Assembly (NCBI GenBank): GCA_046075565.1
Contig: JBJTQJ010000031.1
Location: forward strand, 29,493 to 93,492
Reading direction: 5' to 3'
From: Verrucomicrobiales bacterium
GTDB taxonomy: Bacteria; Verrucomicrobiota; Verrucomicrobiia; Verrucomicrobiales; SLCJ01
DNA: 64,000 nt
Shown: positions 1 to 64,000 of the stretch, piece by piece
How positions within the stretch are numbered: the first letter of the stretch is position 1
How the letters are laid out: each line of letters starts with the position of its first letter
The notes under the pieces: generated by a model
The model's input: the letters and a program-made list of their open reading frames with translations, nothing else
Told to the model about the DNA's origin: nothing
Databases searched by the model: none
Position numbers and translations under genes: made by a program

Positions 1-63
1 AGGGGCAGCGCTCCGACAATCACGAGGAATTCAAAGACAACCATCCAGTTCATGGGGGATAGG

Positions 64-1677
64 TTATTGCACGGGTGCCATGAGGCGGGAGGCGCGGATG
101 GCGAAGCGCGACCAGAAACCTCGGCTCTGCACTTCCTCCGCCCGCACAAGGCGCGAATCACTGAGATCCTTTTCCAGCATTTTCCGCACCTGATCGGTGA
201 ATCCCCGGTCGTGGATGGCGATGGTGATTTCGAAGTTCAGGCGGAAGGAGCGGTTGTCAAAATTCGCCGTGCCGATGGTGCAGCCCTCGTCGTCGATGAG
301 CATGACCTTCTGGTGCATGAAGCCTTTCTGGTGGCGGTAGAATTTGATGCCGACACGTTCCAATTCCTCCACATAAGACCAACCGGAAAGTTCCACCATT
401 TTGTTATCCGATTTGTCCGGCACGATCACCCGCACATCCACGCCTCGCAGGGCGGCCAGTTGCAGCGCGCTGATGAATTGCTCGTCGGGCACGAAATACG
501 GGCTGGAGATCCAGAGCCGGGTCTTGGCCGAAGCAATGGCGTGCAAATTGAAGAGGGTGCAGGTCTCGAGGGGATCATCCGGCCCTGAAGGCAGGCACAT
601 GATGTCCATCGAAGCGCCGCTGGCGGCAGGTTTGGGATCAAAATTGAGGTCCGGCATGGTGCCGGTCGCCCAATTCCAGTCTTCCGCGAAAGCGATTTGC
701 ACGCTATCGACCACCGGGCCCTCGAGTTTCACATGGGTGTCGCGCCAGGCCCCGACTTTGGGATCCTTGCCAAGGTATTCGTCGCCGACATTGTGGCCGC
801 CAACCCATGCGACCAGGCCATCGACGACCACGATCTTGCGATGGTTGCGGAAGTTGAGTTGGAACCGGTTGGTCGATCCCTTCGTGCTATTGAATGGCAC
901 AATCTCTGCCCCGCAAGCCTTGAAATCCGGACCCCAGACTTTGGCGATGTTGCCACTCCCGATCTCATCGTAAAGCACGCGCACTTTGATTCCTTCCCTC
1001 GCGCGAGCGAGCAGACGATCTTTCAATTGTTTCCCGATGTCGTCGTCGTGCAGGATGTAGAACTGAACGAGCACGTATTCCTTGGCTTGATCGATGCCTT
1101 CGAAAATCGATCGGAAGGTGGCTTCCCCATCGATGAGCAACTCCGCGTCGTTTTTGGTGGTGAATGGGAGCTTGGCCAGTTTTTCGACGAGCAGCGCTCG
1201 ATCACGAGCTGGTTGGGCTATCAGTTCGCGCTCGACCAGCTTGCGCATGTATTCCTCGGAGCGTCCCGCAACCTTGGCTCGCTCGGTGCGGCGGGCCGAG
1301 ACATATCCCTCGAATTTGCTGCGCCCGAAGCCCCAATAGGCGGGCACGGAGACGACTGGAAAAGTATTGAGCGAAATCGCCCAAGCGATGGCACCCTGGG
1401 CAGTGCGCGTTTCCATGATGGCCCGCACGGAGGTCAACGCTCCCGGGATATGGGCCAGGATAAAGAAGAGCGACATAACCATACGTTTGTGACGAGCCGT
1501 CCAGGCCGCCAGCCGGCCAATGATGGGAACTCGGAGGATAAAACCAGTAAAACGGCGGGGAATCGCGAGCGGATTCACAGGCGGATAAGTCTGTTTTAGA
1601 GTGGAATCACTAGTCGAAGCACGGGTCCATGGCAAGCGGCCTCTCTGCCACGAACGATTCCGGCCTAAAGAGACCAT
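64..1677 (-). CDS. cls: Cardiolipin synthase (phospholipase D family); true start may be ~1482
   Basis: Two HKD motifs (NHRKIVVVDG, MHQKVMLIDD), N-terminal membrane segments, SPYFVPD and GTANFDNRSFRLNFE motifs. Confidence 0.93.
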   Translation of the reverse strand: MVSLGRNRSWQRGRLPWTRASTSDSTLKQTYPPVNPLAIPRRFTGFILRVPIIGRLAAWTARHKRMVMSLFFILAHIPGALTSVRAIMETRTAQGAIAWAISLNTFPVVSVPAYWGFGRSKFEGYVSARRTERAKVAGRSEEYMRKLVERELIAQPARDRALLVEKLAKLPFTTKNDAELLIDGEATFRSIFEGIDQAKEYVLVQFYILHDDDIGKQLKDRLLARAREGIKVRVLYDEIGSGNIAKVWGPDFKACGAEIVPFNSTKGSTNRFQLNFRNHRKIVVVDGLVAWVGGHNVGDEYLGKDPKVGAWRDTHVKLEGPVVDSVQIAFAEDWNWATGTMPDLNFDPKPAASGASMDIMCLPSGPDDPLETCTLFNLHAIASAKTRLWISSPYFVPDEQFISALQLAALRGVDVRVIVPDKSDNKMVELSGWSYVEELERVGIKFYRHQKGFMHQKVMLIDDEGCTIGTANFDNRSFRLNFEITIAIHDRGFTDQVRKMLEKDLSDSRLVRAEEVQSRGFWSRFAIRASRLMAPVQ

Positions 1678-1807
1678 GTGAAAAAGCCGACTATCGCGTT
1701 CCCGTGCGATTTTTGAGTCCGGATTGCGCTGGCAGACGAATTATTTCCACGACCGGATAATTTTTAAACCTCCCATGTTCGGTCTTCATCAAAACCACCC
1801 CCCAACC

Positions 1808-3085
1808 ATGATAACTCCGAACATCATCAACTCCCAACGGGCTGTTGCCTTCGCCGCCTTCATCTTGGCGAGCGCATCCGTTTCAGCCAAAGAAATAAAG
1901 CTGGCCTCCTTCGAATCCAAAGATGCCCTGGAGTCATGGACCACGGTCAATGACAGCGTCATGGGTGGCGCCTCGAAAGGCGGGGCCCGACTCACCGAAG
2001 ACGGGACACTCAAGTTCTCGGGAAACCTTTCCTTGGACAACAACGGCGGATTCTCCTCGATTCGCACCAAGCCCAATCCGATGGATTTGTCGGAGACCAA
2101 CTCCATCCTCGTCAAGTCATGCGGCGACGGTCGGACCTATTGGGTTGACCTCCGTGTTGAGGGTCAAATGGGAGGAAGTTCTTACCGCGCGGCCTTGCCA
2201 ACCACCGCGGGTGAATGGAAAGAAACCCGTCTTCCCATGTCAAGTTTCAAACCCCAAGCTTTCGGCCAAGATCTGGCTTTCAAGCCCATCAATCCCTCCT
2301 CCGTCGCCTCGGTTGGCTTCACTCTTTCCGATAAGAAAGAAGGACCCTTCGCCCTTGAAGTCGAATATGTGAAGGCGGTGGCCAGCGAAGCTTCCGGCAA
2401 AAAGAAAGGCAACACCATCGTCGATGTGGCCGCCGCCGCGGGGGGATTCAAGACCCTGCTCGCCGCTGCGACCGCTGCTGACTTGGCCGGCGCTCTCTCG
2501 GGAGAAGGACCATTCACCGTTTTGGCTCCCACGGACGAAGCTTTCGCCAAGCTTCCCAAAGGAACCCTTGAAACCCTGCTCAAACCCGAAAACCGCAAGC
2601 AACTTGCGGACATTCTGAAGAACCACGTGATTCCGGCGAAGGTGACATTGGCCAAAGCCCTTGAATTGCGCGAAGGCCCGACATTGCTTGAAACCAAGAT
2701 TCCCTTCTCGTTCGAGGACGGACGAGTGCTCGTCGGCGCTTCCACCCTTTTGAAGGCGGATATCGAAGCCTCGAACGGTATCATTCATGTCATTGACCAG
2801 GTGCTTATCCCAGCGCCATCCTCAACCCAACCCCTTGGAGCGGCTGAGCTGATTGAAATGGCCATTGACCGCGGGGTGCCGATGTTCAATCACGGTGATG
2901 CCGCAGCCTGCGCCGCCGTTTATGAAGTGACCGCCGAAGCCCTGCGTAGCATGGATACCGTCTCGCAGGAAGCACGCGAGAAGATCGGCCAAGCGCTGAA
3001 AAAAGCGCGTGCCGAAAAATCCTCCCGCGAGCAAGCTTGGATTCTGCGTGACGCTCTCGACAGCGCTTACAAGAGCCTGCAGTAA
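1808..3085 (+). CDS. Secreted CIA30-like plus fasciclin (FAS1) domain protein with a C-terminal helical domain
   Basis: Signal peptide; WTTVNDSVMGG..S and NNGGFSSIR (CIA30); GPFTVLAPTDEAFAKL and ASNGIIHVIDQVLIP (FAS1). Confidence 0.85.
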   Translation: MITPNIINSQRAVAFAAFILASASVSAKEIKLASFESKDALESWTTVNDSVMGGASKGGARLTEDGTLKFSGNLSLDNNGGFSSIRTKPNPMDLSETNSILVKSCGDGRTYWVDLRVEGQMGGSSYRAALPTTAGEWKETRLPMSSFKPQAFGQDLAFKPINPSSVASVGFTLSDKKEGPFALEVEYVKAVASEASGKKKGNTIVDVAAAAGGFKTLLAAATAADLAGALSGEGPFTVLAPTDEAFAKLPKGTLETLLKPENRKQLADILKNHVIPAKVTLAKALELREGPTLLETKIPFSFEDGRVLVGASTLLKADIEASNGIIHVIDQVLIPAPSSTQPLGAAELIEMAIDRGVPMFNHGDAAACAAVYEVTAEALRSMDTVSQEAREKIGQALKKARAEKSSREQAWILRDALDSAYKSLQ

Positions 3086-3168
3086 TTTCCTCCAATCGAA
3101 GCATTCTTAGTCACGGTTTGCCTGAGCCGCCTGCCCCCCGGCGCTCTTGCGAACCGTGACTTTGCTTT

Positions 3169-5505
3169 TCACGGCTTCTCGAAAACCCTCACCGCATAAA
3201 TCTGCGCGCGGGTAATACCGTTGGTTTGTAGGACTTCGACTCGCACGCGTTTCACCATTTCGAGATCGGCGGCGTGATGGCGGTTGCGCAAATGGTTGTC
3301 GCGGACGTCGGCGATGATCGTTGAGGAACGATCGTCATGTCCTGCGATCACTCGGTAATCTCTGATGATCGAAGGAATCGCGTTCATCGGATATCCTTGC
3401 CAGCTTTGCGAGAAGTGGAAGTGCAAAGAGGAATCGAGGATGACCTGGACCCCGGAGATGGAACGTGCATTCTCCCAGGCCAATTCAAGCCATTCCGGAG
3501 AATTGAAATCGGTGGCCGCCGACACCCAGAGGTTGGGCAGATTGGTGGGCCGCGACCATCCATTCACCGCCATTGCCGACGAGTATAGTTCCTGGGCCGG
3601 GCTGGTGACACTGCAATAGGCGAAGTTGAGGAAGCCGCTCTGCGCCGTAAAGTGCCGGGCGTGATCATTCCAGTCCGGAGCGAGAACGGCGGCCCCATCC
3701 GCGTCCACGGCCCGTTTCATTCCAATGGTCAGGGCGCGTGAAGTCCATTTGGTGAAAGGATTCGGGCGGATGGGGTCTTCCGGGCGCGGGTAATACCAGC
3801 GTTTGCCCGGAGGTGTCTCCGTCATGTGGATGGCGATATCCGGGTTCTTTCCGAGAATGAGGAAGTGCCAACCGGGCCGAGTTATTGCTACTCCCAAGGG
3901 CAATTCAAGCCATTGCGATTTGCCCCGCCGGATCGAAATCCTGGCTTCGGCGAGTTTTTCCTCCGGGAAGGTTGAATGGTTGGCTGGCCCTTGGTGAAAA
4001 CGAAAAGCCAGTTCGGTGTCTTGCTTGGCATCGATCAAAAGGGAAATGCTTTCCAAGCGCTCGCTGGCGACGGGCAATTGGAGCAATCGTTCATTCGACA
4101 ATCGGTCCAAACCCCAGCTTTCACATGCACGAGTTTCTTGGAAGACACTCGAGGCAGAGGCCATCGCTTGCGGGGCGATGTCGTTGGTGACCGCGAGATC
4201 GAGCGCGTGGATATGGTGATCCGCCAGAAGCAGATCGCTTTGCACGGCCCGCAGTGGCGAACCCTGCGCCAGCGCGCGGGGATCGAGTTTGTTTTTCACC
4301 GCATGACTGGCCGCCATGCCGACGGCTTCTCCAAGCTGCGCGCAAGTGAGCATCACCCGCGTGCTTGATAGCGCATAGTGGGTCGCGCTGATGTTGCGTC
4401 CGGCGAAGAAAAGATTGGCTACGCGGCGGGAGTAGAGAGATCGCAACGGCACGTTGTGTGGGCCCCGCAGATACTGGTGGGTGCTGGGATTCACCTTGTC
4501 GTGGAATCCTCCCGGCGGATGGTGATCAAAGCCCCATCCCCCGAAGGCCACGGCGTCGTCGAAGTGGGCTTGCTCGTCGATCTCGTTCATTGTCAGAACA
4601 TGGTCGCCTTCGAAGCGCCGGGACTCCCGTTTGCCCGGGACCGCTCCCATCCAATCCAACTCATAAGTGATCAGTCTCTCGGAAAGTCGCGAGCGGTTCT
4701 TCAAAAAGTCCCAGACCGCGAGGGTGATGCGCTGGACCTCGTCCTTGATCTTTCGTGTTTCGTGCACGGTATCGAGAGCGCCGCCCCATTCGAGCCACCA
4801 GAAGCCGCCTGTGTCGGGAAAGAAATGTTCGCAGACAGGACGATAAGGGCCGAAATCGTCCTCGCCCAATTTCATGCCAACCCACGGCGGTAGAACAAAT
4901 GGCACCGGACGTCCGGCATCCCGCGCGTGCATGTGGAGGCTGCAGCCCATGGTGTCGCCATTGGGTTCGTCCGGGCACATCGGCTCGTTGAATTCGGATC
5001 GGGCTTCCACTCCCATGCGGAAAGGTGCGCCGGCCAGTGAACCGACAACCCCGTCACCGGAACAATCGGCGTAGTAAGGAGCTTGGAATTCATGCCAGGT
5101 TTCCTCCATCGAACAATAGGCGGTCACGCTGGACACCCGATCGCCTTCATCGTTCGTGGCGACCTTGCACACGGCGCAGTTGAGGAAAAGCTCCAGATGC
5201 GGCTCGTTGCGGGCGAGTGATTCCATCTCCAGATTCCATCCTTCGGGCGAACAGGTCGGGTTGCGCAGGAGATTGTTCAGGAACAACTCCTCGATAAGAC
5301 CGGTCTCCCGCGAGAAGACGAAATTGCATTGGGTCGCTCCGACCGGAGGCACACGGATCTCGGTGCTGGCATTGCCGCCGAGCACGGGACGGTCTTGGAC
5401 GAGGGCGGTGCGGATGCCCTGACGCGCGGCAGTAATGGCGGCGCAGAGGCCGGAGAGTCCGCCGCCGATGACAACAAAATCGTAGGGATGAAGGATCGTT
5501 TTCAA
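3169..5505 (-). CDS. FAD-dependent oxidoreductase with C-terminal beta-sandwich domains
   Basis: DFVVIGGGLSGLCAAITAAR Rossmann motif, LGGNASTE, DCSGDG, GKRESRRFEGDHVLT, SSTRVMLTC. Confidence 0.85.
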   Translation of the reverse strand: MKTILHPYDFVVIGGGLSGLCAAITAARQGIRTALVQDRPVLGGNASTEIRVPPVGATQCNFVFSRETGLIEELFLNNLLRNPTCSPEGWNLEMESLARNEPHLELFLNCAVCKVATNDEGDRVSSVTAYCSMEETWHEFQAPYYADCSGDGVVGSLAGAPFRMGVEARSEFNEPMCPDEPNGDTMGCSLHMHARDAGRPVPFVLPPWVGMKLGEDDFGPYRPVCEHFFPDTGGFWWLEWGGALDTVHETRKIKDEVQRITLAVWDFLKNRSRLSERLITYELDWMGAVPGKRESRRFEGDHVLTMNEIDEQAHFDDAVAFGGWGFDHHPPGGFHDKVNPSTHQYLRGPHNVPLRSLYSRRVANLFFAGRNISATHYALSSTRVMLTCAQLGEAVGMAASHAVKNKLDPRALAQGSPLRAVQSDLLLADHHIHALDLAVTNDIAPQAMASASSVFQETRACESWGLDRLSNERLLQLPVASERLESISLLIDAKQDTELAFRFHQGPANHSTFPEEKLAEARISIRRGKSQWLELPLGVAITRPGWHFLILGKNPDIAIHMTETPPGKRWYYPRPEDPIRPNPFTKWTSRALTIGMKRAVDADGAAVLAPDWNDHARHFTAQSGFLNFAYCSVTSPAQELYSSAMAVNGWSRPTNLPNLWVSAATDFNSPEWLELAWENARSISGVQVILDSSLHFHFSQSWQGYPMNAIPSIIRDYRVIAGHDDRSSTIIADVRDNHLRNRHHAADLEMVKRVRVEVLQTNGITRAQIYAVRVFEKP

Positions 5506-6989
5506 GGCTTTTCTTGTTCAGGAATTTTCGGGGCACCCGCGATGAGGATGACGAGAAGGAAGACAAGGCAGGTGATGGGATAAATCCAGAGTTCGTCCAG
5601 CTTCATGATGCCCTGGGCATTGAGGAAAAGAATAACAAGCGCCGTCGCGATGGCCGCCACGGTGGCGGGGAGGAGCACCGCGAATTTGCCTCGCCGGGCG
5701 AGTGCAAAAAGCGCGATCATCAGGAGTGGCCCGTAGGTCAGCACCGGAAGTTTGTAAGCCAGAACCAACAATCCGCCGCCTTTCGATAAACTACCCGCGA
5801 CGTAAGCGAGAAGACTCAGCACCACCCCCCAGCCGATAACCGAGAATTTCGACAGACGCAGGCACTGGCTTTCGCTGGCATCCGGGCGGATCCATTTGCG
5901 ATAGATACCATTCACGGTCGTTTCGGAGAGCGCCGCGAGGGCGGAATCGAGGGTCGAGATGCCCGCCGCAAAGATGGCTGCGATGATCAATCCGCTCAGG
6001 CCGACCGGGAGCGCATGGATGATAAAGTAGGGGTAGACGGCATCCTTGTTTTCAGCGACAAAGGCCGCGGCCCCGCCGTCGAGAGGGAAATGCTGGTAAT
6101 AGAGCCACAAGCCGAGCCCGAGCGCTGCCGTGAGGAGGGAAAAGAAAACAATCCCCAGTGAGCCGAGCACCGCCTTGCGCGCTTCATTCGCATTCCGGCA
6201 GCAGATCATGCGCTGCGTAACCACCTGATCGACGGAATTCTGGGCCAGTTCGAAAATGGCAAAACAAAACAGGCCGGTCCAGAGGGTCCACGTCTTCGCC
6301 GGGTCGAGCGAGACGTCGATCAGTTTCATCTTCGCGGCTTGGTCGAGTTCGGTGATGGCTTTGGAGATCCCGATGGGCAAGCCACCGAGAATGGTCACCA
6401 CCGAGATGATTGCGCCCGCCAACATGAGCGCGAACATGATGAAGTCGGTCCAAATCACCGTCGTGATGCCACCCATCAAGGTCCAGACAATGGCGAACAA
6501 TCCGATGATGAAAACCGATTGGCTGATCGGCATGTTCACCACCACGCTGAGAACGAGGGCCACCGCGAGCAGTCGCAGGCCATGGCCGAGGATGGCGCTC
6601 ACCAGAAAGAGACCTCGGGAAAGATCTGCTGCTTTGGCCCCGAGGCGGTTCTCGATGAAATCATAAGGGCTGTAGATCTTCCGTTCGTAAAATGGTTTTA
6701 CGAAAAGCAGGACCATGAGGAGTTTCGCCAAGACGAATCCGAAAAGCGTGCCCTGAAGGTAGAGGAGGTTTCCTCCCGGACGGAAAATCGCCCCCGGCAC
6801 CGCGATGATGGTCACCGCGCTGATCTGCGTGGCCATAATCGATCCCGACACGGCCCACCACGGCAGGCTGCGTCCTCCGAGGAAGAAGTCGTCCATGCCG
6901 CTTTGTTTGCCTTTGAGCAGATGGCCGAGGAACGTCGTCCCCACCGCGAAGAAGGCCAAAACGGCCCAATTGATCCAACCGAAGTTCAT
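5502..6989 (-). CDS. Sodium:solute symporter (SSS family)
   Basis: DFFLGGRSLPWW, DQVVTQR and ISTLDSAL motifs; many TM helices; stop overlaps the oxidoreductase start. Confidence 0.9.
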   Translation of the reverse strand: MNFGWINWAVLAFFAVGTTFLGHLLKGKQSGMDDFFLGGRSLPWWAVSGSIMATQISAVTIIAVPGAIFRPGGNLLYLQGTLFGFVLAKLLMVLLFVKPFYERKIYSPYDFIENRLGAKAADLSRGLFLVSAILGHGLRLLAVALVLSVVVNMPISQSVFIIGLFAIVWTLMGGITTVIWTDFIMFALMLAGAIISVVTILGGLPIGISKAITELDQAAKMKLIDVSLDPAKTWTLWTGLFCFAIFELAQNSVDQVVTQRMICCRNANEARKAVLGSLGIVFFSLLTAALGLGLWLYYQHFPLDGGAAAFVAENKDAVYPYFIIHALPVGLSGLIIAAIFAAGISTLDSALAALSETTVNGIYRKWIRPDASESQCLRLSKFSVIGWGVVLSLLAYVAGSLSKGGGLLVLAYKLPVLTYGPLLMIALFALARRGKFAVLLPATVAAIATALVILFLNAQGIMKLDELWIYPITCLVFLLVILIAGAPKIPEQEKP

Positions 6990-7037
6990 GGTGCGGGTGT
7001 TAGGAGGTTGCGGGGGATGGGAGGAATGGCCATTGGG

Positions 7038-7100
7038 AAAATACCCAAACGGACCGGGAATGGTCAATGCGAACTTGCGTATTTAATTTACGCATTTGCG
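7038..7100 (-). promoter_or_regulatory. Putative sigma70 promoter of the symporter operon with an adjacent AraC/XylR-type operator
   Basis: Minus strand TTGACC-N18-TATTTT, preceded by direct repeats CGCAAATGCGTA / CGCAAGTTCGCA with a 21-nt period. Confidence 0.5.
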
Positions 7101-7115
7101 GCAGCCGGGGCGGGT

Positions 7116-8315
7116 TTACGTTCCGAGGCGGGAATTCCGGCGATATCGCGCGGGAGTGCTGCCGAAGTGTTTCCGAAAGATGGGAATCATGTGCTCCACG
7201 TAGTTGAATCCGCATGCGGCGGCGACATCCGGGATGGGAATGTCGGTGGTGTCGAGCAGGGTCCGGGCTTTTTCGATTTTCGTGCGGCGGATCTCATCGG
7301 CGGGGCTGCGCCCGATGATCTCCTTGAATCGACGCTCCAGGCTGCGACGGGCCATGGGGACGGCTTTGAGGATGGACTTCACATTGATGCCCTCATGGGC
7401 ATGGTCGCGGATGAATCGCATGGCCTGCTGTATGGCAACATCTTCACAAGCCACGATGTCAGTGGATTGGCGGGTGGTCACACCCAAGGGAGGAAGCCGG
7501 GTTTCTTTTTCAGCAAGCGGCTCACCGCGCAGGAGCCGATCGAGTTGGGCAGCCGCATGGTAACCGATCTGCCGCACCGGAATATCCACTCCGCTCAGAG
7601 GTGGATGGATCACGCGGCCCAGCAGGTCCTCGGTCTCGAGACTGATGATCGAGATATCTTCGGGGACACGCAGGCCGCCCTCCGCACAAGCCATGGCAAG
7701 ATGGCGGCAGAGACCGGTCGCCCACCCGATGACACCGGCGGGTTGGGGAAGAGATGCCAACCAGCGCTGGCGATCCTTCTGATGTTCTTCCTGCCCGGAT
7801 GTGGGGCCGATTTTTTTCGAAGGAACGTAGAGCACCGGCTCCATATCCATTTCCACCATCACCTTGCGGAAAGCGTCCGACCAGAAATCAATGAACGGAC
7901 GGTGTGGTTCACCGCAGAACGCCAGAACCCGCAGGCCCTTTTCCAACAGATGTTCCACCGCCATACGGACGACGGCTTCCGCATCACTGGTCACGCGGGG
8001 AAAATGGTCACTCACCCGGCGTGAGCCGGATACATTCACCACCGGAATCCCGAGGACCTTGATCTTGCGCGCGAGTTGCCGGGTCTGAATGGCCGCGATC
8101 ATGCCATCACCCGACCAACCCGGTGGAAGGTCGGTTGTTTCATCCGCTCCGCTCGGATTCATTTCCAAAAGCCATGGTCCGTGCTGCTGGGCATACTGCC
8201 AGATCCCCTCGATGATCCCTCTGCCATACTCGCTCCACGTGCCAACGAGCAGACCGATCCGAGGATGGGTTGGTCGCTTGTGGGTGGGATTCTTTTTTCT
8301 ACCGAATGCGGTCAT
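7116..8315 (-). CDS. XylR-family transcriptional regulator (LacI-type ligand-binding domain plus AraC HTH)
   Basis: YGRGIIEGI, PPLSGV, TTRQSTD, RRSLERRF and VAAACGF..FRKHFGSTPARYR motifs. Confidence 0.9.
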   Translation of the reverse strand: MTAFGRKKNPTHKRPTHPRIGLLVGTWSEYGRGIIEGIWQYAQQHGPWLLEMNPSGADETTDLPPGWSGDGMIAAIQTRQLARKIKVLGIPVVNVSGSRRVSDHFPRVTSDAEAVVRMAVEHLLEKGLRVLAFCGEPHRPFIDFWSDAFRKVMVEMDMEPVLYVPSKKIGPTSGQEEHQKDRQRWLASLPQPAGVIGWATGLCRHLAMACAEGGLRVPEDISIISLETEDLLGRVIHPPLSGVDIPVRQIGYHAAAQLDRLLRGEPLAEKETRLPPLGVTTRQSTDIVACEDVAIQQAMRFIRDHAHEGINVKSILKAVPMARRSLERRFKEIIGRSPADEIRRTKIEKARTLLDTTDIPIPDVAAACGFNYVEHMIPIFRKHFGSTPARYRRNSRLGT

Positions 8316-8420
8316 TCAAGGCTGTTTTAGCAGAGGTGGAGAAAGACGCAACAGAATTGCCGGGGAAATCCACATGCGCAACGGAAGAACAACGGGAGCC
8401 GCTGGTTCCAATTCGTGCTT

Positions 8421-9350
8421 TCACCATCCCGCCATCAACCGGATGCGGCTGGCCAGATCTTCCGGAGATTCAAGGTCTCCGGTTTCCACCCGCTGGAATT
8501 CTTCCGCTTTCTTGAACCACGTGCGCTGCCTGCGCGCATACTGCCATGTCAATGTCGCGAGTTCTTCCGCGGCTTGAGTATGCTCGAGAGTCCCTGCCCG
8601 CCATGCGCGTGCGGTGGCCAGACCAAGGGTGGTTGAAGCCGAACGCCCGAGCGGGAGTTTTTCCAAAGCATCAATCTCCCGCGATAGCTCCGGACCGAAC
8701 ATGCGAGCGCTTCGTTCGCGTATCCGGGTTTTGAGGCTCTCGGTTTCAGGCCAAAGGCTAAAGCTTGGCGGACCATCGCGCCGACTTCCCTGGCCGCGTC
8801 GCAAAGAAGAAGCCGGTTGACCGCTGAGCAAGCAAATCTCCAGCGCGCGGGTGACCCGGCGCGGGTTCATGCGATCAATCCGTTCCCATTCCTCCGGATC
8901 CAACCGCTGAAGTTCATCCAACTGACTCTCCAGGCTCATAGCTTCAAGCCGCGCGCGCAGCTCGGCATCCGGAGCTGGCAATCCACTATCAAGTCCGCCG
9001 CTAAAGGCACGCAGATAAAGTCCGGAGCCGGAAACGAGAATTACTTTTTTCCCGCGCTGGCAGATTTCCGCAACCACGGAGTGAGCCAGAGCTGCGAAGC
9101 CGGCGGCGTCCCGCTCCATGTTCGTTTCGAGGAATCCGTAAAGATGGTGTGGTGCCATGGCCAATTCGGTTTCACTCGGTTGCGCGGTCAGGATCTTCAT
9201 GCCCGCGAAAGCCTGATAGGGATCGAGGTTGACCACCTCGGCATCGCAGGCGCGTGCGAGTGCGGCGGCCACGGCTGACTTTCCGGACGCGGTTGGCCCG
9301 GCCAGTGCGAGCACACCATCGAATTGCATTTTCTCCGCCATGGGAATCAA
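8421..9350 (-). CDS. miaA: tRNA dimethylallyltransferase
   Basis: GPTASGKS P-loop, PHHL, SGSGLYL, NPRRVTRALE, YARRQRTWF. Confidence 0.93.
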   Translation of the reverse strand: MIPMAEKMQFDGVLALAGPTASGKSAVAAALARACDAEVVNLDPYQAFAGMKILTAQPSETELAMAPHHLYGFLETNMERDAAGFAALAHSVVAEICQRGKKVILVSGSGLYLRAFSGGLDSGLPAPDAELRARLEAMSLESQLDELQRLDPEEWERIDRMNPRRVTRALEICLLSGQPASSLRRGQGSRRDGPPSFSLWPETESLKTRIRERSARMFGPELSREIDALEKLPLGRSASTTLGLATARAWRAGTLEHTQAAEELATLTWQYARRQRTWFKKAEEFQRVETGDLESPEDLASRIRLMAGW

Positions 9351-10027
9351 GGGGCGCCTTCCGCCTTCAGGACGACGTCGTCAAACTCAACCATGTCGTC
9401 GAAGGATCCCACTCCCACCGCACCGGCCTGAAGATCCCCGACCTTACAACTCATCATCGGGGATTCCATGTCATCGACATAACAGCGCAACATGCCACTT
9501 GGTCTATCATACCAGACCCGGATCGTCTGCCAGTCTTTCTTCACGAGTTTCGGCACCGGCTGGGTGAGATGGGGCAGTTGCTCGCGACCATCCGGCTTCA
9601 CGCGCATGATGACATTGTGCACGGTGGAGTTTTCCGCCGAGAAATGGATGTAGGTGTAATCGAGCGGGCCTTTCCATCCGACCAGTAAAAGCAGATCTCG
9701 TCCGGGAGTGGTAAGGGGGGTATGGCAGATGCCGCGGGCGGTGAGGGTGAAGGAGCCCGCGGGTTGGTGGCCACCGCGCACCAGCCAGGAAAGCGGAGCC
9801 CGGAATGGCCCCGGGTTCCCCCGTGTGACGAGTTCCAGGTTGGGATTGGTCGCCGCGGTCATTTCCCAGACACACGTCTCCCTCGGTGTCCATTCGGCCA
9901 GCCCCTTGGCGAAGTTTTCCGTAAAAACGACGGGAAATTCGGGAGCCGCGGCCTTTTCAGCCGGCGGGAGTTCGGGAGCAGCCTTCATGCAGCCAACCAA
10001 CCCAAGGAGAGGGAACAGAAACTTCAT
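9347..10027 (-). CDS. Hypothetical lipoprotein with a ConA/DUF1080-like beta-sandwich
   Basis: Lipobox LVGC after a short signal; C-terminal GAVGVGSFDD..EFDDV. Confidence 0.6.
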   Translation of the reverse strand: MKFLFPLLGLVGCMKAAPELPPAEKAAAPEFPVVFTENFAKGLAEWTPRETCVWEMTAATNPNLELVTRGNPGPFRAPLSWLVRGGHQPAGSFTLTARGICHTPLTTPGRDLLLLVGWKGPLDYTYIHFSAENSTVHNVIMRVKPDGREQLPHLTQPVPKLVKKDWQTIRVWYDRPSGMLRCYVDDMESPMMSCKVGDLQAGAVGVGSFDDMVEFDDVVLKAEGAP

Positions 10028-10084
10028 ATCCCAGCATACGCCGCCCCCCGACCCGATCCAACATCACACGACGAAACGGACGAC

Positions 10085-10120
10085 AAAAAAGGCCGCGCTC
10101 CCGAAGAAGCACGGCCTTTT
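10085..10120 (-). terminator. Rho-independent terminator (possibly bidirectional)
   Basis: Minus strand AAAAGGCCGTGCTTC-TTCG-GGAGCGCGGCC-TTTTTT hairpin plus U tract. Confidence 0.75.
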
Positions 10121-10233
10121 CTGAACAACAACACAAACCTGAAAGAGCAAAAAGGAGAAAACCCCTCACCACATTTGTGAAAAAAGGAAAAAATCCGCGA
10201 AAGCCAAAAAACACTTCGGCTCCCCGAAATAAA

Positions 10234-11055
10234 TTACCCAATAGTGCCGGGATTTTGGTTCAGGGCCTCGATACGGCCGGTGGTTCCGGTCCAGGAATGG
10301 CTCCGGGCAATGGCCGTCGTGATGAACTCCTTGGCAGCCGCTACCGCCGCGCCGAGCAACAGGCCCTTGGCGAGTCCGGCGGTGATGGCGGCGGAATAGG
10401 TGCAGCCGGTCCCGTGGGTGGTCACGCCCTCGATGAAGTCCGCTTCAAAGGTCTCGACGGAGGACTGGCCGGGCATGGCCAGCACATCGGTGGCGAGGCC
10501 GTCCCGCAAATGCCCGCCCTTGAGCAGGAAGGACGTCCCGTAGCGGTCGGCCAACTCCCTTGCCGTGGAAGCCAGACCGGAGCGCTCGATTTTCCTGCCG
10601 TCGAGCAAAACGGAGGCTTCGTCCAGATTGGGGGTCGCCAGCGTCGCGCGCGGCAGTAGCACCCGCCGGTAGAGGTCGATGGCCTCCGGCTCGATCAAGG
10701 GATCGCCGGTCGATGCCATCATCACCGGATCCACCACCAACGGGCAGGCCAAGCCCGACAAGGCTCCGGCCACCGCTTCGATGTGGGGAGCGGAAAAAAG
10801 CATCCCGGTCTTTACCGCGCCCAGCGGAAACGACTTCGCCAACAACGAGACCTGCCCGGCCACCAGCGCCGGCGGCAAAGGGAAAACCTCCTCGACCACC
10901 AACGCGGTCTCGGAAACCACACAGGTCACGGCGGTCAGGCCGTGCACGCCGAGGGCGGAGAAGGTTTTCAGATCCGCTTGCAGTCCGGCTCCGGCCGAAG
11001 AATCGGATCCCGCGATGGTCATGGCCACCGGTGGCGAGGAAATTTGGATGCTCAT
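10234..11055 (-). CDS. thiD: Hydroxymethylpyrimidine/phosphomethylpyrimidine kinase
   Basis: TIAGSDSSAGAGLQADLKTF, VVDPVM, TPNLDEA, LKGGH, THGTGCTYSAAI. Confidence 0.95.
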   Translation of the reverse strand: MSIQISSPPVAMTIAGSDSSAGAGLQADLKTFSALGVHGLTAVTCVVSETALVVEEVFPLPPALVAGQVSLLAKSFPLGAVKTGMLFSAPHIEAVAGALSGLACPLVVDPVMMASTGDPLIEPEAIDLYRRVLLPRATLATPNLDEASVLLDGRKIERSGLASTARELADRYGTSFLLKGGHLRDGLATDVLAMPGQSSVETFEADFIEGVTTHGTGCTYSAAITAGLAKGLLLGAAVAAAKEFITTAIARSHSWTGTTGRIEALNQNPGTIG

Positions 11056-11163
11056 GACCACAAATCACGCCGCGATGCGCCCGGTGGTCAAGCTCCCGGC
11101 GGGTCCGCGTTTTGGGCTCAAGGAAACCATCCGAAGGCGAATATCAGGATCAGGCAGACAAAA

Positions 11164-11402
11164 TCCCAGAGCGCCGTCGTCGGTCGCCGAAGGCTCCCTC
11201 TGCCAGCGCAGTCCGACACGATGGCTTTTCATATGCCCGGTGGTTACGGGGATTCAAACGCTTAACTTCGCGCGTATGCCCGTAGCGGCACCGCTTCCGG
11301 TGCCGGGCGAGGGACGCTCCACTTTCTCCGAGCTGCGATCTCTTCACCCCGGAATGCGAAGGCGTTCCGGGCGAGTCCCCGACTCCTTACGGGCGACTGG
11401 GA
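11164..11402. ncRNA. Candidate structured non-coding RNA of unknown family (~240 nt)
   Basis: Complementary ends TCCCAG..CGCCGT / ACGGGCG.CTGGGA and several internal hairpins in a gap without a credible ORF. Confidence 0.45.
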
Positions 11403-11490
11403 GAAATCCTTAACCTGACGCGCATGCCCTTAGTGGTGCCAGCGGGCGGGTGCCAGTTTCCGACGCAACTCGGTTCATCGACGTTTGCTG

Positions 11491-11582
11491 GCACCCCTGC
11501 CGGGGTGCGGGAGATATCTCTGGTAATCCGGTGGTGTCGCTACGCTCAGCCACCGGCTATAAGCTTCGATGCCTCCGGCATC
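11491..11582. repeat. REP-like palindromic element
   Basis: GCACCCCTGCCGGGGTGC, CCGGTGG-N15-CCACCGG and GATGCCTCCGGCATC hairpins in series. Confidence 0.7.
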
Positions 11583-11670
11583 GCCTTGAGCACTCCCCAT
11601 CTTGCCCAATAATGTGAGTTTAGCACCAGCAATCTTGGTCTTCCGAGTTCTCGTTGTTCAAATCCTTGTA

Positions 11671-11801
11671 GGGCAAGAGCGAGACGCTCTTGCTACGCGT
11701 GACGTGGAAACTCAAGGGGATATGGCCTGTGAGGTTCCCTCGGAGTAGTAGCAAGACCGTTGAAGCCTTCGAAGCCTTGGCGAAGTAGGCCCGGTCTTGC
11801 C
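11671..11801. repeat. REPIN-like doublet, copy 1, carrying a 29-nt insertion
   Basis: GGGCAAGAGCGAGACGCTCTTGCTAC ... GTAGCAAGACCGT[insert]CCCGGTCTTGCC; second copy at 35388-35489. Confidence 0.8.
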
Positions 11802-11997
11802 CTGAGACCTGAGCGCACTTTGCCATTTCGAGTGCTAAACTGACAGTATTGCCCATCTTGCCCAAAGATGGGAAACCCATCCGGCTTACGGGCCACTCGA
11901 TTCGCCATTCTACAGCCAATCTTCCCGTTCCCGCGAATAGTCAAAAAGTCCTGCCCGATTTGCGAAGAGCCTGAAATGCTAAGCTCTGAATTTTTCA

Positions 11998-12627
11998 TCA
12001 GGAATCTGCCAGCGTAGAGCCCGGTGGCTCATGCCTCGAGCGTCGTGGCCGCTGGAAGAGATAAGTGGATCCGGCAAAAATCAACGTCAAGAGAAGCAAG
12101 CACGTCGCTGCTCCGAAGCCATAAAGTCCGAATACGGCGACTATGTTCAGTGGGTCGAGAGCTTCCCCGACAACTGCCTCCTTTGTGTGGGTGCTGTGCG
12201 AATGGACGTATGCCAAGCGAGCAAGACAAAGTCCGAACAATGTCAGGCTAACACAAATGAGTTTTATCAGTGCTATGCGGCACTCGGCAGCCCCTGGATA
12301 TTTGAAGGTGATCTGGAGGCAAATCAATCCCCAACCCTCTTGAGAGAACCGGTGGGTATGGTTCTTAACGGCCCCGGGCTTCAGGTCGACTCGCTTCTCA
12401 AGAACAAAGACATTCGCCTCCGGGTAGTAGATCGAATAGTAGAAAAACTTCCGGCCCTGACCGGGAGTGTAATCAATATCCTCGCGAAGTGCTTGAAGCG
12501 TTGGGAATATCTTCGTGGGCTGATCAAAGCCGGAATAGGCTTCCTTAACGATTGGACCGCCCGATGCGAATATCGACGTCAGCACTTCATCTATTTGCGA
12601 TTCAGAAATGGTCTTTGTTGTCTGCAT
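11998..12627 (-). CDS. Hypothetical protein, possibly a chimera of two gene fragments
   Basis: Lower-GC ORF; soluble N-terminal part switches abruptly to two TM helices after ECRIA. Confidence 0.4.
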   Translation of the reverse strand: MQTTKTISESQIDEVLTSIFASGGPIVKEAYSGFDQPTKIFPTLQALREDIDYTPGQGRKFFYYSIYYPEANVFVLEKRVDLKPGAVKNHTHRFSQEGWGLICLQITFKYPGAAECRIALIKLICVSLTLFGLCLARLAYVHSHSTHTKEAVVGEALDPLNIVAVFGLYGFGAATCLLLLTLIFAGSTYLFQRPRRSRHEPPGSTLADS

Positions 12628-13003
12628 CTTTTTTACCGAACAGTCTTTATTCGTGTCCTCCCGCCGGATGATATCAAGCGGGGATTCTTCCGACATCGAA
12701 TGCAAAAACCGATTGGAAATCAGTGAGTTTTTTTTGGCCAAAGTGCGTATATCAGGCATCCTGCTGTTGAGGCCAGGTTTGGTCGAGTGCGCGGCTGATA
12801 TCAGGAGTCAGGGGACAGGAGGCCGATGTCGTTCTTTTCCCCATCCGTGGTCATCCGTGAAATCTGTGGTTCCTCAAGTCTCCGGGTTTGTCATTCCACA
12901 TCCATCCGGCAGCTGGCTCTACCGCGCGAGTTTCGGCCGAGGCACTTCGTGACCTCAGCCCTCCGGTGTTTCCAATGCCATCAGCTTCACGAGCAACCCA
13001 ATC

Positions 13004-14503
13004 TTATTCTTCTTCGCTGCCGCCGAGGGTGACGTTGATGTTGTAGGCGTTCTGGAGGTGGGCGTGGGCCTTGCTGGCTTGGCCGGATTTCGGGTAGCGT
13101 TTGCAGGTGAGCTGGAACGTGCGGATGGCACTTTCCTTGTCCTTGGCTTCCTCGTGGGTGAAACCGATTTGCAATGATGCCTCGGGGGCCGAAGCATCGA
13201 CGACCTTGCACTGGTTGTAGAGCACGATGGCCTCGGCGGTTTCGCCGAGTTTGCGGTGGCAGGCGGCCATGCGGAAGTAACTGTCCGGGAACCGGTCGCT
13301 CTGACGGTAGGTGGCGATGGCTTTTTTCCAGTCGGCGAGCTTTTCATAACATCCGGCAATGGCCCAGAGGTATTCGCCGACGTTGTTTCCATCAAGATCG
13401 ATCAGCTCGCGGTAGGCGGTGATGGCTTCGGCGGTTTTGCCTTCTTCCAGCAGCATCGCGATCAGATTCTTGCGTCCGGCGACCACATCCTTGAACTGAC
13501 CGTAAATCCGGCGGGCCTCATCGCGTTTTTCCCGCTTTTTGCACCACTCCGCCATGCGTCCCAACAATCCGTCGTCGTTGCCAAAACGCTTACCGATTTC
13601 CTCATACAATGCCCATGTCTCGGACGGCCGCCCGAGGGAGGAATTTAGATCGGCGGCGCGGTAAAGAAGGTCCTTCGCGATATCCGGTCGGGCGGCGCCC
13701 TCCGTGCGCAAGGTGTCGAGCAATTGGTCGGCGAGTTTGAGCGCGGCATTCCGTGTGCCGGGTTCCTTGAGCAGGTGTTCGACCGTTTTGGTGGACATGC
13801 CATAGACGGCATCGAAGAGCTCGGGTCCGCTGTAACTGGTGGCGAGGGCCTTTTTTCCATCGTCGAGCCGCTGGGCGAAAAAATGGAGTTGGGCGAGTTC
13901 CCGGCTGGCCTCCAAACAGGTCGCTTTGGAGGACTCCGTCCGTTTCACCTTGTAGGTGAGATCATTGAGCAACGAGAGTTTTTCCGCCTCATCCTGGTGG
14001 AGACGGGCATAGTGGAGCAGGTCGGTCCGCGAACGGATGGCAATCTCGTGCTCAGGGTATTCCTTGACCAGAAAACGGAACGCGTCCTGCGCCTTCTTGA
14101 CTTCGCCCATCTTGCGGTAGGCATCGGCAATGCAGTAGGCGGCCAACGTGGCTTCGTGGGATTCCGGCCAGTAGTCAATGACCGATTGGAAGCCCTCGCG
14201 CAGGGCGGTTTCGGGCTTCTTGAGGTGCATCATGCTGTGGCTCCACATCAATTGCGCGTAGGGCGCGCCGGGGCTCTTTTCGTAAAGGGTCAGGAACTTC
14301 TCGTATTCGGCCAGCGCAGTCTTGAAGTCGCCATTGGTGTAGAGCTTTTCCGCGATCCGGAGCTGATAGCGCTCGACCTCTCGCATCTTTTCAAAGGTCG
14401 GCACCTGGATCTGTTCGAGCGGGGATAGCCCGGCGAAAAGGCATGCGCCTTGCCCCATGCTCCACAGGGCGGTCAACAGGGCGATGACAATGGGCTTTTT
14501 CAT
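13004..14503 (-). CDS. Secreted tetratricopeptide-repeat protein
   Basis: Signal peptide MKKPIVIALL; TPR-like units such as YEKFLTLYEKSP, VIDYWPES, CKRYPKS; ATGA overlap with the upstream gene. Confidence 0.8.
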   Translation of the reverse strand: MKKPIVIALLTALWSMGQGACLFAGLSPLEQIQVPTFEKMREVERYQLRIAEKLYTNGDFKTALAEYEKFLTLYEKSPGAPYAQLMWSHSMMHLKKPETALREGFQSVIDYWPESHEATLAAYCIADAYRKMGEVKKAQDAFRFLVKEYPEHEIAIRSRTDLLHYARLHQDEAEKLSLLNDLTYKVKRTESSKATCLEASRELAQLHFFAQRLDDGKKALATSYSGPELFDAVYGMSTKTVEHLLKEPGTRNAALKLADQLLDTLRTEGAARPDIAKDLLYRAADLNSSLGRPSETWALYEEIGKRFGNDDGLLGRMAEWCKKREKRDEARRIYGQFKDVVAGRKNLIAMLLEEGKTAEAITAYRELIDLDGNNVGEYLWAIAGCYEKLADWKKAIATYRQSDRFPDSYFRMAACHRKLGETAEAIVLYNQCKVVDASAPEASLQIGFTHEEAKDKESAIRTFQLTCKRYPKSGQASKAHAHLQNAYNINVTLGGSEEE

Positions 14504-15918
14504 TTCGCGGTGGCGGCGAGCCATTTGTTGTATTCGGCGTGGGCGTAATGGATGATGTTCACTCCGAGTTGGTAGCAGGATTCCCAGACTTCGTGGGGCA
14601 CGCCGGAATGTCCGTCCGCCCACGCGTCGCCAATGTCGCCCGGATGATAATACACGGCAAGGCGCCCGTCCACCACCCAGCCGAGGGCATTGGAGCGACC
14701 ATGGGGGGCGACAATCGGCAGGCGTGGCAATGGATAAGGCACGCGGTGGATTGGGTGATCGAGATAGACCGAGATGGGCTCCACCCGTGGGAGAATCTTC
14801 GCCATCATGCCGACGAACTGCCCTTCCCAGCCGGAGCTGCCGCCATTGTCGCCGAACAACATGCCGTGGTGTTCCAGCAGGTAGGTGCGCAGGATTTTAA
14901 TCTCGGCATCGCTCACGTTGATGTTCCGCTGGCCGGTCATATAAACCATCGGCGGGCTCTTGCGGGGCGGGAAAGTTTTCAGCCGCGCGATGGCCATCGG
15001 CTCCGGGCGATCGCTGACCTGATGACCGAGGCGCACACCGTATTCGGTCAGCAGGTTGAGATCCGCCCCGCGGGCCATGTCTTGATCCCAATCTCCGCCG
15101 TCGTAGATCAAACGGATGAAGCGGACCTTGCCGCGCGGCGAACCGCGTGAAAATCCCGCGCCCTCGCCCAGCCCCTGGCCGATCTGATAAAGGTGTTCGG
15201 TCACTTCCAGCACGTTGAGCTTCACGTCATCGATGGGCGGCGGATTGAACAAGATGCTGCTGTAGGGATTGATGACGTATTTCTTTTTGATGACCTTCTG
15301 GATTTGCACCACCTGCTTGAGTTGCTTGACCTCGCCTCCGCCCAACGGGGACTCGTAGATGGAACAACCGGTGAGCCTCGTGAGGATGAGCAACACGCAG
15401 CCGAAGAGAAAGCTATAGGTGACGACGGTGAAAACCGACTGGCGGAGTTTGCGGCTGTTACGTCCGAAATACCATGCCGCCAATTGGCGCGGATCCCATA
15501 CCCGCTTCGTGGTGTCCGGAGGTTTGGCGCGTTTGGTTTCCCTTTCAATCCACCACACCGCCCAGGCGAGACCGATGAAGAATGCAATCACCGTCCCGGC
15601 CGTGGTGATGCCGTCTGCCATCCCGTAGGATGACCACAGCAATGGCAAATGGGCGGCGAGTTGCCAGAGCGGGAAGTAACATGCGGTCAAGACGGCGCGG
15701 AAAACGATGGGCGGGCCGGACCGCCAGCGCCGCAGCCAATAGAAACAAACGGGAAGGGCCGCCACAAAGCCGATCGCTTGCCCACCGGGCGAAAAAAAAT
15801 AGAACACGTGGGCATCGAGCCAAAACAAACACCAGATCACGGCGGCAATCCCCGTCAGCACGACCGGACGGCGGACGTGATGCGCCAAGAATTGCCTGAA
15901 CCGGGATCCATCCATCAC
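14500..15918 (-). CDS. Membrane-anchored DUF4159 domain protein
   Basis: N-terminal TM helices; FIRLIYDGGDWD, PMVYMTG, GMLFGD, HPIH and YQLGVNIIHYA typical of DUF4159. Confidence 0.75.
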   Translation of the reverse strand: MMDGSRFRQFLAHHVRRPVVLTGIAAVIWCLFWLDAHVFYFFSPGGQAIGFVAALPVCFYWLRRWRSGPPIVFRAVLTACYFPLWQLAAHLPLLWSSYGMADGITTAGTVIAFFIGLAWAVWWIERETKRAKPPDTTKRVWDPRQLAAWYFGRNSRKLRQSVFTVVTYSFLFGCVLLILTRLTGCSIYESPLGGGEVKQLKQVVQIQKVIKKKYVINPYSSILFNPPPIDDVKLNVLEVTEHLYQIGQGLGEGAGFSRGSPRGKVRFIRLIYDGGDWDQDMARGADLNLLTEYGVRLGHQVSDRPEPMAIARLKTFPPRKSPPMVYMTGQRNINVSDAEIKILRTYLLEHHGMLFGDNGGSSGWEGQFVGMMAKILPRVEPISVYLDHPIHRVPYPLPRLPIVAPHGRSNALGWVVDGRLAVYYHPGDIGDAWADGHSGVPHEVWESCYQLGVNIIHYAHAEYNKWLAATAK

Positions 15919-16427
15919 TCGAGGTCCTTCAGGAAATCATCGGTCCGGCTCTCAAGCGGGTTCTTATCCGGAGGAGCGGAAATTTCCCCGCCGATGCCGA
16001 GATTGGAAAGCGCATCGGCCGACGGGGCTGCGGGCTTGACTTCGGCGGGCGGGGTTTCGGGAGCGGCTGGAACCGTGGGCTGCGCCGGGGCTGCCGGGAC
16101 GGTCGCGGCTGCGGGTTGCGCGGCGACTGGCGCTTCATCCTTGGCGAGGAAATAGGGGATGGCGGTGAAGATGAGAATCGTGCCCGCAATCAGGGCGGTG
16201 GAAAGACCAAGGCAGCGGACGAGTTGGCTACCGGCGACAATCCCGAGCATTTCCTGCGGGCTTTTGCCTTTGAGTTCGCGCAGGAAGGCCTGCAACTCGG
16301 CCATGGTCTCACGGGAGTTGTTCCGCATCTCGCGCATGTCCGCCGTGGCGCTGGCGAGGGCACTTCGTTTGGCGGCCGGTTTCTCGGGTTGGATTTTCAT
16401 GACGTGGGATTCACTCTTCGGGTTCAA
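15915..16427 (-). CDS. Hypothetical single-TM protein with a Pro/Ala-rich C-terminal region
   Basis: Helical N-terminus, one TM helix, PAAPAQPTVPAAPETPP linker; overlaps both neighbours. Confidence 0.7.
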   Translation of the reverse strand: MNPKSESHVMKIQPEKPAAKRSALASATADMREMRNNSRETMAELQAFLRELKGKSPQEMLGIVAGSQLVRCLGLSTALIAGTILIFTAIPYFLAKDEAPVAAQPAAATVPAAPAQPTVPAAPETPPAEVKPAAPSADALSNLGIGGEISAPPDKNPLESRTDDFLKDLE

Positions 16428-16812
16428 GGATGTGGATCAAATCACCGCCGGCTTCGGCGATGGCGGCGATGACCGGTTCAAAATGGGTGGCTTTGGCTTC
16501 GCGGTGGACCTTGAGGAACACATGACGTTGTCCGGCTGGGGTATCGCCGAGGATGGCGTTCAGCGCGGCGGCCAGTTCGGCGGGAGTGGTCTCCTTGCCA
16601 TCGAGATAGGTTTTGAATCCGGTGTCGATGGTGACACTGGCCCGCGGCGCGGCGACCATTTCCACCTCCTTGAGTTTGGCCGGTTGCCACTGGATGTGGC
16701 TGTCGTCCTGCGCCCGGGCGAGGATGACAAAGAAGATCAACAAAAGAAACGCGATGTCCCCCATGGCGAAGGTGGGAATCGACGCGGTCAATTGTTTGCG
16801 CGGAAGTTTCAT
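16411..16812 (-). CDS. exbD: Biopolymer transporter ExbD/TolR-family protein
   Basis: MGDIAFLLLIFF TM motif containing the conserved Asp. Confidence 0.85.
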   Translation of the reverse strand: MKLPRKQLTASIPTFAMGDIAFLLLIFFVILARAQDDSHIQWQPAKLKEVEMVAAPRASVTIDTGFKTYLDGKETTPAELAAALNAILGDTPAGQRHVFLKVHREAKATHFEPVIAAIAEAGGDLIHILEPEE

Positions 16813-17231
16813 TCGACGTTGATGGTTTCCTTCGATTCAAGTTCCAGAGTCAGGATGCCGCCCGCTTGGTCAATGACCTGCGAGACCTGCATCCACCTCG
16901 GATAAGGAGTCTCCGGTGAACTTTTGACCACCACGATGCGGTCCTCCTCGCGGGACTTTTGTTTGAGTTCGGCGGCGAGGCGGGTAGCGAATTCCGGGAG
17001 TTGCAGCGGGTTGCCGTTGAGCACGATGCTGCTGGGCGTGATTGAGACCTCGAGGTTCTGGCTTTGGTCGCGCTTTTCGGCTTTGGCTTCGGTCTTCGGG
17101 AGGGTCTGCGGCACGCCGGTCTCCGGCTGCACGGCCGCGCAAACCAGGAAAAAGATGATCAAGGTAAAGGCGATGTCCGAGCTGGCGCAGCCCGGCGGAT
17201 CGACCAAGAGGGTGCCGCGTTTCAGTTTCAT
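16809..17231 (-). CDS. exbD: Biopolymer transporter ExbD/TolR-family protein
   Basis: SSDIAFTLIIFFLV motif; IVVVKSSPETPY periplasmic domain. Confidence 0.85.
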   Translation of the reverse strand: MKLKRGTLLVDPPGCASSDIAFTLIIFFLVCAAVQPETGVPQTLPKTEAKAEKRDQSQNLEVSITPSSIVLNGNPLQLPEFATRLAAELKQKSREEDRIVVVKSSPETPYPRWMQVSQVIDQAGGILTLELESKETINVE

Positions 17232-17947
17232 GGTTCGCGTGACTTGATGGTCATTCGGAGGGTGACAACTTCGATCATTTCGGCGGCGGAGCTTTCCACC
17301 TGCAGGACGAACTCATTGATGATACCGGTGAAATAGTTGAAGGCCATGTAGGCCGGAATACCGACAATCAAGCCGAAGGCGGTGGTGAGCAGCGCGACCC
17401 GGATCCCGGCGGCAGCAGCCACCACGATGTTCTGCTGGCCGATATTCGCCTCGATGTCCCCGAAGGCGACGATCATGCCCTGCACGGTGCCGAGGAATCC
17501 GAGCATCGGCGCGACCGACGCGATGGTCGCGAGGATGGGCAGGTGTTTTTCCAAGGCGGCGACGATGTGCACACCGCAATTTTCCATGCTTTTGATCACC
17601 TGTTGTTCGAGTTGGGCGGGATCGTAGTCGAGGCGGCGCAGCACGAGATACTTGCGCAGGCCGTTGGAAAGCACGGCCGGCACGGGGCCGCGGGCGGCAT
17701 CACACAGTTCGAGGGATTCCTCAATCCGATCTTCGGATAACAACGTGACAACCTGTTCGCGGAGCGCGGAAGAATCCGTTCCCAACATTTTCAGACTGCG
17801 GTAGCGTTCGATGACCACGGCAAGTCCGAGGATGAGCAGGAGGAGGATCGGCCACATGAAAATCCCGCCTTCCAGCAGGTGTTTCATGGCACCGCTTTCG
17901 AAAAATCCGGCGGCAAGGGTGGATGGAATGGGAAGATTCATGATCAT
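17228..17947 (-). CDS. exbB: MotA/TolQ/ExbB proton-channel protein
   Basis: GGIFMWPI, LATIASVAPMLGFLGTVQGMI, GIRVALLTTAFGLIVGIP. Confidence 0.92.
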   Translation of the reverse strand: MIMNLPIPSTLAAGFFESGAMKHLLEGGIFMWPILLLLILGLAVVIERYRSLKMLGTDSSALREQVVTLLSEDRIEESLELCDAARGPVPAVLSNGLRKYLVLRRLDYDPAQLEQQVIKSMENCGVHIVAALEKHLPILATIASVAPMLGFLGTVQGMIVAFGDIEANIGQQNIVVAAAAGIRVALLTTAFGLIVGIPAYMAFNYFTGIINEFVLQVESSAAEMIEVVTLRMTIKSREP

Positions 17948-20900
17948 TCGTTGAGATTCGCCTCGCGGTCGAACTGGTTGAGCAACTCCGGCAGGGCGAG
18001 GCGGCCGCGAGAGTATTTGGCGGCGTCGCTTTCGGGGAAATCCCAACGGCAGCGGTTGTAGCGCCGGAACGCGTTCGGGATATCCTTGCCCATACGGTAG
18101 CTTTCCCCCGCCCAGAACAACGCCTGCGCGGTGAGTTCTTGTTCGGGATAACGTTTCACGAAGGCATCAAAGGCGGAACCGGCCTTGATGAATTCATCCA
18201 TCTTGTAGTGGCATTGCCCGATGCGGAACGCCATCTTGGGCGCCCATTCGTGGTTGGGGAAACGTTCGACAAACTTGATGCCGACCGTGGCTGCGACAGC
18301 AAAGTCTTCTTTCACATAAAAATGCTCGTTGATACGCAGCATGACATTGGCGATCAGCGGGCTCTTCGGATAAGTGGCGGCGAGAGTCACGTAGGATTCG
18401 AGAGCTTCGTCCAACTCACCCGCCTCTTCATGGCATTGGCCGAGCTTGTAGAGTGCGTCGGGCGCGAGATTGTGTTCCGGATAGTTGCTCACGATGGATC
18501 CGTAGGCGGCGATGGCATCGTTCCAATCCTTGGTCTCCTGGGCGAATTGGCCCAACAGATAGGAAACCCGGGGTTTGTATTTCGGATCGGGATGATCCTC
18601 GTGGAGTTCGCGCAACACGCGCTTGCCGGCATTGAGGGCGGCCGTGGACTCCTCTTCGTTGTCGAGTTTCCGCTGGCCTTTGAAAAGCTCGAAGTAGCTT
18701 TCGGCAATGTGGAAACGGGTTTGCGTGGCCAGCTCCTCGTCCTTGAAGACCTTGCTGAAGGCGGAGAATTGGCCATCGGTGCCGACTGCGAGGGGGATTT
18801 CGATTTTTAGGATGGTTTGTCCGTCCTCGGTGTGCGGGACGTTGTCGAGATAGCCGACGGTCAGCGCATCCCCGAAAAAGCACTCGATGCCGCCCTCGAA
18901 GTTGGCCGGCTTGGGGGCGGAGGAGGCGATGAGTGGAAACGCGCCGCTGAAAATCCCGCTGTGGCTGACGGTTTCCTCCAGTTCGACCGTTTCATCTTCT
19001 CCGGAGGAAGTCATGATCCTGACCATCGCCTTGTCGCGCTGGTCGGAAAGATCGCGATCCGGATCCTCCAAGAGGATGAAAAGTTTTTTCCCGACATACC
19101 CGGTGTCCACATCCTCGGCATACCCGCTATCGGTGATGCGCAAGGTCGCGGCCGAACGGAGGGTGGCCTTGGCATCCAGGGTGGCCTCTTTTCCATCCGG
19201 GCGCGAGACATCCTGGTAGCTCGCGGTCAGGGTATCGGCTCCGGTGACATTGAGCACGCGCATGCCGGGAAGCGCGGTGGCGGTGGCGCTGATAGCCGCG
19301 CCTTCAACCGGCACCGTGGCCGGGCTTTCGATGCCTCCGAGCATCAGGGGAATCCGGCCAACAAACCGGCCTTCCAACAAGGCGGGATTGGGAGCATCAT
19401 CCAGCGTGGCATTCGGCGGAGCGTGGTCACGAGAGAGGAAACAACGGATACGAGACTTGGTTCCCTGGGTGGTGGTGACATCGATGCTCACCTCACTGCG
19501 CGAGTTCTTCGCCTCGTCGGGGTCAATCACTTCGATGGTCAGGGGCAGCCGGTAATCCACCGTGGCCACGTGGTCTTTCGCGGGCGTGGTCATCACCGGA
19601 GAAAATGCTGGTGGTCCGCCGAAGGGCTTTTGACTTTCCACTATCTGGATGATGGCCTCGGTCGGTTCATTGATTAGAACCACGGCCTCACGCGGGGAGG
19701 CATGGCCGGGGAAAATATTCTGCCGGTCGGTGTAGCGCAGATAAAGCTTGTCGCCGCGCTTCACCGCGATTTTGCCTTCGGTTGCTGCATTGGCCGTTTC
19801 GATTTCGGCGGTGAAGACTCCCGTCGAGGGGCCGGTTTCGACGGCGGTAAGCTTGATGGGAGCATCGGCATTCACCTGCACTTCCACCTCCACCGAGTCG
19901 CGGTCGAGGCCGATGTCCAAATCAAAATCAGTCACTTCCGCGACGATGCGCTCGCCGGGTTCGAAGCGCAGTAGTTCCTTGCGGGAACCCTGGACCGAGC
20001 CGTCGCCGGCGCGGTTGAAACCATAGGTGATCGGAACCATGGTCCCGTTGTGATAGGTGGCCGTGAGGTCTTTGGTCAGCAGGCGGTTGCGCTGGCGTCC
20101 CCCGGCAGTGATTTCGTCCAGATAGGAGACCGTAACGGTGTCGCCCGGCGCGAGTTCAAGGATGTTGTTGCCGGCCAGCTCGAGCACATCCTCCGCCGGC
20201 GGAGTGTGGCGCTTGCCTCCGCCCTCAACCTGCACGTTGCTCACCGCGATCGATTCACCGCGGTATTCGAGGAATTCGAAATCGATGAAGCGCAGCGGGC
20301 GCGAAGGCATCGAGAAACTCCATGTGTTGGCTTCCTTTTTGATTCCCGAGGACGATTGTGGGGCAGCTTCTGTTAGGCCGAGCACGGCGGCGACGTCAAA
20401 ATCCGCCGCGCTGAAAGGTAGCATTTTCACCGCCGATGACTGGCGGCTTTCCCGGGCGCGCTGGGCTTCGACCGCCTTGGTGGCGGGGGTGGCGAGTGAA
20501 AAGATAGTCAACTCGTGCGAGCCTCGTCCAAGGAACACATCAACCGTGCGCCCATCCTCGCCAAGCGGAAGCTCCAACTTGCCGTCGAGCATTATGGCGG
20601 ATTTTGCACCAGTGACCCCGAGGCGCACGGCGCCATCGCGTTCCTGGACGAAGGAACCGGACCAGACGAGGAAGTGGGCGTCCGTGTTGTTTTCGGGAGC
20701 TTGCCATGCCAATCCATCGACCTTGCGCGTTTCCGTTGGCTCGGACTTGAGAACAAGTTCGGCGATCTGCTCCCAGGTGTAGGACTCCCGCAATTCCTTC
20801 GCGGGTATCTTGTAAATGCGGAGCTGCATTTGCTTGTCGGCGAATGTGATCCGCTTTTCCGCCGGGGCGGGGGGGAATTCATCGAGAAGATACCAATACC

Positions 20901-23900
20901 TTCCGTCATGGCTGCCGCGCACCCGCATCCGGACCGGTGCTTCTTGCTCGGTATCGGGAGAGCTAAGGGCGACGGATTCCACGGCCCGGAGTTCCTTCAT
21001 GTCGATGGTCAGGGACTTCGGGGCGCTGCCATCCGGTTCACTGCGCCAGAAGGTCTTCGGGTCATGGTCGATGGCCATCAAGGCATTGTGATCGAGCGCG
21101 GAATCGGTGGCCTTCGCGCCGGCAGGTAGTTCACCGGTGGCGACCGTGCCTTGGAAGACCCCGCCGTGTGCGGAGGACTCCGCGATTTCCACCTGCACTT
21201 CGTCGCCACTGGCCGAAGTCAGTTTGATTCCCACCTTGTCCGGGGCATTGGTCAGGTCGCGATCGCCATCCTTGGCCTGGATATAAATCAGATTGCCCGG
21301 CTTCACTTGGTCCTTCGGGCGCGCGACCGAACGGGAGACGGGCACTTCGGGTTGTGCGATTTCCTCTTTGAGATTTTCGGTGAAGGTCTTTTTGTCCTCG
21401 TCGACGATCTCGCTGCTGGCCACGTCCAGGCTGCCATCGGAAGCGACACGAAGGCGGGTGTTGCTGAGGAATTCGAACTGGAACTGCTTTTTGAAGTCCT
21501 CGGGGTAATCGACGACGATGGTATCACCGCCGGTGAGCTGAAGGGTGCCATCACCTGCTTCCGCCACGCCAAGCAGGGTGGGAACTTCAGTGAGGAATAT
21601 CCCTCTACCCGCACCTCCACTTGTTAGGAATGACTCCTCGCGATCATCGCCCGGTTCGGTGCGGATGAGCACGGGGATGCGGGTGTTGCCATGGCTGATG
21701 CCGAGGTCCGGGTCCTGAACAATCACCGAGAGAGCAGTGCCGGGCGTATGCCAGACGTTCGATTCATGACCAAGGCGGCCGACGGTGCGGAGGGTTTCCA
21801 GTTGGGCGAGGAAGCGTTGTTCGATGCCGTAAACCTCCGCGAGATTGAACAAGGTTTCGTTGGCGAGGTCGGCGTCCGGCGAGTTTTCCAAGACAGAAAG
21901 GAAAATACGGCGCGATTCCTGATGCTGGTCCTGGCGCAGGGCGACCACACCCAGCATGAACTTCGCGCGAATGGAAATGGATGGCAGCGGGTTCTCCGAA
22001 AGGTCGGTGAAAATTTCCGCCGCTTGTTCATAGACCTTCTGGGCCATGAAGGTTTCGCCGATACCAAAGCGGGCTTGTATCGCCTCGGGCTGGTCCTTGT
22101 AAAGATTGAGCACGGTGGTGAACTCCGCCCGTGCGATGTCATACTGTCCGGCTTGCTGATAGTTGCGGGCGAGGAGCAACTGGATGCGTGCCTTGTCCCT
22201 GATGTCGGTATTCTGGGCCTCACCGAACTTGAGCAACCACCCGCGCAGGATGTCTTCGGCCCGCTCGTGTTCTCCGGCGCCTCCCTTGTTGATATGGGTT
22301 TCGGCCGCGAAAAGAATCAACTCGACGGGGAGCTCGTTGCGGTGGGCGTCGAAGAGGGCGCGTTGACTTTGATAAGCACGTTCGGCCAGTTCCGTTTCGC
22401 CGAGCCGAAGGTGGAGCACGACTTGCAGGAGCGGGGCGAGCGGGCTGTCGCTGGGGATGTCGGCGCCCAAACCACCCGCCATGCTGTAGGCCTTGCGCAG
22501 CAGCGCGCGGGCGTCGTTCTTTTCAGCCTCGCCGACGGCACCGATGGAGTTGAGCAAACCATTGAGGATGGCGGCGGCGAGCGAAGGATCATTTTTTGCC
22601 AGAGCGGACTGTGCGAACGGATACAGCCGCTTCCATGACTCGTGGTGGGGATCCGCCATGAGGATCAACCTTTGCACGTTGAGCAAGCGGTCGATGGTGC
22701 GGGGTTCCTTGTCCATCAGCTCCATGCCGGCTTCCGCGCTCAGGCGTCCCATCTTGAGATCGCGGACAATGCGGAAGACGCGCGCCTTTTTTTCGTCCGG
22801 CAAATCCTTGGAGCCGCGCGCGGCTTCGAGCCAGCCGCGCGCCGGCCACTCGCCCATGTTCCATGGACTGAAGGGAGATTGATCGGCCCGGGTGCGGGCG
22901 CTTTTCAGAATGGGTTCCATGCCATCGATATCCCCGCTGCGGAACGCGATGTTGGCGACTTCAGCGGCATAGGCGGCGTTGTGGCGTTGCTTTGCCTCGT
23001 AGCGGGATTTGAGGAAACTTGCCGCTTCTTCGGGCTTGAGGGTCGCGGCGACGCGGAGAGCACAAGAGACGGACTCTCCATCCATGGGATCCAAATCCAT
23101 ACGCGAGCGCCACCATGCGACCGCTTCCGTCTTCATGCCCAGTTCGCTCATGATGTCACCGAGCCGTGCGGATTGCGATAGCGGCTGATCGCTTTCTTTG
23201 GAAGAAGCAGTGATCCAAGGAATGGCCTTGCGGGTGACGGCTTGATTCTTCGTGGCGCAGAGGCGGACCCAGTTGTCGGACGAGACATTCGCGGGAGGAA
23301 TTCCTAACAAATGATTCGCTGCGGCAACGCGCATCTCCGGGGTGGAATAGTCGGCGGCCTCAAGCCAGCGGGAAGCGGCCTCGGCATCTTTGGGCATCTC
23401 ACGGCAGAGGTTCTGATAGTGTTCCGCCGAGCCTTCCTTCGCTTTTCCGCCCAGATGGTGACGATAGACATAGGCGAGACGGGCCAGCAGCAGCCGGCGC
23501 TGCTCGGGTGTGGGGTTCGCTTGCAGAAGTTCCTTGCAGGATTGTCCGGCCTTCCCGCCATCTTCGCGGGTCTGACGCCAGAGCCGGGCGATGTTGTCAT
23601 TCTGATGCTCCCCACGGGCGGCTTGCCATTCGCGGTGGCGGTTCTTTTCGCTTGGCTCCGGTTTCCATAACCGCTCGTGGAATCCACGCACATGGGGGAA
23701 TGCCTTGGAACTGGCGACGATCGTCGCAAGATCCTGCCGGAAAGCTTCGTCGCTGGGTGCGGACTCGTAGAGAAACTTCACGATATCCTCGGTTCGACCC
23801 TCTTCCGGCGGTGATTTCAGATAAGCGGCCGCCGCCTCGCGGGCATTGGCCGTGTCCTTGAGGCGGTCACGATAAACATCCAGGGCCAACACGGCGCGGA

Positions 23901-25005
23901 GCTTTGATGTTTTGGTGGGACTGCCGGCGATCACCTTGAGCAAGCCCCTGGCCGCGCGCTGAGCATCCTCACCGCACCAATTGACATAAGCCTGGGGCAG
24001 ATCCTGGTTGTCTGGGTCGTTGAGCATCACCTCTTCGGCAAGGGCGAGGGCGAGCGAGCTTTCCTTGGCCTCGGCCGCTGTGTAGGCGGCGCGGGCAAGC
24101 TGCCCGTAGCGATCCTCGCGGCGGGGAAAAGCCGCCAGATACCGACGAGCCTCGGCTTCGATTTGCTTGGGCGCGATCTTCGCGGCGCCCATCGCGGAAA
24201 TGAGGCTTCGGTGGGCCTCATCCCGACCGGGACCAATTGCCTTGCGGAATGAGTCGACGGCATTTGCATGCTGGCCGAGTTGACTTTCAAATTGGCCGGC
24301 GAGGAAGGCAATCTCGCGTTGCTGCGCTTCATCAGCCGGTGCCTGGCGGCGGACGAGATTCTTGGCGATGACCAAGCCTTCCGCCCATTGCTCCGAACGC
24401 CGGGCGGATTTCATGCCTTGGATTCCGCATTCCGTCAGCGCTGCATCGGTTGAAAGTTTTTCCGTGAGTTCGATGGCCAGAGCAGTCGCTTGTTTCAGAG
24501 ACGCGGGGTTGTTGGCCACAATGAAGAGATCCAGCGCCTGAATGCCATGACGGGCGGCGCCACCGTTCTTCCAGATATCGCGGCGGAGGGACGCGGCCAT
24601 CGGACCGCGGGCGGTGCGTTCGCAGGCGGTGGCCAATCGATCGCGGGCCTCATTGGCCAGCGGGTCGTTGGGGAACATTTCCAGAAACTGCCTGCCGGTC
24701 GTGATGACATCCTCGTGGCGCGCGGTCGCGGCGAAGCCGTCCATGAGTTTGATGGTGGCCTCGGCGCGGCGGGGGTGGGCGGTCTGCGTGCGCGAGAACC
24801 TGCCGGCCGTGCGGATCAATCCGAAGGGTTGACCGTCCTGCCAATAGTGGTCCATGAGTTCCAGCATCATCCCGGCGGCGGCGGGCGAAATCTCGGCCGT
24901 CTCCTTAAGTCGGGCCTCAAGGTCAGCGGCCTTGTCGGCGGCTGCCGTGAAGGGCGTCCAACCTAACAGGAAGAGGGCAACCAACGATTGGGAGAAAGTT
25001 TTCAA
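17944..25005 (-). CDS. Giant secreted TPR protein (2353 aa) with discoidin/PA14-like and repeated beta-sandwich domains
   Basis: Signal peptide; TPR arrays at both ends (e.g. APDALYKLGQC, FVKRYP); AIDHDPKTFW discoidin-like motif; repeated DxDxD...G(V/I)F modules. Confidence 0.8.
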   Translation of the reverse strand: MKTFSQSLVALFLLGWTPFTAAADKAADLEARLKETAEISPAAAGMMLELMDHYWQDGQPFGLIRTAGRFSRTQTAHPRRAEATIKLMDGFAATARHEDVITTGRQFLEMFPNDPLANEARDRLATACERTARGPMAASLRRDIWKNGGAARHGIQALDLFIVANNPASLKQATALAIELTEKLSTDAALTECGIQGMKSARRSEQWAEGLVIAKNLVRRQAPADEAQQREIAFLAGQFESQLGQHANAVDSFRKAIGPGRDEAHRSLISAMGAAKIAPKQIEAEARRYLAAFPRREDRYGQLARAAYTAAEAKESSLALALAEEVMLNDPDNQDLPQAYVNWCGEDAQRAARGLLKVIAGSPTKTSKLRAVLALDVYRDRLKDTANAREAAAAYLKSPPEEGRTEDIVKFLYESAPSDEAFRQDLATIVASSKAFPHVRGFHERLWKPEPSEKNRHREWQAARGEHQNDNIARLWRQTREDGGKAGQSCKELLQANPTPEQRRLLLARLAYVYRHHLGGKAKEGSAEHYQNLCREMPKDAEAASRWLEAADYSTPEMRVAAANHLLGIPPANVSSDNWVRLCATKNQAVTRKAIPWITASSKESDQPLSQSARLGDIMSELGMKTEAVAWWRSRMDLDPMDGESVSCALRVAATLKPEEAASFLKSRYEAKQRHNAAYAAEVANIAFRSGDIDGMEPILKSARTRADQSPFSPWNMGEWPARGWLEAARGSKDLPDEKKARVFRIVRDLKMGRLSAEAGMELMDKEPRTIDRLLNVQRLILMADPHHESWKRLYPFAQSALAKNDPSLAAAILNGLLNSIGAVGEAEKNDARALLRKAYSMAGGLGADIPSDSPLAPLLQVVLHLRLGETELAERAYQSQRALFDAHRNELPVELILFAAETHINKGGAGEHERAEDILRGWLLKFGEAQNTDIRDKARIQLLLARNYQQAGQYDIARAEFTTVLNLYKDQPEAIQARFGIGETFMAQKVYEQAAEIFTDLSENPLPSISIRAKFMLGVVALRQDQHQESRRIFLSVLENSPDADLANETLFNLAEVYGIEQRFLAQLETLRTVGRLGHESNVWHTPGTALSVIVQDPDLGISHGNTRIPVLIRTEPGDDREESFLTSGGAGRGIFLTEVPTLLGVAEAGDGTLQLTGGDTIVVDYPEDFKKQFQFEFLSNTRLRVASDGSLDVASSEIVDEDKKTFTENLKEEIAQPEVPVSRSVARPKDQVKPGNLIYIQAKDGDRDLTNAPDKVGIKLTSASGDEVQVEIAESSAHGGVFQGTVATGELPAGAKATDSALDHNALMAIDHDPKTFWRSEPDGSAPKSLTIDMKELRAVESVALSSPDTEQEAPVRMRVRGSHDGRYWYLLDEFPPAPAEKRITFADKQMQLRIYKIPAKELRESYTWEQIAELVLKSEPTETRKVDGLAWQAPENNTDAHFLVWSGSFVQERDGAVRLGVTGAKSAIMLDGKLELPLGEDGRTVDVFLGRGSHELTIFSLATPATKAVEAQRARESRQSSAVKMLPFSAADFDVAAVLGLTEAAPQSSSGIKKEANTWSFSMPSRPLRFIDFEFLEYRGESIAVSNVQVEGGGKRHTPPAEDVLELAGNNILELAPGDTVTVSYLDEITAGGRQRNRLLTKDLTATYHNGTMVPITYGFNRAGDGSVQGSRKELLRFEPGERIVAEVTDFDLDIGLDRDSVEVEVQVNADAPIKLTAVETGPSTGVFTAEIETANAATEGKIAVKRGDKLYLRYTDRQNIFPGHASPREAVVLINEPTEAIIQIVESQKPFGGPPAFSPVMTTPAKDHVATVDYRLPLTIEVIDPDEAKNSRSEVSIDVTTTQGTKSRIRCFLSRDHAPPNATLDDAPNPALLEGRFVGRIPLMLGGIESPATVPVEGAAISATATALPGMRVLNVTGADTLTASYQDVSRPDGKEATLDAKATLRSAATLRITDSGYAEDVDTGYVGKKLFILLEDPDRDLSDQRDKAMVRIMTSSGEDETVELEETVSHSGIFSGAFPLIASSAPKPANFEGGIECFFGDALTVGYLDNVPHTEDGQTILKIEIPLAVGTDGQFSAFSKVFKDEELATQTRFHIAESYFELFKGQRKLDNEEESTAALNAGKRVLRELHEDHPDPKYKPRVSYLLGQFAQETKDWNDAIAAYGSIVSNYPEHNLAPDALYKLGQCHEEAGELDEALESYVTLAATYPKSPLIANVMLRINEHFYVKEDFAVAATVGIKFVERFPNHEWAPKMAFRIGQCHYKMDEFIKAGSAFDAFVKRYPEQELTAQALFWAGESYRMGKDIPNAFRRYNRCRWDFPESDAAKYSRGRLALPELLNQFDREANLNE

Positions 25006-27194
25006 AATCCTCCTTTCTTGAGGGCTTCGACAATCTTGGCGGCTTCCGCCGCGATCTCGCTTTCGGGGAAATCATGGATGAGTTGTTCGAAGCGCCTGCG
25101 GGCCTCCGGTTTGCGGTCGAGTTTGTAAAGGCAGCGGCCGTAGTTGAAGAGGATCACATCGAGGAAATTCGCATCGGGATGATCCGAGAGCACGTTTTCA
25201 AAAACATCGGTGGCACGCAGATAGTCTTCCTTCTGATAGTAGAACGCCGCCATCTTGGCGACCGCATCACCGATGCGCCCGGAATCCGGAAATTGCTCGT
25301 AAACCTTCTGGTAGGCGAGGAAGGCGCTTTCGTAAAGCTGAGCGGATTTGGAGGCCTCGGCCTTGGTTGCCATGGCCTCGTAGCACTCGCCGATGTGGAA
25401 TTGCGCTTCGCCGCGCAGCGGGCTGTTCGTCAGCTTGGTGATGCTCGTGTATAGGCTGATCGCCCGGATGTGGTTCTCGCGCTTCCGCTCGACATGGGCT
25501 TGCTGGAGCATCGCCTCGTCAACGAAACTGCTCGCCGGAAACTCGGCCAGCAGGCGTTGGCTCATTCCCAAAGCGAGGTCGAGTTTGTCCATCGCGAAAT
25601 AGATGCGCCAAAGCTGGACATAGGTTTCTTCCAGCGGTTTTCCGCCGGCTTTGCGGGCTTCACCGAGGATTTCCTCGCAGACGGCGAGTGCTTCCCCGTA
25701 TTTGAGATCGGCTTTGGCATTGAGGCCGAATTCCTTGTAGTGATTGCCGACTTCCGTAAGGGCGGATGCGGTGCGGATTCGGGTATTGAGCCTTAATTGC
25801 TCGTCGGAAATATCGGTCCGGGTGACCCTGACCTCGCCGAGATTGCCCTCGATGATGCCGGCTTGGGCGGTGCGAATTTGCGGGCTATCGGTCAGGTTTT
25901 TCTCATCGAGATAGACCAGACGCATGATTTCCCCGGGTTCACCGGCAAGGCTTCCATCGGCTGCGCCTGGGCGAAGGGGAAATGCTTGGCGAAAGACACC
26001 GGCTTGATCGGTTTCGCGCAGCACCACCGGGAAACTCCGCACCACCACCAGCGGGTCGATTCGATCCTTGAGCTGGCCGCCATCTGCGGCTTCGGCCAGT
26101 TCCCCGGCCGCCACCCGGCGGGCGATTTCCTCGTCGATTTCATCCGGAGTCTTGCGACGGAAAAACTGCGCTTCGGCATTGAGCGAATCAGCGCCCGGGC
26201 TGATGTCGTGATCGGCATCGATGACCTGGAGGTGAACCGGCTTGCCGAGAACAACCGCTTGGATCTCCTGTTGGTAGGAACCATCGAGAATGCGGGCGAT
26301 GCCATTGCCGAAAACCTCGACCGTCTTCAAGCGCTTCTTGTTGGTCGATTTGTCGGCAGCGTGGGCGTCGACATAGGTGACTTCCACAGAATCGCCGCCC
26401 CGGAGATCGAGAATGCCATTGCCCGGGGTGGCAGGTCCGAGCGTGGTGGCAATCGCACCGAGGGCGATCCGGGCATTGCGCCCGGCGAGATCGCAGGCCA
26501 CGATTTCCTCGTCGCCACTTTTCGTGAGGCAGCGGATTTTTATCTGCTCACCGGGCTGGAGAATGGCAAAATCGAGATCGTCGATCTTGATATACAACCG
26601 TTTGCCCGCTTCGAGTTTCTCGAGCTTTGCGTCCTCACCGGCCCGGGCGGTGCCGACTTTTTCGAGCGCCTCAATGGCGCGGCTGTAATGGCCGAGTTTG
26701 AAGTGGCCGAGGCCGATATAATAGTAGGCTTCATTGACGTGTGTCGAAGTGGGGAACCGCTCGATGACATCACGCATGATGGTGAAGCACTTGCCATAGT
26801 TGGCGGCCTCGTAATAGCAGGTGCCGGTATGCACAAAGGCGTAGGCGCGGCGTTCATCGTTGCCATTGGCTTCCACGGCGGCGGCTTCGTAGTGAAGACG
26901 GGCTTTGTCGTATTCGCGGAGTTCAAGACGCAAGTGATCGGCCAAGCGGAGATGTGCGTCGAAGCGGGTCTCACTGCCCGGGTAGCGTTCAATGACCGAC
27001 TCCCAGATCTCGAGAGCCTTTTCGTTCTCACCGACTTCGAGGCGCGCATCACCGGCCTGCAACAACTTGCGGGCGGCGCGATCCTCGATGATGGAGCCAC
27101 GTTCGGCTTTCTCCGCTTCCTGGGCGGGGAGGACGGCGGTCAGCGCGAGGATGATGGTCAGGACGCGGGCGGTTGGGAAAGCCATGAGGGTCAA
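25002..27194 (-). CDS. Secreted TPR protein with central beta-sandwich modules
   Basis: Signal peptide; TPRs (VIERYPGS, EAYYYIGLGHF, LIHDFPES); DxD modules shared with the giant protein. Confidence 0.8.
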   Translation of the reverse strand: MTLMAFPTARVLTIILALTAVLPAQEAEKAERGSIIEDRAARKLLQAGDARLEVGENEKALEIWESVIERYPGSETRFDAHLRLADHLRLELREYDKARLHYEAAAVEANGNDERRAYAFVHTGTCYYEAANYGKCFTIMRDVIERFPTSTHVNEAYYYIGLGHFKLGHYSRAIEALEKVGTARAGEDAKLEKLEAGKRLYIKIDDLDFAILQPGEQIKIRCLTKSGDEEIVACDLAGRNARIALGAIATTLGPATPGNGILDLRGGDSVEVTYVDAHAADKSTNKKRLKTVEVFGNGIARILDGSYQQEIQAVVLGKPVHLQVIDADHDISPGADSLNAEAQFFRRKTPDEIDEEIARRVAAGELAEAADGGQLKDRIDPLVVVRSFPVVLRETDQAGVFRQAFPLRPGAADGSLAGEPGEIMRLVYLDEKNLTDSPQIRTAQAGIIEGNLGEVRVTRTDISDEQLRLNTRIRTASALTEVGNHYKEFGLNAKADLKYGEALAVCEEILGEARKAGGKPLEETYVQLWRIYFAMDKLDLALGMSQRLLAEFPASSFVDEAMLQQAHVERKRENHIRAISLYTSITKLTNSPLRGEAQFHIGECYEAMATKAEASKSAQLYESAFLAYQKVYEQFPDSGRIGDAVAKMAAFYYQKEDYLRATDVFENVLSDHPDANFLDVILFNYGRCLYKLDRKPEARRRFEQLIHDFPESEIAAEAAKIVEALKKGGF

Positions 27195-28447
27195 GCAAGC
27201 AGTTCGTGAATCGGATTGGCTTCCTTGCGGACGAGGCGCATCGGCCGCCCCTGCGGAGTGATGATTTCCTTGGCGAGATCAATGCCGAGCGCTTTGCAGA
27301 TGGTGGCGTGGAGATCCGCCACGTTGACCGGACGTTCGGCTGGTTCCATGCCATCGGCATCGGAGGCACCGAGGATGCTGCCGCCTTTGATGCCGCCACC
27401 GGCCATCAGACAACTGAAGCAGCGCGCCCAGTGATCGCGACCCGCGGCCTCGTTGACCCGGGGCGTGCGGCCGAATTCGCTGAGGACCACGACGAGGGTT
27501 TTGTCCAGCATGCCATTTGCCTTGAGGTCGGAAAGCAGCGATGCGATTCCGGGATCCATGACCGCGCCGTGGGCGCGCATCGCTTCGAAGATATTGCCGT
27601 GGTTATCGAATCCTCCGCGGTTGATCTGCACAAACCGCACGCCTTTCTCCACCAAGCGGCGGGCGAGCAAGGCACCGCGCCCGAATTCCGTGTTGCCATA
27701 ACGTTCGATGGTTTGCGGATTTTCCTCCTCAAGTTCAAAGGCCTTGAGCGCCGGACTTTCCATCAGCGCGACCGCATCACGGAGGGCGATTTCGGAAGCC
27801 TTCATGGCGTCCGCTCCGGTGAGACCGGATGTGCGGGCATTCATGCGTTCGAGGATTTGCAGGCGCTGCATGCCGCGCGCGTGGTTGATCCCTTCGGGAA
27901 ACGCGAGATACGGATCCTTTTCGCCGGGGCGACCGACGAAGTAGGCTTCGCATTGTTGGCCGAGGTATCCGGAGCGGGCGGCTTGGCCGCTGATGCTGAC
28001 AAACGCGGGTAGATCGCCGAGCGGTTCGCGTTCATGCACGACAATCGATCCGAGTCCCGGGTGGAGGATGTTGGGTGATTGGGCGAAGCCTGTCTGCAAC
28101 TCGTATTGGGCGCGGCCGTGATCGCCATTGGTGCCGGCGATTGAACGGATCAGCGCGGCATGGTGCATTTGTTTGGCGAGCTGGGGAAAAATTTCCGAAA
28201 TTTCCATGCCATCGACCGAGGTTTTGATCGGCTGGAACTCACCTTGGACCGGACGCCCGGGTTTCGGGTCCCACGTATCGAGATGGCTCATGCCGCCGTC
28301 GTTCCAGAAAAGGATGACGTGCTCGGCCGTGGCCCTGCCAGTCCCCGCGCGGGCCAACAACCCGCTGATAGGCATACCCAGCAGCGACGCGCTGAACATC
28401 TTCAGCATACGGCGGCGGGTGGATTGGTAATCGGTGCAAGCGTTCAT
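27191..28447 (-). CDS. DUF1501 domain protein with a Tat signal
   Basis: TRRRMLK twin-arginine; GGMSHLDTWDPKP, LLARRLVEKGVRFV, SEFGRTP, GRDHW. Confidence 0.92.
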   Translation of the reverse strand: MNACTDYQSTRRRMLKMFSASLLGMPISGLLARAGTGRATAEHVILFWNDGGMSHLDTWDPKPGRPVQGEFQPIKTSVDGMEISEIFPQLAKQMHHAALIRSIAGTNGDHGRAQYELQTGFAQSPNILHPGLGSIVVHEREPLGDLPAFVSISGQAARSGYLGQQCEAYFVGRPGEKDPYLAFPEGINHARGMQRLQILERMNARTSGLTGADAMKASEIALRDAVALMESPALKAFELEEENPQTIERYGNTEFGRGALLARRLVEKGVRFVQINRGGFDNHGNIFEAMRAHGAVMDPGIASLLSDLKANGMLDKTLVVVLSEFGRTPRVNEAAGRDHWARCFSCLMAGGGIKGGSILGASDADGMEPAERPVNVADLHATICKALGIDLAKEIITPQGRPMRLVRKEANPIHELLA

Positions 28448-28465
28448 GATTGTGCGAATTCGGGT

Positions 28466-30898
28466 TTAAGGCAGATAACGGAACTCGTGGCTGTTGAGCA
28501 AAGCCCAGCGCAGGTCGGCCATACCATCTTCCCGGTTGTTCGCCAGCAATGCCAAGGCTTCGGCTTTTTCTTCCGCACTGGGCAGGCGGGTCAGGATTTC
28601 CTGATAGGCCCAGTCGATGGCCTTGTCGGGATCCTTTTGCAGGATGGCGTGGAGCGGTTCGAGCGGGCCGACCCGCGAGGCTTCATGGGTCATGCGGCCA
28701 TTGAGCATCATGAGCTGCTGGCGCAGCGATGGGGACGCGTCGCGGAATTCCCCGAGGGCCGCGCGTTCCGGTTGGCCGAACACGCGCAGGAAGTGGGCCG
28801 GCGGAGCCGGAGTGGCCATGTGCATTGCGCTGTCGAACCGCGGATTGTCATCCACGGTCTCCACGACGGTCTTGGTTTCGAATTTCGTCGAGTTACCCGC
28901 GTTTTGCCTTTGCATGGCCAACATGCGTTCGGCTTCGATTTGTTGATCGGACATGGCGCGCATGGACTCAAGTTCCGATCGTTCTTCTTTGGTCAGAATG
29001 GCATTAAAATCCAGTTTCAGGGTGGATTCGAGATCGTAGCCATCATCGCGCATCGGCGGTGCCGCCGGGGCTTCCGCCATTGCCGGTTCCTTGGCGGGAG
29101 TTGTTTGCCCTTTGATGGGAACGCGCACCTCACGCGTGACTTGTTTGGCGTTGGCTCCCGCCGGCCATTTGTGGTCGCTGAGGTGACCGGCCACGATCAC
29201 GCTGTCGAAGAGGACCTCGCCAATCATCCGCCGGGTGGGAGCGGCGGAGAAGTTTTTCTCGCTCTCCTCGCGAACTAACACCGGCGTCGAAGCGGGCAGG
29301 GCCGTGCGGCGGTAGGCATCGGACAAAGTGATGATGCGGATGAGATGACGGAAATCATAACCACTGGCCACGAATTCGCGGGAGAGGAAATCCAAGGCCG
29401 TCGGGTTGCGCGGAAGATTGTAGTCGGAAAAATTATCGAGTGACTCGACAAACCCGCGCCCGATGAGTTCCGCCCACACGCGGTTGACAAATGCCTTGGC
29501 GAAATAGTCGTTGCGCGGATCAGTGATCAGGCTGGCCAGTTGGTCGCGCAATTCGCTGGTCCGGTAGAGGTCGCGATGCACGTCGAGCGCCCGGCTTTCG
29601 CGTTGCGCTTCTTCGAGCACGACATCGCGCGGTTTTCCGGGAGCGGGTTGGACGCCATCAAGCAAGGCATCGAGTTCGGCGTTTTCTTTTCCGGAGGACG
29701 CGGACTTGCTCTTTTCCTCGCGTGCTTTCAGGAATCGCACGAGATGGGCGGGTGGTGTCTCCGGTTCGTCGAAGCGGATGGGGAACCGCGGTTTGACCGG
29801 ACTGCGGGTCCCGCCATTGGCTTTGTCTTCGGGTGGCCAGAGCACGGTCATTTCCTGACCCTCGGTGGTGTAAACCATACCCTGCTGCCGCCCCTGCACC
29901 TTGCGGGTCTTGCCGAAAAATGCGGCGAACTCATAAAAGTCCCGCTGTTTCCAATCATCGAATGGATGGTCATGGCACATCGCACAGCCGATTTGGACAC
30001 CCATAAAGACCTGCGCCGATGAAGCGGCCAGTTCCATCGGGTTCACATCGTCACCGAGGATGAAGCCGACCGCCGGATTCGCATTGGCCCGGCCCGACGC
30101 GCTGATCAATTCGCGCACCATTACATCATAGGGCTTTTCCTTTTCAATCGATCCGTGCACGTAGGCGAGCAGTTGGTTTCCACCAGTGACATTCGAGCGT
30201 ATCCGCAGCGTATCCGCCATAAAGACCGTCCATCGATCGGAGAATCGCGGATGGGCGAGGAGTTGGTCGATGAGTTTTTCGCGTTGGTTGCCATCCATGC
30301 CTTTGAAAGCTTTCAACTCGTCCATGGTCGGGATGCGTCCGATCAGATCGATGGTGGTCCGGCGGAGAAAGGCGGAGTCGCTGATCGTCCGGGTGGTGAT
30401 CAACTCTTTCCCGGCGTTTTCGCGTTTGAGGATGTCGTCCAGGATGGCGGCGGCTTCGGCGGCGGATGCGGGCGGTTTTGCAGGAATGGAGACCCGTTTG
30501 GGCGGTTCGGGTTTGCGCTCGGTCAGGATCACTCCGGATGGCCAATAGGCGCCGGCGCGCACCCACTCTTCGAGCAGTTTCACTTCGGCTGGCTCTAAGG
30601 CTTTCCCTTCGTCAGGCATGACGCCTTGGTCGATGGGGCGGAGAAGGACACGGACCAGCATCTCGCTTTCTTCGGGTTTGCCGGGGACAAGGGCCTCGGC
30701 GGTGTCGCCGCCCTCGAGCACTGCCGCATGGGTGTCCATGCGCAAGCCACCCTTGCTTTGCTCCGCATTGTGGCAACGAACACAATTCTGTTCGAGGATC
30801 GGCTGGACCAGCGTCACGAAGTCCGGCCCGGTGGCACGCGCAAAAAACGGACTGGCTAGGACCACGCAGGCCCCGATGGCTGGTATATGGGTGCGCAC
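28466..30898 (-). CDS. Planctomycete cytochrome c / DUF1549 (PSCyt2) / DUF1553 (PSD1) protein
   Basis: CVRCH and CAMCHDHPFD heme-type motifs; FLRRTTIDLIGRIPT; VNRVWAELIGRG; DLRWALLNSHEF. Confidence 0.92.
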   Translation of the reverse strand: MRTHIPAIGACVVLASPFFARATGPDFVTLVQPILEQNCVRCHNAEQSKGGLRMDTHAAVLEGGDTAEALVPGKPEESEMLVRVLLRPIDQGVMPDEGKALEPAEVKLLEEWVRAGAYWPSGVILTERKPEPPKRVSIPAKPPASAAEAAAILDDILKRENAGKELITTRTISDSAFLRRTTIDLIGRIPTMDELKAFKGMDGNQREKLIDQLLAHPRFSDRWTVFMADTLRIRSNVTGGNQLLAYVHGSIEKEKPYDVMVRELISASGRANANPAVGFILGDDVNPMELAASSAQVFMGVQIGCAMCHDHPFDDWKQRDFYEFAAFFGKTRKVQGRQQGMVYTTEGQEMTVLWPPEDKANGGTRSPVKPRFPIRFDEPETPPAHLVRFLKAREEKSKSASSGKENAELDALLDGVQPAPGKPRDVVLEEAQRESRALDVHRDLYRTSELRDQLASLITDPRNDYFAKAFVNRVWAELIGRGFVESLDNFSDYNLPRNPTALDFLSREFVASGYDFRHLIRIITLSDAYRRTALPASTPVLVREESEKNFSAAPTRRMIGEVLFDSVIVAGHLSDHKWPAGANAKQVTREVRVPIKGQTTPAKEPAMAEAPAAPPMRDDGYDLESTLKLDFNAILTKEERSELESMRAMSDQQIEAERMLAMQRQNAGNSTKFETKTVVETVDDNPRFDSAMHMATPAPPAHFLRVFGQPERAALGEFRDASPSLRQQLMMLNGRMTHEASRVGPLEPLHAILQKDPDKAIDWAYQEILTRLPSAEEKAEALALLANNREDGMADLRWALLNSHEFRYLP

Positions 30899-31099
30899 GG
30901 GGGAATTTAATTAAACCCATTTAATGACATGACGGGGTGGATTGGTCAAGATTATTTCACGGCAATCACACCAATGTTTTGACTGTCCCCCGTCGCCGGC
31001 AAAATTCCCGCCTGAGACCACCCCATTTCTTCAGTTTTCCGACCCCCTGCTTTTGGGGTGGAAGTTTCGGGGGTCGCGGGCTAAGCTTCCCCCAAGACC

Positions 31100-31933
31100 A
31101 TGTCCATTTTCAAAAAACCTCCCGTTCCGACGGGATTGCAACGCCGCTCCGACCTGCCCGAAGGTCTCTGGCACAAGTGCCCGTCCTGTGGAGAGGTCAT
31201 CCATGAGCTGGAATTGCGGCAGGAACTCCACGTCTGCCGTCATTGTGGCCAACATTTCCTCATGCCCTCAGACGAGCGGGCATTCAGCCTCGCCGACGCC
31301 GGAACTTGGGAAGAAATCGACGCCGGTTTGGTTTCCCAAAACCCGCTCGGATTCCACCAGTATGAGGACAAAGTGGCACGGGCCCGCCTGGCCAGCGGCA
31401 TGAATGACGCCATCCGCACTGGGCGGTGCCGCCTCGACGGGCGACCGGCCGTGCTCGGAATCATGGATTTCCGCTTCTTCGCCGGCTCGATGGGTTCGGT
31501 CGTCGGGGAAAAAATCACCCGAGCTGTCGAGATGGCGACGCGGGAAAAATGTCCGGTCATTCTTTTCAGTGCCTCGGGTGGAGCCCGTATGCAAGAGGGC
31601 ATGTTCTCGCTCATGCAGATGGCCAAGACCTCGGGGGCGCTGGCCCGCCACCACCAAGCCGGTCAACTCTTCATTTCCGTGCTCACCCATCCGACCACCG
31701 GAGGGGTCACGGCCTCCTTCGCGACCCTCGGGGATGTGATCCTCGCCGAACCGCATTGTATGATCGGCTTTGCCGGTCCGCGGGTGGTGAAAGAAACAAC
31801 CCACCAGAATCTTCCCGAAGGATTCCAGACCGCCGAGTTCATGCTCCAGCACGGACTCGTTGATCGAATCGTGCAACGCCGCGACATGCGCGCCGAACTC
31901 AGCCGCCTCGTCGCGCTCACCGCGCGGGCGTGA
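31100..31933 (+). CDS. accD: Acetyl-CoA carboxylase carboxyltransferase beta subunit
   Basis: PEGLWHKCPSC zinc finger, GSMGSVVGEKI, SGGARMQEG, PTTGGVTASFA. Confidence 0.97.
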   Translation: MSIFKKPPVPTGLQRRSDLPEGLWHKCPSCGEVIHELELRQELHVCRHCGQHFLMPSDERAFSLADAGTWEEIDAGLVSQNPLGFHQYEDKVARARLASGMNDAIRTGRCRLDGRPAVLGIMDFRFFAGSMGSVVGEKITRAVEMATREKCPVILFSASGGARMQEGMFSLMQMAKTSGALARHHQAGQLFISVLTHPTTGGVTASFATLGDVILAEPHCMIGFAGPRVVKETTHQNLPEGFQTAEFMLQHGLVDRIVQRRDMRAELSRLVALTARA

Positions 31934-31958
31934 ACCGCGCATCCGGCGCGCGCCTGAA

Positions 31959-33182
31959 ATGGAACCGACCACTCCACTCGATTGGTTGTATTCGACCCAA
32001 TGGTTCGGGGTGAAACTCGGCCTCGGAAACATGGAGCGTTTGCTCCGCGAGGGATTGGCTAATCCAGCGCCCGGCGTGAAGGTCCTGCATGTCGCCGGCA
32101 CGAATGGCAAGGGTTCGGTCTGCGCCATCGCCGATAGCGTGGCCCGCGCCCTCGGCATCAAGACCGGGCTCTTCACCTCGCCGCATCTGGTGGACTTCCG
32201 CGAGCGCATCCGCGTGAGCGGGGAAATGATCCCCGCGGAAGAACTCGACCGCGAGCTGACTGAATTGCGGGAACTCGTTTCCTCCTGGGACCCGCATCCC
32301 ACCTTCTTCGAACTCTCGCTTGCTGTTGCGTTGCGCTGGTTCAAAGCCCGCGGCTGCGAGCTGCTCGTTTTGGAAACCGGCATGGGCGGACGGCTCGATG
32401 CCACCAACGCCGTGCCCTCGGATGTTTCGGTGATCACACCCATCGGCATGGATCACTGCGAATGGCTCGGGGACACGCTTGGAAAAATCGCGGTGGAAAA
32501 AGCCGGCATCTTCAAACCGGGTGTGCCAGTCTTTTCTTCGGCCCAGGAACCGGATGCGAAACGTGTGCTGCTCGAACAGGCGAACATGGTTCGCTGCCCG
32601 ATCCGCTTCATCGAAGAGCCGCTCGTCGGTTATCCGCTTGCGTTGGCCGGCAGCCACCAGCGCCACAACGCCGCCCTCGCCACCGAGGCTTTGTTTTGCC
32701 TCGGGTATCCATTGAATGTCGAATCGGTATCGTTTGGACTTTCCCATGTGAGCTGGCCGGGGCGCTTCGATCGTCGACCGGAACACCGCATGGTGCTTGA
32801 TGGCGCCCACAATCCCCAGGGAGCCGCTCTGCTCGCCCGCGTCTGGCGGGAGTGGTTTCCCCGCGAGAATGCGACCCTTGTCTTCAGCGCTCTCTCCGAC
32901 AAAGACCCGGTTGCCCTGTTGGGGGAACTCCGCCCCATCGCGGACCACATCGTCGTTTGCCCGGTCAATTCGCCCCGCGCCCGGACCGCTGATGACCTCG
33001 CCCAGGCCGCTCGTCTGGCGGGCTTCGCGGAAAAGGAAATCACCACCGCCCACGATATCCCTGCCGCCCTCGCCGCCGCCCGCACCATGGAAAACACCAT
33101 TCTCGTCGCCGGCTCGCTCTACCTCATCGGGCAAGCGCTCGCGGAAATCGAGAAGTCCCCGTATCGCCCGACCGCGCAGTGA
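31959..33182 (+). CDS. folC: Folylpolyglutamate synthase / dihydrofolate synthase
   Basis: HVAGTNGKGS, FTSPHL, ETGMGGRLDATN, WPGRF, DGAHNP, GSLYLIG. Confidence 0.95.
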   Translation: MEPTTPLDWLYSTQWFGVKLGLGNMERLLREGLANPAPGVKVLHVAGTNGKGSVCAIADSVARALGIKTGLFTSPHLVDFRERIRVSGEMIPAEELDRELTELRELVSSWDPHPTFFELSLAVALRWFKARGCELLVLETGMGGRLDATNAVPSDVSVITPIGMDHCEWLGDTLGKIAVEKAGIFKPGVPVFSSAQEPDAKRVLLEQANMVRCPIRFIEEPLVGYPLALAGSHQRHNAALATEALFCLGYPLNVESVSFGLSHVSWPGRFDRRPEHRMVLDGAHNPQGAALLARVWREWFPRENATLVFSALSDKDPVALLGELRPIADHIVVCPVNSPRARTADDLAQAARLAGFAEKEITTAHDIPAALAAARTMENTILVAGSLYLIGQALAEIEKSPYRPTAQ

Positions 33183-33196
33183 GTAAGTGCCAGGTT

Positions 33197-33227
33197 TTGA
33201 CAGAAATCCTGCTTATGGAAGATTTCT
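33197..33227 (+). promoter_or_regulatory. Promoter with a palindromic operator for the antitoxin gene
   Basis: TTGACA overlapping the inverted repeat AGAAATC-N12-GATTTCT just before the GTG start. Confidence 0.5.
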
Positions 33228-33230
33228 ATC

Positions 33231-33500
33231 GTGCAAATCACCCTCAGAATTCGCGATGACCTTTACCGTGCAGCCAATGCGGAAGCGGCTCGGGAGGGCA
33301 TCAGTTTGGCTTCCTTTTTGGAATCGGCAATCCGGATGCGCCTGCGGAAACCGGATCACAGGAATACCGGGAAGCCCCACGCGTTTCTCATTTACACCCC
33401 CGATCAACCCCTGACATTGTCCAACGAGGGAATCAAACGGGCCGCGGAGGAAGAGGGATTCCGATATGACCTGCGGAAACTCGGGGGAGAAACACCATGA
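33231..33500 (+). CDS. Ribbon-helix-helix (CopG/VapB-like) antitoxin
   Basis: MQITLRIRDDLYRAANAEAAREGISLASFLESAIR RHH pattern. Confidence 0.75.
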   Translation: MQITLRIRDDLYRAANAEAAREGISLASFLESAIRMRLRKPDHRNTGKPHAFLIYTPDQPLTLSNEGIKRAAEEEGFRYDLRKLGGETP

Positions 33501-33563
33501 GTCGTTCACCTCGACACGGGCTTTTCCCGTTTCGAGGGTGTCTCCTTGAATGTGCCCGCGTGA
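33497..33563 (+). pseudogene. Remnant of a VapC/PIN toxin gene
   Basis: ATGA overlap with the antitoxin stop, then out-of-frame VVHLDTGFSRFEGV..P resembling a VapC C-terminus. Confidence 0.45.
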
Positions 33564-33645
33564 TGCGTATCCACGGCCTTTGATCACCGGCCATCACCCG
33601 GGCTTGCGGCGGGGCGGAAATTCGCGATGGTGAACGTTGATTCCA

Positions 33646-34419
33646 ATGACGCGGTTTCGTCCATGCATCGACCTGCACGAAGGGCAGGTCAAACAAATTG
33701 TCGGCGGCACCTTGACTGCCGACGGGGCGGGCACGCATGTAAACCACGCCAGCGATCGTCCCGCATCGTGGTTCGCGAACCGTTACCGCGAGGATGGCCT
33801 GACCGGCGGACACGTAATTTTGTTAGGACCTGGCAACGAGACCGCCGCGCGCGAGGCCTTGGCGGCTTGGCCGGGAGGATTGCAGGTCGGTGGCGGAATC
33901 CGGCCCGGTGGAGCGGCCCGTTGGATCGAAGCTGGAGCCAGCCATGTTATCCTCACCAGCGCTCTCTTTGACGGGGATGGGAATTTCCAAAACGAAATCC
34001 TCGATGCCCTCATCGCCGAAGTGGGCAAAGAGCATCTTGTCATCGACCTGAGTTGCCGCCGCGATGAAACCGGTTGGGTGGTGGCGATGGACCAATGGCG
34101 CAAACGCACCCGCCTGCGGGTCGATGCCCCGACCTTGGCGCGCCTGGCTGATCGCTGCTCCGAATTTTTGATCCACGCGGCGGATGTCGAAGGGCTTTGC
34201 CGCGGTATCGACGAGGATCTCGTGCGTTTGCTTGGCGAACACGCGGTCATTCCCGCCACCTATGCCGGTGGCGCGCGCGGCGTCGAGGACCTGCATCGGG
34301 TCGCGGAACTCAGTGGCAACCGTATCGATCTCACCATCGGCAGCGCCCTCGATATCTTTGGCGGCACGGGCGCGCGATACGAGGATTGTGTCGCTTTCAA
34401 CCGGCGTCCACTTGCATGA
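33646..34419 (+). CDS. hisA: Phosphoribosylformimino-5-aminoimidazole carboxamide ribotide isomerase, eukaryotic HIS6-type
   Basis: FRPCIDLHEGQVKQIVGGTL, LVIDLSCRR, EFLIHAADVEGLC, DLTIGSALDIFGG. Confidence 0.93.
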   Translation: MTRFRPCIDLHEGQVKQIVGGTLTADGAGTHVNHASDRPASWFANRYREDGLTGGHVILLGPGNETAAREALAAWPGGLQVGGGIRPGGAARWIEAGASHVILTSALFDGDGNFQNEILDALIAEVGKEHLVIDLSCRRDETGWVVAMDQWRKRTRLRVDAPTLARLADRCSEFLIHAADVEGLCRGIDEDLVRLLGEHAVIPATYAGGARGVEDLHRVAELSGNRIDLTIGSALDIFGGTGARYEDCVAFNRRPLA

Positions 34420-35258
34420 GCGACCCCGTCGTCATCGCGCTGGCGCTGGCGGCGGCCCTCGTATTCGCGGGCATCATCGCCACCGTGCGATCCTCCCGTC
34501 GGCAATCGGCCCGGCGCGAGGAGTTGCTCGCGCTGGGATTGACCACTCGCGAGCGGGTGGTGGTCGAGAAGGCCCTGCCGTGGTTCCGTCGATTGCCCGG
34601 CGATCTGCGACCACGATTGGAAGGAGTCATGCGGGTGCTGATGGATGAGAAAATTTTCGAAGCTTGTGGTGGCTTGCCGGAAGTGACGGATGAGATGCGG
34701 CTGGTCATCTGCGCGCAGGCGGGATTGTTGGTGGTCAACCGCCCGCCACCGTGGTATCCGGAACTGGTCTCCATCCTCGTTTATCCCGGCGCCTTCACTG
34801 CTCCGGCGCGCGACTATCTGGATGACGCGGTCGAAGTCGTGGAAATGGAAGAACGGCTCGGTGAATCCTCCGCCGACGGGACGGTCGTGCTGGCATGGGA
34901 TGCGGTGCTGCGCGGCGGTTCGAACCATGAAGATGGATTGAACCTCGTCATGCACGAATTCGCGCACCAGTTGGATCAACTCAACGGTGATGCGGATGGC
35001 GCACCCATTCTCGACCATGCTCGCGATTACGAGTCGTGGTCGCGTGTTTTTCACGCGGCTTACGGACGTCATGTCGAGGAAAGCGAACGCGACGAAGCCG
35101 ATGTGCTCGATGATTACGGAGCCGAGGACCCGGCCGAGTTCTTTGCCGTAGCCACCGAGACATTTTTCGAACGTCCCCGCGCACTGCACGACGAATACCC
35201 CGAACTTTTCCTCGAACTCGCCAAGTTCTACCGCCTCGACCCGAGGGAGTGGAAATGA
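34416..35258 (+). CDS. Zinc-dependent peptidase, M90/MtfA family, with an N-terminal membrane anchor
   Basis: ILVYP, LGES, NLVMHEFAHQLD, YGAEDPAEFFAVATETFFE. Confidence 0.9.
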   Translation: MSDPVVIALALAAALVFAGIIATVRSSRRQSARREELLALGLTTRERVVVEKALPWFRRLPGDLRPRLEGVMRVLMDEKIFEACGGLPEVTDEMRLVICAQAGLLVVNRPPPWYPELVSILVYPGAFTAPARDYLDDAVEVVEMEERLGESSADGTVVLAWDAVLRGGSNHEDGLNLVMHEFAHQLDQLNGDADGAPILDHARDYESWSRVFHAAYGRHVEESERDEADVLDDYGAEDPAEFFAVATETFFERPRALHDEYPELFLELAKFYRLDPREWK

Positions 35259-35387
35259 ACTCACGGTGGTCCTCGTAATTTCCCGTGCCACCTCACGCGG
35301 AGTGTGAGGAATGCGGGCTAGGATCAATGCTCATTACTTGGTGAAAAAAGCAATGATGGGCTGCTATTCCCTCCCTTTATCCCTGCG

Positions 35388-35489
35388 GGGCAAGAGCGAG
35401 ACGCTCTTGCTACGGTTGGCGCAGCAGATCAGGGGGATTTCGCCCGCGGGCATCCATCGGAGTCGTAGCAAGACCGTCCCGGTCTTGCC
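35388..35489. repeat. REPIN-like doublet, copy 2 (uninterrupted)
   Basis: GGGCAAGAGCGAGACGCTCTTGCTAC...GTAGCAAGACCGTCCCGGTCTTGCC between convergent genes. Confidence 0.8.
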
Positions 35490-35542
35490 TTGAAAATTGG
35501 TCTCCACTCATTCAATCTGCTGCTTACTAAAGAGCATCGGGG

Positions 35543-37120
35543 CTATGGTTTGCCCTTCGCCGGAGGCGGCGGTGGGGGATCGAGCCTTTGGATGTGCGTG
35601 TTCACGGCCTTGGCCTGGGGCAGGCTGGAGAATTCTTTTGCGGTTTCGCGCAGGAGTTGGAGAGCGAAGGTCTTTTCCTTGCGGGCGAGCAAACATTCGG
35701 CGGCATGGAGGCGGCAGCGAATTTGGTCGGTGCCTTTTTTGTAAATCGAGCTGGCGGTTTCGAAGTCCTTCTGCGCCTGAAGCATGCGGTCGAGCTTGTA
35801 TTCGAGCAGGCCCGCGCTTTCCACGAGGATGCCGTCCTTGTTCTGGCTTCCCGACTGGCGCAGCATTTTCGCGGCTTCTTCGGGATCGGATTTCCATCGC
35901 TCGATGGCCACACGGACCGCTTTCCACGAATTATCGCCTTCGGCACGAATGACTGCGGGCTCGATGGCGAGTCTGCGGGCCATGGGCCGGTAAAGTGGAT
36001 CTCCAATGACGACATTCATCCATGATGTCGCCGGAATGCTCATGCCCGCTGCCTCGGCCAGCGTGTAGCCCTCCATGAGCGCTTGGTGGAAGAGGTCGAA
36101 TTGGTGGGTTACCTGCAAGTATGGTTCCCAGACATTGCCCAAGGTGGCGGTCGCGCCTTTGGCGAGAATGGGACCGGCCCAGAATTTGCCCGGCTGGCGC
36201 AGTGATTCGGCGGAGAAGGAATGCAGGTGCACGGCGACCGCTCCGGGTTTGTAGCGGAATTCGGGGTCGAGCATGAAGCCGTTGGCGTGGGTATCATACC
36301 AACCGAAGTAAAATGCACAATCACCGGCTGGATAGGCTTCGGGCAGTGTCCACGGATGGCGGTCGATTTGCGCCGGGATGCCGCGCTCCCATGATTGGTT
36401 GTAAATGCGGGCGATCCAGTCGTCGCCGATCTGGTAGTCGCCGCCTTTGCCATAGATGTCGAGGATGGTTTTGCCCCATGGTCCACCGGCCTTTTCGATC
36501 TGCACGGCTTCGGTGGCGAGACGCATCGCGACATTCGCGTCGGGACCATCGATGCGGGCGACCAGATACATGGGTGGTTCTTTCAGTGTCGCGAAATCGG
36601 TCTTCTTCCTGAAGTAGGGATTGTTGATGGGGCCGGCGATGGGATAGTTGAAGAGACCGAGCAGCATCAACTCGCTGTCCACGCTCGCTTCGTTCATGGC
36701 CTCGATGCCGTTCTTCCCGGCGGATGCGTTGTCGTCGCGTTTCACGCGCATGGGCATTCCGTGGATGAGCGCGAGCACGCGCTTTTTCGGTTCGGCTCCG
36801 ATGGTCGTGTTTCCGGCATTGGCGGGCGTCCACCAGTTCCGGGCGGCGAATTCCCGCCGGAGTGGTTCCTGGATGCCGGTGCGGAATTCTTCCCGCGTGA
36901 TGGTCTCGGTGTCCGGGCAATCGAGGGGAATCATCGATTCCGCCGGGATGCCGCGGGCATTTCCGTAGGCGGTGGCAATCGCCCTCGCGATGGGAACCCG
37001 GCGGTTGTAGACGACCACGACATGATCCGGTCCGAGAGTCGATGGGAGAGGCATCGCCTGGCCCGACGCCATGACAGTGGCGAGCAGAAAAACGGAGAGA
37101 ATTTGGCGGACTAGGCGCAT
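35543..37120 (-). CDS. TIGR03790 family protein
   Basis: VVVVYN, ASVDSEL, LVARIDGP, FYFGWY, GAVAVHLHSFSA, GNVWEPYL, GDPLYRP. Confidence 0.88.
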   Translation of the reverse strand: MRLVRQILSVFLLATVMASGQAMPLPSTLGPDHVVVVYNRRVPIARAIATAYGNARGIPAESMIPLDCPDTETITREEFRTGIQEPLRREFAARNWWTPANAGNTTIGAEPKKRVLALIHGMPMRVKRDDNASAGKNGIEAMNEASVDSELMLLGLFNYPIAGPINNPYFRKKTDFATLKEPPMYLVARIDGPDANVAMRLATEAVQIEKAGGPWGKTILDIYGKGGDYQIGDDWIARIYNQSWERGIPAQIDRHPWTLPEAYPAGDCAFYFGWYDTHANGFMLDPEFRYKPGAVAVHLHSFSAESLRQPGKFWAGPILAKGATATLGNVWEPYLQVTHQFDLFHQALMEGYTLAEAAGMSIPATSWMNVVIGDPLYRPMARRLAIEPAVIRAEGDNSWKAVRVAIERWKSDPEEAAKMLRQSGSQNKDGILVESAGLLEYKLDRMLQAQKDFETASSIYKKGTDQIRCRLHAAECLLARKEKTFALQLLRETAKEFSSLPQAKAVNTHIQRLDPPPPPPAKGKP

Positions 37121-37893
37121 GGGAAGTCGAGTTCTAGGGAGTCGTAGGCCAGATGCACATGCGAGGGAAGCGATTTTTCGACTTCGGCATGGGAAACTTC
37201 GCAGGAAAAATGCGTCAACCACGTGCGGGGCGAGCCCAGATCGCGGCTGATTTCGATGGCGGCAGGAATATCGAGATGGGTCGGATGCTCGCGGAATCGC
37301 AGACCATCGATGATGAGCGCATCGAGGCCGTGCAACAACTCCATGCTCGACGGCGGAATCGATTTCACATCGCTGGCATAGAACAACGATGGCCCGCCAT
37401 CCACATCGAATCGGAACCCGAGCGTGGGCACATTTCCATGGTTCACCGGAACCGGGGTCACACGGGTTCCGCCGAGACGGAATGCGCCATCGATGATTTG
37501 TTTGTCCACGTGCAGGTAGCCGGGGGTGCGCAGCGTTTCGTCAAAGGCGAATCCGAACATTTTTTCCAGCACGCTCATGGTCGGCGTCGTTGCATGGACG
37601 GGCAAAGTGCCGCCGCGCACGTAGGCGAAGCGCCGCAGGTCGTCGAATCCCATGATGTGGTCGGTGTGCGGATGGGAAATGAGCACGGCGTCGATGGCCT
37701 CGATTCCTTCCCGCAGGCATTGCTGGCGCAAATCGGGCCCGGTGTCGACAATCCAGCTCGCTCCCGGCCCGCGCATCCACACCGAGCAGCGCAACCGGCG
37801 GTCGCGCGGGTCGTCGGACCGGCAGACCGCGCACCCGCAGCCGATGGCGGGAATTCCCACGGAAGTGCCGGTTCCAAGAAAAGTGATTTTCAT
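37111..37893 (-). CDS. MBL-fold metallo-hydrolase (PhnP-like)
   Basis: FLGTGTSVGIP.IGC.C.VC, DTGPDLRQQ, SHPHTDHIMGFDDLR. Confidence 0.9.
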   Translation of the reverse strand: MKITFLGTGTSVGIPAIGCGCAVCRSDDPRDRRLRCSVWMRGPGASWIVDTGPDLRQQCLREGIEAIDAVLISHPHTDHIMGFDDLRRFAYVRGGTLPVHATTPTMSVLEKMFGFAFDETLRTPGYLHVDKQIIDGAFRLGGTRVTPVPVNHGNVPTLGFRFDVDGGPSLFYASDVKSIPPSSMELLHGLDALIIDGLRFREHPTHLDIPAAIEISRDLGSPRTWLTHFSCEVSHAEVEKSLPSHVHLAYDSLELDFPCA

Positions 37894-37946
37894 TTTGTCG
37901 ATTGCTGGGTAGTAGTCATGCCACACCCTTGCCCGTCCCGCAAACC

Positions 37947-39602
37947 ATGTTGACGCACCTCCGCATCCAAAATCTCGCCCTTGTCGAAGACCTCTCCTGG
38001 GAGCTGGCCCCGGGCCTCATCGGCATCACCGGGGAAACCGGAGCCGGGAAATCCGTCATTGTGGGGGCTCTGAAATTGCTCATTGGCGAGCGGGCCGACC
38101 GCACCCTCCTGCGCGCCGGGGCCGAGCAATGCACCGTGGAAGCCGTTTTCCAACTTGGCGATACCAGCGGCCTCGACGAGCAACTCGACGAGGCCGGCCT
38201 CACCCCCTGTGAGGGCGGTCAGTTGGTGCTGAAACGCAGCTTTACCGCCGCCGGGGCCAACCGCCAGTTCGTGAATTGCTCCCCCGCCACCCTGCAGCTT
38301 CTGAAACAACTCGGCGATGATCTCGTGGATCTGCACGGCCCGCACGACCACCAGTCCCTGCTGGCGCGCGACCGCCAACTCGCCCTGCTCGACGCCTACG
38401 CCGGTGCCACCAAGGAGCGTGCCGATTACGCCGGTGCCTGGACCACCTGGCTGCGCGCCCAGCGCGACTTCGAGGACCTGCGGGATGCCGAACAAGCCGG
38501 CCAGCAGGAAATCGAACTTTTGCGCCATCAGGTTTCGGAAATCGACAATGCCAAGTTGAACCCCGACGAGGAAAACGACCTGCTCGAACGTTACCGCCGC
38601 TCGACCCACGGGGCGCGCCTCGCTGAAGCGGCCGGCCACATGCTCGGCACCCTTTCCGAAGCCGACGAATCCGTGCTGGAACGGCTCGGCGAAGCCCAAC
38701 GCCTCGCCCGTGACATCGAACGCCTCGATCCCGGTATGGCCGACCGCCTCCAGTCCTTGCAAACCGCCACGGTCGAACTCGAGGAACTCGCCGACAGTCT
38801 CCGCGACTACCTCGGGGAACTCGAAATGGACCCCGCCGAAGCTCGCGTGCTCGAGGACCGCGTCAATACCATAGAGTCCCTCAAACGCAAATACGGTTCT
38901 GGCATCCCGGAAATCCTTGCCTGGCGGGAAAAAGCCGCCACCCGGCTCGGGCGCATCGAAAACCGCGGGGAAGAAATCGTCCGCCTCGAAGCCGCCGCCA
39001 AAGCCGCGGAAGAAGAAACCCGCAAAGCCGCCGCCAAACTCTCCGCCAAACGCCGCAAGGGCGCCCCGAAACTCGGCAAGGAAATCGCCGGTCACCTCGC
39101 CGACCTCGGCTTCAAACGTTCTGAATTCGAAGTCGCCCTCGAAGCCATCGCTCCCGGACCGCACGGCACGGAAGCCGTCGAATTCCTCTTTATGCCCAAC
39201 CCCGGCGAACCCGCGCGCCCGCTCCGCCTCATTGCTTCCAGCGGCGAAGTCTCGCGTGTCATGCTGGCGGTAAAAAGCGCCCTCGCCGAGCAGGACGCCG
39301 TGCCATTGCTCATCTTCGATGAAATCGACGCCAATGTCGGTGGTGAAATCGCCACCGCCGTCGGGGCGAAAATGGCTTCACTCGCCCGCGCCCACCAGGT
39401 TGTCACCATCACCCATTTGCCGCAGGTCGCATCCCAAGCCGCAACCCACTTCGTCGTCACCAAAGAAGTGGCCGACGGTCGCACGCGCTCGCTCCTCGAA
39501 CTCGTCACCGGCGACGAGCGTGTGGCCGAACTCGCGCGGATGCTCGGAGGAAAATCGAAGTCCGCCCTCGAACATGCACGGGCCTTGTTAGCCGATGGTT
39601 GA
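37947..39602 (+). CDS. recN: DNA repair protein RecN
   Basis: TGETGAGKS Walker A, HGPHDHQSLL, ASSGEVSRVML, FDEIDANVGG, THLPQVA. Confidence 0.97.
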   Translation: MLTHLRIQNLALVEDLSWELAPGLIGITGETGAGKSVIVGALKLLIGERADRTLLRAGAEQCTVEAVFQLGDTSGLDEQLDEAGLTPCEGGQLVLKRSFTAAGANRQFVNCSPATLQLLKQLGDDLVDLHGPHDHQSLLARDRQLALLDAYAGATKERADYAGAWTTWLRAQRDFEDLRDAEQAGQQEIELLRHQVSEIDNAKLNPDEENDLLERYRRSTHGARLAEAAGHMLGTLSEADESVLERLGEAQRLARDIERLDPGMADRLQSLQTATVELEELADSLRDYLGELEMDPAEARVLEDRVNTIESLKRKYGSGIPEILAWREKAATRLGRIENRGEEIVRLEAAAKAAEEETRKAAAKLSAKRRKGAPKLGKEIAGHLADLGFKRSEFEVALEAIAPGPHGTEAVEFLFMPNPGEPARPLRLIASSGEVSRVMLAVKSALAEQDAVPLLIFDEIDANVGGEIATAVGAKMASLARAHQVVTITHLPQVASQAATHFVVTKEVADGRTRSLLELVTGDERVAELARMLGGKSKSALEHARALLADG

Positions 39603-39700
39603 GTGGTGTGTGGGAGCAATGGATCTAGAATGGTATCCATGTCCGAACCCACACTCTTCATAGGGGGGGTAGTTCATTGTCACCGGGCATTCGCGCCCGC

Positions 39701-39844
39701 CCAAGAGCTGGGAAGAATCCCAGCAGTCCAAGAGCCTGCGGCGCTCACGCGGCAAAGCTCTCATGGACATTCACGCTATCGATTTCAATCATCGCACACT
39801 TTACCGCCGGAGGCTCTGGACTGCGGTGGTTCCTCCACCGCTCT
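39701..39844. repeat. REP-like inverted doublet
   Basis: GCTGGGAAGAATCCCAGCAGTCCAAGAGCC and inverted GGCTCTGGACTGCGGTGGTTCCTCCACCGC between convergent recN and nspC. Confidence 0.6.
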
Positions 39845-39955
39845 GAGGGTGCGGCTACCTTGTCCCCGAAATCAGGGAAGATTTGGCGGCTTCTTCACGC
39901 GCATGGCCTGTGGCCGCATGTGTCCAGATTTCATGCGGAGGGATCTCGATTGTTC

Positions 39956-41128
39956 TCACGACAAACGATCCCGGTAGTCTTCGTAGTGGAACTCCCGCAC
40001 CACGCGGGTTTCGCCGGATTCCGGATCCACCGTCGCGATGGCGGGGTGGCGGACGCCATTGAAAGTGGTGGTTTTGACCATGGTATAGTGGGCCATGTCG
40101 TCGAAGACGAGCACGTCGCCCGGCGCGAGCGGACGCGGGAAAACGTAATCGCCAATCACGTCGCCGGCCAGACAGGTCGGACCACCGAGTCGATAGATAT
40201 GGCCTGCGGCTCCGGGCTCGCCCGCGGGTTCCTTTTCGCCTTCGAGATACACGGCGGGACGATACGGCATTTCAAGCACATCCGGCATGTGAGCCGTTGC
40301 GGAGACATCGAGGATGGCGATGTCGAGCGCGTTGTGGGTGATGTCCACCACGGTCGCACGCAACACGCCCGTATGGATGGCGATGGCTTCACCGGGCTCC
40401 AGCCAGACATGCACGTTGTAACGCGCGGAAAACTCTTTCACCAGGCGGACGAGCAACGCGCGGTTGTAATCGGGTTTGGTGATCCAATGACCGCCACCCA
40501 TATTCACCCACGTGATTTCCGGGCGGGAGAGAATGTGGCCGAATTTCTCCTCCACGGCCGCGAGGGTGATTTCGAGATCTTCGGAGCCTTGTTCGCAGAG
40601 CGTATGGAAGTGCAGGCCGGAGATGCCGGTGAGATCCATATCCGCGAGGGCGCTGGCGGTGATGCCGAGGCGTGAACCGGCCACACAGGGATCATAGATG
40701 GCGGTTTGTCCGGTCGAACACTCGGGATTTATCCGCAAGCCGCAGCGCACCTGGCCGTTTTGGAAACGCGGATGGGCCATGATGGCCGGGCGGAATCTCT
40801 CCCATTGTCCCGGCGAGTTGAAATCGAGGTGATCGGTGATCTCCAACAGCGCGGCGATTTCGTCGTCCTTGTAAGCCGGGGAATACGTGAGCACTTCGCC
40901 GCCGAATTCCTCGCGCGCCAGCCGCGCCTCCCAGAGGCCGCTGGCACAACAGCCCTTGAGGTATTGGCGGATGAGCGGAAAGACCGACCACATGGAGAAA
41001 CCCTTGAGGGCGAGCACGATGGCGCAATCGGCTTCGTCCGCCACGTTCTTCAAGATCGAAAGGTTTCGCCGCAATGCGGCCAGATCGACCACATAACAAG
41101 GGCTCGGTAAGGTTTCGTGGGTTGGCAT
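39956..41128 (-). CDS. nspC: Carboxynorspermidine decarboxylase
   Basis: LALKGF PLP lysine, GLRINP, GLHFHTLCEQ, NMGGGH, EPGEA, TCLAGD, HYTMVKTTTFNG. Confidence 0.93.
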   Translation of the reverse strand: MPTHETLPSPCYVVDLAALRRNLSILKNVADEADCAIVLALKGFSMWSVFPLIRQYLKGCCASGLWEARLAREEFGGEVLTYSPAYKDDEIAALLEITDHLDFNSPGQWERFRPAIMAHPRFQNGQVRCGLRINPECSTGQTAIYDPCVAGSRLGITASALADMDLTGISGLHFHTLCEQGSEDLEITLAAVEEKFGHILSRPEITWVNMGGGHWITKPDYNRALLVRLVKEFSARYNVHVWLEPGEAIAIHTGVLRATVVDITHNALDIAILDVSATAHMPDVLEMPYRPAVYLEGEKEPAGEPGAAGHIYRLGGPTCLAGDVIGDYVFPRPLAPGDVLVFDDMAHYTMVKTTTFNGVRHPAIATVDPESGETRVVREFHYEDYRDRLS

Positions 41129-41135
41129 GGACGGT

Positions 41136-43043
41136 CTACAATTCGATTTGCGCGCCCAACTCGATCACCCGATTGGGAGGGATACGGAAGAATTCCATCG
41201 CGCTCTGGGAACTCCGCGAGAGCAACGCGAAATACTTGGCCTGCCAGTAGGGCATATTCTTGCGGGTGGCCACAATCGTCTCGCGCCCGAGGAAGTAGCT
41301 GGTGCTTTCCGGTTTGATCACCAGGCCGTGTTCGGCGCAGGTGGCGAGGATGGCCGGCACGTCCGCCTGTTCCATGAAACCGAAACGCGCCACCACTCGC
41401 CAGATGCCCAGGCTGAGGTCGGCCACTTCGATCCGTTCCTCATCCGGCACGCGCGGGGTGCGCTCCGTTTGTACGGTGAGGATGATGGTTTTCTGATGCA
41501 GCACCTGGTTGTGCTTCAGATTGTGCAACAGGGCCTGGGGGGTAAAGCCGCCGGAAGCGGAAAGATAAACGGCGGTGCCTCTCACGCGCGCCGGTCCGCC
41601 TTGACTTAGCGAGGCCACCAGATCGTCGAGCGGCAGGCTCATCTCGGAGAATTTGTCTCCCAGCACCACGCGGCCCTTTTTCCAAGTGAGCATGGTGAAC
41701 AATAGCACCGCGCCAATACTCAGCGGCACCCAACCGCCTTGGGCGACCTTGGTCAAATTCGCCGCAATGAATCCGAATTCGATCAGCCCGAACAATCCGC
41801 AAATGCTCCAGACTTTCCATGCCGGCCACTGCCAGCGCCGCATGGCGATTTGCGAGAGCAGAATGGTCGTGATGAACATGGTCAAACAGACCGCGATACC
41901 GTAGGCGGCCGCGAGATTGCTTGACGTCTGGAAGGTCAGCACGAGGGCGATGCTGCCGACCATGATGGCGCGGTTGATCGGAGCGATGTAGATCTGCCCG
42001 TGCTGGCTTTCCGATGTGTGCTGGATGGAGAGACGTGGCGTGAATCCCATTTGCACCGCCTGCATGGCGAGGGAGAAGGCTCCGGAAATCAGTGCTTGGG
42101 ACGCGATGACCGCCGCCATCGCTCCCAAGATGACCAGTGGGTAAAGGAACCAGTCGGGTGCGAGCTGGTGGAAAGGGGAGACAATTTTCCCCGGCTCCTC
42201 CACCGAAAGCATGAGCGCCCCTTGACCGAGATAATTCAATAACAAACAGGGCAGCACCACATAGAACCACGCCAACCGGATCGGACGCCGCCCGAAGTGG
42301 CCCATGTCGGCATACAACGCCTCACCACCGGTGACCACGAGGAAGACACCGCCGAGCGTGATGGCGGACTCCCATTTGTGTTCGATCAGGAATCGCAAGG
42401 CGTGCCATGGATTGAAGGCGGCCATGACTTCCGGATTGAGGGTGATGCCCCGAATCCCCAGGATGCCGATGGTGATGAACCAGACCAAGGTGATCGGTCC
42501 GAATAACACGCCCACTTTACCCGTGCCCCTTTTTTGAATGGAAAACAACACCACGAGAATCCCGATGGTGATTGGTACAATGGCTTTTTCAAAGGCCGGT
42601 GTGGCCACCTTCAAGCCCTCTACCGCCGAGAGCACGGAAATCGCCGGCGTGATGATGCCTTCGCCGAAAAGAAAGGCGGTGCCGAGCAAGGCCAGCACGA
42701 CCATGGTGAAACTGCGCGTGCTCATCGCCTTGCCCGCGCGCACAGGGCCCGGAAATCCCAGAGCGAGCAGGGCCATCATGCCGCCCTCGCCGTGGTTGTC
42801 TGCCCGCATCACCACCGACAGGTATTTTCCCGAAATGAGGAGCAGCAAGGACCAGATGATGAGAGAGAGAATCCCGATGATATTGTCGGGGGTCGGGGGC
42901 AAGGCCCCGTGGCCGTTGTGTCCGGCCAGGGCTTCCCGGAGCGCGTAGAGCGGGCTCGTTCCGATGTCCCCATAAACAACCCCGAGGGCACCCAAGGCCA
43001 GCAAGGCCGTGCGGCGGGGGGAGGAATCGGCGGTGGACGACAT
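41136..43043 (-). CDS. kup: KUP/HAK/KT potassium transporter
   Basis: GVVYGDIGTSPLY, RADNHGEGG, TGGEALYADMGHFG, AAAYGIAV, HNLKHN. Confidence 0.96.
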   Translation of the reverse strand: MSSTADSSPRRTALLALGALGVVYGDIGTSPLYALREALAGHNGHGALPPTPDNIIGILSLIIWSLLLLISGKYLSVVMRADNHGEGGMMALLALGFPGPVRAGKAMSTRSFTMVVLALLGTAFLFGEGIITPAISVLSAVEGLKVATPAFEKAIVPITIGILVVLFSIQKRGTGKVGVLFGPITLVWFITIGILGIRGITLNPEVMAAFNPWHALRFLIEHKWESAITLGGVFLVVTGGEALYADMGHFGRRPIRLAWFYVVLPCLLLNYLGQGALMLSVEEPGKIVSPFHQLAPDWFLYPLVILGAMAAVIASQALISGAFSLAMQAVQMGFTPRLSIQHTSESQHGQIYIAPINRAIMVGSIALVLTFQTSSNLAAAYGIAVCLTMFITTILLSQIAMRRWQWPAWKVWSICGLFGLIEFGFIAANLTKVAQGGWVPLSIGAVLLFTMLTWKKGRVVLGDKFSEMSLPLDDLVASLSQGGPARVRGTAVYLSASGGFTPQALLHNLKHNQVLHQKTIILTVQTERTPRVPDEERIEVADLSLGIWRVVARFGFMEQADVPAILATCAEHGLVIKPESTSYFLGRETIVATRKNMPYWQAKYFALLSRSSQSAMEFFRIPPNRVIELGAQIEL

Positions 43044-43228
43044 GCTGGATGGTCCGTCGCGGCGGGTTGCCCAGCCGGAATCGGGTGCGAGACGGATAAT
43101 GAACCCCGAATCACCCTTTCCGCAAGCCCGTCCTCGCTTCCGTCTGCGCCTGACGGAGCCAAAATCTCTGCTCCCGCACCCACGCATTCGCATTTGCCCG
43201 CACCCCCAACCGAGTGCATGAATGGGCC

Positions 43229-43723
43229 ATGGAAACCACATTTCCCGCTCCACCCATTCCAACCGGCCGAGGTCGGGCCGACTTCGCGGCTCTCGGTGAA
43301 ATCTGGCGTGCCATGGTGGAGGGCGAATCCGATCCCATCGCACGGATGGCAACGGCCGCCGCGCTCATTTACCAATCCGACGATCGTGTGAACTGGGCCG
43401 GTTTTTATCGTGCCGACAGCGCGACGGGCGGGCTTGTGCTCGGTCCTTACCAGGGAGCGCCCGGATGTTTGCGTATCGCGGCAGGCCGCGGGGTCTGCGG
43501 TGCCGCCGCCGCCAGCGGCCAAACCCAAATCGTGCCCGACGTGCATGCTTTCCCCGGCCACATCGCCTGCGACGCGCGCTCGCGCTCGGAACTCGTCATC
43601 CCTGTCTTCGACTCCGGCGGCCATGTGTCCGCCGTCCTCGATCTGGACAGTCATCTTCCGGACGCGTTTTCCGAAGACGACGCCCGTGCGTTGGAAAGTT
43701 GGTTTGCGGTTGGAGAGTTGTGA
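43229..43723 (+). CDS. msrC: GAF-domain protein, free methionine-(R)-sulfoxide reductase-like
   Basis: NWAGFY, LGPYQG..GCLRI..GRGVCG, DVHAFPGHIACD..SRSELVIP, VLDLDS. Confidence 0.8.
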   Translation: METTFPAPPIPTGRGRADFAALGEIWRAMVEGESDPIARMATAAALIYQSDDRVNWAGFYRADSATGGLVLGPYQGAPGCLRIAAGRGVCGAAAASGQTQIVPDVHAFPGHIACDARSRSELVIPVFDSGGHVSAVLDLDSHLPDAFSEDDARALESWFAVGEL

Positions 43724-43727
43724 TCTC

Positions 43728-46169
43728 TTACTCGAAGGTCACGTCGAACTCCAACCGATCCAACGATTTGGTCACCTTGCCGGTTTCCTGATCAAAATCG
43801 ATCATCCGAAGGGCGAAGCGGTGGGTGTAGCTGCCATCGCGGTTGCGGTCGGTATGCCAGACGCCCGACCAGCCGAACGGTTTCTCCGGTGCTTCGCACA
43901 GGGTGAGGGATTTGATCTTCTTGTCCGAGCGGAACTCCGCCTTCACCAGCGGGGTTTCGACATCCCGCTCCTCGGGTCCCCAACTGTTCAGCGAAAATGC
44001 GCCCGCGCCTCTGACCACGAAGAGGTCCCGCTTCGCCCACTTCTTCCAATCCGGCGGCACGAACATTTTCACGCTTTCCCATTTTGCCGGAGCATGAACA
44101 ATCAAGCGATTGCCATCCAACTCCGTCTTCGCCGGAGCTGAAAGCGGCTGACCCGGCGGTTTGATGGAAACGGCCGGATCGCCGAGCAGGGTATTCGCGT
44201 GCAGGGTGTGCCAATAAGCGTAGGAGTCGCCGCCTTCTCCGAGTTCCTTGAGGATCAAAAAGCTGATGTTCTGCCCCTGACGGTGGGATGCCCCGACGCT
44301 CTTGCCAGAAAGCACCCCATTCCAGAACTCCTGACGGATGGGCAGGTTTTCCGCCATCATTTCCCGCGATCCTCCGGAAAAACTCACCGCGCCGAGCCTG
44401 AAGAGACGGGAGACCACGGAGCGGTGTTTGGTCGCGAGTTCCGGACTTTCCGCGCCCGTCGCACCTTCGGTGATGGCTTGCCCCGGGGCGCTGCGATCCA
44501 GCGATGTCGTGCCGCAACCGCCGGATTCCACGATGGTTGGAGCCATGAGAACCGTCGCATCCCACTTCATCATGCTACCGAGTTCAAAATTCCAGGAATG
44601 GTTCGAGTGAGCCAGCAACTTGGCGGATGCGAGCGGAGAATCTTGTTTGAAGCTTGTCGCCCGCTTTCCTTTCTTGCCCTTCGATGGGGGCTCAACAAAA
44701 GGAATATCTTCGTCGGTCAACCGATAGCTGGCATCGAATCCTGCGTTGGTGAAGGCAGGTGCGAGCGTATTCTCCCATTCCGCTTGGCAGGCCCGTTTCG
44801 CCCAGGTGTCATCTAGCAAATCCTGATAGGTGAGCACACGGGCCGCATACAAACTGCCGAAGCTCACATGCTCCGCAACGACCCGGCCCACGCCGATCCG
44901 CGATGATTTTTCTTCACCGATCATCGCGTAAGGCAGGTCGGTGGCGATGTCGGATGAGAGAGTGTTGCCGCGAACCAAGGATTGGGGAATGGCATCCGGC
45001 AAACCTACCAGACAAAGGTGTTCCGGGTGGTTGTCGAGAATCTTGTAGTATTCCTCGAGTCGGGTTTTTACCACATCGACCCGCGGCCAAGTGATGTGGA
45101 CATCCGCATCGTGGAAGCTGCTGCCGATGCCCAGCGAAACCGTCCATTCCCTCCCATCCAGCTCGATGGAATCACCGGAGTGCATGGGGCCGGTGAAGTT
45201 GCCGGAACCTTCCCGGTCGATGAACAAAGTCGGATCGCTGCCACCGGGCTTCCCGCAGAGAATGTAGGGGACACTGGCTGAGCCAACCGAGATCACGCCC
45301 GTTCTGCAGGCGGGCTTCTGATTGCGGAATTTTTCCGGAAGTTCCTTTTCCGGTTCTTGCGACTTGAAAGGTTTTTTCCACTGCACATCAAAGGGCAAAG
45401 GTGCGACCAGACCATCTCTGCCGGCAGCGAGTTGGGCTCCGACCATGGACATTTTCTTCAATTTCGACTTAGCTCGATCCAAAGGATTGACTGCCGCGAT
45501 GTAGGCGACGTCGATGCCTTGTTCCTTCGCCCACTTCATGACCTCTTCGGCTCCTGCAAGATTGGTCGCGTCCGCTACCTTCAGGTTCGAACCGATCGAC
45601 AAAACGCGCTTGGCCCCGAGACGTTTCAGTTCCGTTTCCGTGGCCGGGGAAACACCGGAGTCGGAGGCGAAGAGCAGAGGGGCTTTGAGCAGGGCCGCCA
45701 GCGGTGCCGCCATCAACGCGCTTTGATATTCATCGTCCTTGCAGATCACCACCGTCTCGCTCGCCTGCCAGAAAGTCCGGGACAGAAGAAGCGCCGCTTC
45801 CTGCGAGGATGCCGCGGACAAAGCGGTGACCTGAGCCCCGTTGTTGTCGGGAAGTTTGACACCTTCGGCGGGCTGCTCCGCCCCTGTAAGCAGATAAACC
45901 GAGTCCGGTTTGTATCGCCGCAGGTAGTCGCCCATCTCCGGGCCAATGGCCATGTTCGGCTCAAGGGCGATCAGCGATGCGCCGACCGGATTTGCCTTCT
46001 CGGCTGCCGGAATTGCCGCCAGATAGGCCATGTCACGCCAGGTAGGCTCCTCGTCCAATGGAACAAGCAAAGTGGCTTTCGAGCCGGCGACTGCATTCAA
46101 TGACGAAATGATAACCAAGGAAAGACCCAGCACGAGGCGGGTGAGGAGTGGATGGAACCTTTGGATCAT
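43728..46169 (-). CDS. Secreted protein with a cell-wall-binding-2-like region and a C25 (gingipain/caspase-like) peptidase domain
   Basis: AAPLAALLKAPLLF (CW_binding_2-like); LCLVG..IP, TDLPYA, IGVGRV, HSNHS, ESGGC and LLGDP (C25-like). Confidence 0.6.
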   Translation of the reverse strand: MIQRFHPLLTRLVLGLSLVIISSLNAVAGSKATLLVPLDEEPTWRDMAYLAAIPAAEKANPVGASLIALEPNMAIGPEMGDYLRRYKPDSVYLLTGAEQPAEGVKLPDNNGAQVTALSAASSQEAALLLSRTFWQASETVVICKDDEYQSALMAAPLAALLKAPLLFASDSGVSPATETELKRLGAKRVLSIGSNLKVADATNLAGAEEVMKWAKEQGIDVAYIAAVNPLDRAKSKLKKMSMVGAQLAAGRDGLVAPLPFDVQWKKPFKSQEPEKELPEKFRNQKPACRTGVISVGSASVPYILCGKPGGSDPTLFIDREGSGNFTGPMHSGDSIELDGREWTVSLGIGSSFHDADVHITWPRVDVVKTRLEEYYKILDNHPEHLCLVGLPDAIPQSLVRGNTLSSDIATDLPYAMIGEEKSSRIGVGRVVAEHVSFGSLYAARVLTYQDLLDDTWAKRACQAEWENTLAPAFTNAGFDASYRLTDEDIPFVEPPSKGKKGKRATSFKQDSPLASAKLLAHSNHSWNFELGSMMKWDATVLMAPTIVESGGCGTTSLDRSAPGQAITEGATGAESPELATKHRSVVSRLFRLGAVSFSGGSREMMAENLPIRQEFWNGVLSGKSVGASHRQGQNISFLILKELGEGGDSYAYWHTLHANTLLGDPAVSIKPPGQPLSAPAKTELDGNRLIVHAPAKWESVKMFVPPDWKKWAKRDLFVVRGAGAFSLNSWGPEERDVETPLVKAEFRSDKKIKSLTLCEAPEKPFGWSGVWHTDRNRDGSYTHRFALRMIDFDQETGKVTKSLDRLEFDVTFE

Positions 46170-46285
46170 GGGAAGTGGCTGGCTCGGACACATTCCGGGA
46201 ATGCTGTGGTCCCATACGCTCCGGCGGGGCTCTGGCTTTCAGTTTGGGTGGGAAGCATGGTTGCGTTTGTCTCCGGGTTAAAATT

Positions 46286-46358
46286 GGTCGGACCCCGATG
46301 AAGTCGGGGCTGCCAACACTCCAAAACGACTGCCGTCTCTTTGGCGTGCCGTGTGATC
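46286..46358. repeat. REP-like element with an inner CCCCGA..TCGGGG palindrome
   Basis: CCCCGATGAAGTCGGGGCTGCCAACACTCCA, similar to the element at 56121-56212. Confidence 0.55.
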
Positions 46359-46635
46359 GCCCCATCAGAAGGGCATCGGTCGTCTGCACACAGGCCTCGT
46401 GGTTTTTCGCGTGGAACTGCGCCAGTGCCTTCAGATACGTGGCATGATCCGCCGCCTCCCCCTTGGCCGCGAGAACTTTGTCGGCGCTGGCAATCGCGTC
46501 GGCGAATCGCCGGGTTTGCAAAGCTGAGGAAATCTCTTCAACGGTCGGGGCGGCGGGGAGACCGCTGGCCGCCAGCATCAGGGCGGCGATGGAACATAAC
46601 CAGGGATTACGGGATGGGCGAATTTGCGTTTCCAT
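46359..46635 (-). pseudogene. 5' fragment of a secreted TPR-like protein
   Basis: Signal peptide plus one helical repeat (FADAIASADK..YLKALAQF), then reads into the REP element. Confidence 0.55.
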
Positions 46636-46880
46636 GGCATGGACGGAGGAAAGCACGGGAGAAAGACAGATCTCCTCAAAGGAGGCGACACGAACGTCGG
46701 CAATTTCTTGGAAAACTTCCCCGTGATCAGACCATTGAGCCACAATTGGAGGGCGGGGTCAATCACTCGCGGCGCGAGTTTACCTTGAGTTTACGTGGGC
46801 GGGGGAGCGGGCCCGTATCGGTAAGGGGAGGCGCTTGATTGGAGGCGAACCAAACGCGGGTTCGCGAAGTGGCCGAGCCA

Positions 46881-46986
46881 AGGCAGGGACGTTTGTCCCC
46901 AAACGTCCGCGGGGAAGATCCACCACGCTTTGGCGCTTTCCTCGGCCTCACGATCTCACGGACCGCTGGGACAGCGGTCCCTGCCT
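46881..46986. repeat. REPIN-like doublet
   Basis: Inverted termini AGGCAGGGAC / GTCCCTGCCT, each with an inner hairpin (GGACGTTTG..CAAACGTCC; GGACCGCTG..CAGCGGTCC). Confidence 0.7.
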
Positions 46987-47039
46987 GTCGATTGAACTGG
47001 CGCGTTGAATGGTCATGGTCGGATCCGAGAGCTTTCGCC

Positions 47040-47142
47040 CGACGCTTCAGGGTCGTTGCAAGGGCAGGTCCAATGGACCAACCCTGGGCTTCGGGGCGAA
47101 ACCTCTTCAGTGTCTATTCTTCTTACAATCCCGTCGGGATTG
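47040..47142. repeat. REP-like element of the CAATCCC..GGGATTG family
   Basis: CAATCCCGTCGGGATTG, matching CAATCCCAACGGGATTG at 61962. Confidence 0.55.
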
Positions 47143-47168
47143 AAGAATGAACTCGCATCAATTGATGC

Positions 47169-47201
47169 AAAAAGGGCGCGGACGGTGAACCGCCCGCGCC
47201 C
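47169..47201 (-). terminator. Rho-independent terminator of pnp
   Basis: GGGCGCGGGCGG-TTCA-CCGTCCGCGCCC-TTTTT, about 25 nt after the stop. Confidence 0.85.
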
Positions 47202-47226
47202 CGGAGATGGTGGAATCGAAGATTTG

Positions 47227-49392
47227 TTAGATCTCGACGTCCTCGATGGCGTCGGCGGCGGGCGCGGCAGGCTTGGCAGCCTTGTCTTGCTCCTTGAGGA
47301 GGGCCTTGCGGCTCATCTTCACGCGGCCTTTTTCGTCAACACCGATACACTTGGCGGTGACGATTTCGCCGACCTTGACCACGTCTTCGACGCGCTCGAC
47401 ACGGCGGTCGGCGAGTTCGGAGATGTGGATGAGGCCGTCCTTGCCGGGCAGCACTTCCATGAAGGCGCCGAAGTTGGTCGTGCTGACCACGCGGCCGGTG
47501 TAGACCTCGCCCACTTCGACTTCGGCGAAGATGCGTTTGATCATTTCCATGGCGCGCTTGAGGCCTTCGGCCTTGATGGCATAGACATGCACGGTGCCGT
47601 CTTCCTCGACATTGATCTCGGTGCCGGTTTCGGCCTGGATGCCGCGGATGACCTTGCCACCGGGGCCGATGAGTTCGCCGATGCGTTCGGGGTCGATCTT
47701 CGTGCTTTCGATACGCGGGGCGTATTTGCTGAGCTCGGTGCGCGGGGCAGGGAGGGTGGCGCGCATCACGTCGATGATCTTGCTCCGACCGTTCTTGGCC
47801 ATGGTGATGGCTTCCTCGAGGATGGCCAGGGAAATGCCGGGCAGCTTGAGGTCAAGCTGGTAACCGGTCACGCCGAGGTCGGTGCCGCAGAGTTTGAAGT
47901 CCATGTCGCCGAAGTGGTCCTCGCTGCCGATGATGTCGAGCAACGTGTTGTAGCGGATGAGTTTTTCGGAGGCATCGAACTCGGTCACGAGGCCGACGGA
48001 AATACCGGCCACGGGGCGTTCGAGGGGCACACCGGCATCCATGAGCGCGAGCACGCCGGAGCAAACCGAGGCCATGGAGGTCGAACCATTGGATTCCATC
48101 ACTTCGCTGGTCACGCGGATGGCGTAGGGGAACTTCTCAACCGGCGGGATAAGCGGCTCGATCGAGCGCTCGGCGAGAGCACCGTGGCCGATTTCGCGGC
48201 GGTTTTGTCCGCCGAAGCGTCCGGTTTCCCCGACCGAGAACGGAGGGAAGTTGTAATGGAGCAGGAAGCGTTTGCTGTCCGGTCCACCGGTGTAGCTGTC
48301 GAAGGTTTGCGCTTGGTCGGCCGGGGCGAGGGTCGCCAGGGCCATGGCCTGCGTTTCGCCGCGGGCGAAAAGGGCACTGCCATGCGGGCGGGGGAGCACA
48401 CGCACTTCGGCGCTGAGCGGGCGCAGATCGCCGGGAGTGCGGCCATCGGCGCGCACGCCCTTGTCGAGAATGCTGATGCGGAAGGCTTTCTTCTGCAGGT
48501 AATCGAAGGCCTGGTTGATTTCGAATTCACCGGCTTCCGGATACTTGGCGAGAATGCCATCGCGCACTTCGTCGCGCAGGGCTTCCACGGCTTTGCCGCG
48601 GGCAACCTTGCTCGGCTGGTAGATGGCACCTTCGATGCGGGAACCGGCGACTGAGTAGGCGACTTCAAGCAGTTCGTCCTTCACGGTCAGCACGGGCATC
48701 TCGCGTTTCGGTTTGCCGGCCGCGGCCATCAATTGCTCCTGGGCTGCCACGAGAATGGCAACTTGCGATTGCGCGAAGTGGAGGGCTTGGATGAATTCGC
48801 CCTCGGGCATTTCCTTGGCCGCGCCTTCGATCATGATGACATCGGTCTTGTTACCGACGTAAACGAGGTCGAGGTCGCTCTCCTCGCGTTGCGAGTTGGT
48901 TGGGTTGGCGACAAGTTGGCCATCGATGCGGCCGACGCGCACTGCCCCGACGGGACCCGCGAAGGGAATGTCGGAGACGCAGAGAGCGGCGGAGGCGCCG
49001 TTCATGCTCAGGATGTCGGCGTCATTTTCACCGTCGGCGCTGAGCAGGAGCGCGATAATTTGGGTGTCGTAGAAATATCCCTTTGGGAAAAGCGGCCGCA
49101 GGGGGCGGTCGGTCATCCGGCAGGTGAGGATTTCTTTTTCGGTCGGCCGGCCTTCGCGTTTGAAGTAGCCGCCCGGGAAGAGACCCGCTGCGGCGGCCTT
49201 TTCCTTGTATTCGACCGAGAGCGGGAAAAAGTCCTGCCCGGGTTTGAGTTTGGTGGCCGAAACAGCCGTCACGACGACGACGGTTTCGCCCATTTGCACG
49301 GTCACGGCACCGTCAGCCAGACGGGCGATTTTACCGGTTTCGATGATGATGTCGGAGGAGCCGACGCGGCTCGTCACACTATGTGTACTCAT
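47227..49392 (-). CDS. pnp: Polyribonucleotide nucleotidyltransferase (PNPase)
   Basis: DFFPLSVEY, KREGRP, RREIGHG, ESNGSTSMAS, GDMDFK, KH and S1 domains. Confidence 0.98.
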   Translation of the reverse strand: MSTHSVTSRVGSSDIIIETGKIARLADGAVTVQMGETVVVVTAVSATKLKPGQDFFPLSVEYKEKAAAAGLFPGGYFKREGRPTEKEILTCRMTDRPLRPLFPKGYFYDTQIIALLLSADGENDADILSMNGASAALCVSDIPFAGPVGAVRVGRIDGQLVANPTNSQREESDLDLVYVGNKTDVIMIEGAAKEMPEGEFIQALHFAQSQVAILVAAQEQLMAAAGKPKREMPVLTVKDELLEVAYSVAGSRIEGAIYQPSKVARGKAVEALRDEVRDGILAKYPEAGEFEINQAFDYLQKKAFRISILDKGVRADGRTPGDLRPLSAEVRVLPRPHGSALFARGETQAMALATLAPADQAQTFDSYTGGPDSKRFLLHYNFPPFSVGETGRFGGQNRREIGHGALAERSIEPLIPPVEKFPYAIRVTSEVMESNGSTSMASVCSGVLALMDAGVPLERPVAGISVGLVTEFDASEKLIRYNTLLDIIGSEDHFGDMDFKLCGTDLGVTGYQLDLKLPGISLAILEEAITMAKNGRSKIIDVMRATLPAPRTELSKYAPRIESTKIDPERIGELIGPGGKVIRGIQAETGTEINVEEDGTVHVYAIKAEGLKRAMEMIKRIFAEVEVGEVYTGRVVSTTNFGAFMEVLPGKDGLIHISELADRRVERVEDVVKVGEIVTAKCIGVDEKGRVKMSRKALLKEQDKAAKPAAPAADAIEDVEI

Positions 49393-49591
49393 GGTTTTCT
49401 TGTTTTCTTTTCTGTTTACTTTCTTGGTGGGAAAAAATGCGCGGGCGTCCGTGGCTCCGGAGCAGGGTGCCGGAAAATCGGGACCGGGGAGATGCGCAAG
49501 GCGGCGGGACGCGGAAGGGGGCGCGGGGGCCGCGAAGTCCGGGCGGAAAAGCGATTGGCCCCGGGAAATCCCGAGGCCAAGTGCGCGCCGT

Positions 49592-49849
49592 TCAGCGACG
49601 GAGATTCAGGCTTTTGATCACTCTTTGGTATTCCGCTTCGTCCGTCCGCTTCAAATAATCGAGATGGCGGCGGCGGTTGGAAACCAGCATGAGCAGTCCG
49701 CGACGGGAAGAGAAGTCCTTGCGGTTGCGGCCCATGTGCTCGGTGAGGGAGAGAATGCGCTGGGTAAGCAACGCAATTTGCACGGAGCTGCTGCCGGTGT
49801 CGCCCTCGTGCTTCTGATAGTCCTTGATATTGATTGTGTTTTCGCTCAT
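49592..49849 (-). CDS. rpsO: 30S ribosomal protein S15
   Basis: DTGSSSVQIALLT..KDFSSRRGLLMLV..RRRHLDYLK..LNLRR; upstream of pnp. Confidence 0.98.
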   Translation of the reverse strand: MSENTINIKDYQKHEGDTGSSSVQIALLTQRILSLTEHMGRNRKDFSSRRGLLMLVSNRRRHLDYLKRTDEAEYQRVIKSLNLRR

Positions 49850-49864
49850 TTCCTTGTTGGTTGA

Positions 49865-49938
49865 GCCAGAATGACGGCCACTTCCGTCAGCCCAGCGGAT
49901 TGAAGACTGTGACTTTACCCCCTCCAGCCGGTTCTGGC
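49865..49938 (-). promoter_or_regulatory. Putative S15 autoregulatory leader (three-way junction RNA)
   Basis: Helices GCCAGAA/TTCTGGC, CCGGC.GGA/TCCGCTGG and TGACGG/CCGTCA just upstream of the rpsO RBS. Confidence 0.65.
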
Positions 49939-50064
49939 AAATCTTTTTAACCCCCCAGCCCCCGGGGGAGGGAAAAAACGGAATTCGGAAAATCTGCGCG
50001 TTTCCTCCGGAGCGGGGGCGGCGTAGTGGCGATTTGAGACTACTTCCGTTTTCCATTTCGACCC

Positions 50065-50670
50065 ATGACCGAACTGCCCCTGCCATCGCGACTTCCCGTC
50101 ATCGTGCTGCCGCATTGCACGTTCTTGCCCCACGGGCTGCTTCCGTTATATATCTTCGAGCCCCGCTACCGGGCCATGCTGCGCCATGCCTTGGAAAATG
50201 AGCGGGTTTTCTGTGTCGCCATGCGTCGGGGTGAGGAGGAGGAGGGCTGGGACAATGTCGCGCCCATCGCCACGGCGGGAATGGTCCGGGCCTGTGTGCG
50301 CAACCCCGATGGCACCTCCCACCTCCTGCTCCAAGGCCTCCTCCGCGCCCGCCTGACCGCCTGGGACCCGGTTTCCGAATTCCCCCTCGCCGACATCGAA
50401 TGGCTGCAAACGGAAATCCGCGACCCCGACAACTGCAAAAATGCCGCCACCCGGCTCGTCCGTTCGGCCTGCACCCTCGCCGAGACCCATGGCACCCTCT
50501 GCCAGCAACTCCGCGACCACCTGAGCACCTTGCCCGACCCCGAGCCGGTCGCCGACATCATCGCCTACAATTTTATCCGTTGCCCGAACCGCCTTCAGGA
50601 CATCGTGGAATGCCCCGTGCTCGACGAACGCCTCGGCATTGTTGACGAGGAATTGCAGAAGCTCGCCTGA
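50065..50670 (+). CDS. LON peptidase substrate-binding domain protein
   Basis: LPHGLLPLYIFEPRYRAML, NPDGTSHLLLQGL.R; no ATPase domain. Confidence 0.88.
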   Translation: MTELPLPSRLPVIVLPHCTFLPHGLLPLYIFEPRYRAMLRHALENERVFCVAMRRGEEEEGWDNVAPIATAGMVRACVRNPDGTSHLLLQGLLRARLTAWDPVSEFPLADIEWLQTEIRDPDNCKNAATRLVRSACTLAETHGTLCQQLRDHLSTLPDPEPVADIIAYNFIRCPNRLQDIVECPVLDERLGIVDEELQKLA

Positions 50671-50726
50671 GGCTTGACAAAACCGGCCAAATCCGGTTCG
50701 CTGGCGGTCATTCCCTTTGGCCGCCC

Positions 50727-51299
50727 ATGAAGTCCCGCAAGTCCACGCCCCCAGCTCCTCCCGCCAATCGGGATGAGTTTCTCGCCTCTCTCATGGCGCG
50801 TTTCGATCGACATGGCGCCCGCCATCGTGGCATCACTTGGGCGAGTGTTCTCTCCCGACTCGATGCCCATCCGGAAAAATGTGCGGCACTGCTCGCCATG
50901 GAAAATTCCGGCGGCGAACCTGACGTGACCGGTCGCGATCCAAAATCCGGTGCCATCATTTTCACCGATTGTTCACCCGAGACCCCCAAAGGACGCGTGA
51001 GCCTTTGTTACGATCGCGCGGCCCTCGAATCCCGCAAGGAACACAAGCCCCGCACCTCCGCCATGGAAATGGCCGCCGCCATGGGCGTGAAAATTTTGAC
51101 CGAATCCGAATACCATGCTCTGCAGGAACTCGGCGAATTCGACACCAAGACATCGAGCTGGGTTCTCACTCCACCCGCCATCCGTGATCTCGACGGTGCC
51201 CTCTTCGGCGACCGCCGCTACGGGCGTGTTTTCACTTACCACAATGGCGCCCAAGCCTACTTCGCGGCCCGCGGCTTCCGGGCCAAGCTGGTTGTGTGA
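50727..51299 (+). CDS. DUF4256 domain protein
   Basis: MENSGGEPDV, DCSPETPKGR.SLCYD, FDTKTSSW, YHNGAQAYFAARGFR. Confidence 0.85.
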   Translation: MKSRKSTPPAPPANRDEFLASLMARFDRHGARHRGITWASVLSRLDAHPEKCAALLAMENSGGEPDVTGRDPKSGAIIFTDCSPETPKGRVSLCYDRAALESRKEHKPRTSAMEMAAAMGVKILTESEYHALQELGEFDTKTSSWVLTPPAIRDLDGALFGDRRYGRVFTYHNGAQAYFAARGFRAKLVV

Positions 51300-51337
51300 A
51301 TCGGATGTCGGCTCGCCGCAAAGTCGCCCGGGGCGCA

Positions 51338-52578
51338 TCAGGAATTGAATTCCTCGATCGCCTCGAACATCGCCACGATGTTCTGCGGGGGCACATCGGG
51401 AAGGATGTTGTGCACGGTATTGAAAACAAATCCGCCTCCGGGCGCGAGGATTTCCAGGCGACGCTTCACATCATCCTTCATTTCGGCCGGCGTGCCATTG
51501 GGCAGAACTTGTTTCGTGTCACAGCCACCGCCCCAAAAACAAATGTCCTTGCCGAAATCTTTTTTCAATCCCTCGGCTTCCATACCGAAACAGTTCGTCT
51601 GCACGGGGTTGATCACATCGTAACCGGCTTCAATCAAATCCGGCAGCAGCGCGCGGATCGAGCCGCATGAGTGCAGGAATGTTTTCATCCCGGAGTTCTT
51701 GTGCACGTAGTCGCACAGGATGGTGTGCCGCGGCTCGAAGAGATCGCGATAGGTCTTCGGGGACATGAACGGCCCGCTGTTCATGCCGAGATCATCACCG
51801 AAGCGGATGACATCCGCGATATCGCCGACAGCGCGGCAGGCTTTCTCCAACACCGCGAGATGACGTTCCATCAACGCGTCGAGAAGTCGTTTCACCTGCT
51901 CCGGTTCGGCGACGAGGTCCATGAGGAAGTTGTCCATGCGCCGGAGAAATGTGCCCCACTCGAATAGGTTGCAGCCGATGACGATCATGAGGGCGCGGTC
52001 GCTGGTGCGACGCAGCTCGAGCGCGTTCGTACGCAGGGTTTCCCAGAACCCTGGATCGGACGCGTGAGCCCACGGGCTATGAACGAGCGCGGCCCAGAGA
52101 ATCCGTCCCATTTCCTTGTCCAAATCGCGGTAATCGGATGGGTAATCGTCGAGGTAGGGGCAATACGTTTGATCGAAAAAGTTCCGCGCGCCGGCATGTG
52201 GCCGATGTCCAAACCGTCCTTCATGCGCGCGATGAACGAACCATCGGGCTGCCGCTCGGGGTGGAACCAGGCCGGATACAAAGCCGGTTGCCCGTCCATC
52301 AAGGTTGTGGGCTGCCAGGCCGATGCTCTCGTGTTGAACGTGCGTCCAATATCCACCACATCGATCCCGAATCGATCGAGTATGAAATCCTCGGGCTGGG
52401 CAAGCTGCTGCACCACGTCATAGACATGGGTATTTCCTCCCGCAAGACCGAGGTGGGCCTTGAGTTTGCCATAGGCGATGGCGGAGATCCCGCTGCTTGG
52501 GGTGGCCCCGAGATCAACGGGCACTTTGTCCGGTTGCCGGTGTTCGATGGCGGCGAGGATGCGTTCGCGCGAGTTCAT
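51338..52578 (-). pseudogene. Uroporphyrinogen decarboxylase / MtaA-CmuA family protein, frameshifted at ~52176-52180
   Basis: N-half MNSRERILAAIEHRQPDKVPVDLG and C-half FGDDLG, LHSCG, INPVQ, FWGGG, VHNI are in different frames; one extra T in a T5 run restores GTFFDQTY. Confidence 0.85.
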
Positions 52579-52976
52579 TCGAGATAATAGACCTCCTTCG
52601 TGTCGCCCCAGATCTTTCCTTTCGCCGCGGCATCCGGCAGGGGCGACTGGCAAGGGTCGGTCTCTTTCCACCAGCGCTGTGTCTCGGGGTCGGCGGCCAT
52701 CTTCTTCATGTCCGCATCAAAATCATCGCCGGTATATTCGAGGTAGGCGAAGAGGTAGAGCTTGCCGTTGATCTCACGCTCGTGGATGGAGAAATTCCGG
52801 ATGTTACATTCCTTGATCTTCCGGTTCACCGAGGGCCATGGCTTCGCGTGGAGATCCCGGTAGTAAGCCGCCTTTTCCGGTTTCAGGCCGGTCACCCAGG
52901 CGAATCGTTGCGGTTCTTTTTTCGCGGCACAGCCGCCGAACAGGACGGCAAACACCATGGCGGCCAAGGGCATCAA
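52575..52976 (-). CDS. L-rhamnose mutarotase-family protein with a lipoprotein signal
   Basis: YRDLHAKPWP, IRNFSIH, LFAYLEY, TQRWW; lipobox FGGC. Confidence 0.85.
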   Translation of the reverse strand: MMPLAAMVFAVLFGGCAAKKEPQRFAWVTGLKPEKAAYYRDLHAKPWPSVNRKIKECNIRNFSIHEREINGKLYLFAYLEYTGDDFDADMKKMAADPETQRWWKETDPCQSPLPDAAAKGKIWGDTKEVYYLE

Positions 52977-53228
52977 TCGCGTTTCATGGAAATGGAACGC
53001 TCGAGGTATCCGGAACCCGTGGCCGTCGGCCGACGGTCCATGGTTTCAAGAAACGCCCGATTTTTCCGCCGTCAATGGTCGAATTGCCCACCCCGAAATC
53101 CCATTTTCCCCGCCCCGGGTCGTAAAGTGCATGAAGTCTGGTTCGCGCGATCGTTCGTATTGTTGTGCCGCGAAGGCGCCCACGTGCGCGCTTCGGAGAT
53201 CAATCAACCTAACTTCCGACCCTTCCCC

Positions 53229-54302
53229 GTGTCCAAAGACCTCTTCTCTCCCCTCGATGCTGGCGCGTTCGCGCTGCGCAACCGGATCATCATGGCCCCT
53301 CTCACCCGAAGCCGGGCCGATGACAATCATGTGCCCACCGATATCATGGCGACCTACTACAGCCAGCGCGCCAGCGCGGGCATGATCATCACGGAAGCAA
53401 CGATGGTGATGGAGGGGAACTCCGCTTTCTGGCGCGAACCGGGCATCTATTCGGACCCCCATATTGAGGGATGGAAGAAGGTGGCCGACGCCGTGCATGC
53501 CGAAGGCGGGATCATTTTGATGCAACTCTGGCACGGCGGGCGCGCTTGCCACTCCCTGCTCAATGGCGGCAAACAACCGGTCGCACCCAGTCCCATCGCC
53601 ATCACCGGGGATGAAACGCATACTCCCGAAGGCAAGAAACCCTACGAAACTCCCCGCGAGCTGCGCGACGACGAACTCCCCGCCATTGTCGAGGGGTTCG
53701 CCCAAGCCGCCGCCAATGCCAAGGCCGCCGGTTTCGACGGGGTCGAAGTCCATGGAGCCAATGGTTACCTGCTCGACCAGTTCCTGCGGTCGGGTTCCAA
53801 CCAGCGCACCGGTGCCTACGGCGGCAGCATCGAAAATCGCGCCCGACTTCTGCTGGAAGTGCTCGATGCGCTTATCGCCGTGTGGGGCGCTGACCGCGTG
53901 GGCGTTCGTATTTCGCCGGTAAATAGTTACAACGACATGCGGGATGCTGACCCGGTGGCACTCACCGCGTATCTGGCGCGCGAGTTCGATGCCCGTGGCA
54001 TCGCCTTCCTCGACCTCATGCGTGCCGATTTCTTCGGCCTGCAAAAAGAAGACGTCGTCACTCCGGCGCGGGAAAATTTCAAAGGCAATCTCTTCCTCGG
54101 TATGGGTTACGGCAAAGCCAGCGGCAACGAAGCCATCGCGTCCGGCCAGGCTGAAGCCATCGTCATCGGTCACCACTATGTCTCGAATCCGGACATGGTG
54201 GAGCGGTTGAAACTCGATGCCGAAATCGTCGAGCCCGATGCTTCGACATTCTATAGTCCCGGTCCGAAAGGTTACACCGACTATCCCTTCCTGAAGGCTT
54301 GA
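53229..54302 (+). CDS. Alkene reductase (old yellow enzyme / NemA family)
   Basis: NRIIMAPLTRSRA, QLWHGGR, GFDGVEVHGANGYLLDQF, GYTDYP. Confidence 0.93.
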   Translation: MSKDLFSPLDAGAFALRNRIIMAPLTRSRADDNHVPTDIMATYYSQRASAGMIITEATMVMEGNSAFWREPGIYSDPHIEGWKKVADAVHAEGGIILMQLWHGGRACHSLLNGGKQPVAPSPIAITGDETHTPEGKKPYETPRELRDDELPAIVEGFAQAAANAKAAGFDGVEVHGANGYLLDQFLRSGSNQRTGAYGGSIENRARLLLEVLDALIAVWGADRVGVRISPVNSYNDMRDADPVALTAYLAREFDARGIAFLDLMRADFFGLQKEDVVTPARENFKGNLFLGMGYGKASGNEAIASGQAEAIVIGHHYVSNPDMVERLKLDAEIVEPDASTFYSPGPKGYTDYPFLKA

Positions 54303-54317
54303 AGGGATTGCTTTAGT

Positions 54318-55730
54318 TCACCCGTGCCGGCGACGCAGGTGGCTCGGTGGGATGCTCAGGGCATCGCGGTATTTCGCGACCGTGCGCCGCGCGATGTCCA
54401 GGCCTTCGCCCTTCAGCGTATCAACAATCGTGGAGTCAGAGAGCGGCTTCGCCGGATCCTCGCTTCCAATCAAGGCGGCGATACGGTCTTTGACCGATGA
54501 ATTCGCCACATCTTCGCCGCTGGCCGTGTGGTAGCCGGTCGTGAAAAACTTCCTCAAGTCGACCACCCCGTAAGGGGTATCGATGAACTTTCCGGCAATG
54601 GCCCGCGAGACCGTTGTTTCATGCACGCCCACCGCATCCGCGACTTGCTGCATGGTCATCGGTTTCAGATGGGCAGGACCGCGGTTGAAATAATCCTCCT
54701 GCCGTTCGAGCAGGACTTCCGAGATGCGCCGCAACGTATCCTGACGCTGCTCGATACACTGGATGATGAATTTTCCCCCGCGGATCTTGTCCCGGATGAA
54801 AGCACGCGTGTCGCCGGAAGTATTGGCGCTGGCTAACAAATCCTTGTAGCGATTGCTGATACGCAAACGCGGCAGGTCGTCTTGGTTCAGTTCGACGACC
54901 CAGTGCCCGTCGTCATCCTCATAAATGCGAACATCGGGATTGACCTGACGGTTTTCATCTTCGGCAAATTCGCGGGCGGGATTCGGGTCGAGACTGGCGA
55001 TGATTTCCACCGCGTTGTTCACTTCGGAAATCGGGACCCCGCAGGAGCGCGCGATTTCCGGCCGTTTGTTGCGGGCCAGGGCATCGAGATGATCGTGCAC
55101 GATTTTCCAAGCAAGACTGCCCTCCCGACCCTGGGCGCGCAGTTGGAATAGCAGGCATTCGCGCAAGTCGCGCGCGCCCAACCCGATGGGATCCAAACCC
55201 GCGAGCAATCGCCGGGCCGCTTCAAGGTCGGAATAGCGGATGCCGAAATTGAGCGCCAGATCCTCGGGGTCTTCGCGCAGGAACCCGCGTTCATCGAGAC
55301 TGGCCAGCAGGATACCCAAAGCCTCCATTTGTTCGCTGCTGATTTCGTTGCCCCGCGCCTGCTCCATGATGTGCTCCTGCAGCGTGAGCGGCGTGGGAAG
55401 GGAGTCATAGAGATGGTCCCGCAGCTCCTCGCGTTCGCGGTTCCGCCCTAGCGTGCGCCCAGCCAGGATCATCTCCTCGCGATAGGCGTCATCGTTGGCG
55501 GCCATCATCTCGATATCGCGATCGAAACTGTCCGCCTCCTCCTCGCGCGCCTCCATCGAAAGGGAATCCGAATCATCCTCCAGCGTCGGATTCGTTTCGA
55601 GTTCCTGCCGGAGCAACTGACGCAATTCCAGCGCCGTCGCCTGCAAAATTTCCAGACTCTGCCGCATCTGCGGCGAGAGGCGTTGTTGGAGCGAAAGATC
55701 CTGGGATTGATGGAGGCTAGCTTCGGGCAC
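54318..55730 (-). CDS. rpoN: RNA polymerase sigma-54 factor
   Basis: Q/L-rich region I, ARDLRECL, HETTVSRA, RpoN box ARRTVAKYR. Confidence 0.97.
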   Translation of the reverse strand: MPEASLHQSQDLSLQQRLSPQMRQSLEILQATALELRQLLRQELETNPTLEDDSDSLSMEAREEEADSFDRDIEMMAANDDAYREEMILAGRTLGRNREREELRDHLYDSLPTPLTLQEHIMEQARGNEISSEQMEALGILLASLDERGFLREDPEDLALNFGIRYSDLEAARRLLAGLDPIGLGARDLRECLLFQLRAQGREGSLAWKIVHDHLDALARNKRPEIARSCGVPISEVNNAVEIIASLDPNPAREFAEDENRQVNPDVRIYEDDDGHWVVELNQDDLPRLRISNRYKDLLASANTSGDTRAFIRDKIRGGKFIIQCIEQRQDTLRRISEVLLERQEDYFNRGPAHLKPMTMQQVADAVGVHETTVSRAIAGKFIDTPYGVVDLRKFFTTGYHTASGEDVANSSVKDRIAALIGSEDPAKPLSDSTIVDTLKGEGLDIARRTVAKYRDALSIPPSHLRRRHG

Positions 55731-56120
55731 GGGCACATTCCCGCGGACCGGGAACTCGCGCCAATCTCCCACAGACCCTAAAGATCCACAAGCAGGAATC
55801 GGGCCAGAATTTGGCTTGACAACCCAGGTGGACGATTTTCATCCCCCACGAGGCAGATTTTTCCTCCGCTCCCCTGTGTATTCGTCTGGTGCCCGGGACG
55901 AAAAAGTCATCGTTGCCACTTTCCTCCCGCGCAGGGGGACTGGGTTTGCTCGGCCTCTGCGGGGTTCTATGGACCGTGCGCCGCCTGAAGGCGACAGGCA
56001 AAGCCATTCAGGCCCGCTCCCTGACTTTGTGTTCCGCACCGCGCCTGACATGCGTGTCAAGTTCAGGGGGCGTTGGAATTGTAGGGAGAGAAGCGAGGGC
56101 TCTCGGGCAGCAATAGTGTC

Positions 56121-56212
56121 GGAGTGCGCCGGCCTCGACGGCGCTTATGCGGTGGAGCATCCCTCGCCAAAGCGGCGTCGCCCCCGACAAGTCGGGGTTG
56201 CCGCCGCACTCC
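56121..56212. repeat. REPIN-like doublet with a nested mini-palindrome
   Basis: GGAGTGCG...CGCACTCC termini; inner CCCCGACAAGTCGGGG. Confidence 0.65.
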
Positions 56213-56378
56213 ACACATAGGCCTTCTCTTTTGCTGGTCTCGATCCTGGAGGATCGGGCATTCCCCCTCCGCAGGCACCGCAATCCCGGAAATTCCCCTG
56301 AACTCGACGCGCATGCCCAACCGGCTCAGGGGCGTCGCCTTTTTGCTTGCCGCATCCCCTCCCTGCCGCCTTGGTAAC

Positions 56379-57083
56379 ATGGTGATTTCTTCCACGCCCA
56401 AGGTTTCCGTTGTCGTTCCGCTCTACAACGAGGAGGACAACGTGCCCATTCTCCAGTCCGAGCTGGCCAAGGCCCTCGAAGGCATCGATTACGAACTCGT
56501 GCTCGTGGACGACGGCTCCAAAGACGCCACGGTCTCCCGGGTGAAGCTGGACGGGCGCACGCGGCTGCTCGAATTCGAAAAAAATACCGGCCAGTCCGCG
56601 GCCATGTATGCCGGTATCCACGCCGCCGTCGGGGAAATCATCGTGCTCATTGATGGCGACCTCCAGAACGACCCGGCCGATATCCCGCGCCTGATTGCCG
56701 AACTCGATGCCGGGGCGGATCTCGCCTGCGGCTACCGCGCCAAACGCAAGGACACCACCTTCAAACGCATCCAGAGCCGCATCGCCAACTTCGTGCGCTC
56801 GCGTTTCACCGGCGACGGCGTGCGCGACACGGGCTGCACCCTCAAGGCCATGCGCCGCCATTGCCGCGACGCCCTCTTTCCCTTCACCGGTATGCACCGC
56901 TTTATCCCCGCCCTCATCAAAGGCGCCGGACACAGCATCACGGAAATTCCCGTCAACCACCGCCCGCGCCAACACGGCGTCTCCAAATACGGCTTCGGCA
57001 ACCGCGCCCTCCGCGCCACCATGGACATGTTCGGCGTGCGCTGGCTGCTCACCCGCCGGTTTTCTTACAAGGTAAAAGGCTAG
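56379..57083 (+). CDS. Glycosyltransferase family 2 (polyprenol-phosphate glycosyltransferase-like)
   Basis: SVVVPLYNEE, VDDGSKD, GQSAA, DGDLQNDP, DTGCTLK, VNHRPR.HG.SKY. Confidence 0.92.
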   Translation: MVISSTPKVSVVVPLYNEEDNVPILQSELAKALEGIDYELVLVDDGSKDATVSRVKLDGRTRLLEFEKNTGQSAAMYAGIHAAVGEIIVLIDGDLQNDPADIPRLIAELDAGADLACGYRAKRKDTTFKRIQSRIANFVRSRFTGDGVRDTGCTLKAMRRHCRDALFPFTGMHRFIPALIKGAGHSITEIPVNHRPRQHGVSKYGFGNRALRATMDMFGVRWLLTRRFSYKVKG

Positions 57084-57128
57084 CCGGATTTTTTGGCATT
57101 CGCCTTCTCCACGTAAAAGGAGCAGCCT

Positions 57129-57596
57129 TTACCAACCCAGGATCCTCGCGATGGCGGTGCGGAGGGCGGTTTCGAGGATGGCCGCTTCGGCGTGGGTCAC
57201 AGGAATGGACACCTTTTTCACCGATTGGTCGGCAGCCTCCTGACGGGAGATAGTCATGAACCAAGGGGCGCGTTCGGGATCATCGCGGCGCGTCAGCTCG
57301 AAGCTGCTGTTCGCCTTCTCGGACTGATGGAAAAGTTTGGCCTGGGTCTGGCGGCCTTGCAGGGTGGCGAGCACCGGACCGAGGTCGGCCAGCGTCCACT
57401 TCATGGTGATCTTGTTTTCCCAGTCGAATTGTTTCTCCCCGGATTGCAGCGCGGCATCGAGGAAAAGCGACTTCTTCGCCCGGTTGATGCCGAAGCGAAT
57501 GACCCCGCCTTTGCCGCGGGAATTCGGTTTGTAGATGGCGTATTCCGGCTGGCGTTCGGTCGCGCGGGCAAATGGCTCGAGATTGGCGTCTTTCAT
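57129..57596 (-). CDS. Whirly-like putative ssDNA-binding protein
   Basis: YAIYK, GEKQFDWENK, KLFH and IPVTHAEAAIL...ILGW, collinear with plant Whirly domain motifs. Confidence 0.75.
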   Translation of the reverse strand: MKDANLEPFARATERQPEYAIYKPNSRGKGGVIRFGINRAKKSLFLDAALQSGEKQFDWENKITMKWTLADLGPVLATLQGRQTQAKLFHQSEKANSSFELTRRDDPERAPWFMTISRQEAADQSVKKVSIPVTHAEAAILETALRTAIARILGW

Positions 57597-57702
57597 GGTG
57601 TTCTGATGATTTATTGTTACAATGAACACATTAAAAGCCAAAAAGCCGGCTGCGGTCAACAAAAATTTCGTGCACCAGATCACATTTTCCGCCGGCCCAC
57701 CC

Positions 57703-59685
57703 TCAAGCGAGGGCGCGGGCGGCGGCGGCGACATTGGCGGCGGTCATGCCGAGGTCGGCCATGACGGTGTCGCCAGGGGCGCTCTTGCCGAAGCGGTCGA
57801 TGGCGACGACGGCTCCTTGCAGGCCGACGTATTTCCACCAGAGCGCGCTCACCCCGGCTTCCACGGCGACCCGGCGGGTGCAGGCGGCGGGGAGGATGCT
57901 CTCCTTGTAATCGGCGGCCTGGCGGTCGAAGCGCTCCATCGACGGCATGGAAACCACGCGGGTGCCCGGTCCGAGGTCGGCGGTGGCCTTGAGGGCGTGC
58001 TGGAGTTCCGAGCCGGTCCCGATGAGAATGGTTTCCAGCGCGGCGGTCTCTTTTTTCACGATATAGGCCCCGCGAAGTGTGCCCTCGCGGCGTTCGCGGG
58101 CGGTCATTCCCGGGATAGCAGGCACCTTCTGGCGCGAAAGCAACAAGACGGTCGGTCGGTTGGTATTGGAGATGGCGGCGGCGAAAGCCCCGGCGGTTTC
58201 TTCCTGATCGGCCGGGCGGATGACATCGAGTCCGGGAATGACCCGGAGGCCCGAGCAGGTTTCCACTGGCTGGTGGGTGGGGCCGTCTTCGCCGACCCCG
58301 ACCGAGTCGTGGGTGAAAATGTAGGTCACCGGCAGGTGGGACAGGGCGGCGAGGCGGATGCTCGGGCGGAGGTAGTCGGCAAAAACCGCGAAGGTCGCCC
58401 CGCTGGCCCGGAAGAGTCCGTCGTAGGCAAAGCCGTTCAGCATGGCGCCCATGGCGTGTTCCCGAATCCCGAACCAGATATTGCGACCTGTCGGTTTGTT
58501 GGCGCTGTAGTCGCCCTCGCCCTTGATGTAGTTTTTGGTGGATCCGAAAAGGTCGGCGGAACCGGTAACAAAATGCGGCACCATTTTGGCCACATGCTGG
58601 ATCACGTCACCACCGGCGGACCGGGTGGCATCGGCGTAGTCGGGGGCGAATTCGGGGATTTCCCCGATCATGTCGGTGGGCACCACACCGGCCACGGCTT
58701 CGACGAGCTGTTGGGCGAGGCCGGGGTTGGCGGCCGCCCAGGCCTTGTGGGTTTGCTGCCACGCGGCATGGGCTTTGGCCAGTTCGGCGGCATGGGCGGC
58801 GAAGGCCGCGCGCACTTCCGGCGAAACATAGAAGTGTTCCTCCGGCAGCCCGAGGCCGGCGCGGGCGGTGGCGGAGAATTTCGCCCCGCCTTCGCCGTGG
58901 GCTTTGGCCGTGCCGGCCACTTCCGGAATGCCACGCCCGATTTCCGTGCGGGCGATGATCAGTTTCGGTTTGCCGTTGTCGCTCGCTTTCGCGGACACGA
59001 GGGCGGATTCCAAGGCGGCGAAATCGTGACCATCCACGGTTTTCACCTCCCATCCGAGGGCGGAATAGACGGCGGCCGTGTCTTCGGATTGGGTGACCTC
59101 GGCCATGGCGTCGAGGGTGACGTCGTTGGAGTCGTAAATCAGGATCAGATTGTCGAGGGCGGCGTGGGCGGCGAAAGCGACGGCCTCGCGGGCCACCCCT
59201 TCTTGCAAACATCCGTCACCGGCCAGGGCGAAAATGTGCTGGTCGAAAATGACGTGCTCGGCGGTGTTGTAACGGGCGGCGGCCATTTTCGCGGAAAGCG
59301 CGTAGCCGACGGCATTGCCCACGCCTTGGCCGAGCGGACCGGTGGTGGCTTCCACGCCGGCGGTCATGAAATTCTCCGGGTGACCGGGGGTGATCGAACC
59401 GTTTTTGCGGAAGGCCTTCACATCCTCGAGTGAAACCGCATAGCCGGAAAGGTGCAGCCAGGCATAAAGGAACATCGACCCGTGGCCGGCGGACAGGATA
59501 AAGCGGTCGCGGTTCAACCATTTCGGGGCGGTGGGGTCGTAGCGGAGCACCTTTCCGAAAAGCACCGCTCCCACTTCGGCGCAGCCGAGCGGAAGCCCGA
59601 GGTGACCGGAAGAGCAGGCGTGGACGGCATCAATGGCCAGGCCCCGGGCCTGGTTGGCGGCTTGTTGAAGAAGATTCGTTTCCAT
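57703..59685 (-). CDS. tkt: Transketolase
   Basis: [54 protein letters not shown]. Confidence 0.97.
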
Positions 59686-59810
59686 GGGTGAATATCGCGT
59701 CTTTGGCGGAAGGAAGTTAGACAAAGTGCGCTGTCCTGCAACCAACATCGTCCATCGGAAAGACAATCCCGTCACCGCCCCGCCGGATTCTCATGCTTTG
59801 GAACTTCTCC

Positions 59811-59838
59811 TTGCAATTTTCACTCTCCCGCCTACTTT
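59811..59838 (+). promoter_or_regulatory. Putative sigma70 promoter for tRNA-Gln
   Basis: TTGCAA-N16-TACTTT followed by a GC-rich discriminator. Confidence 0.5.
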
Positions 59839-59853
59839 GCCCACCCGCACAAC

Positions 59854-59928
59854 TGCCCGGTGGTGTAATTGGCAACACAGCAGATTTTGGTTCTGTTATT
59901 TCAGGTTCGAGTCCTGGCCGGGTAGCCA
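59854..59928 (+). tRNA. tRNA-Gln (anticodon TTG)
   Basis: Acceptor TGCCCGG/CCGGGTA, anticodon arm GCAGA-TTTTGGT-TCTGT, T-loop GGTTCGAGTCC, encoded CCA. Confidence 0.96.
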
Positions 59929-60234
59929 GATTTTTTGATGATTGGGGGCCGACATTGCCTCCGAGGGAGGTTTACCGCGCTCGTCCACCTATGGTCAGCT
60001 TCCCGCGTCTTCCTCTTCCCCATCCTCTCCCGTCTCATCGAGAACTTCACCCGGACCGACGGTCACTGAATCCACGCCCCCCAACTTGCTCCAGATGCTC
60101 CGCCTGCGCCTCCGGAGTGTCCAGTTCTTTCGTCTCGCTCATCCTCTAGAGGATCACCGCGAGGCGGGCGTCATCAAAACGAGGCACCCATCCAGAGACC
60201 AGGCCGGTTCATTTTTCGGACGGCGCAGGGCAAG

Positions 60235-60810
60235 TTAAAGTTCGCTGAGCACTGATACCAGCAGGGCGCAGGTGCGGGAGAGTCCTTGGGTTCGCAGGGT
60301 CGCGAGATATTCGGTGGCCGTGCGCGGGGGCTGTTTCAAGCTGAGGCGTGCCTCGCGAAGGATAGCGATCAACTTATCACGGTGGCTTTCGAGTAGTGCT
60401 GCGAGCAAATCGTCCGGGGTGATCGCACTGAGGCCGTGAATGGTGAGCTCGGCATTGGGGAAGTCCCTGAGGTTCCACGTTAGGATCATGTTCGCCTTCG
60501 CCTCGATTGCGGCGGCAAGCACGTGGCGGTCATCCCTATCGGGCAAACGAAGGTTTTTGATCCTCTTCTCATAACCCGTCACGAGGCACCCCTCGGCATG
60601 AAGGTCCATCAGTTCCCGCGTCCGTTGGAGACGCTCGCTGGACAGGTCCGGTCGATCACGGAGCACCGCCTCGATCCACTCGTTGTGGATGGCACGCGTC
60701 CAGCGGGCACGGATCATGCCGTGCAGGGAGAGTCTCATCAACACATCCCTCAATGCCGCCGGGTAAAGCGTGCAGGCATCGAGGATGACAATGGGCGGAC
60801 CATGTGGCAT
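60235..60810 (-). CDS. PIN domain protein (putative toxin)
   Basis: VILDACTLYP..LRD, LPDRDDRHVLAAAI, ILTWNLRDFP. Confidence 0.9.
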   Translation of the reverse strand: MPHGPPIVILDACTLYPAALRDVLMRLSLHGMIRARWTRAIHNEWIEAVLRDRPDLSSERLQRTRELMDLHAEGCLVTGYEKRIKNLRLPDRDDRHVLAAAIEAKANMILTWNLRDFPNAELTIHGLSAITPDDLLAALLESHRDKLIAILREARLSLKQPPRTATEYLATLRTQGLSRTCALLVSVLSEL

Positions 60811-61238
60811 CAGTAACCGAGTTGGAGTCGCTGGCCCTCCGCGGCAAGTTCGTCGAGCGCCTTTTTCCTGGCGGCGTGCTGGCACTCCCGGTAAGCTACC
60901 ACATCCTTCACGAAGGCCCGGCGATGGGTGCCCACCCGGCGGCTGGGGATTTGCCCCTCGTCAAACAACCGGGCGGCAAACGGCCGGGAAACACCCAGCA
61001 TCTCTGCTGCTTCCCGTGGCGAAATCTCTTCCTCGCCACTCATCACCGTAACGGAGCGTCCTTCGGCGAGATGCTCCACCAACTCGGTGACAAGCCCAAG
61101 TGCTGGCTTCGGCAGGGAAAGAGGCCTTTTGCCCACCGTGATCGTCGCGGCGGTGGAGCCGTGCAATGCCTCCAGCAGGCTACGTAGCGCTCCCCGATCA
61201 CTAGGGCTGAGGCGGGATGGTTCAAGTGTTATGCTCAT
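60810..61238 (-). CDS. Excisionase-like helix-turn-helix protein (putative antitoxin)
   Basis: EISPREAAEMLGVSRP..LFDEGQIP..RVGTHRR; overlaps the PIN gene start. Confidence 0.9.
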   Translation of the reverse strand: MSITLEPSRLSPSDRGALRSLLEALHGSTAATITVGKRPLSLPKPALGLVTELVEHLAEGRSVTVMSGEEEISPREAAEMLGVSRPFAARLFDEGQIPSRRVGTHRRAFVKDVVAYRECQHAARKKALDELAAEGQRLQLGY

Positions 61239-61575
61239 GGTAGGCCAACTTACCCCTTATCTGCAATATCCGCAACAAATGAAATAAATGATTCTTATCC
61301 CCTGACCCCTGGCACCTGATCTCGCGTCTTTTCCGGGACCATTTTCGCGGATATCGTAAAATGGTCCGGACTATTCCGAGGTCCGCGTTCAGAAAGTAAG
61401 AATTTTTCCGGTCTTGCGTCTGGTGTCTTTGAGCGAAGCGGTCTTGCATCTTTTCCCCGTGCCCACCGCCGACGGCCTTTCTGTCCGCAAAGAATGGGCC
61501 AAGGAAGGACACGATTCCTGCACCAGAACAAAAATGAGAATTCGCCTTCGACCTTTTCGGTGCTATCTTTGCCCC

Positions 61576-61791
61576 ATGACTGAGTTGGAGAAACTGCGCT
61601 CGCTTCCTGTGGCCGAAAGGCTGGAGTTGGTGGAAGACCTCTGGGACTCAATCGCCGGGGAATCAAATTCCGTCGGGCTGTCCGCCGCACACCTCGCCGA
61701 ACTCGACCGGAGACTTGATCGCATTGAAGAATCTCCGTCGGAGGGCACATCTTGGACTACCCTCAGGGAGAGAATTCTGGCCTCACTCTGA
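61576..61791 (+). CDS. Putative addiction module antitoxin (TIGR02574-like)
   Basis: LPVAERLELVEDLWDSI..ELDRRL..SW. Confidence 0.88.
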   Translation: MTELEKLRSLPVAERLELVEDLWDSIAGESNSVGLSAAHLAELDRRLDRIEESPSEGTSWTTLRERILASL

Positions 61792-61794
61792 CCC

Positions 61795-61818
61795 ATGCCC
61801 GTCATTCTTCGGCCGGAA
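61795..61818 (+). pseudogene. N-terminal stub of a RelE/ParE toxin
   Basis: ATG 3 nt after the antitoxin stop reading MPVILRPE, then running into a REP palindrome. Confidence 0.45.
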
Positions 61819-62090
61819 CCCCGTTGGGGTTCACGAGCAAGGTGCCTTGCCATCGCGGACGCAAGATTTCGAAATGAGGGTTGACCCGTTATTCGATTGC
61901 CGTCAATCACAAACGGATTGCGCCAAAATCTGTGCCAATGACCAACAATTCTTGTCTTCCCCAATCCCAACGGGATTGTTCCCCAAAGCCCGGGGTTGTC
62001 CCGCCACGCGGGGCTACCCCGGGATCCGAATAAAAGAAGATGAAAACCCTGCAAGGGTTTTGTCTCATGGCGACGAAGCAGAACCCCTTT
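61816..62090. repeat. Cluster of REP-like palindromes
   Basis: GAACCCCGTTGGGGTTC, CAATCCCAACGGGATTG, CCCGGGGT..ACCCCGGG, AAAACCCTGCAAGGGTTTT. Confidence 0.7.
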
Positions 62091-62192
62091 AGCGCCGATA
62101 GCTAACCGGTAGCTCCGGGAACAATGCTACTTTCAGACCGGTGAAGGAAGGCGAGCGCTTGCCAATTGCCCTTTCTAAGGGTAGGCTGGGTC

Positions 62193-62447
62193 ATGCCGAT
62201 CACTCTGCAAGTGTCTGATGCCATCCAGCAGGCCTTACGCGTTCCCGAGCCGGAACGACAGTCCCGGCTGATGGTTGAGCTTGCTTGCGCCCTTTACCAG
62301 CGCGAAATCCTTACCTTCGGGAAGGCATCAGAACTCGCGGAATTGAGCCAGTTCCGATTCGGACAAGCCCTGGCCGAACGGTCAATCGCCAGACACTATT
62401 CTGATGCCGATTTAGATGAGGATCTGGCCTATGCCGGCGGTCAGTAA
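62193..62447 (+). CDS. UPF0175 family protein (putative antitoxin)
   Basis: ELACALYQREILTFGKASELA..HYSDADLDEDL. Confidence 0.88.
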   Translation: MPITLQVSDAIQQALRVPEPERQSRLMVELACALYQREILTFGKASELAELSQFRFGQALAERSIARHYSDADLDEDLAYAGGQ

Positions 62448-62925
62448 TACCTCCCCCATCAGCAATCTCGCCATGATTGGCAGATTGCAGATCCTTCGGG
62501 GTCAATTGGAAACCGTAGTGATTCCCAATGCGGTCTTTTTGGAACTTGAACGGATTGAGAACTTGAAAGCCAAGGAGGCAATCGCCTCCGCCTTGGCCGA
62601 TGGTTGGCTCCAAGTTAAAGCACTCGAGGATCAAACGCTCGTGAATGTGCTTTGCACCTCCCTTGATGCAGGCGAGTCCGAGGCGATCGCTTTGGCCAGA
62701 ACGATGGGCGCGAATCTCTTGGTCATGGACGAGTCAGCCGGTCGGGCCATGGCACGAAGCCTCGGATTGCAGGTGACCGGAACACTCGGTGTCCTCCTGA
62801 AAGCCAAACGTGCCGGTCATTTGCCTTCACTCGGGGATGAAATTGACCGGCTGGTTGGTGACGCCGGATTTTTTGTGTCGGCACGAGTCCGTCAATTCTT
62901 CATCGAGGCGGCGGGTGAAGCCTGA
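62431..62925 (+). CDS. DUF3368 / PIN-like protein (putative toxin)
   Basis: VSNTSPI, LDAGESEAIALA, MDE..GR..A, VTGTLGVLLKAK. Confidence 0.9.
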   Translation: MPAVSNTSPISNLAMIGRLQILRGQLETVVIPNAVFLELERIENLKAKEAIASALADGWLQVKALEDQTLVNVLCTSLDAGESEAIALARTMGANLLVMDESAGRAMARSLGLQVTGTLGVLLKAKRAGHLPSLGDEIDRLVGDAGFFVSARVRQFFIEAAGEA

Positions 62926-63161
62926 GGGCGCGCCAAGTTCCCGGGCGTCTGGGAATCCGTCCTCAGCGCGAGCTTACCACCTGCCCGCAGTAATTATCAA
63001 TCATGCGATCATCCAGCTTCACCCGCTTCAGCGGCCAGGCTTTTCCATCGGAATCAAGAAACAATGGCATGGGAAATCTCGGGTTCGGCTTTCACCGGAT
63101 GTTCAACTCCCGCCATTCATTCGGCAAGCCGAAAATGGGCGAACCAACGGCTCCGGGAAGG

Positions 63162-63268
63162 GATTGACGATTAACGATTGATGATTGATGATTGATGATG
63201 TCGGATTTTTGAAGTGATCGGAACCCGATTTCCTCAAATCAAAAATCAACACTCGGCAATCGTCAATC
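63162..63268. repeat. Inverted heptamer tandem-repeat element
   Basis: GATTGAC GATTAAC GATTGAT GATTGAT GATTGAT ... AATCAAA AATCAAC ... AATCGTCAATC. Confidence 0.7.
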
Positions 63269-63398
63269 AAACGCCGGGCTTGGACGGGCGCATGCTCAAG
63301 TCGTGTCTCTCCCCCCTGCTTGCCCCGGCATAGCCTTCAGGCGACGCCGGGCCCTTTTCCCCTTGCTGCCCTGCCCGAGCACATGCTAAATACCATTC

Positions 63399-64000
63399 AT
63401 GCGCAGCATCGACGATGCCATCGAGTGGATCTACGGACTCCATGTCGGCGTTGTTGGCCAAGGACCGTCCCGCCACGAGAAACCGCACAAGCCTGTCCTG
63501 CTCCTCGCCGCGATCGACCTTATCGCCACCGGCCAGGCCACCCCCGACCGCATCCTGTGGTCACAGGCGCTCCGGCAACGATTCACCAGCTACTTCGAAA
63601 TTGTCCGCACGGCGCTGGATCAAAACACACCGGAAAACCCCTTCCGGCGTCTGCGCACCGATGGCCAGTGGAACGCGGTGGAAATCATCGACGGGCGCAC
63701 CATTGCCCTCACTCGCGACCCGCTCGTCGGTGACTGCGATTCCGGGAAAGTTTTCACTTCGCTCACCGACGGCCTCGATCGATTTGTCATCACGCCAAAC
63801 GATCGCCTCATCCTGCGCCAACACATCATCAGCCGGTATTTCCCGGTCCACCGGGCCGCCCTCGAAGCGCAATTTCAGGAAGGAGCACCACTGCCGAGAG
63901 TGGCCGAGGAACCGGATTCCGACTACGAGGCCCGGCCCGGCCGCAGTTCCGCCTTCCGGAAAAAGATCCTCGAGATCTACGACTGCCAATGCGCCGCCTG
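63399..64000 (+). CDS. SBD-HNH type restriction endonuclease (partial, runs off the window)
   Basis: Translated from ATG 63399: KPHKPVLLLAAIDLI, NPFRRLRTDG.W, RSSAFRKKILEIYDCQCAA (start of the HNH Cys cluster). Confidence 0.8.
   Translation, partial: MRSIDDAIEWIYGLHVGVVGQGPSRHEKPHKPVLLLAAIDLIATGQATPDRILWSQALRQRFTSYFEIVRTALDQNTPENPFRRLRTDGQWNAVEIIDGRTIALTRDPLVGDCDSGKVFTSLTDGLDRFVITPNDRLILRQHIISRYFPVHRAALEAQFQEGAPLPRVAEEPDSDYEARPGRSSAFRKKILEIYDCQCAA

Follow-up and report, generated by a model that had tools for sequence, protein, structure and literature searches.

A conserved ten-gene cassette of Verrucomicrobiota and Planctomycetota unites an ExbB-ExbD-ExbD motor, TPR/Ig proteins and a DUF1549/1553-DUF1501 pair

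The closest published system to the locus described here is that of the vWA-transducer loci of PVC bacteria, whose layout is already in print: in section 8 of PMC12204202 a gene for a TPR protein, one tolQ-like gene, two tolR-like genes and an SHLS-anchored vWA protein were described computationally, and in its supplement the Tichowtungia locus has two transducers. In Myxococcus, the Agl-Glt machinery combines ExbB5 and a heterodimeric ExbD pair with two anchors, periplasmic TPR scaffolds and a giant TPR protein (PMC3169522, PMC11761067). Cryo-EM of the Ton system showed Ser16 and His20 of TonB in contact with Ser34 and Trp38 of ExbB, and the SHLS His was reported to be essential in both Ton and Tol (bioRxiv 2024.10.08.617233). 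Two further comparisons are the DUF1501-PSCyt/PSD1 modules of PVC bacteria (PMC3542564) and the all-Ig S-layer protein of Nitrosopumilus maritimus (PDB 8c8k-8c8r; PMC11153153).

In this work, ten genes (g1 to g10, Table 1) were analysed in a 64,000-nt window, the whole stretch of Verrucomicrobiales DNA under study, and they form a genuine bacterial cassette, all on the minus strand. With the vWA loci, as given in PMC12204202, the cassette has in common the PVC hosts, the order TPR - tolQ - tolR - tolR - anchor, and anchors in which a transmembrane helix and linker precede a non-TonB C-domain; its two anchors parallel the two Tichowtungia transducers. It differs from them in that the C-domain is DUF4159, g9 has an N-part with several TMs and, following the helix, a Cys, g8 is without a C-domain, the anchor SHLS His and the ExbB Ser are both missing, there are three TPR proteins, with Ig of the S-layer type, CBM32 and PA14, and a dedicated DUF1549/1553-DUF1501 pair is present. 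The cassette matches the Agl-Glt parts list given above, but it has no TonB_C, GltG match, outer-membrane barrels or adhesin, it adds the enzyme pair, and its giant protein carries a signal peptide, unlike the cytoplasmic GltI. Its likeness to Ton and Tol-Pal lies in a motor fold that has the Asp and the Thr ring, the CpoB-like TPRs, and an ancestral Ser-x3-His anchor followed by a beta-strand-like stretch. In contrast to them, the locus encodes neither a TonB/TolA C-domain nor a receptor, TolB or Pal, and canonical systems are present elsewhere in the genome. The g1-g2 pair is the two-gene form of the DUF1501-PSCyt/PSD1 modules, although its clade is linked to a proton motor, and no locus of that type is described in the available part of PMC3542564. 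The tandem Ig repeats of g4, and by profile g3, resemble the Nitrosopumilus fold, but in g4 they are only a part of the protein and are flanked by TPR solenoids.

Table 1. Coordinates in the window of the cassette genes and of the regions of g4
Feature	Position	Strand	Product	Pfam
g1	28466..30898	-	810 aa; signal peptide, PSCyt1 cytochrome c, DUF1549, DUF1553	PSCyt1+DUF1549+DUF1553
g2	27191..28447	-	418 aa; twin-arginine-like leader	DUF1501
g3	25002..27194	-	730 aa; signal peptide, CpoB-like TPRs at both ends, Ig repeat mid-protein	TPR
g4	17944..25005	-	2353 aa; giant TPR/Ig/CBM32/PA14 protein, signal peptide	TPR
g4 Ig repeats 1-2	21112..21747	-	aa 1087-1191, 1234-1298; repeat profile, all-beta model	
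g4 CBM32/F5-8C fold	20218..21087	-	aa ~1307-1596, interrupted by PA14 fold	
g4 PA14 fold	20386..20838	-	aa ~1390-1540, inserted in CBM32	
g4 further Ig repeats	18775..19965	-	aa 1681-2077; nearest Nitrosopumilus S-layer protein	
g5 ExbB/TolQ	17228..17947	-	239 aa	MotA_ExbB
g6 ExbD/TolR 1	16809..17231	-	140 aa; Asp19	ExbD
g7 ExbD/TolR 2	16411..16812	-	133 aa; Asp19	ExbD
g8	15915..16400 (alternative start 16427)	-	161 aa; single TM	no family
g9	14500..15918	-	472 aa; TM part, linker, DUF4159	DUF4159
g10	13004..14503	-	499 aa; signal peptide, CpoB-like TPR protein	TPR

The coordinates and order of the ten co-oriented frames agree with the original prediction. Its gene labels also hold overall, although they are incomplete for g3 and g4, which are TPR plus Ig-like, and for g1, in which cytochrome c is optional. 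A 4-nt overlap occurs at seven junctions, and the 18-nt gap reported earlier is the g1/g2 junction. With the starts used in that prediction eight of nine junctions overlap, and with those chosen here seven, because the start decides the g7/g8 junction: ATG 16400, which aligns with the starts of close orthologues, leaves a 10-nt gap, and TTG 16427 gives a 17-nt overlap. Likewise, the g2/g3 overlap needs a TTG start, and ATG 27185 leaves a 5-nt gap.

The synteny expected across the two phyla was found: all ten genes recur together in 29 of 73 related loci of Verrucomicrobiota and Planctomycetota (29 of the 37 having long flanks), and 27 of these complete loci keep the order seen here. Conservation of the ten-gene unit across genomes is far beyond chance, and the ten proteins very probably serve one function. 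The distribution is patchy, with the cassette in 28 of 301 Planctomycetia genomes and in 6 of 60 relatives. In the cultured Zavarzinella formosa DSM 19928 all ten genes are present, split over two places, and at least g9 (HAHE_31820) occurs in Haloferula helveola. The cassette is one branch, here called type A, of an eight-gene family whose core comprises ExbB, two ExbD proteins, a pair of membrane anchors and three TPR proteins that are exported.

The motor is encoded by one TolQ-like and two different TolR-like genes, and its functional residues are intact as had been noticed, with Asp19 in both ExbD proteins and Thr154 and Thr189 in ExbB. Within type A all 58 g6 rows and all 55 g7 rows keep the ExbD Asp (one row, missed by the regular expression, was counted by eye), the Thr ring of ExbB is kept, and Cys31 at the periplasmic end of the g6 helix is found in 54 of 58 orthologues. 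Judged from these channel residues, the earlier reading of a proton-powered motor is supported. On the other hand, Leu38 of g5 (nt 17834-17836) stands where a serine of TM1 docks the TonB His; this Ser occurs in 31 of 32 sister loci against 0 of 61 type-A rows having a residue there, and the anchor His in 28 of 35 sister g9 against 0 of 45 type-A g9. The two zero counts represent one event rather than many, since a single ExbB branch (support 93, unstarred) sets type A apart. In one sister locus (L130) the ExbB Ser and both anchor His were lost independently, while five other sister g9 rows have no His column although their ExbB retains the Ser. The docking residues on both sides of the ExbB-anchor interface change together, and the type-A motor appears, from sequence, to have swapped the usual docking site for pulling proteins. 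As type A is without the His reported to be essential, motor and anchors could be weakly coupled or uncoupled.

None of the ten proteins matched a TonB_C, TolB, Pal or beta-barrel family, in line with the original prediction. Its description of the motor as being without TonB is nevertheless misleading, since g8 and g9 are homologous to sister-locus anchors, both of which carry the TonB/TolA Ser-x3-His helix. The g8 protein has a single TM, a Pro/Ala linker and a conserved C-terminal peptide, NPLE..DDLL..L(K/E), with no folded C-domain; among the best 150 of the 505 clusters matched (E<=0.001) the median length is 168 aa and the maximum 248 aa. Its profile weakly matched His-bearing paralogues in a 4-sequence test (E 2.9e-7 and 3.5e-5), which suggests a TolA/TonB-type anchor that lost its His. 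In g9, a multi-TM N-part leads to a TonB-like last helix (aa 160-184) in which Ser169 occupies the His position, followed by a conserved Gly-Cys185, a Pro/Gly linker and DUF4159 (aa 266-459). A beta-strand-like box with a Lys-rich tract lies at aa ~199-217, and a conserved Val/Ile-rich stretch 15-30 residues past the helix, seen in sequence only, is placed as the D-box is after the TonB anchor helix (PMC10907165). DUF4159, a member of the glutamine-amidotransferase clan CL0014 (PMC4702930), was found in all 23 aligned g9 proteins; g9 matched PDB 4i66 at E 3.3e-5. No VWA family was detected in these 23 at E<=1, and the vWA matches of the genome lie elsewhere. By its sequence g9 has the helix-linker-globular-domain plan of a force transducer, and it is a fairly probable candidate for that part of the machine.

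The transducer-like plan of g9, with the sugar-binding folds of g4, would also fit a machine that energises import by way of an outer-membrane channel whose gene lies elsewhere, DUF4159 standing in for the TonB C-domain; Gemmata shows a CCCP-sensitive and unexplained uptake of dextran into the periplasm (PMC5394234). However, no conserved outer-membrane channel, receptor or barrel stands beside the loci read, and only two TonB-receptor matches exist in the genome, both outside the locus and one adjoining a canonical TonB, so import energising is quite improbable. A glycoside hydrolase was likewise not a conserved neighbour in the loci read. TonB_C matches lie on contigs C119 and C108, none being on the cassette contig, and TonB_2 matches on C108 and C46. 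A machine of adhesion or motility, in which motor, two anchors and TPR scaffolds move a surface contact as in Agl-Glt, is suggested by a match to the Agl-Glt parts list (PMC3169522, PMC11761067) in one TolQ, two TolR, a pair of single-pass-type anchors and the TPR scaffolds, by an N-terminal FHA in two of five long sister g9 scanned, and by an N-terminal CxxC pair in two sister g8 that resembles the GltJ zinc ribbon. Type A, though, has neither FHA nor zinc ribbon, no TonB_C on either anchor and no Glt barrel or adhesin; the GltG model NF033760 gave only two short stretches under its cut-off on other contigs, and no Glt model was among the profile matches of g3, g4 and g10. Moreover, the Agl core by itself is insufficient for motility (PMC3169522), and we regard such a role as very unlikely.

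The three exported TPR proteins all exceeded the cut-off of TIGR02795 (CpoB-like TPR), a model of generic repeats whose score is summed over several stretches. In g3, which resembles g4 in sequence, the repeat profile found at least one S-layer-type Ig repeat (aa 195-294). More than half of g4 is helical repeat; its order is signal peptide, helical/TPR part, Ig repeats, CBM32 with inserted PA14, Ig repeats and a C-terminal CpoB-like TPR. The CBM32 region matched 7blg (VIA Z 12.2, rmsd 2.1, 111 aligned), with Pfam F5_F8 at E 4.5e-6, slightly below the family cut-off, and the PA14 region matched 5a3l (Z 13.3, rmsd 3.1, 146 aligned). The sequence of g4 has neither the Asp-Asp pair of PA14 nor the His of CBM32, which are typical sugar ligands, and so points to no substrate. 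The type-A PA14 profile matched 1 of 42 long ORFs, the sole type-A giant among 33 with Ig repeats. Foldseek with aa 1681-2077 placed the Nitrosopumilus S-layer protein at ranks 1-4 (best E 3.6e-22), and VIA aligned 221 residues of the Ig repeats to 8c8k (Z 13.8, rmsd 7.9). The anammox S-layer model NF052345 matched g4 at E 2.7e-11, far under its cut-off.

These S-layer matches, the 4-5 Ig repeats retained in each of the 33 giants of all branches, and the CpoB-like TPRs would suit an architectural role, in which the Ig parts of g3 and g4 form a stud between the membranes or a lattice, either in the periplasm or at the surface; the motor would assemble this structure or put it under tension, and g1-g2 would act on the lattice or on a wall polymer to modify it. 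In addition, the structural matches of g2 include the envelope transferases EptA, LtaS and PbgA, and Planctomycetes have press-stud-like contacts of inner and outer membrane (PMC5394234). On the other side, the cassette cannot be a general crateriform structure because its distribution is patchy, tandem Ig arrays are common and the rmsd to 8c8k is high, g4 is largely helical unlike an all-Ig S-layer protein (PMC11153153), and the genome has a separate Tol-like locus on contig C108. We consider this architecture rather unlikely.

The g1-g2 pair consists of a PSCyt1/PSCyt2/PSD1 protein adjoining a DUF1501 protein, with all Pfam scores over cut-off. The CxxCHxHP of DUF1549 is invariant among g1 orthologues, but the cytochrome c domain is optional, which counts against the predicted heme link: two CxxCH are present in 29 of 41 orthologues and a single one in 12, two of the latter being frameshift pieces. 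The leader of g2, TRRRMLK, is a predicted twin-arginine-like export signal. Type A alone has the dedicated pair, which is missing from the paralogous locus of this genome and from sister-branch loci and is not a core of the family. The predicted link of pair and motor, on the other hand, persists after rearrangement and operon break-up, as g1-g2 are relocated behind g7 in seven loci and, where loci are broken up, g2 and g9 were each found elsewhere in five of five genomes tested. Among the 60 relatives, the dedicated g2 is in exactly the 6 having type-A g4. When six candidates per genome were scored in the 301 Planctomycetia genomes, type-A g9 was in 25, dedicated g2 in 25 and both in 24, the exceptions being G862 (g9 only) and G664 (g2 only); in 31 genomes with sister-branch g9 only, identity to g2 was <=46%. 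Much of this co-occurrence is co-inheritance of one operon.

The g2 protein belongs to a dedicated, highly conserved, single-copy DUF1501 clade, with 60-90% identity among orthologues, equal to ExbB. Its fold probably leans to the alkaline-phosphatase superfamily, to which all 50 VIA rows belong, although the model has a mean pLDDT of only 45.5; the best match of this poor model was PafA (Z 8.6, rmsd 5.5, 247 aligned), and Foldseek gave no match at E<=0.001. The C/S-x-P-x-R motif of formylglycine sulfatases is absent from g2. A general role of the cassette in DUF1501 maturation is unlikely because it is missing from relatives whose first-look DUF1501 candidates number as many as 116. The lost His and Ser, the patchy distribution and the sister branches that do without g1-g2 could also mean that the type-A anchors are disengaged from the motor, or that the pair merely rides a horizontally moved operon. 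Since both interface sides changed together, the channel residues are invariant, and g2 is conserved like ExbB and retained after rearrangement and separation, we give this little credence.

We hypothesize, tentatively and at somewhat under even probability, that the cassette encodes a machine that is driven by protons, pulls within the periplasm through a transducer tipped by DUF4159, and serves a polymer-processing enzyme. It would be one PMF machine of the Ton/Tol/Agl motor family, working within the periplasm on a large TPR/Ig scaffold. By analogy with AglRQS, ExbB5, ExbD1 and ExbD2 would assemble, the last helix of g9 may sit on ExbB via a remodelled His-free interface, the ExbD pair would grip the g9 beta-strand and the DUF4159 head would pull on the scaffold, while g8 may act as another tether, with its C-terminal peptide docked into the groove of a TPR. 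An envelope or nutrient polymer captured by the CBM32/PA14 of g4 would be moved past the Tat-exported, phosphatase-fold g2, which, partnered by g1, might remove or transfer a phosphate- or sulfate-type group. This polymer-processing job is the weakest step, and we hold it as doubtful.

It is also conceivable, though unlikely, that type A is a separate machine class, in which the Ser-His/Ser-Trp coupling is replaced by a new membrane interface, the pull drives a periplasmic enzyme instead of acting on an outer-membrane protein, and g9 is possibly lipidated or cleaved at its conserved Gly-Cys. If true, it would give the DUF1501-DUF1549/1553 pair a first mechanical role, on an S-layer-type Ig scaffold in the periplasm. 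DUF4159 would be a third type of transducer head, besides TonB_C and vWA, and the loss of anchor His together with ExbB Ser offers a natural experiment on the engagement of transducers by 5:2 motors. According to the available part of PMC3542564, DUF1501 and DUF1549/1553 belong to the unexplained families that are most expanded in Planctomycetes and Verrucomicrobia, and their genetics is hard because of the many paralogues. With a single-copy clade tied to a motor that has a known point-mutation handle (ExbD Asp19), a long-unexplained family becomes testable.

In the window, ten co-oriented minus-strand ORFs were found in the order put forward by the original prediction. Pfam assigns PSCyt1, DUF1549 and DUF1553 to g1, DUF1501 to g2, TPR to g3, g4 and g10, MotA_ExbB to g5 (ExbB), ExbD to g6 and g7 (ExbD1 and ExbD2), and DUF4159 to the anchor g9; no Pfam family was assigned to the single-TM anchor g8. 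Eight overlapping junctions and one 18-nt gap had been claimed; the 18-nt g1/g2 gap and seven 4-nt overlaps stood, but g7 and g8 are separated by 10 nt when g8 starts at ATG. The GC content of the cassette (0.56-0.61) is in line with the window, and housekeeping genes flank it. Scans returned 3 promoter-like sites (5.0 expected) and 37 terminator-like sites (23.9 expected), with nothing interpretable. No barrel family occurs among the 30 flanking genes scanned, and import via a channel unlinked to the cassette is a reading that we consider unlikely. The repeat downstream of the cassette looks like a small non-autonomous mobile or REP-like element, and the PIN and DUF3368 genes are probable toxin-antitoxin pairs.

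Coordinates of the cassette, neighbouring features and related loci (G, genomes, G000 being that of the window; C, contigs; L, related loci)
Feature	Location	Observation
Cassette g1-g10	window 30898-13004 (-)	
Inverted repeat	window 11589-11873	arms 11607-11633 and 11825-11851, 81% complementary; related 29-nt copies
Second inverted pair	window 11421-11509	beside the repeat
253-aa ORF after g10	window 11998-12759 (-)	lower GC; C-terminus with two hydrophobic stretches; not confidently placed in any family; lacks conservation at orthologous loci
559-aa protein	window 35543-37222 (-)	exported-looking; no Pfam match at E<=1e-8
821-aa protein	window 43728-46193 (-)	exported-looking; no Pfam match at E<=1e-8
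201-aa protein	window 57129-57734 (-)	Whirly-family match, E 6.9e-9; adjoins transketolase
PIN-domain gene and upstream partner	window 60235-61238	
DUF3368 gene	window 62416-62925	
G000 paralogous locus	C124:56942-74952 and C8:1-5079, continuing on C85:1-1447	eight-gene type
Five further G000 ExbB/ExbD loci	C40:8158-13381, C52:43683-47332, C10, C118, C108	two with TPR proteins of ~900 aa; one adjoins MglA/MglB-like genes; one Tol-like
Sister g9 proteins	L120:213-2420, L125:17585-19654	N-terminal FHA domain
Sister g8 proteins	L124:2057-3100, L164:3066-3776	N-terminal double CxxC
Tandem DUF4159 genes	L181:14397-17626; G221 C60; G085 C2	L181: two consecutive g9-like transducers
Genes after sister type-B loci	L143:1628-5770; L147:1497-5540	1380-aa protein with three PA14 domains; DUF6288+HEAT protein
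2728-aa ORF (G067)	L133:7085-15271	at the usual place of the giant scaffold; N-terminal HTH_3 match; no match to reference giants
Sister locus L130 (G075)	L130:12086-17402	ExbB TM1 serine and both anchor His lost independently; g9 with a 737-aa N-terminal part

The expectation that the ten genes form a unit was borne out by a collection scan. It confirmed 427 stretches, the best 80 of which represent 73 loci, mostly from Verrucomicrobiota, with several from Planctomycetota and a few under other labels; all ten genes are present in 29 of these 73, and many of the others stop at a contig edge. The complete loci keep the order of the window in 27 cases and are rearranged in 2. Long flanks were available for 37 loci: 29 of them contain the full set, and at least 8 are broken up or rearranged outside the sequence retrieved. 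The g1-g2 pair is placed behind g7 in seven loci. Where split loci lack g2, it was found elsewhere in 5/5 genomes tested (69-85% identity), and g9 was recovered in the same way in 5/5; five loci were taken for each gene and the samples may overlap, hence these counts are not summed. Among 301 Planctomycetia genomes drawn independently, g9 of the cassette's own branch of the eight-gene family (type A) occurs in 25, the dedicated g2 clade of DUF1501 proteins in 25 (6 candidates scored per genome) and both in 24, the exceptions being G862 with g9 only and G664 with g2 only. The best match to g2 reached 46% in 31 sister-branch genomes and 65% in two type-A genomes. The g2 and g9 counts are not independent because of kinship and operon linkage; the co-occurrence is informative where loci are rearranged or split. 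Beside this co-retention, the reading that the parts are uncoupled or hitch-hiking seems quite improbable to us.

The channel residues of the motor are untouched, as had been predicted, and a coordinated change was observed at the interface with the anchors. In sister g9-like proteins, the membrane part ends in Ser-x3-His (His in 28/35), and the helix typically leads into Gly-Cys, a strand rich in Val/Ile, a tract rich in Lys, a linker rich in Gly and then DUF4159. The His pattern of sister g8-like anchors matched 15 of 17 regions, and neither of the two misses, nor L175 among the matches, seems to be a g8 protein; most sister g8-like sequences examined show the His. The Ser-x3-His of both sister anchors is the TonB/TolA SHLS signature. 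By cryo-EM, TonB Ser16 and His20 contact ExbB Ser34 and Trp38 (bioRxiv 2024.10.08.617233), and the D-box is an ExbD-binding beta-strand directly after the anchor (PMC10907165). The His is absent from all 45 type-A g9 rows and the Ser from all 61 type-A ExbB rows. Sister ExbB has the Ser in 31/32 rows, and the single exception, L130, also lacks both anchor His. Five other sister g9 rows are without His although their ExbB has the Ser; g8 was read in four of these loci, with His kept in three and none found in the fourth. In a quick tree that took in 18 of 62 type-A rows, a long branch (support 93) sets type-A ExbB apart on one side, so the docking residues were lost in one event and in one parallel case. 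The g8 family comprises 505 clusters, the best 150 of which are short with a common C-terminal NPLE..DDLL motif; a comparison of the g8 profile with that of g9 showed no relationship (probability 0.3%).

In g9, a Gly-Cys follows the helix in 43/45 type-A and 26/35 sister rows and resembles a lipobox. A disulfide between g9 Cys185 and g6 Cys31, which follows the ExbD helix, was considered as a possible link, both Cys being common in type A (the latter in 54/58 rows); among sisters, however, only 11/55 ExbD rows have the Cys, while 28/35 g9 proteins have theirs. A complex prediction of the periplasmic parts of ExbD1 and ExbD2 with g9 186-262 (score 0.01, mark 0.32) speaks neither for nor against such a complex.

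The TPR proteins g3, g4 and g10 have signal-peptide-like N-termini and score above the cut-off of the CpoB/YbgF model. A full-length relative of the giant g4 occurs in 6/60 relatives. Its segment 1082-2085 was modelled as all-beta (pLDDT 80.8), with Nitrosopumilus S-layer at ranks 1-4 in Foldseek; VIA returned 8c8k (Z 13.8, rmsd 7.9, 221 aligned), PA14 (Z 13.3) and CBM32 (Z 12.2), the PA14 being inserted in the CBM32. The S-layer was found only by fold, not by sequence with the profile of the g4 middle, and an envelope lattice or tether is a somewhat unlikely reading of the cassette. The Ig repeat profile marks four repeats in g4 and one clear repeat in g3, and across the genome it matched only the five scaffold proteins of the two loci, the cassette and its paralogue. 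Among 42 long ORFs of other loci, 33 have 4-5 Ig repeats and 21 match the CBM32 profile; PA14 matched only the type-A one, and a divergent PA14 could escape this profile. What we take to be the typical sugar-ligand residues are not evident in the g4 CBM32/PA14.

The g2 leader is twin-arginine-like. The model of g2 is weak (pLDDT 45.5), yet all rows listed by Foldseek and 50/50 VIA rows are alkaline-phosphatase-superfamily proteins. Sequence matches of g2 to PDB were weak (uL18, E 0.07-0.6; sulfatases, E 0.28-1.7), and no sulfatase motif was found in it. ESM Atlas gave same-family clusters only. The invariant His, Asp and Glu of g2 are compatible with a metal site. In g1, the CxxCHxHP of DUF1549 is invariant and the cytochrome domain is missing in 10 intact orthologues; an electron-transfer core was rejected, as this domain is optional. 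Such pairs are described as PVC modules of unknown function in PMC3542564. A general DUF1501 maturation machine was rejected on distribution among the 60 relatives, and a general crateriform structure on the presence of the cassette in 28/301 Planctomycetia.

The paralogous locus of G000 encodes TPR and TPR-Ig proteins, two giants, ExbB, two ExbD, and g8-like and g9-like anchors that bear the His; the DUF1501 pair is absent from it. Between its two giants lies a 133-aa ORF with a motif like GxxExxY. The layout is the same in G003 C28 and G242, and, judged by sequence, the DUF6288+HEAT protein also follows the paralogous locus in both G000 and G003. In an even sample of 300 genomes of the phylum, 16 matches at E<=1e-43 fell in 15 genomes, none of them type A, and among 300 Planctomycetota genomes 17 matched besides the centre. 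The sister loci examined have a common core in several orders, some being cut short, and the DUF1501 pair is absent from the loci examined except type-A L173.

Profile searches, named earlier as a check for an already characterised system, failed to place the cassette in Ton, Tol-Pal or Agl-Glt, although it would work as a motor system of that kind; canonical Ton or Tol was rejected by searches of the genome for those systems. The sister g9 FHA domain and g8 double CxxC resemble GltG and GltJ, and adhesion or motility is a reading to which we give little credence. The nearest published likeness is to the PVC TPR-tolQ-tolR-tolR-vWA loci of PMC12204202; the term DUF4159 is absent from its main and supplement text, and its Fig. 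4a and SI 3 model folder could include such loci. Clan CL0014 includes DUF4159 (PMC4702930).

We tentatively favour a mechanism in which ExbB5-ExbD1-ExbD2 would be assembled as a motor, with g9 acting as its transducer and g8 providing a second tether to TPR grooves; the model here is the predicted contacts of GltG and GltJ on GltD (PMC11761067). The motor work would then act on the g3/g4/g10 scaffold and, in type A, polymer may be fed to g1-g2. No description of the cassette was found in the literature searched, subscription papers being outside this scope. The cassette is real, conserved and uncharacterised. What surprises most is that both sides of the canonical docking pair have been lost together, that a DUF1501 clade is dedicated to the cassette and that a motor scaffold contains S-layer-type domains.

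Follow-up and report, generated by a model that had tools for sequence, protein, structure and literature searches.

A 64,000-nucleotide stretch of DNA from a Verrucomicrobiales bacterium (hereafter the window) encodes a true bacterial Whirly protein in minimal form, 155 residues long and with the Whirly fold. An operator upstream of its gene is conserved among orthologues and recurs in front of SOS genes in the same genome. We consider it probable that the product is a LexA-repressed, tetrameric protein of the DNA-damage response that binds single-stranded DNA (ssDNA). Its ssDNA binding, its induction by damage, and its role in repair are inferred from this kinship and from the operator.

Translation of the minus strand of the window gave an ORF of 155 codons and a stop, and the strings cited in the original prediction (YAIYK, LFLDAALQSGEKQFDWENKITMKWTLADLG, AKLFH, VSIPVTHAEAAILETALRTAIARILGW, and KPNSRGKGGVI) were all present in it (Table 1). 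An alternative 201-aa ORF starting at 57734 runs into the end of the transketolase gene; orthologue lengths gave this reading no support, the best 120 relatives being mostly 154–164 aa long. Conservation within the clade starts at about residue 17, and residues 1–16 of the AF2 model were of low confidence. The protein is basic, with 24 Lys and Arg residues against 18 Asp and Glu residues. Its gene is single-copy and chromosomal in a genome of 3.9 Mb (129 contigs), which also encodes a canonical SSB. The datasets listed as containing the sequence were freshwater metagenomes, with no RNA dataset among them.

Table 1. Features of the window and related loci (positions refer to the window unless a handle precedes them).
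Feature	Position	Strand	Remarks
Whirly-family gene	57129..57596	-	155 aa, pI 9.7, 17.5 kDa
LexA-box-like palindrome TGTTCATTGTAACA	57615..57628	-	9/10 arm bases of TGTTC-N4-GAACA
Terminator-like hairpin and T-run	57636..57651	-	between transketolase stop (57703) and LexA box
Perfect operator sites, PriA-adjacent loci			44/50
Perfect operator sites, other loci without detected priA			19/35
Perfect operator sites, loci of genus g5			0/25
Site before ssb, own genome	C59:16042		perfect
Site before dnaE2-like gene, own genome	C105:24192		perfect
Site before lexA, own genome	C105:46424		9/10
Site before recA, own genome	C100:60257		9/10
Site before Y-family polymerase gene, own genome	C80:14529		9/10
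Remaining two perfect sites, own genome	C84:6789, C109:25572		
KGKAAL-clade loci	L123:3335-3814, L126:7968-8474, L128:5289-5786		metagenome contigs
KGKAAL-clade proteins			P0256, P0284, P0287, P0288, P0290, P0291, P0293, P0294
Ribonucleotide reductase large subunit gene	L126:10876-15408		1510 aa
Viral Whirly-family gene	L130:7965-8471		beside dUTPase, ribonucleotide reductase, and dCMP deaminase genes
Viral Whirly-family gene	L132:8013-8498		IMG/VR locus
tRNA-Gln gene	59854-59928		
Small PIN-domain, HTH_17, and DUF3368 genes	60235-62925		follow the tRNA-Gln gene
DUF4256 protein gene	50727-51299		Pfam 255 bits; adjoins gene for LON substrate-binding-domain protein

The homology to plant Whirly proteins that the original prediction had claimed was backed by the family profile, by sequence matches in the PDB, by the fold, and by a tetramer model. 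The HMMER search against Pfam, run as proposed there, matched the Whirly family (PF08536) with an E-value of 3.5e-9 and 37 bits, above the curated cut-off of 23, and aligned residues 43–143 of the protein to positions 32–135 of the 136 in the profile. Searching all PDB sequences with phmmer retrieved AtWHY2, p24, two StWhy2 entries, AtWHY1, and AtWHY3 (E-values 2.2e-6 to 7.1e-5), and the sole further match listed was a capsid protein at an E-value of 1.4. The PUR and PC4 families of Pfam gave no match at E-values up to 10, the NCBIfam search gave none, and no family of the PHROG and PADLOC libraries matched at E-values up to 0.01. The resemblance to Whirly is thus far above chance.

Structural prediction from a 98-row alignment yielded an AF2 model with a pLDDT of 93.7 and a pTM of 0.84, in which strands and helices follow the order E-E-E-E-H-E-E-E-E-H. 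The comparison of this model with Whirly structures by Foldseek, also proposed beforehand, ranked MRP1/2 and the plant Whirlies at the top of the PDB (E-values 2e-8 to 1.8e-7), with TM scores of 0.64–0.72 to WHY1, WHY2, WHY3, and p24. VIA-align superposed the model on AtWHY2 with a Z score of 18.5 and an rmsd of 1.8 Å over 130 residues; for the entries 4kop, 4koo, 3n1h, 1l3a, and 4koq together, the Z scores were 16.9–18.5 and the rmsd values 1.8–2.1 Å over 130–136 residues. Plant chains other than AtWHY2 scored 16.9–17.9, MRP1/2 16.4–16.9, PURA 8.3–8.8, and SsgA/B 7–8.

In the tetramer modeling put forward in the original prediction, the four-copy model reached an ipSAE of 0.92 in each of three runs, while the highest-scoring of three controls stayed at 0.00; the partner pLDDT was 86, and at least 86% of contacts were common to the runs. 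In calibration, 20 of 30 solved pairs and one of 23 single chains attained the mark used. The modeled interface consists of helices 69–86 and 134–155, which form the core as in Whirly. The protein is thus predicted in silico to be a helix-cored homotetramer, albeit with a score that may stem from resemblance to solved Whirly tetramers.

The bacterial protein shares several features with the plant Whirlies (p24/PBF-2, WHY1, WHY2, and WHY3): the PF08536 domain above the cut-off, the fold (Z 17–18.5, rmsd ~2 Å, identity 21–24%), the motifs [FY]DW-x-NK, [LF][FY]H, and terminal GW, a predicted helix-cored tetramer, and a link to the DNA-damage response. Plant members carry an organelle-targeting peptide and a disordered acidic/aromatic C-terminal tail, whereas the bacterial protein has only 17 residues before strand 1 and ends in GW. 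Unlike the plant genes, its gene lies on a bacterial chromosome under a predicted LexA operator.

A further difference concerns the KGKAAL motif. As had been predicted, this motif is absent and KPNSRGKGGVI stands in its place; in a MAFFT alignment, the β1–β2 hairpin (YKPNSRGKGGVI) was ~5 residues longer than in plants. HMMER did not align this N-terminal hairpin region, its match starting at residue 43. A passage of a 2022 review presents KGKAAL as a hallmark of higher plants, reports it missing from algal and Marchantia members, and does not regard it as defining for the wider family (PMC9070903). For potato WHY2, the second lysine of the motif is described as needed for 24-mer assembly (PMC3245945). 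Position 29 is variable within the bacterial clade, and this lysine therefore has no conserved counterpart.

Among other proteins of related fold, trypanosome MRP1/MRP2 resemble the bacterial protein in fold and in the whirligig type of tetramer (Foldseek E-value 2e-8), but they share 14% identity with it, were not matched in the PDB sequence search, and form an RNA-binding heterotetramer rather than the homotetramer predicted here. The Whirly-type fold also occurs in phage and bacterial proteins. Jumbo-phage ChmC is described as a Whirly-fold homotetramer that binds single-stranded nucleic acid and prefers RNA (PMC11077065), and in Shedu defence nucleases, a related fold in the N-terminal domain is described as a sensor (bioRxiv 10.1101/2023.08.10.552793). 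We set these two apart by their descriptions, according to which both were assigned to the fold by structure alone and the Shedu domain is a single dimerizing repeat, whereas the window protein is a sequence-level member of PF08536. PUR-alpha and Borrelia Bpur, of the PC4-like superfamily, have distantly related β-β-β-β-α repeats; the match to PURA (TM 0.37, Z 8.8) was much weaker than that to Whirly (TM 0.72, Z 18.5), and Borrelia Pur-alpha reached a Z score of 4.9 in VIA-align.

Upstream of the Whirly gene, the palindrome TGTTCATTGTAACA spans positions -32 to -19 relative to the ATG, leaving 18 bases between box and start codon. Its consensus, TGTTC-N4-GAACA, is reportedly the LexA motif that Erill and colleagues published for Verrucomicrobia in 2016; a text search of the literature for the motif found nothing. 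In 63 of the 112 orthologous loci, the best site within 200 nt upstream was perfect, and in seven more, the window included, it matched 9/10 arm bases. Perfect sites were concentrated at this position, 63 of the 69 found in 843 kb of locus DNA lying within the 200-nt upstream windows. The operator arms were conserved across orthologues, and the spacer was variable.

The organism's own genome contained four perfect sites (2.1 expected), including one 25 nt before ssb and one 11 nt before the gene for an 816-aa homologue of DNA polymerase III alpha that we read as dnaE2-like. Additionally, 9/10 sites were found ~24 nt before lexA, ~158 nt before recA, and 102 nt before the gene for a Y-family polymerase. 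Because the motif precedes these genes, we regard it as the probable LexA box and the five genes as the putative SOS regulon of the organism. Sites matching at least 9/10 bases were not enriched genome-wide (56 against ~72 expected), so the box in the window counts because of where it lies and because orthologues share it; with 56 such sites in 3.9 Mb, the chance of such a site in a given 60-nt stretch is ~1/1000.

The box belongs to the Whirly gene and not to priA, which adjoins it in many loci, because the priA of the own genome has no box (best 7/10) and the relocated Whirly gene keeps one. Distant Verrucomicrobiota homologues had no LexA box either, their best sites matching 7/10 bases, and together with genus g5 (Table 1), they indicate that SOS control is limited by lineage. 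The conserved operator thus makes the Whirly gene a putative member of the SOS regulon in some lineages of the Verrucomicrobiales. The operator would support a role in ssDNA handling after damage, and a nucleic-acid-binding role in DNA metabolism fits with it. The terminator-like hairpin upstream of the box might hint at a separate transcription unit for the Whirly gene, although the region held two such sites against 1.5 expected in shuffles, which is not above chance.

The Whirly protein was found in 94 of 401 sampled Verrucomicrobiales genomes, among them 82 of 320 high-quality ones, and was not found in the other 307 of the 401 searched; the gene is dispensable in many relatives. Occurrence was patchy by genus (0/46, 40/82, and 9/54), with 0/38 in one family and two of four genomes in the family of the host. 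Orthologues from several families of the order were ~70% identical. A sample of the whole phylum (401 genomes) searched with the Pfam Whirly model gave seven matching genomes, four of them above the cut-off. Four loci of other orders in the phylum (L003, L004, L006, and L007) encode a second, divergent Whirly subfamily of ~200 aa, in which FYHPN replaces IYKPN and both the terminal GW and the LexA box are missing.

Wider searches showed the clade to be large. A word-indexed search returned 1032 clusters at E-values up to 0.001; the 120 matches listed all carried PF08536. Those with a name were almost all called 'hypothetical protein', one being called 'Whirly transcription factor', and the organisms given were Verrucomicrobia or Verrucomicrobiota bacterium, Luteolibacter, and Prosthecobacter vanneervenii. 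When 1.84 billion representatives were searched exhaustively with HMMER, 304 clusters emerged at the same threshold; of the 118 diverse relatives then scanned, 76 matched PF08536, again at E-values up to 0.001. Scanning one genome per species confirmed 160 loci, and the 80 examined were all from Verrucomicrobiales, including Haloferula chungangensis. The ESM Atlas held Whirly-named clusters for Verrucomicrobiota and one all-viral cluster. The original prediction had warned that a populated, described clade would lessen the novelty. The clade is indeed well populated and automatically labeled 'Whirly' in databases, but we found no publication on it.

Genes surrounding the Whirly gene in the window are housekeeping genes: transketolase (tkt), encoded upstream in the same orientation, a GT2 glycosyltransferase gene in convergent orientation, rpoN, pnp, and rpsO. 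None of tkt, GT2, rpoN, OYE, and DUF4256 recurred beside any of 80 orthologous loci, and a URO-D neighbor recurred once, at 30% identity. A divergent gene for the PriA helicase adjoined the Whirly gene in 50 of 112 loci by tblastn, and in 42 of the 61 loci with enough flank. This adjacency was limited to one lineage, the priA of the own genome lying on another contig; in another genus, the neighbors were sulfatase-like and P450-like genes, as judged by eye from translations. We therefore discarded the gene neighborhood of the window as a guide to function. Synteny was stable within genera and the Whirly gene tree grouped by host lineage; being lineage-specific, synteny is merely a hint to function.

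Relatives of the protein also occurred in viral DNA. In IMG/VR, twelve viral contigs (L130–L141, at most 181 kb long) encode proteins with 26–32% identity to the query, among genes for dUTPase, ribonucleotide reductase, dCMP deaminase, HNH, and glycosyltransferase; some viral Whirly-family genes elsewhere had HNH or resolvase-like neighbors. The best structural match in BFVD was a Caudovirales protein labeled 'Whirly transcription factor'. A tblastn search of the 50,697 phage records of GenBank found no match for the query or for P0288. The latter belongs to a clade of ~160-aa proteins with exact YKGKAAL, FYHD, and PRILGW (Table 1). The metagenome loci of this clade have small ORFs running in one direction, a GC content of 34–51%, genes for ribonucleotide reductase and HNH endonuclease, and members of PHROG families 388, 27338, and 1818. 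They look like phage DNA; no phage structural genes were seen in the stretches examined, and the patterns of the clade were not found in IMG/VR.

Two candidates of other kinds came up in these searches. P0208, a protein of 3494 aa, has seven stretches that match query residues 89–151, but no Pfam family, and was rejected as a probable compositional or helical-repeat match. In the ribonucleotide reductase large subunit encoded on L126, the reductase matches are split between residues 16–292 and 656–853, and helicase-like, terminase-like, and unknown-function PHROG matches overlap or follow the gap between the two, which suggests intein-like insertions.

The profile of the most plant-like short proteins reached green-algal Whirlies of Nannochloris, Auxenochlorella, and Prototheca. 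In quick, unrooted maximum-likelihood trees, whose eukaryotes were these green-algal proteins without land plants, the algal clade (SH-aLRT 97–100) was nested in a group of short proteins (90–97) and adjoined, with a support of 81–90, the clade reading IIYKGKAALQF...FYHD...PRILGW, no other non-eukaryotic group in these trees lying closer to the algal Whirlies. The query clade was one of several other branches. The phylogeny suggested in the original prediction thus placed the algal sequences, but it lacked land plants and did not put the query clade nearest to the algae. The relevance to the origin of the plant family that had been claimed for the gene is accordingly only indirect, because the phage-like KGKAAL clade is nearer to the algal proteins. 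Phage-like donors have been proposed for other organelle replication proteins. It is possible, although we hold it as a tentative and rather doubtful scenario, that Whirly did not arise in plants but is an old phage and bacterial ssDNA-binding family linked to DNA damage and replication, that green plants obtained theirs from a phage-like donor, and that the LexA-controlled accessory to RecA or PriA in Verrucomicrobiales, by influencing the repair of breaks and stalled forks, does a job of the ancestral type.

As we envisage its function, the protein would form a homotetramer with two helices of each subunit at the core and the β-sheets radiating outward, and would bind ssDNA without sequence preference, as plant Whirlies do. 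LexA would repress the gene while DNA is undamaged; upon damage, its expression would rise together with that of recA, ssb, and the error-prone polymerase genes. Alongside the canonical SSB, the protein might then assist RecA-dependent repair or the restart of replication by coating or organizing ssDNA where DNA is broken or forks have stalled. Plant Whirlies are described as tetrameric ssDNA binders that protect against agents causing double-strand breaks (PMC3245945) and, in a preprint, as stimulating RecA strand exchange (bioRxiv 10.64898/2026.10.24.761589). The ssb gene of the own genome carries a perfect copy of the operator of the Whirly gene, and both proteins would act on ssDNA after damage, although SSB has an OB fold unrelated to Whirly and the Whirly gene is accessory. 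To our knowledge, SSB is universal and essential.

Kinship to MRP1/MRP2 and ChmC raises the alternative of a mainly RNA-binding protein, acting as an RNA chaperone or mRNA organizer. Judged by Foldseek E-values, MRP1/MRP2 match the model as well as the plant Whirlies do, and their Z scores come close; ChmC, a homotetramer of the same fold, is described as preferring RNA (PMC11077065). We nevertheless think this alternative unlikely, since kinship at the sequence level is to plant Whirly only, the MRP chains superpose less closely (14% identity, rmsd 2.6–4.5 Å against 1.8–2.1 Å for plant chains), and both the LexA operator and the DNA-metabolism neighbors of the viral homologues indicate DNA. 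Cereal WHIRLY1 and p24/PBF-2 have been proposed to act in the nucleoid or like transcription factors, and a comparable protein that compacts DNA or regulates it would agree with the small size and basic character (pI 9.7); in one account, plant WHIRLY1 serves as a nucleoid architect (PMC9070903). Such a role is quite improbable for a gene with the patchy, accessory distribution seen here (94/401 genomes, and 40/82 in one genus), which is unlike that of a core nucleoid protein; moreover, the lysine of KGKAAL used in 24-mers has no conserved counterpart at the variable position 29, and LexA repression suggests low basal expression.

The viral relatives, at 26–32% identity on the twelve IMG/VR contigs of up to 181 kb, the phage-like clade in metagenomes, the Caudovirales protein that was the best BFVD match, and the patchy host distribution would all suit a domesticated phage gene that still has a phage-related task, for instance excluding invading ssDNA or sensing it, and not one in host repair; Shedu nucleases are described as sensing through a related fold (bioRxiv 10.1101/2023.08.10.552793). 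Several observations make this reading very improbable: no PADLOC or PHROG family and none of the 50,697 GenBank phage records matched, the gene sits among housekeeping genes of the window (tkt, rpoN, pnp, and rpsO), synteny is stable within genera with a gene tree that follows host lineage, and SOS control together with recA and ssb fits host repair. An ssDNA-binding protein of the damage response thus remains our preferred reading.

Whirlies are called plant-specific or unique to plants in the passages concerned of a 2022 review (PMC9070903), a 2019 review, and an October 2026 preprint (bioRxiv 10.64898/2026.10.24.761589), and the Whirly-type members named in the relevant part of a review of PC4-like proteins are from plants and trypanosomes only. 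In the literature to October 2026, supplements aside, we found no published description of bacterial members. Nor did we find a bacterial description linking Whirly with LexA or SOS, although the regulon tables of Erill et al. (2016) may list the gene as hypothetical. The bacterial and phage Whirly family is therefore visible in databases and apparently undescribed in print, and the conserved LexA operator of the bacterial gene is the result added here. If our reading of function is true, an ssDNA binder without an OB fold joins a bacterial SOS regulon. A bacterial branch under the SOS repressor would offer a tractable system, with cultured carriers that include Haloferula chungangensis and Prosthecobacter vanneervenii, for asking how Whirly tetramers act at damaged DNA and whether they cooperate with RecA or PriA. 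With phage-borne relatives, including one clade with the exact KGKAAL motif, it also opens the origin of the plant family to phylogenetic testing.

Two further loci of the window are listed in Table 1. One encodes a DUF4256 protein next to a LON substrate-binding-domain protein. The other, where small genes for PIN-domain, HTH_17, and DUF3368 proteins come after the tRNA-Gln gene, may be a toxin–antitoxin cluster or the edge of an element integrated at the tRNA.
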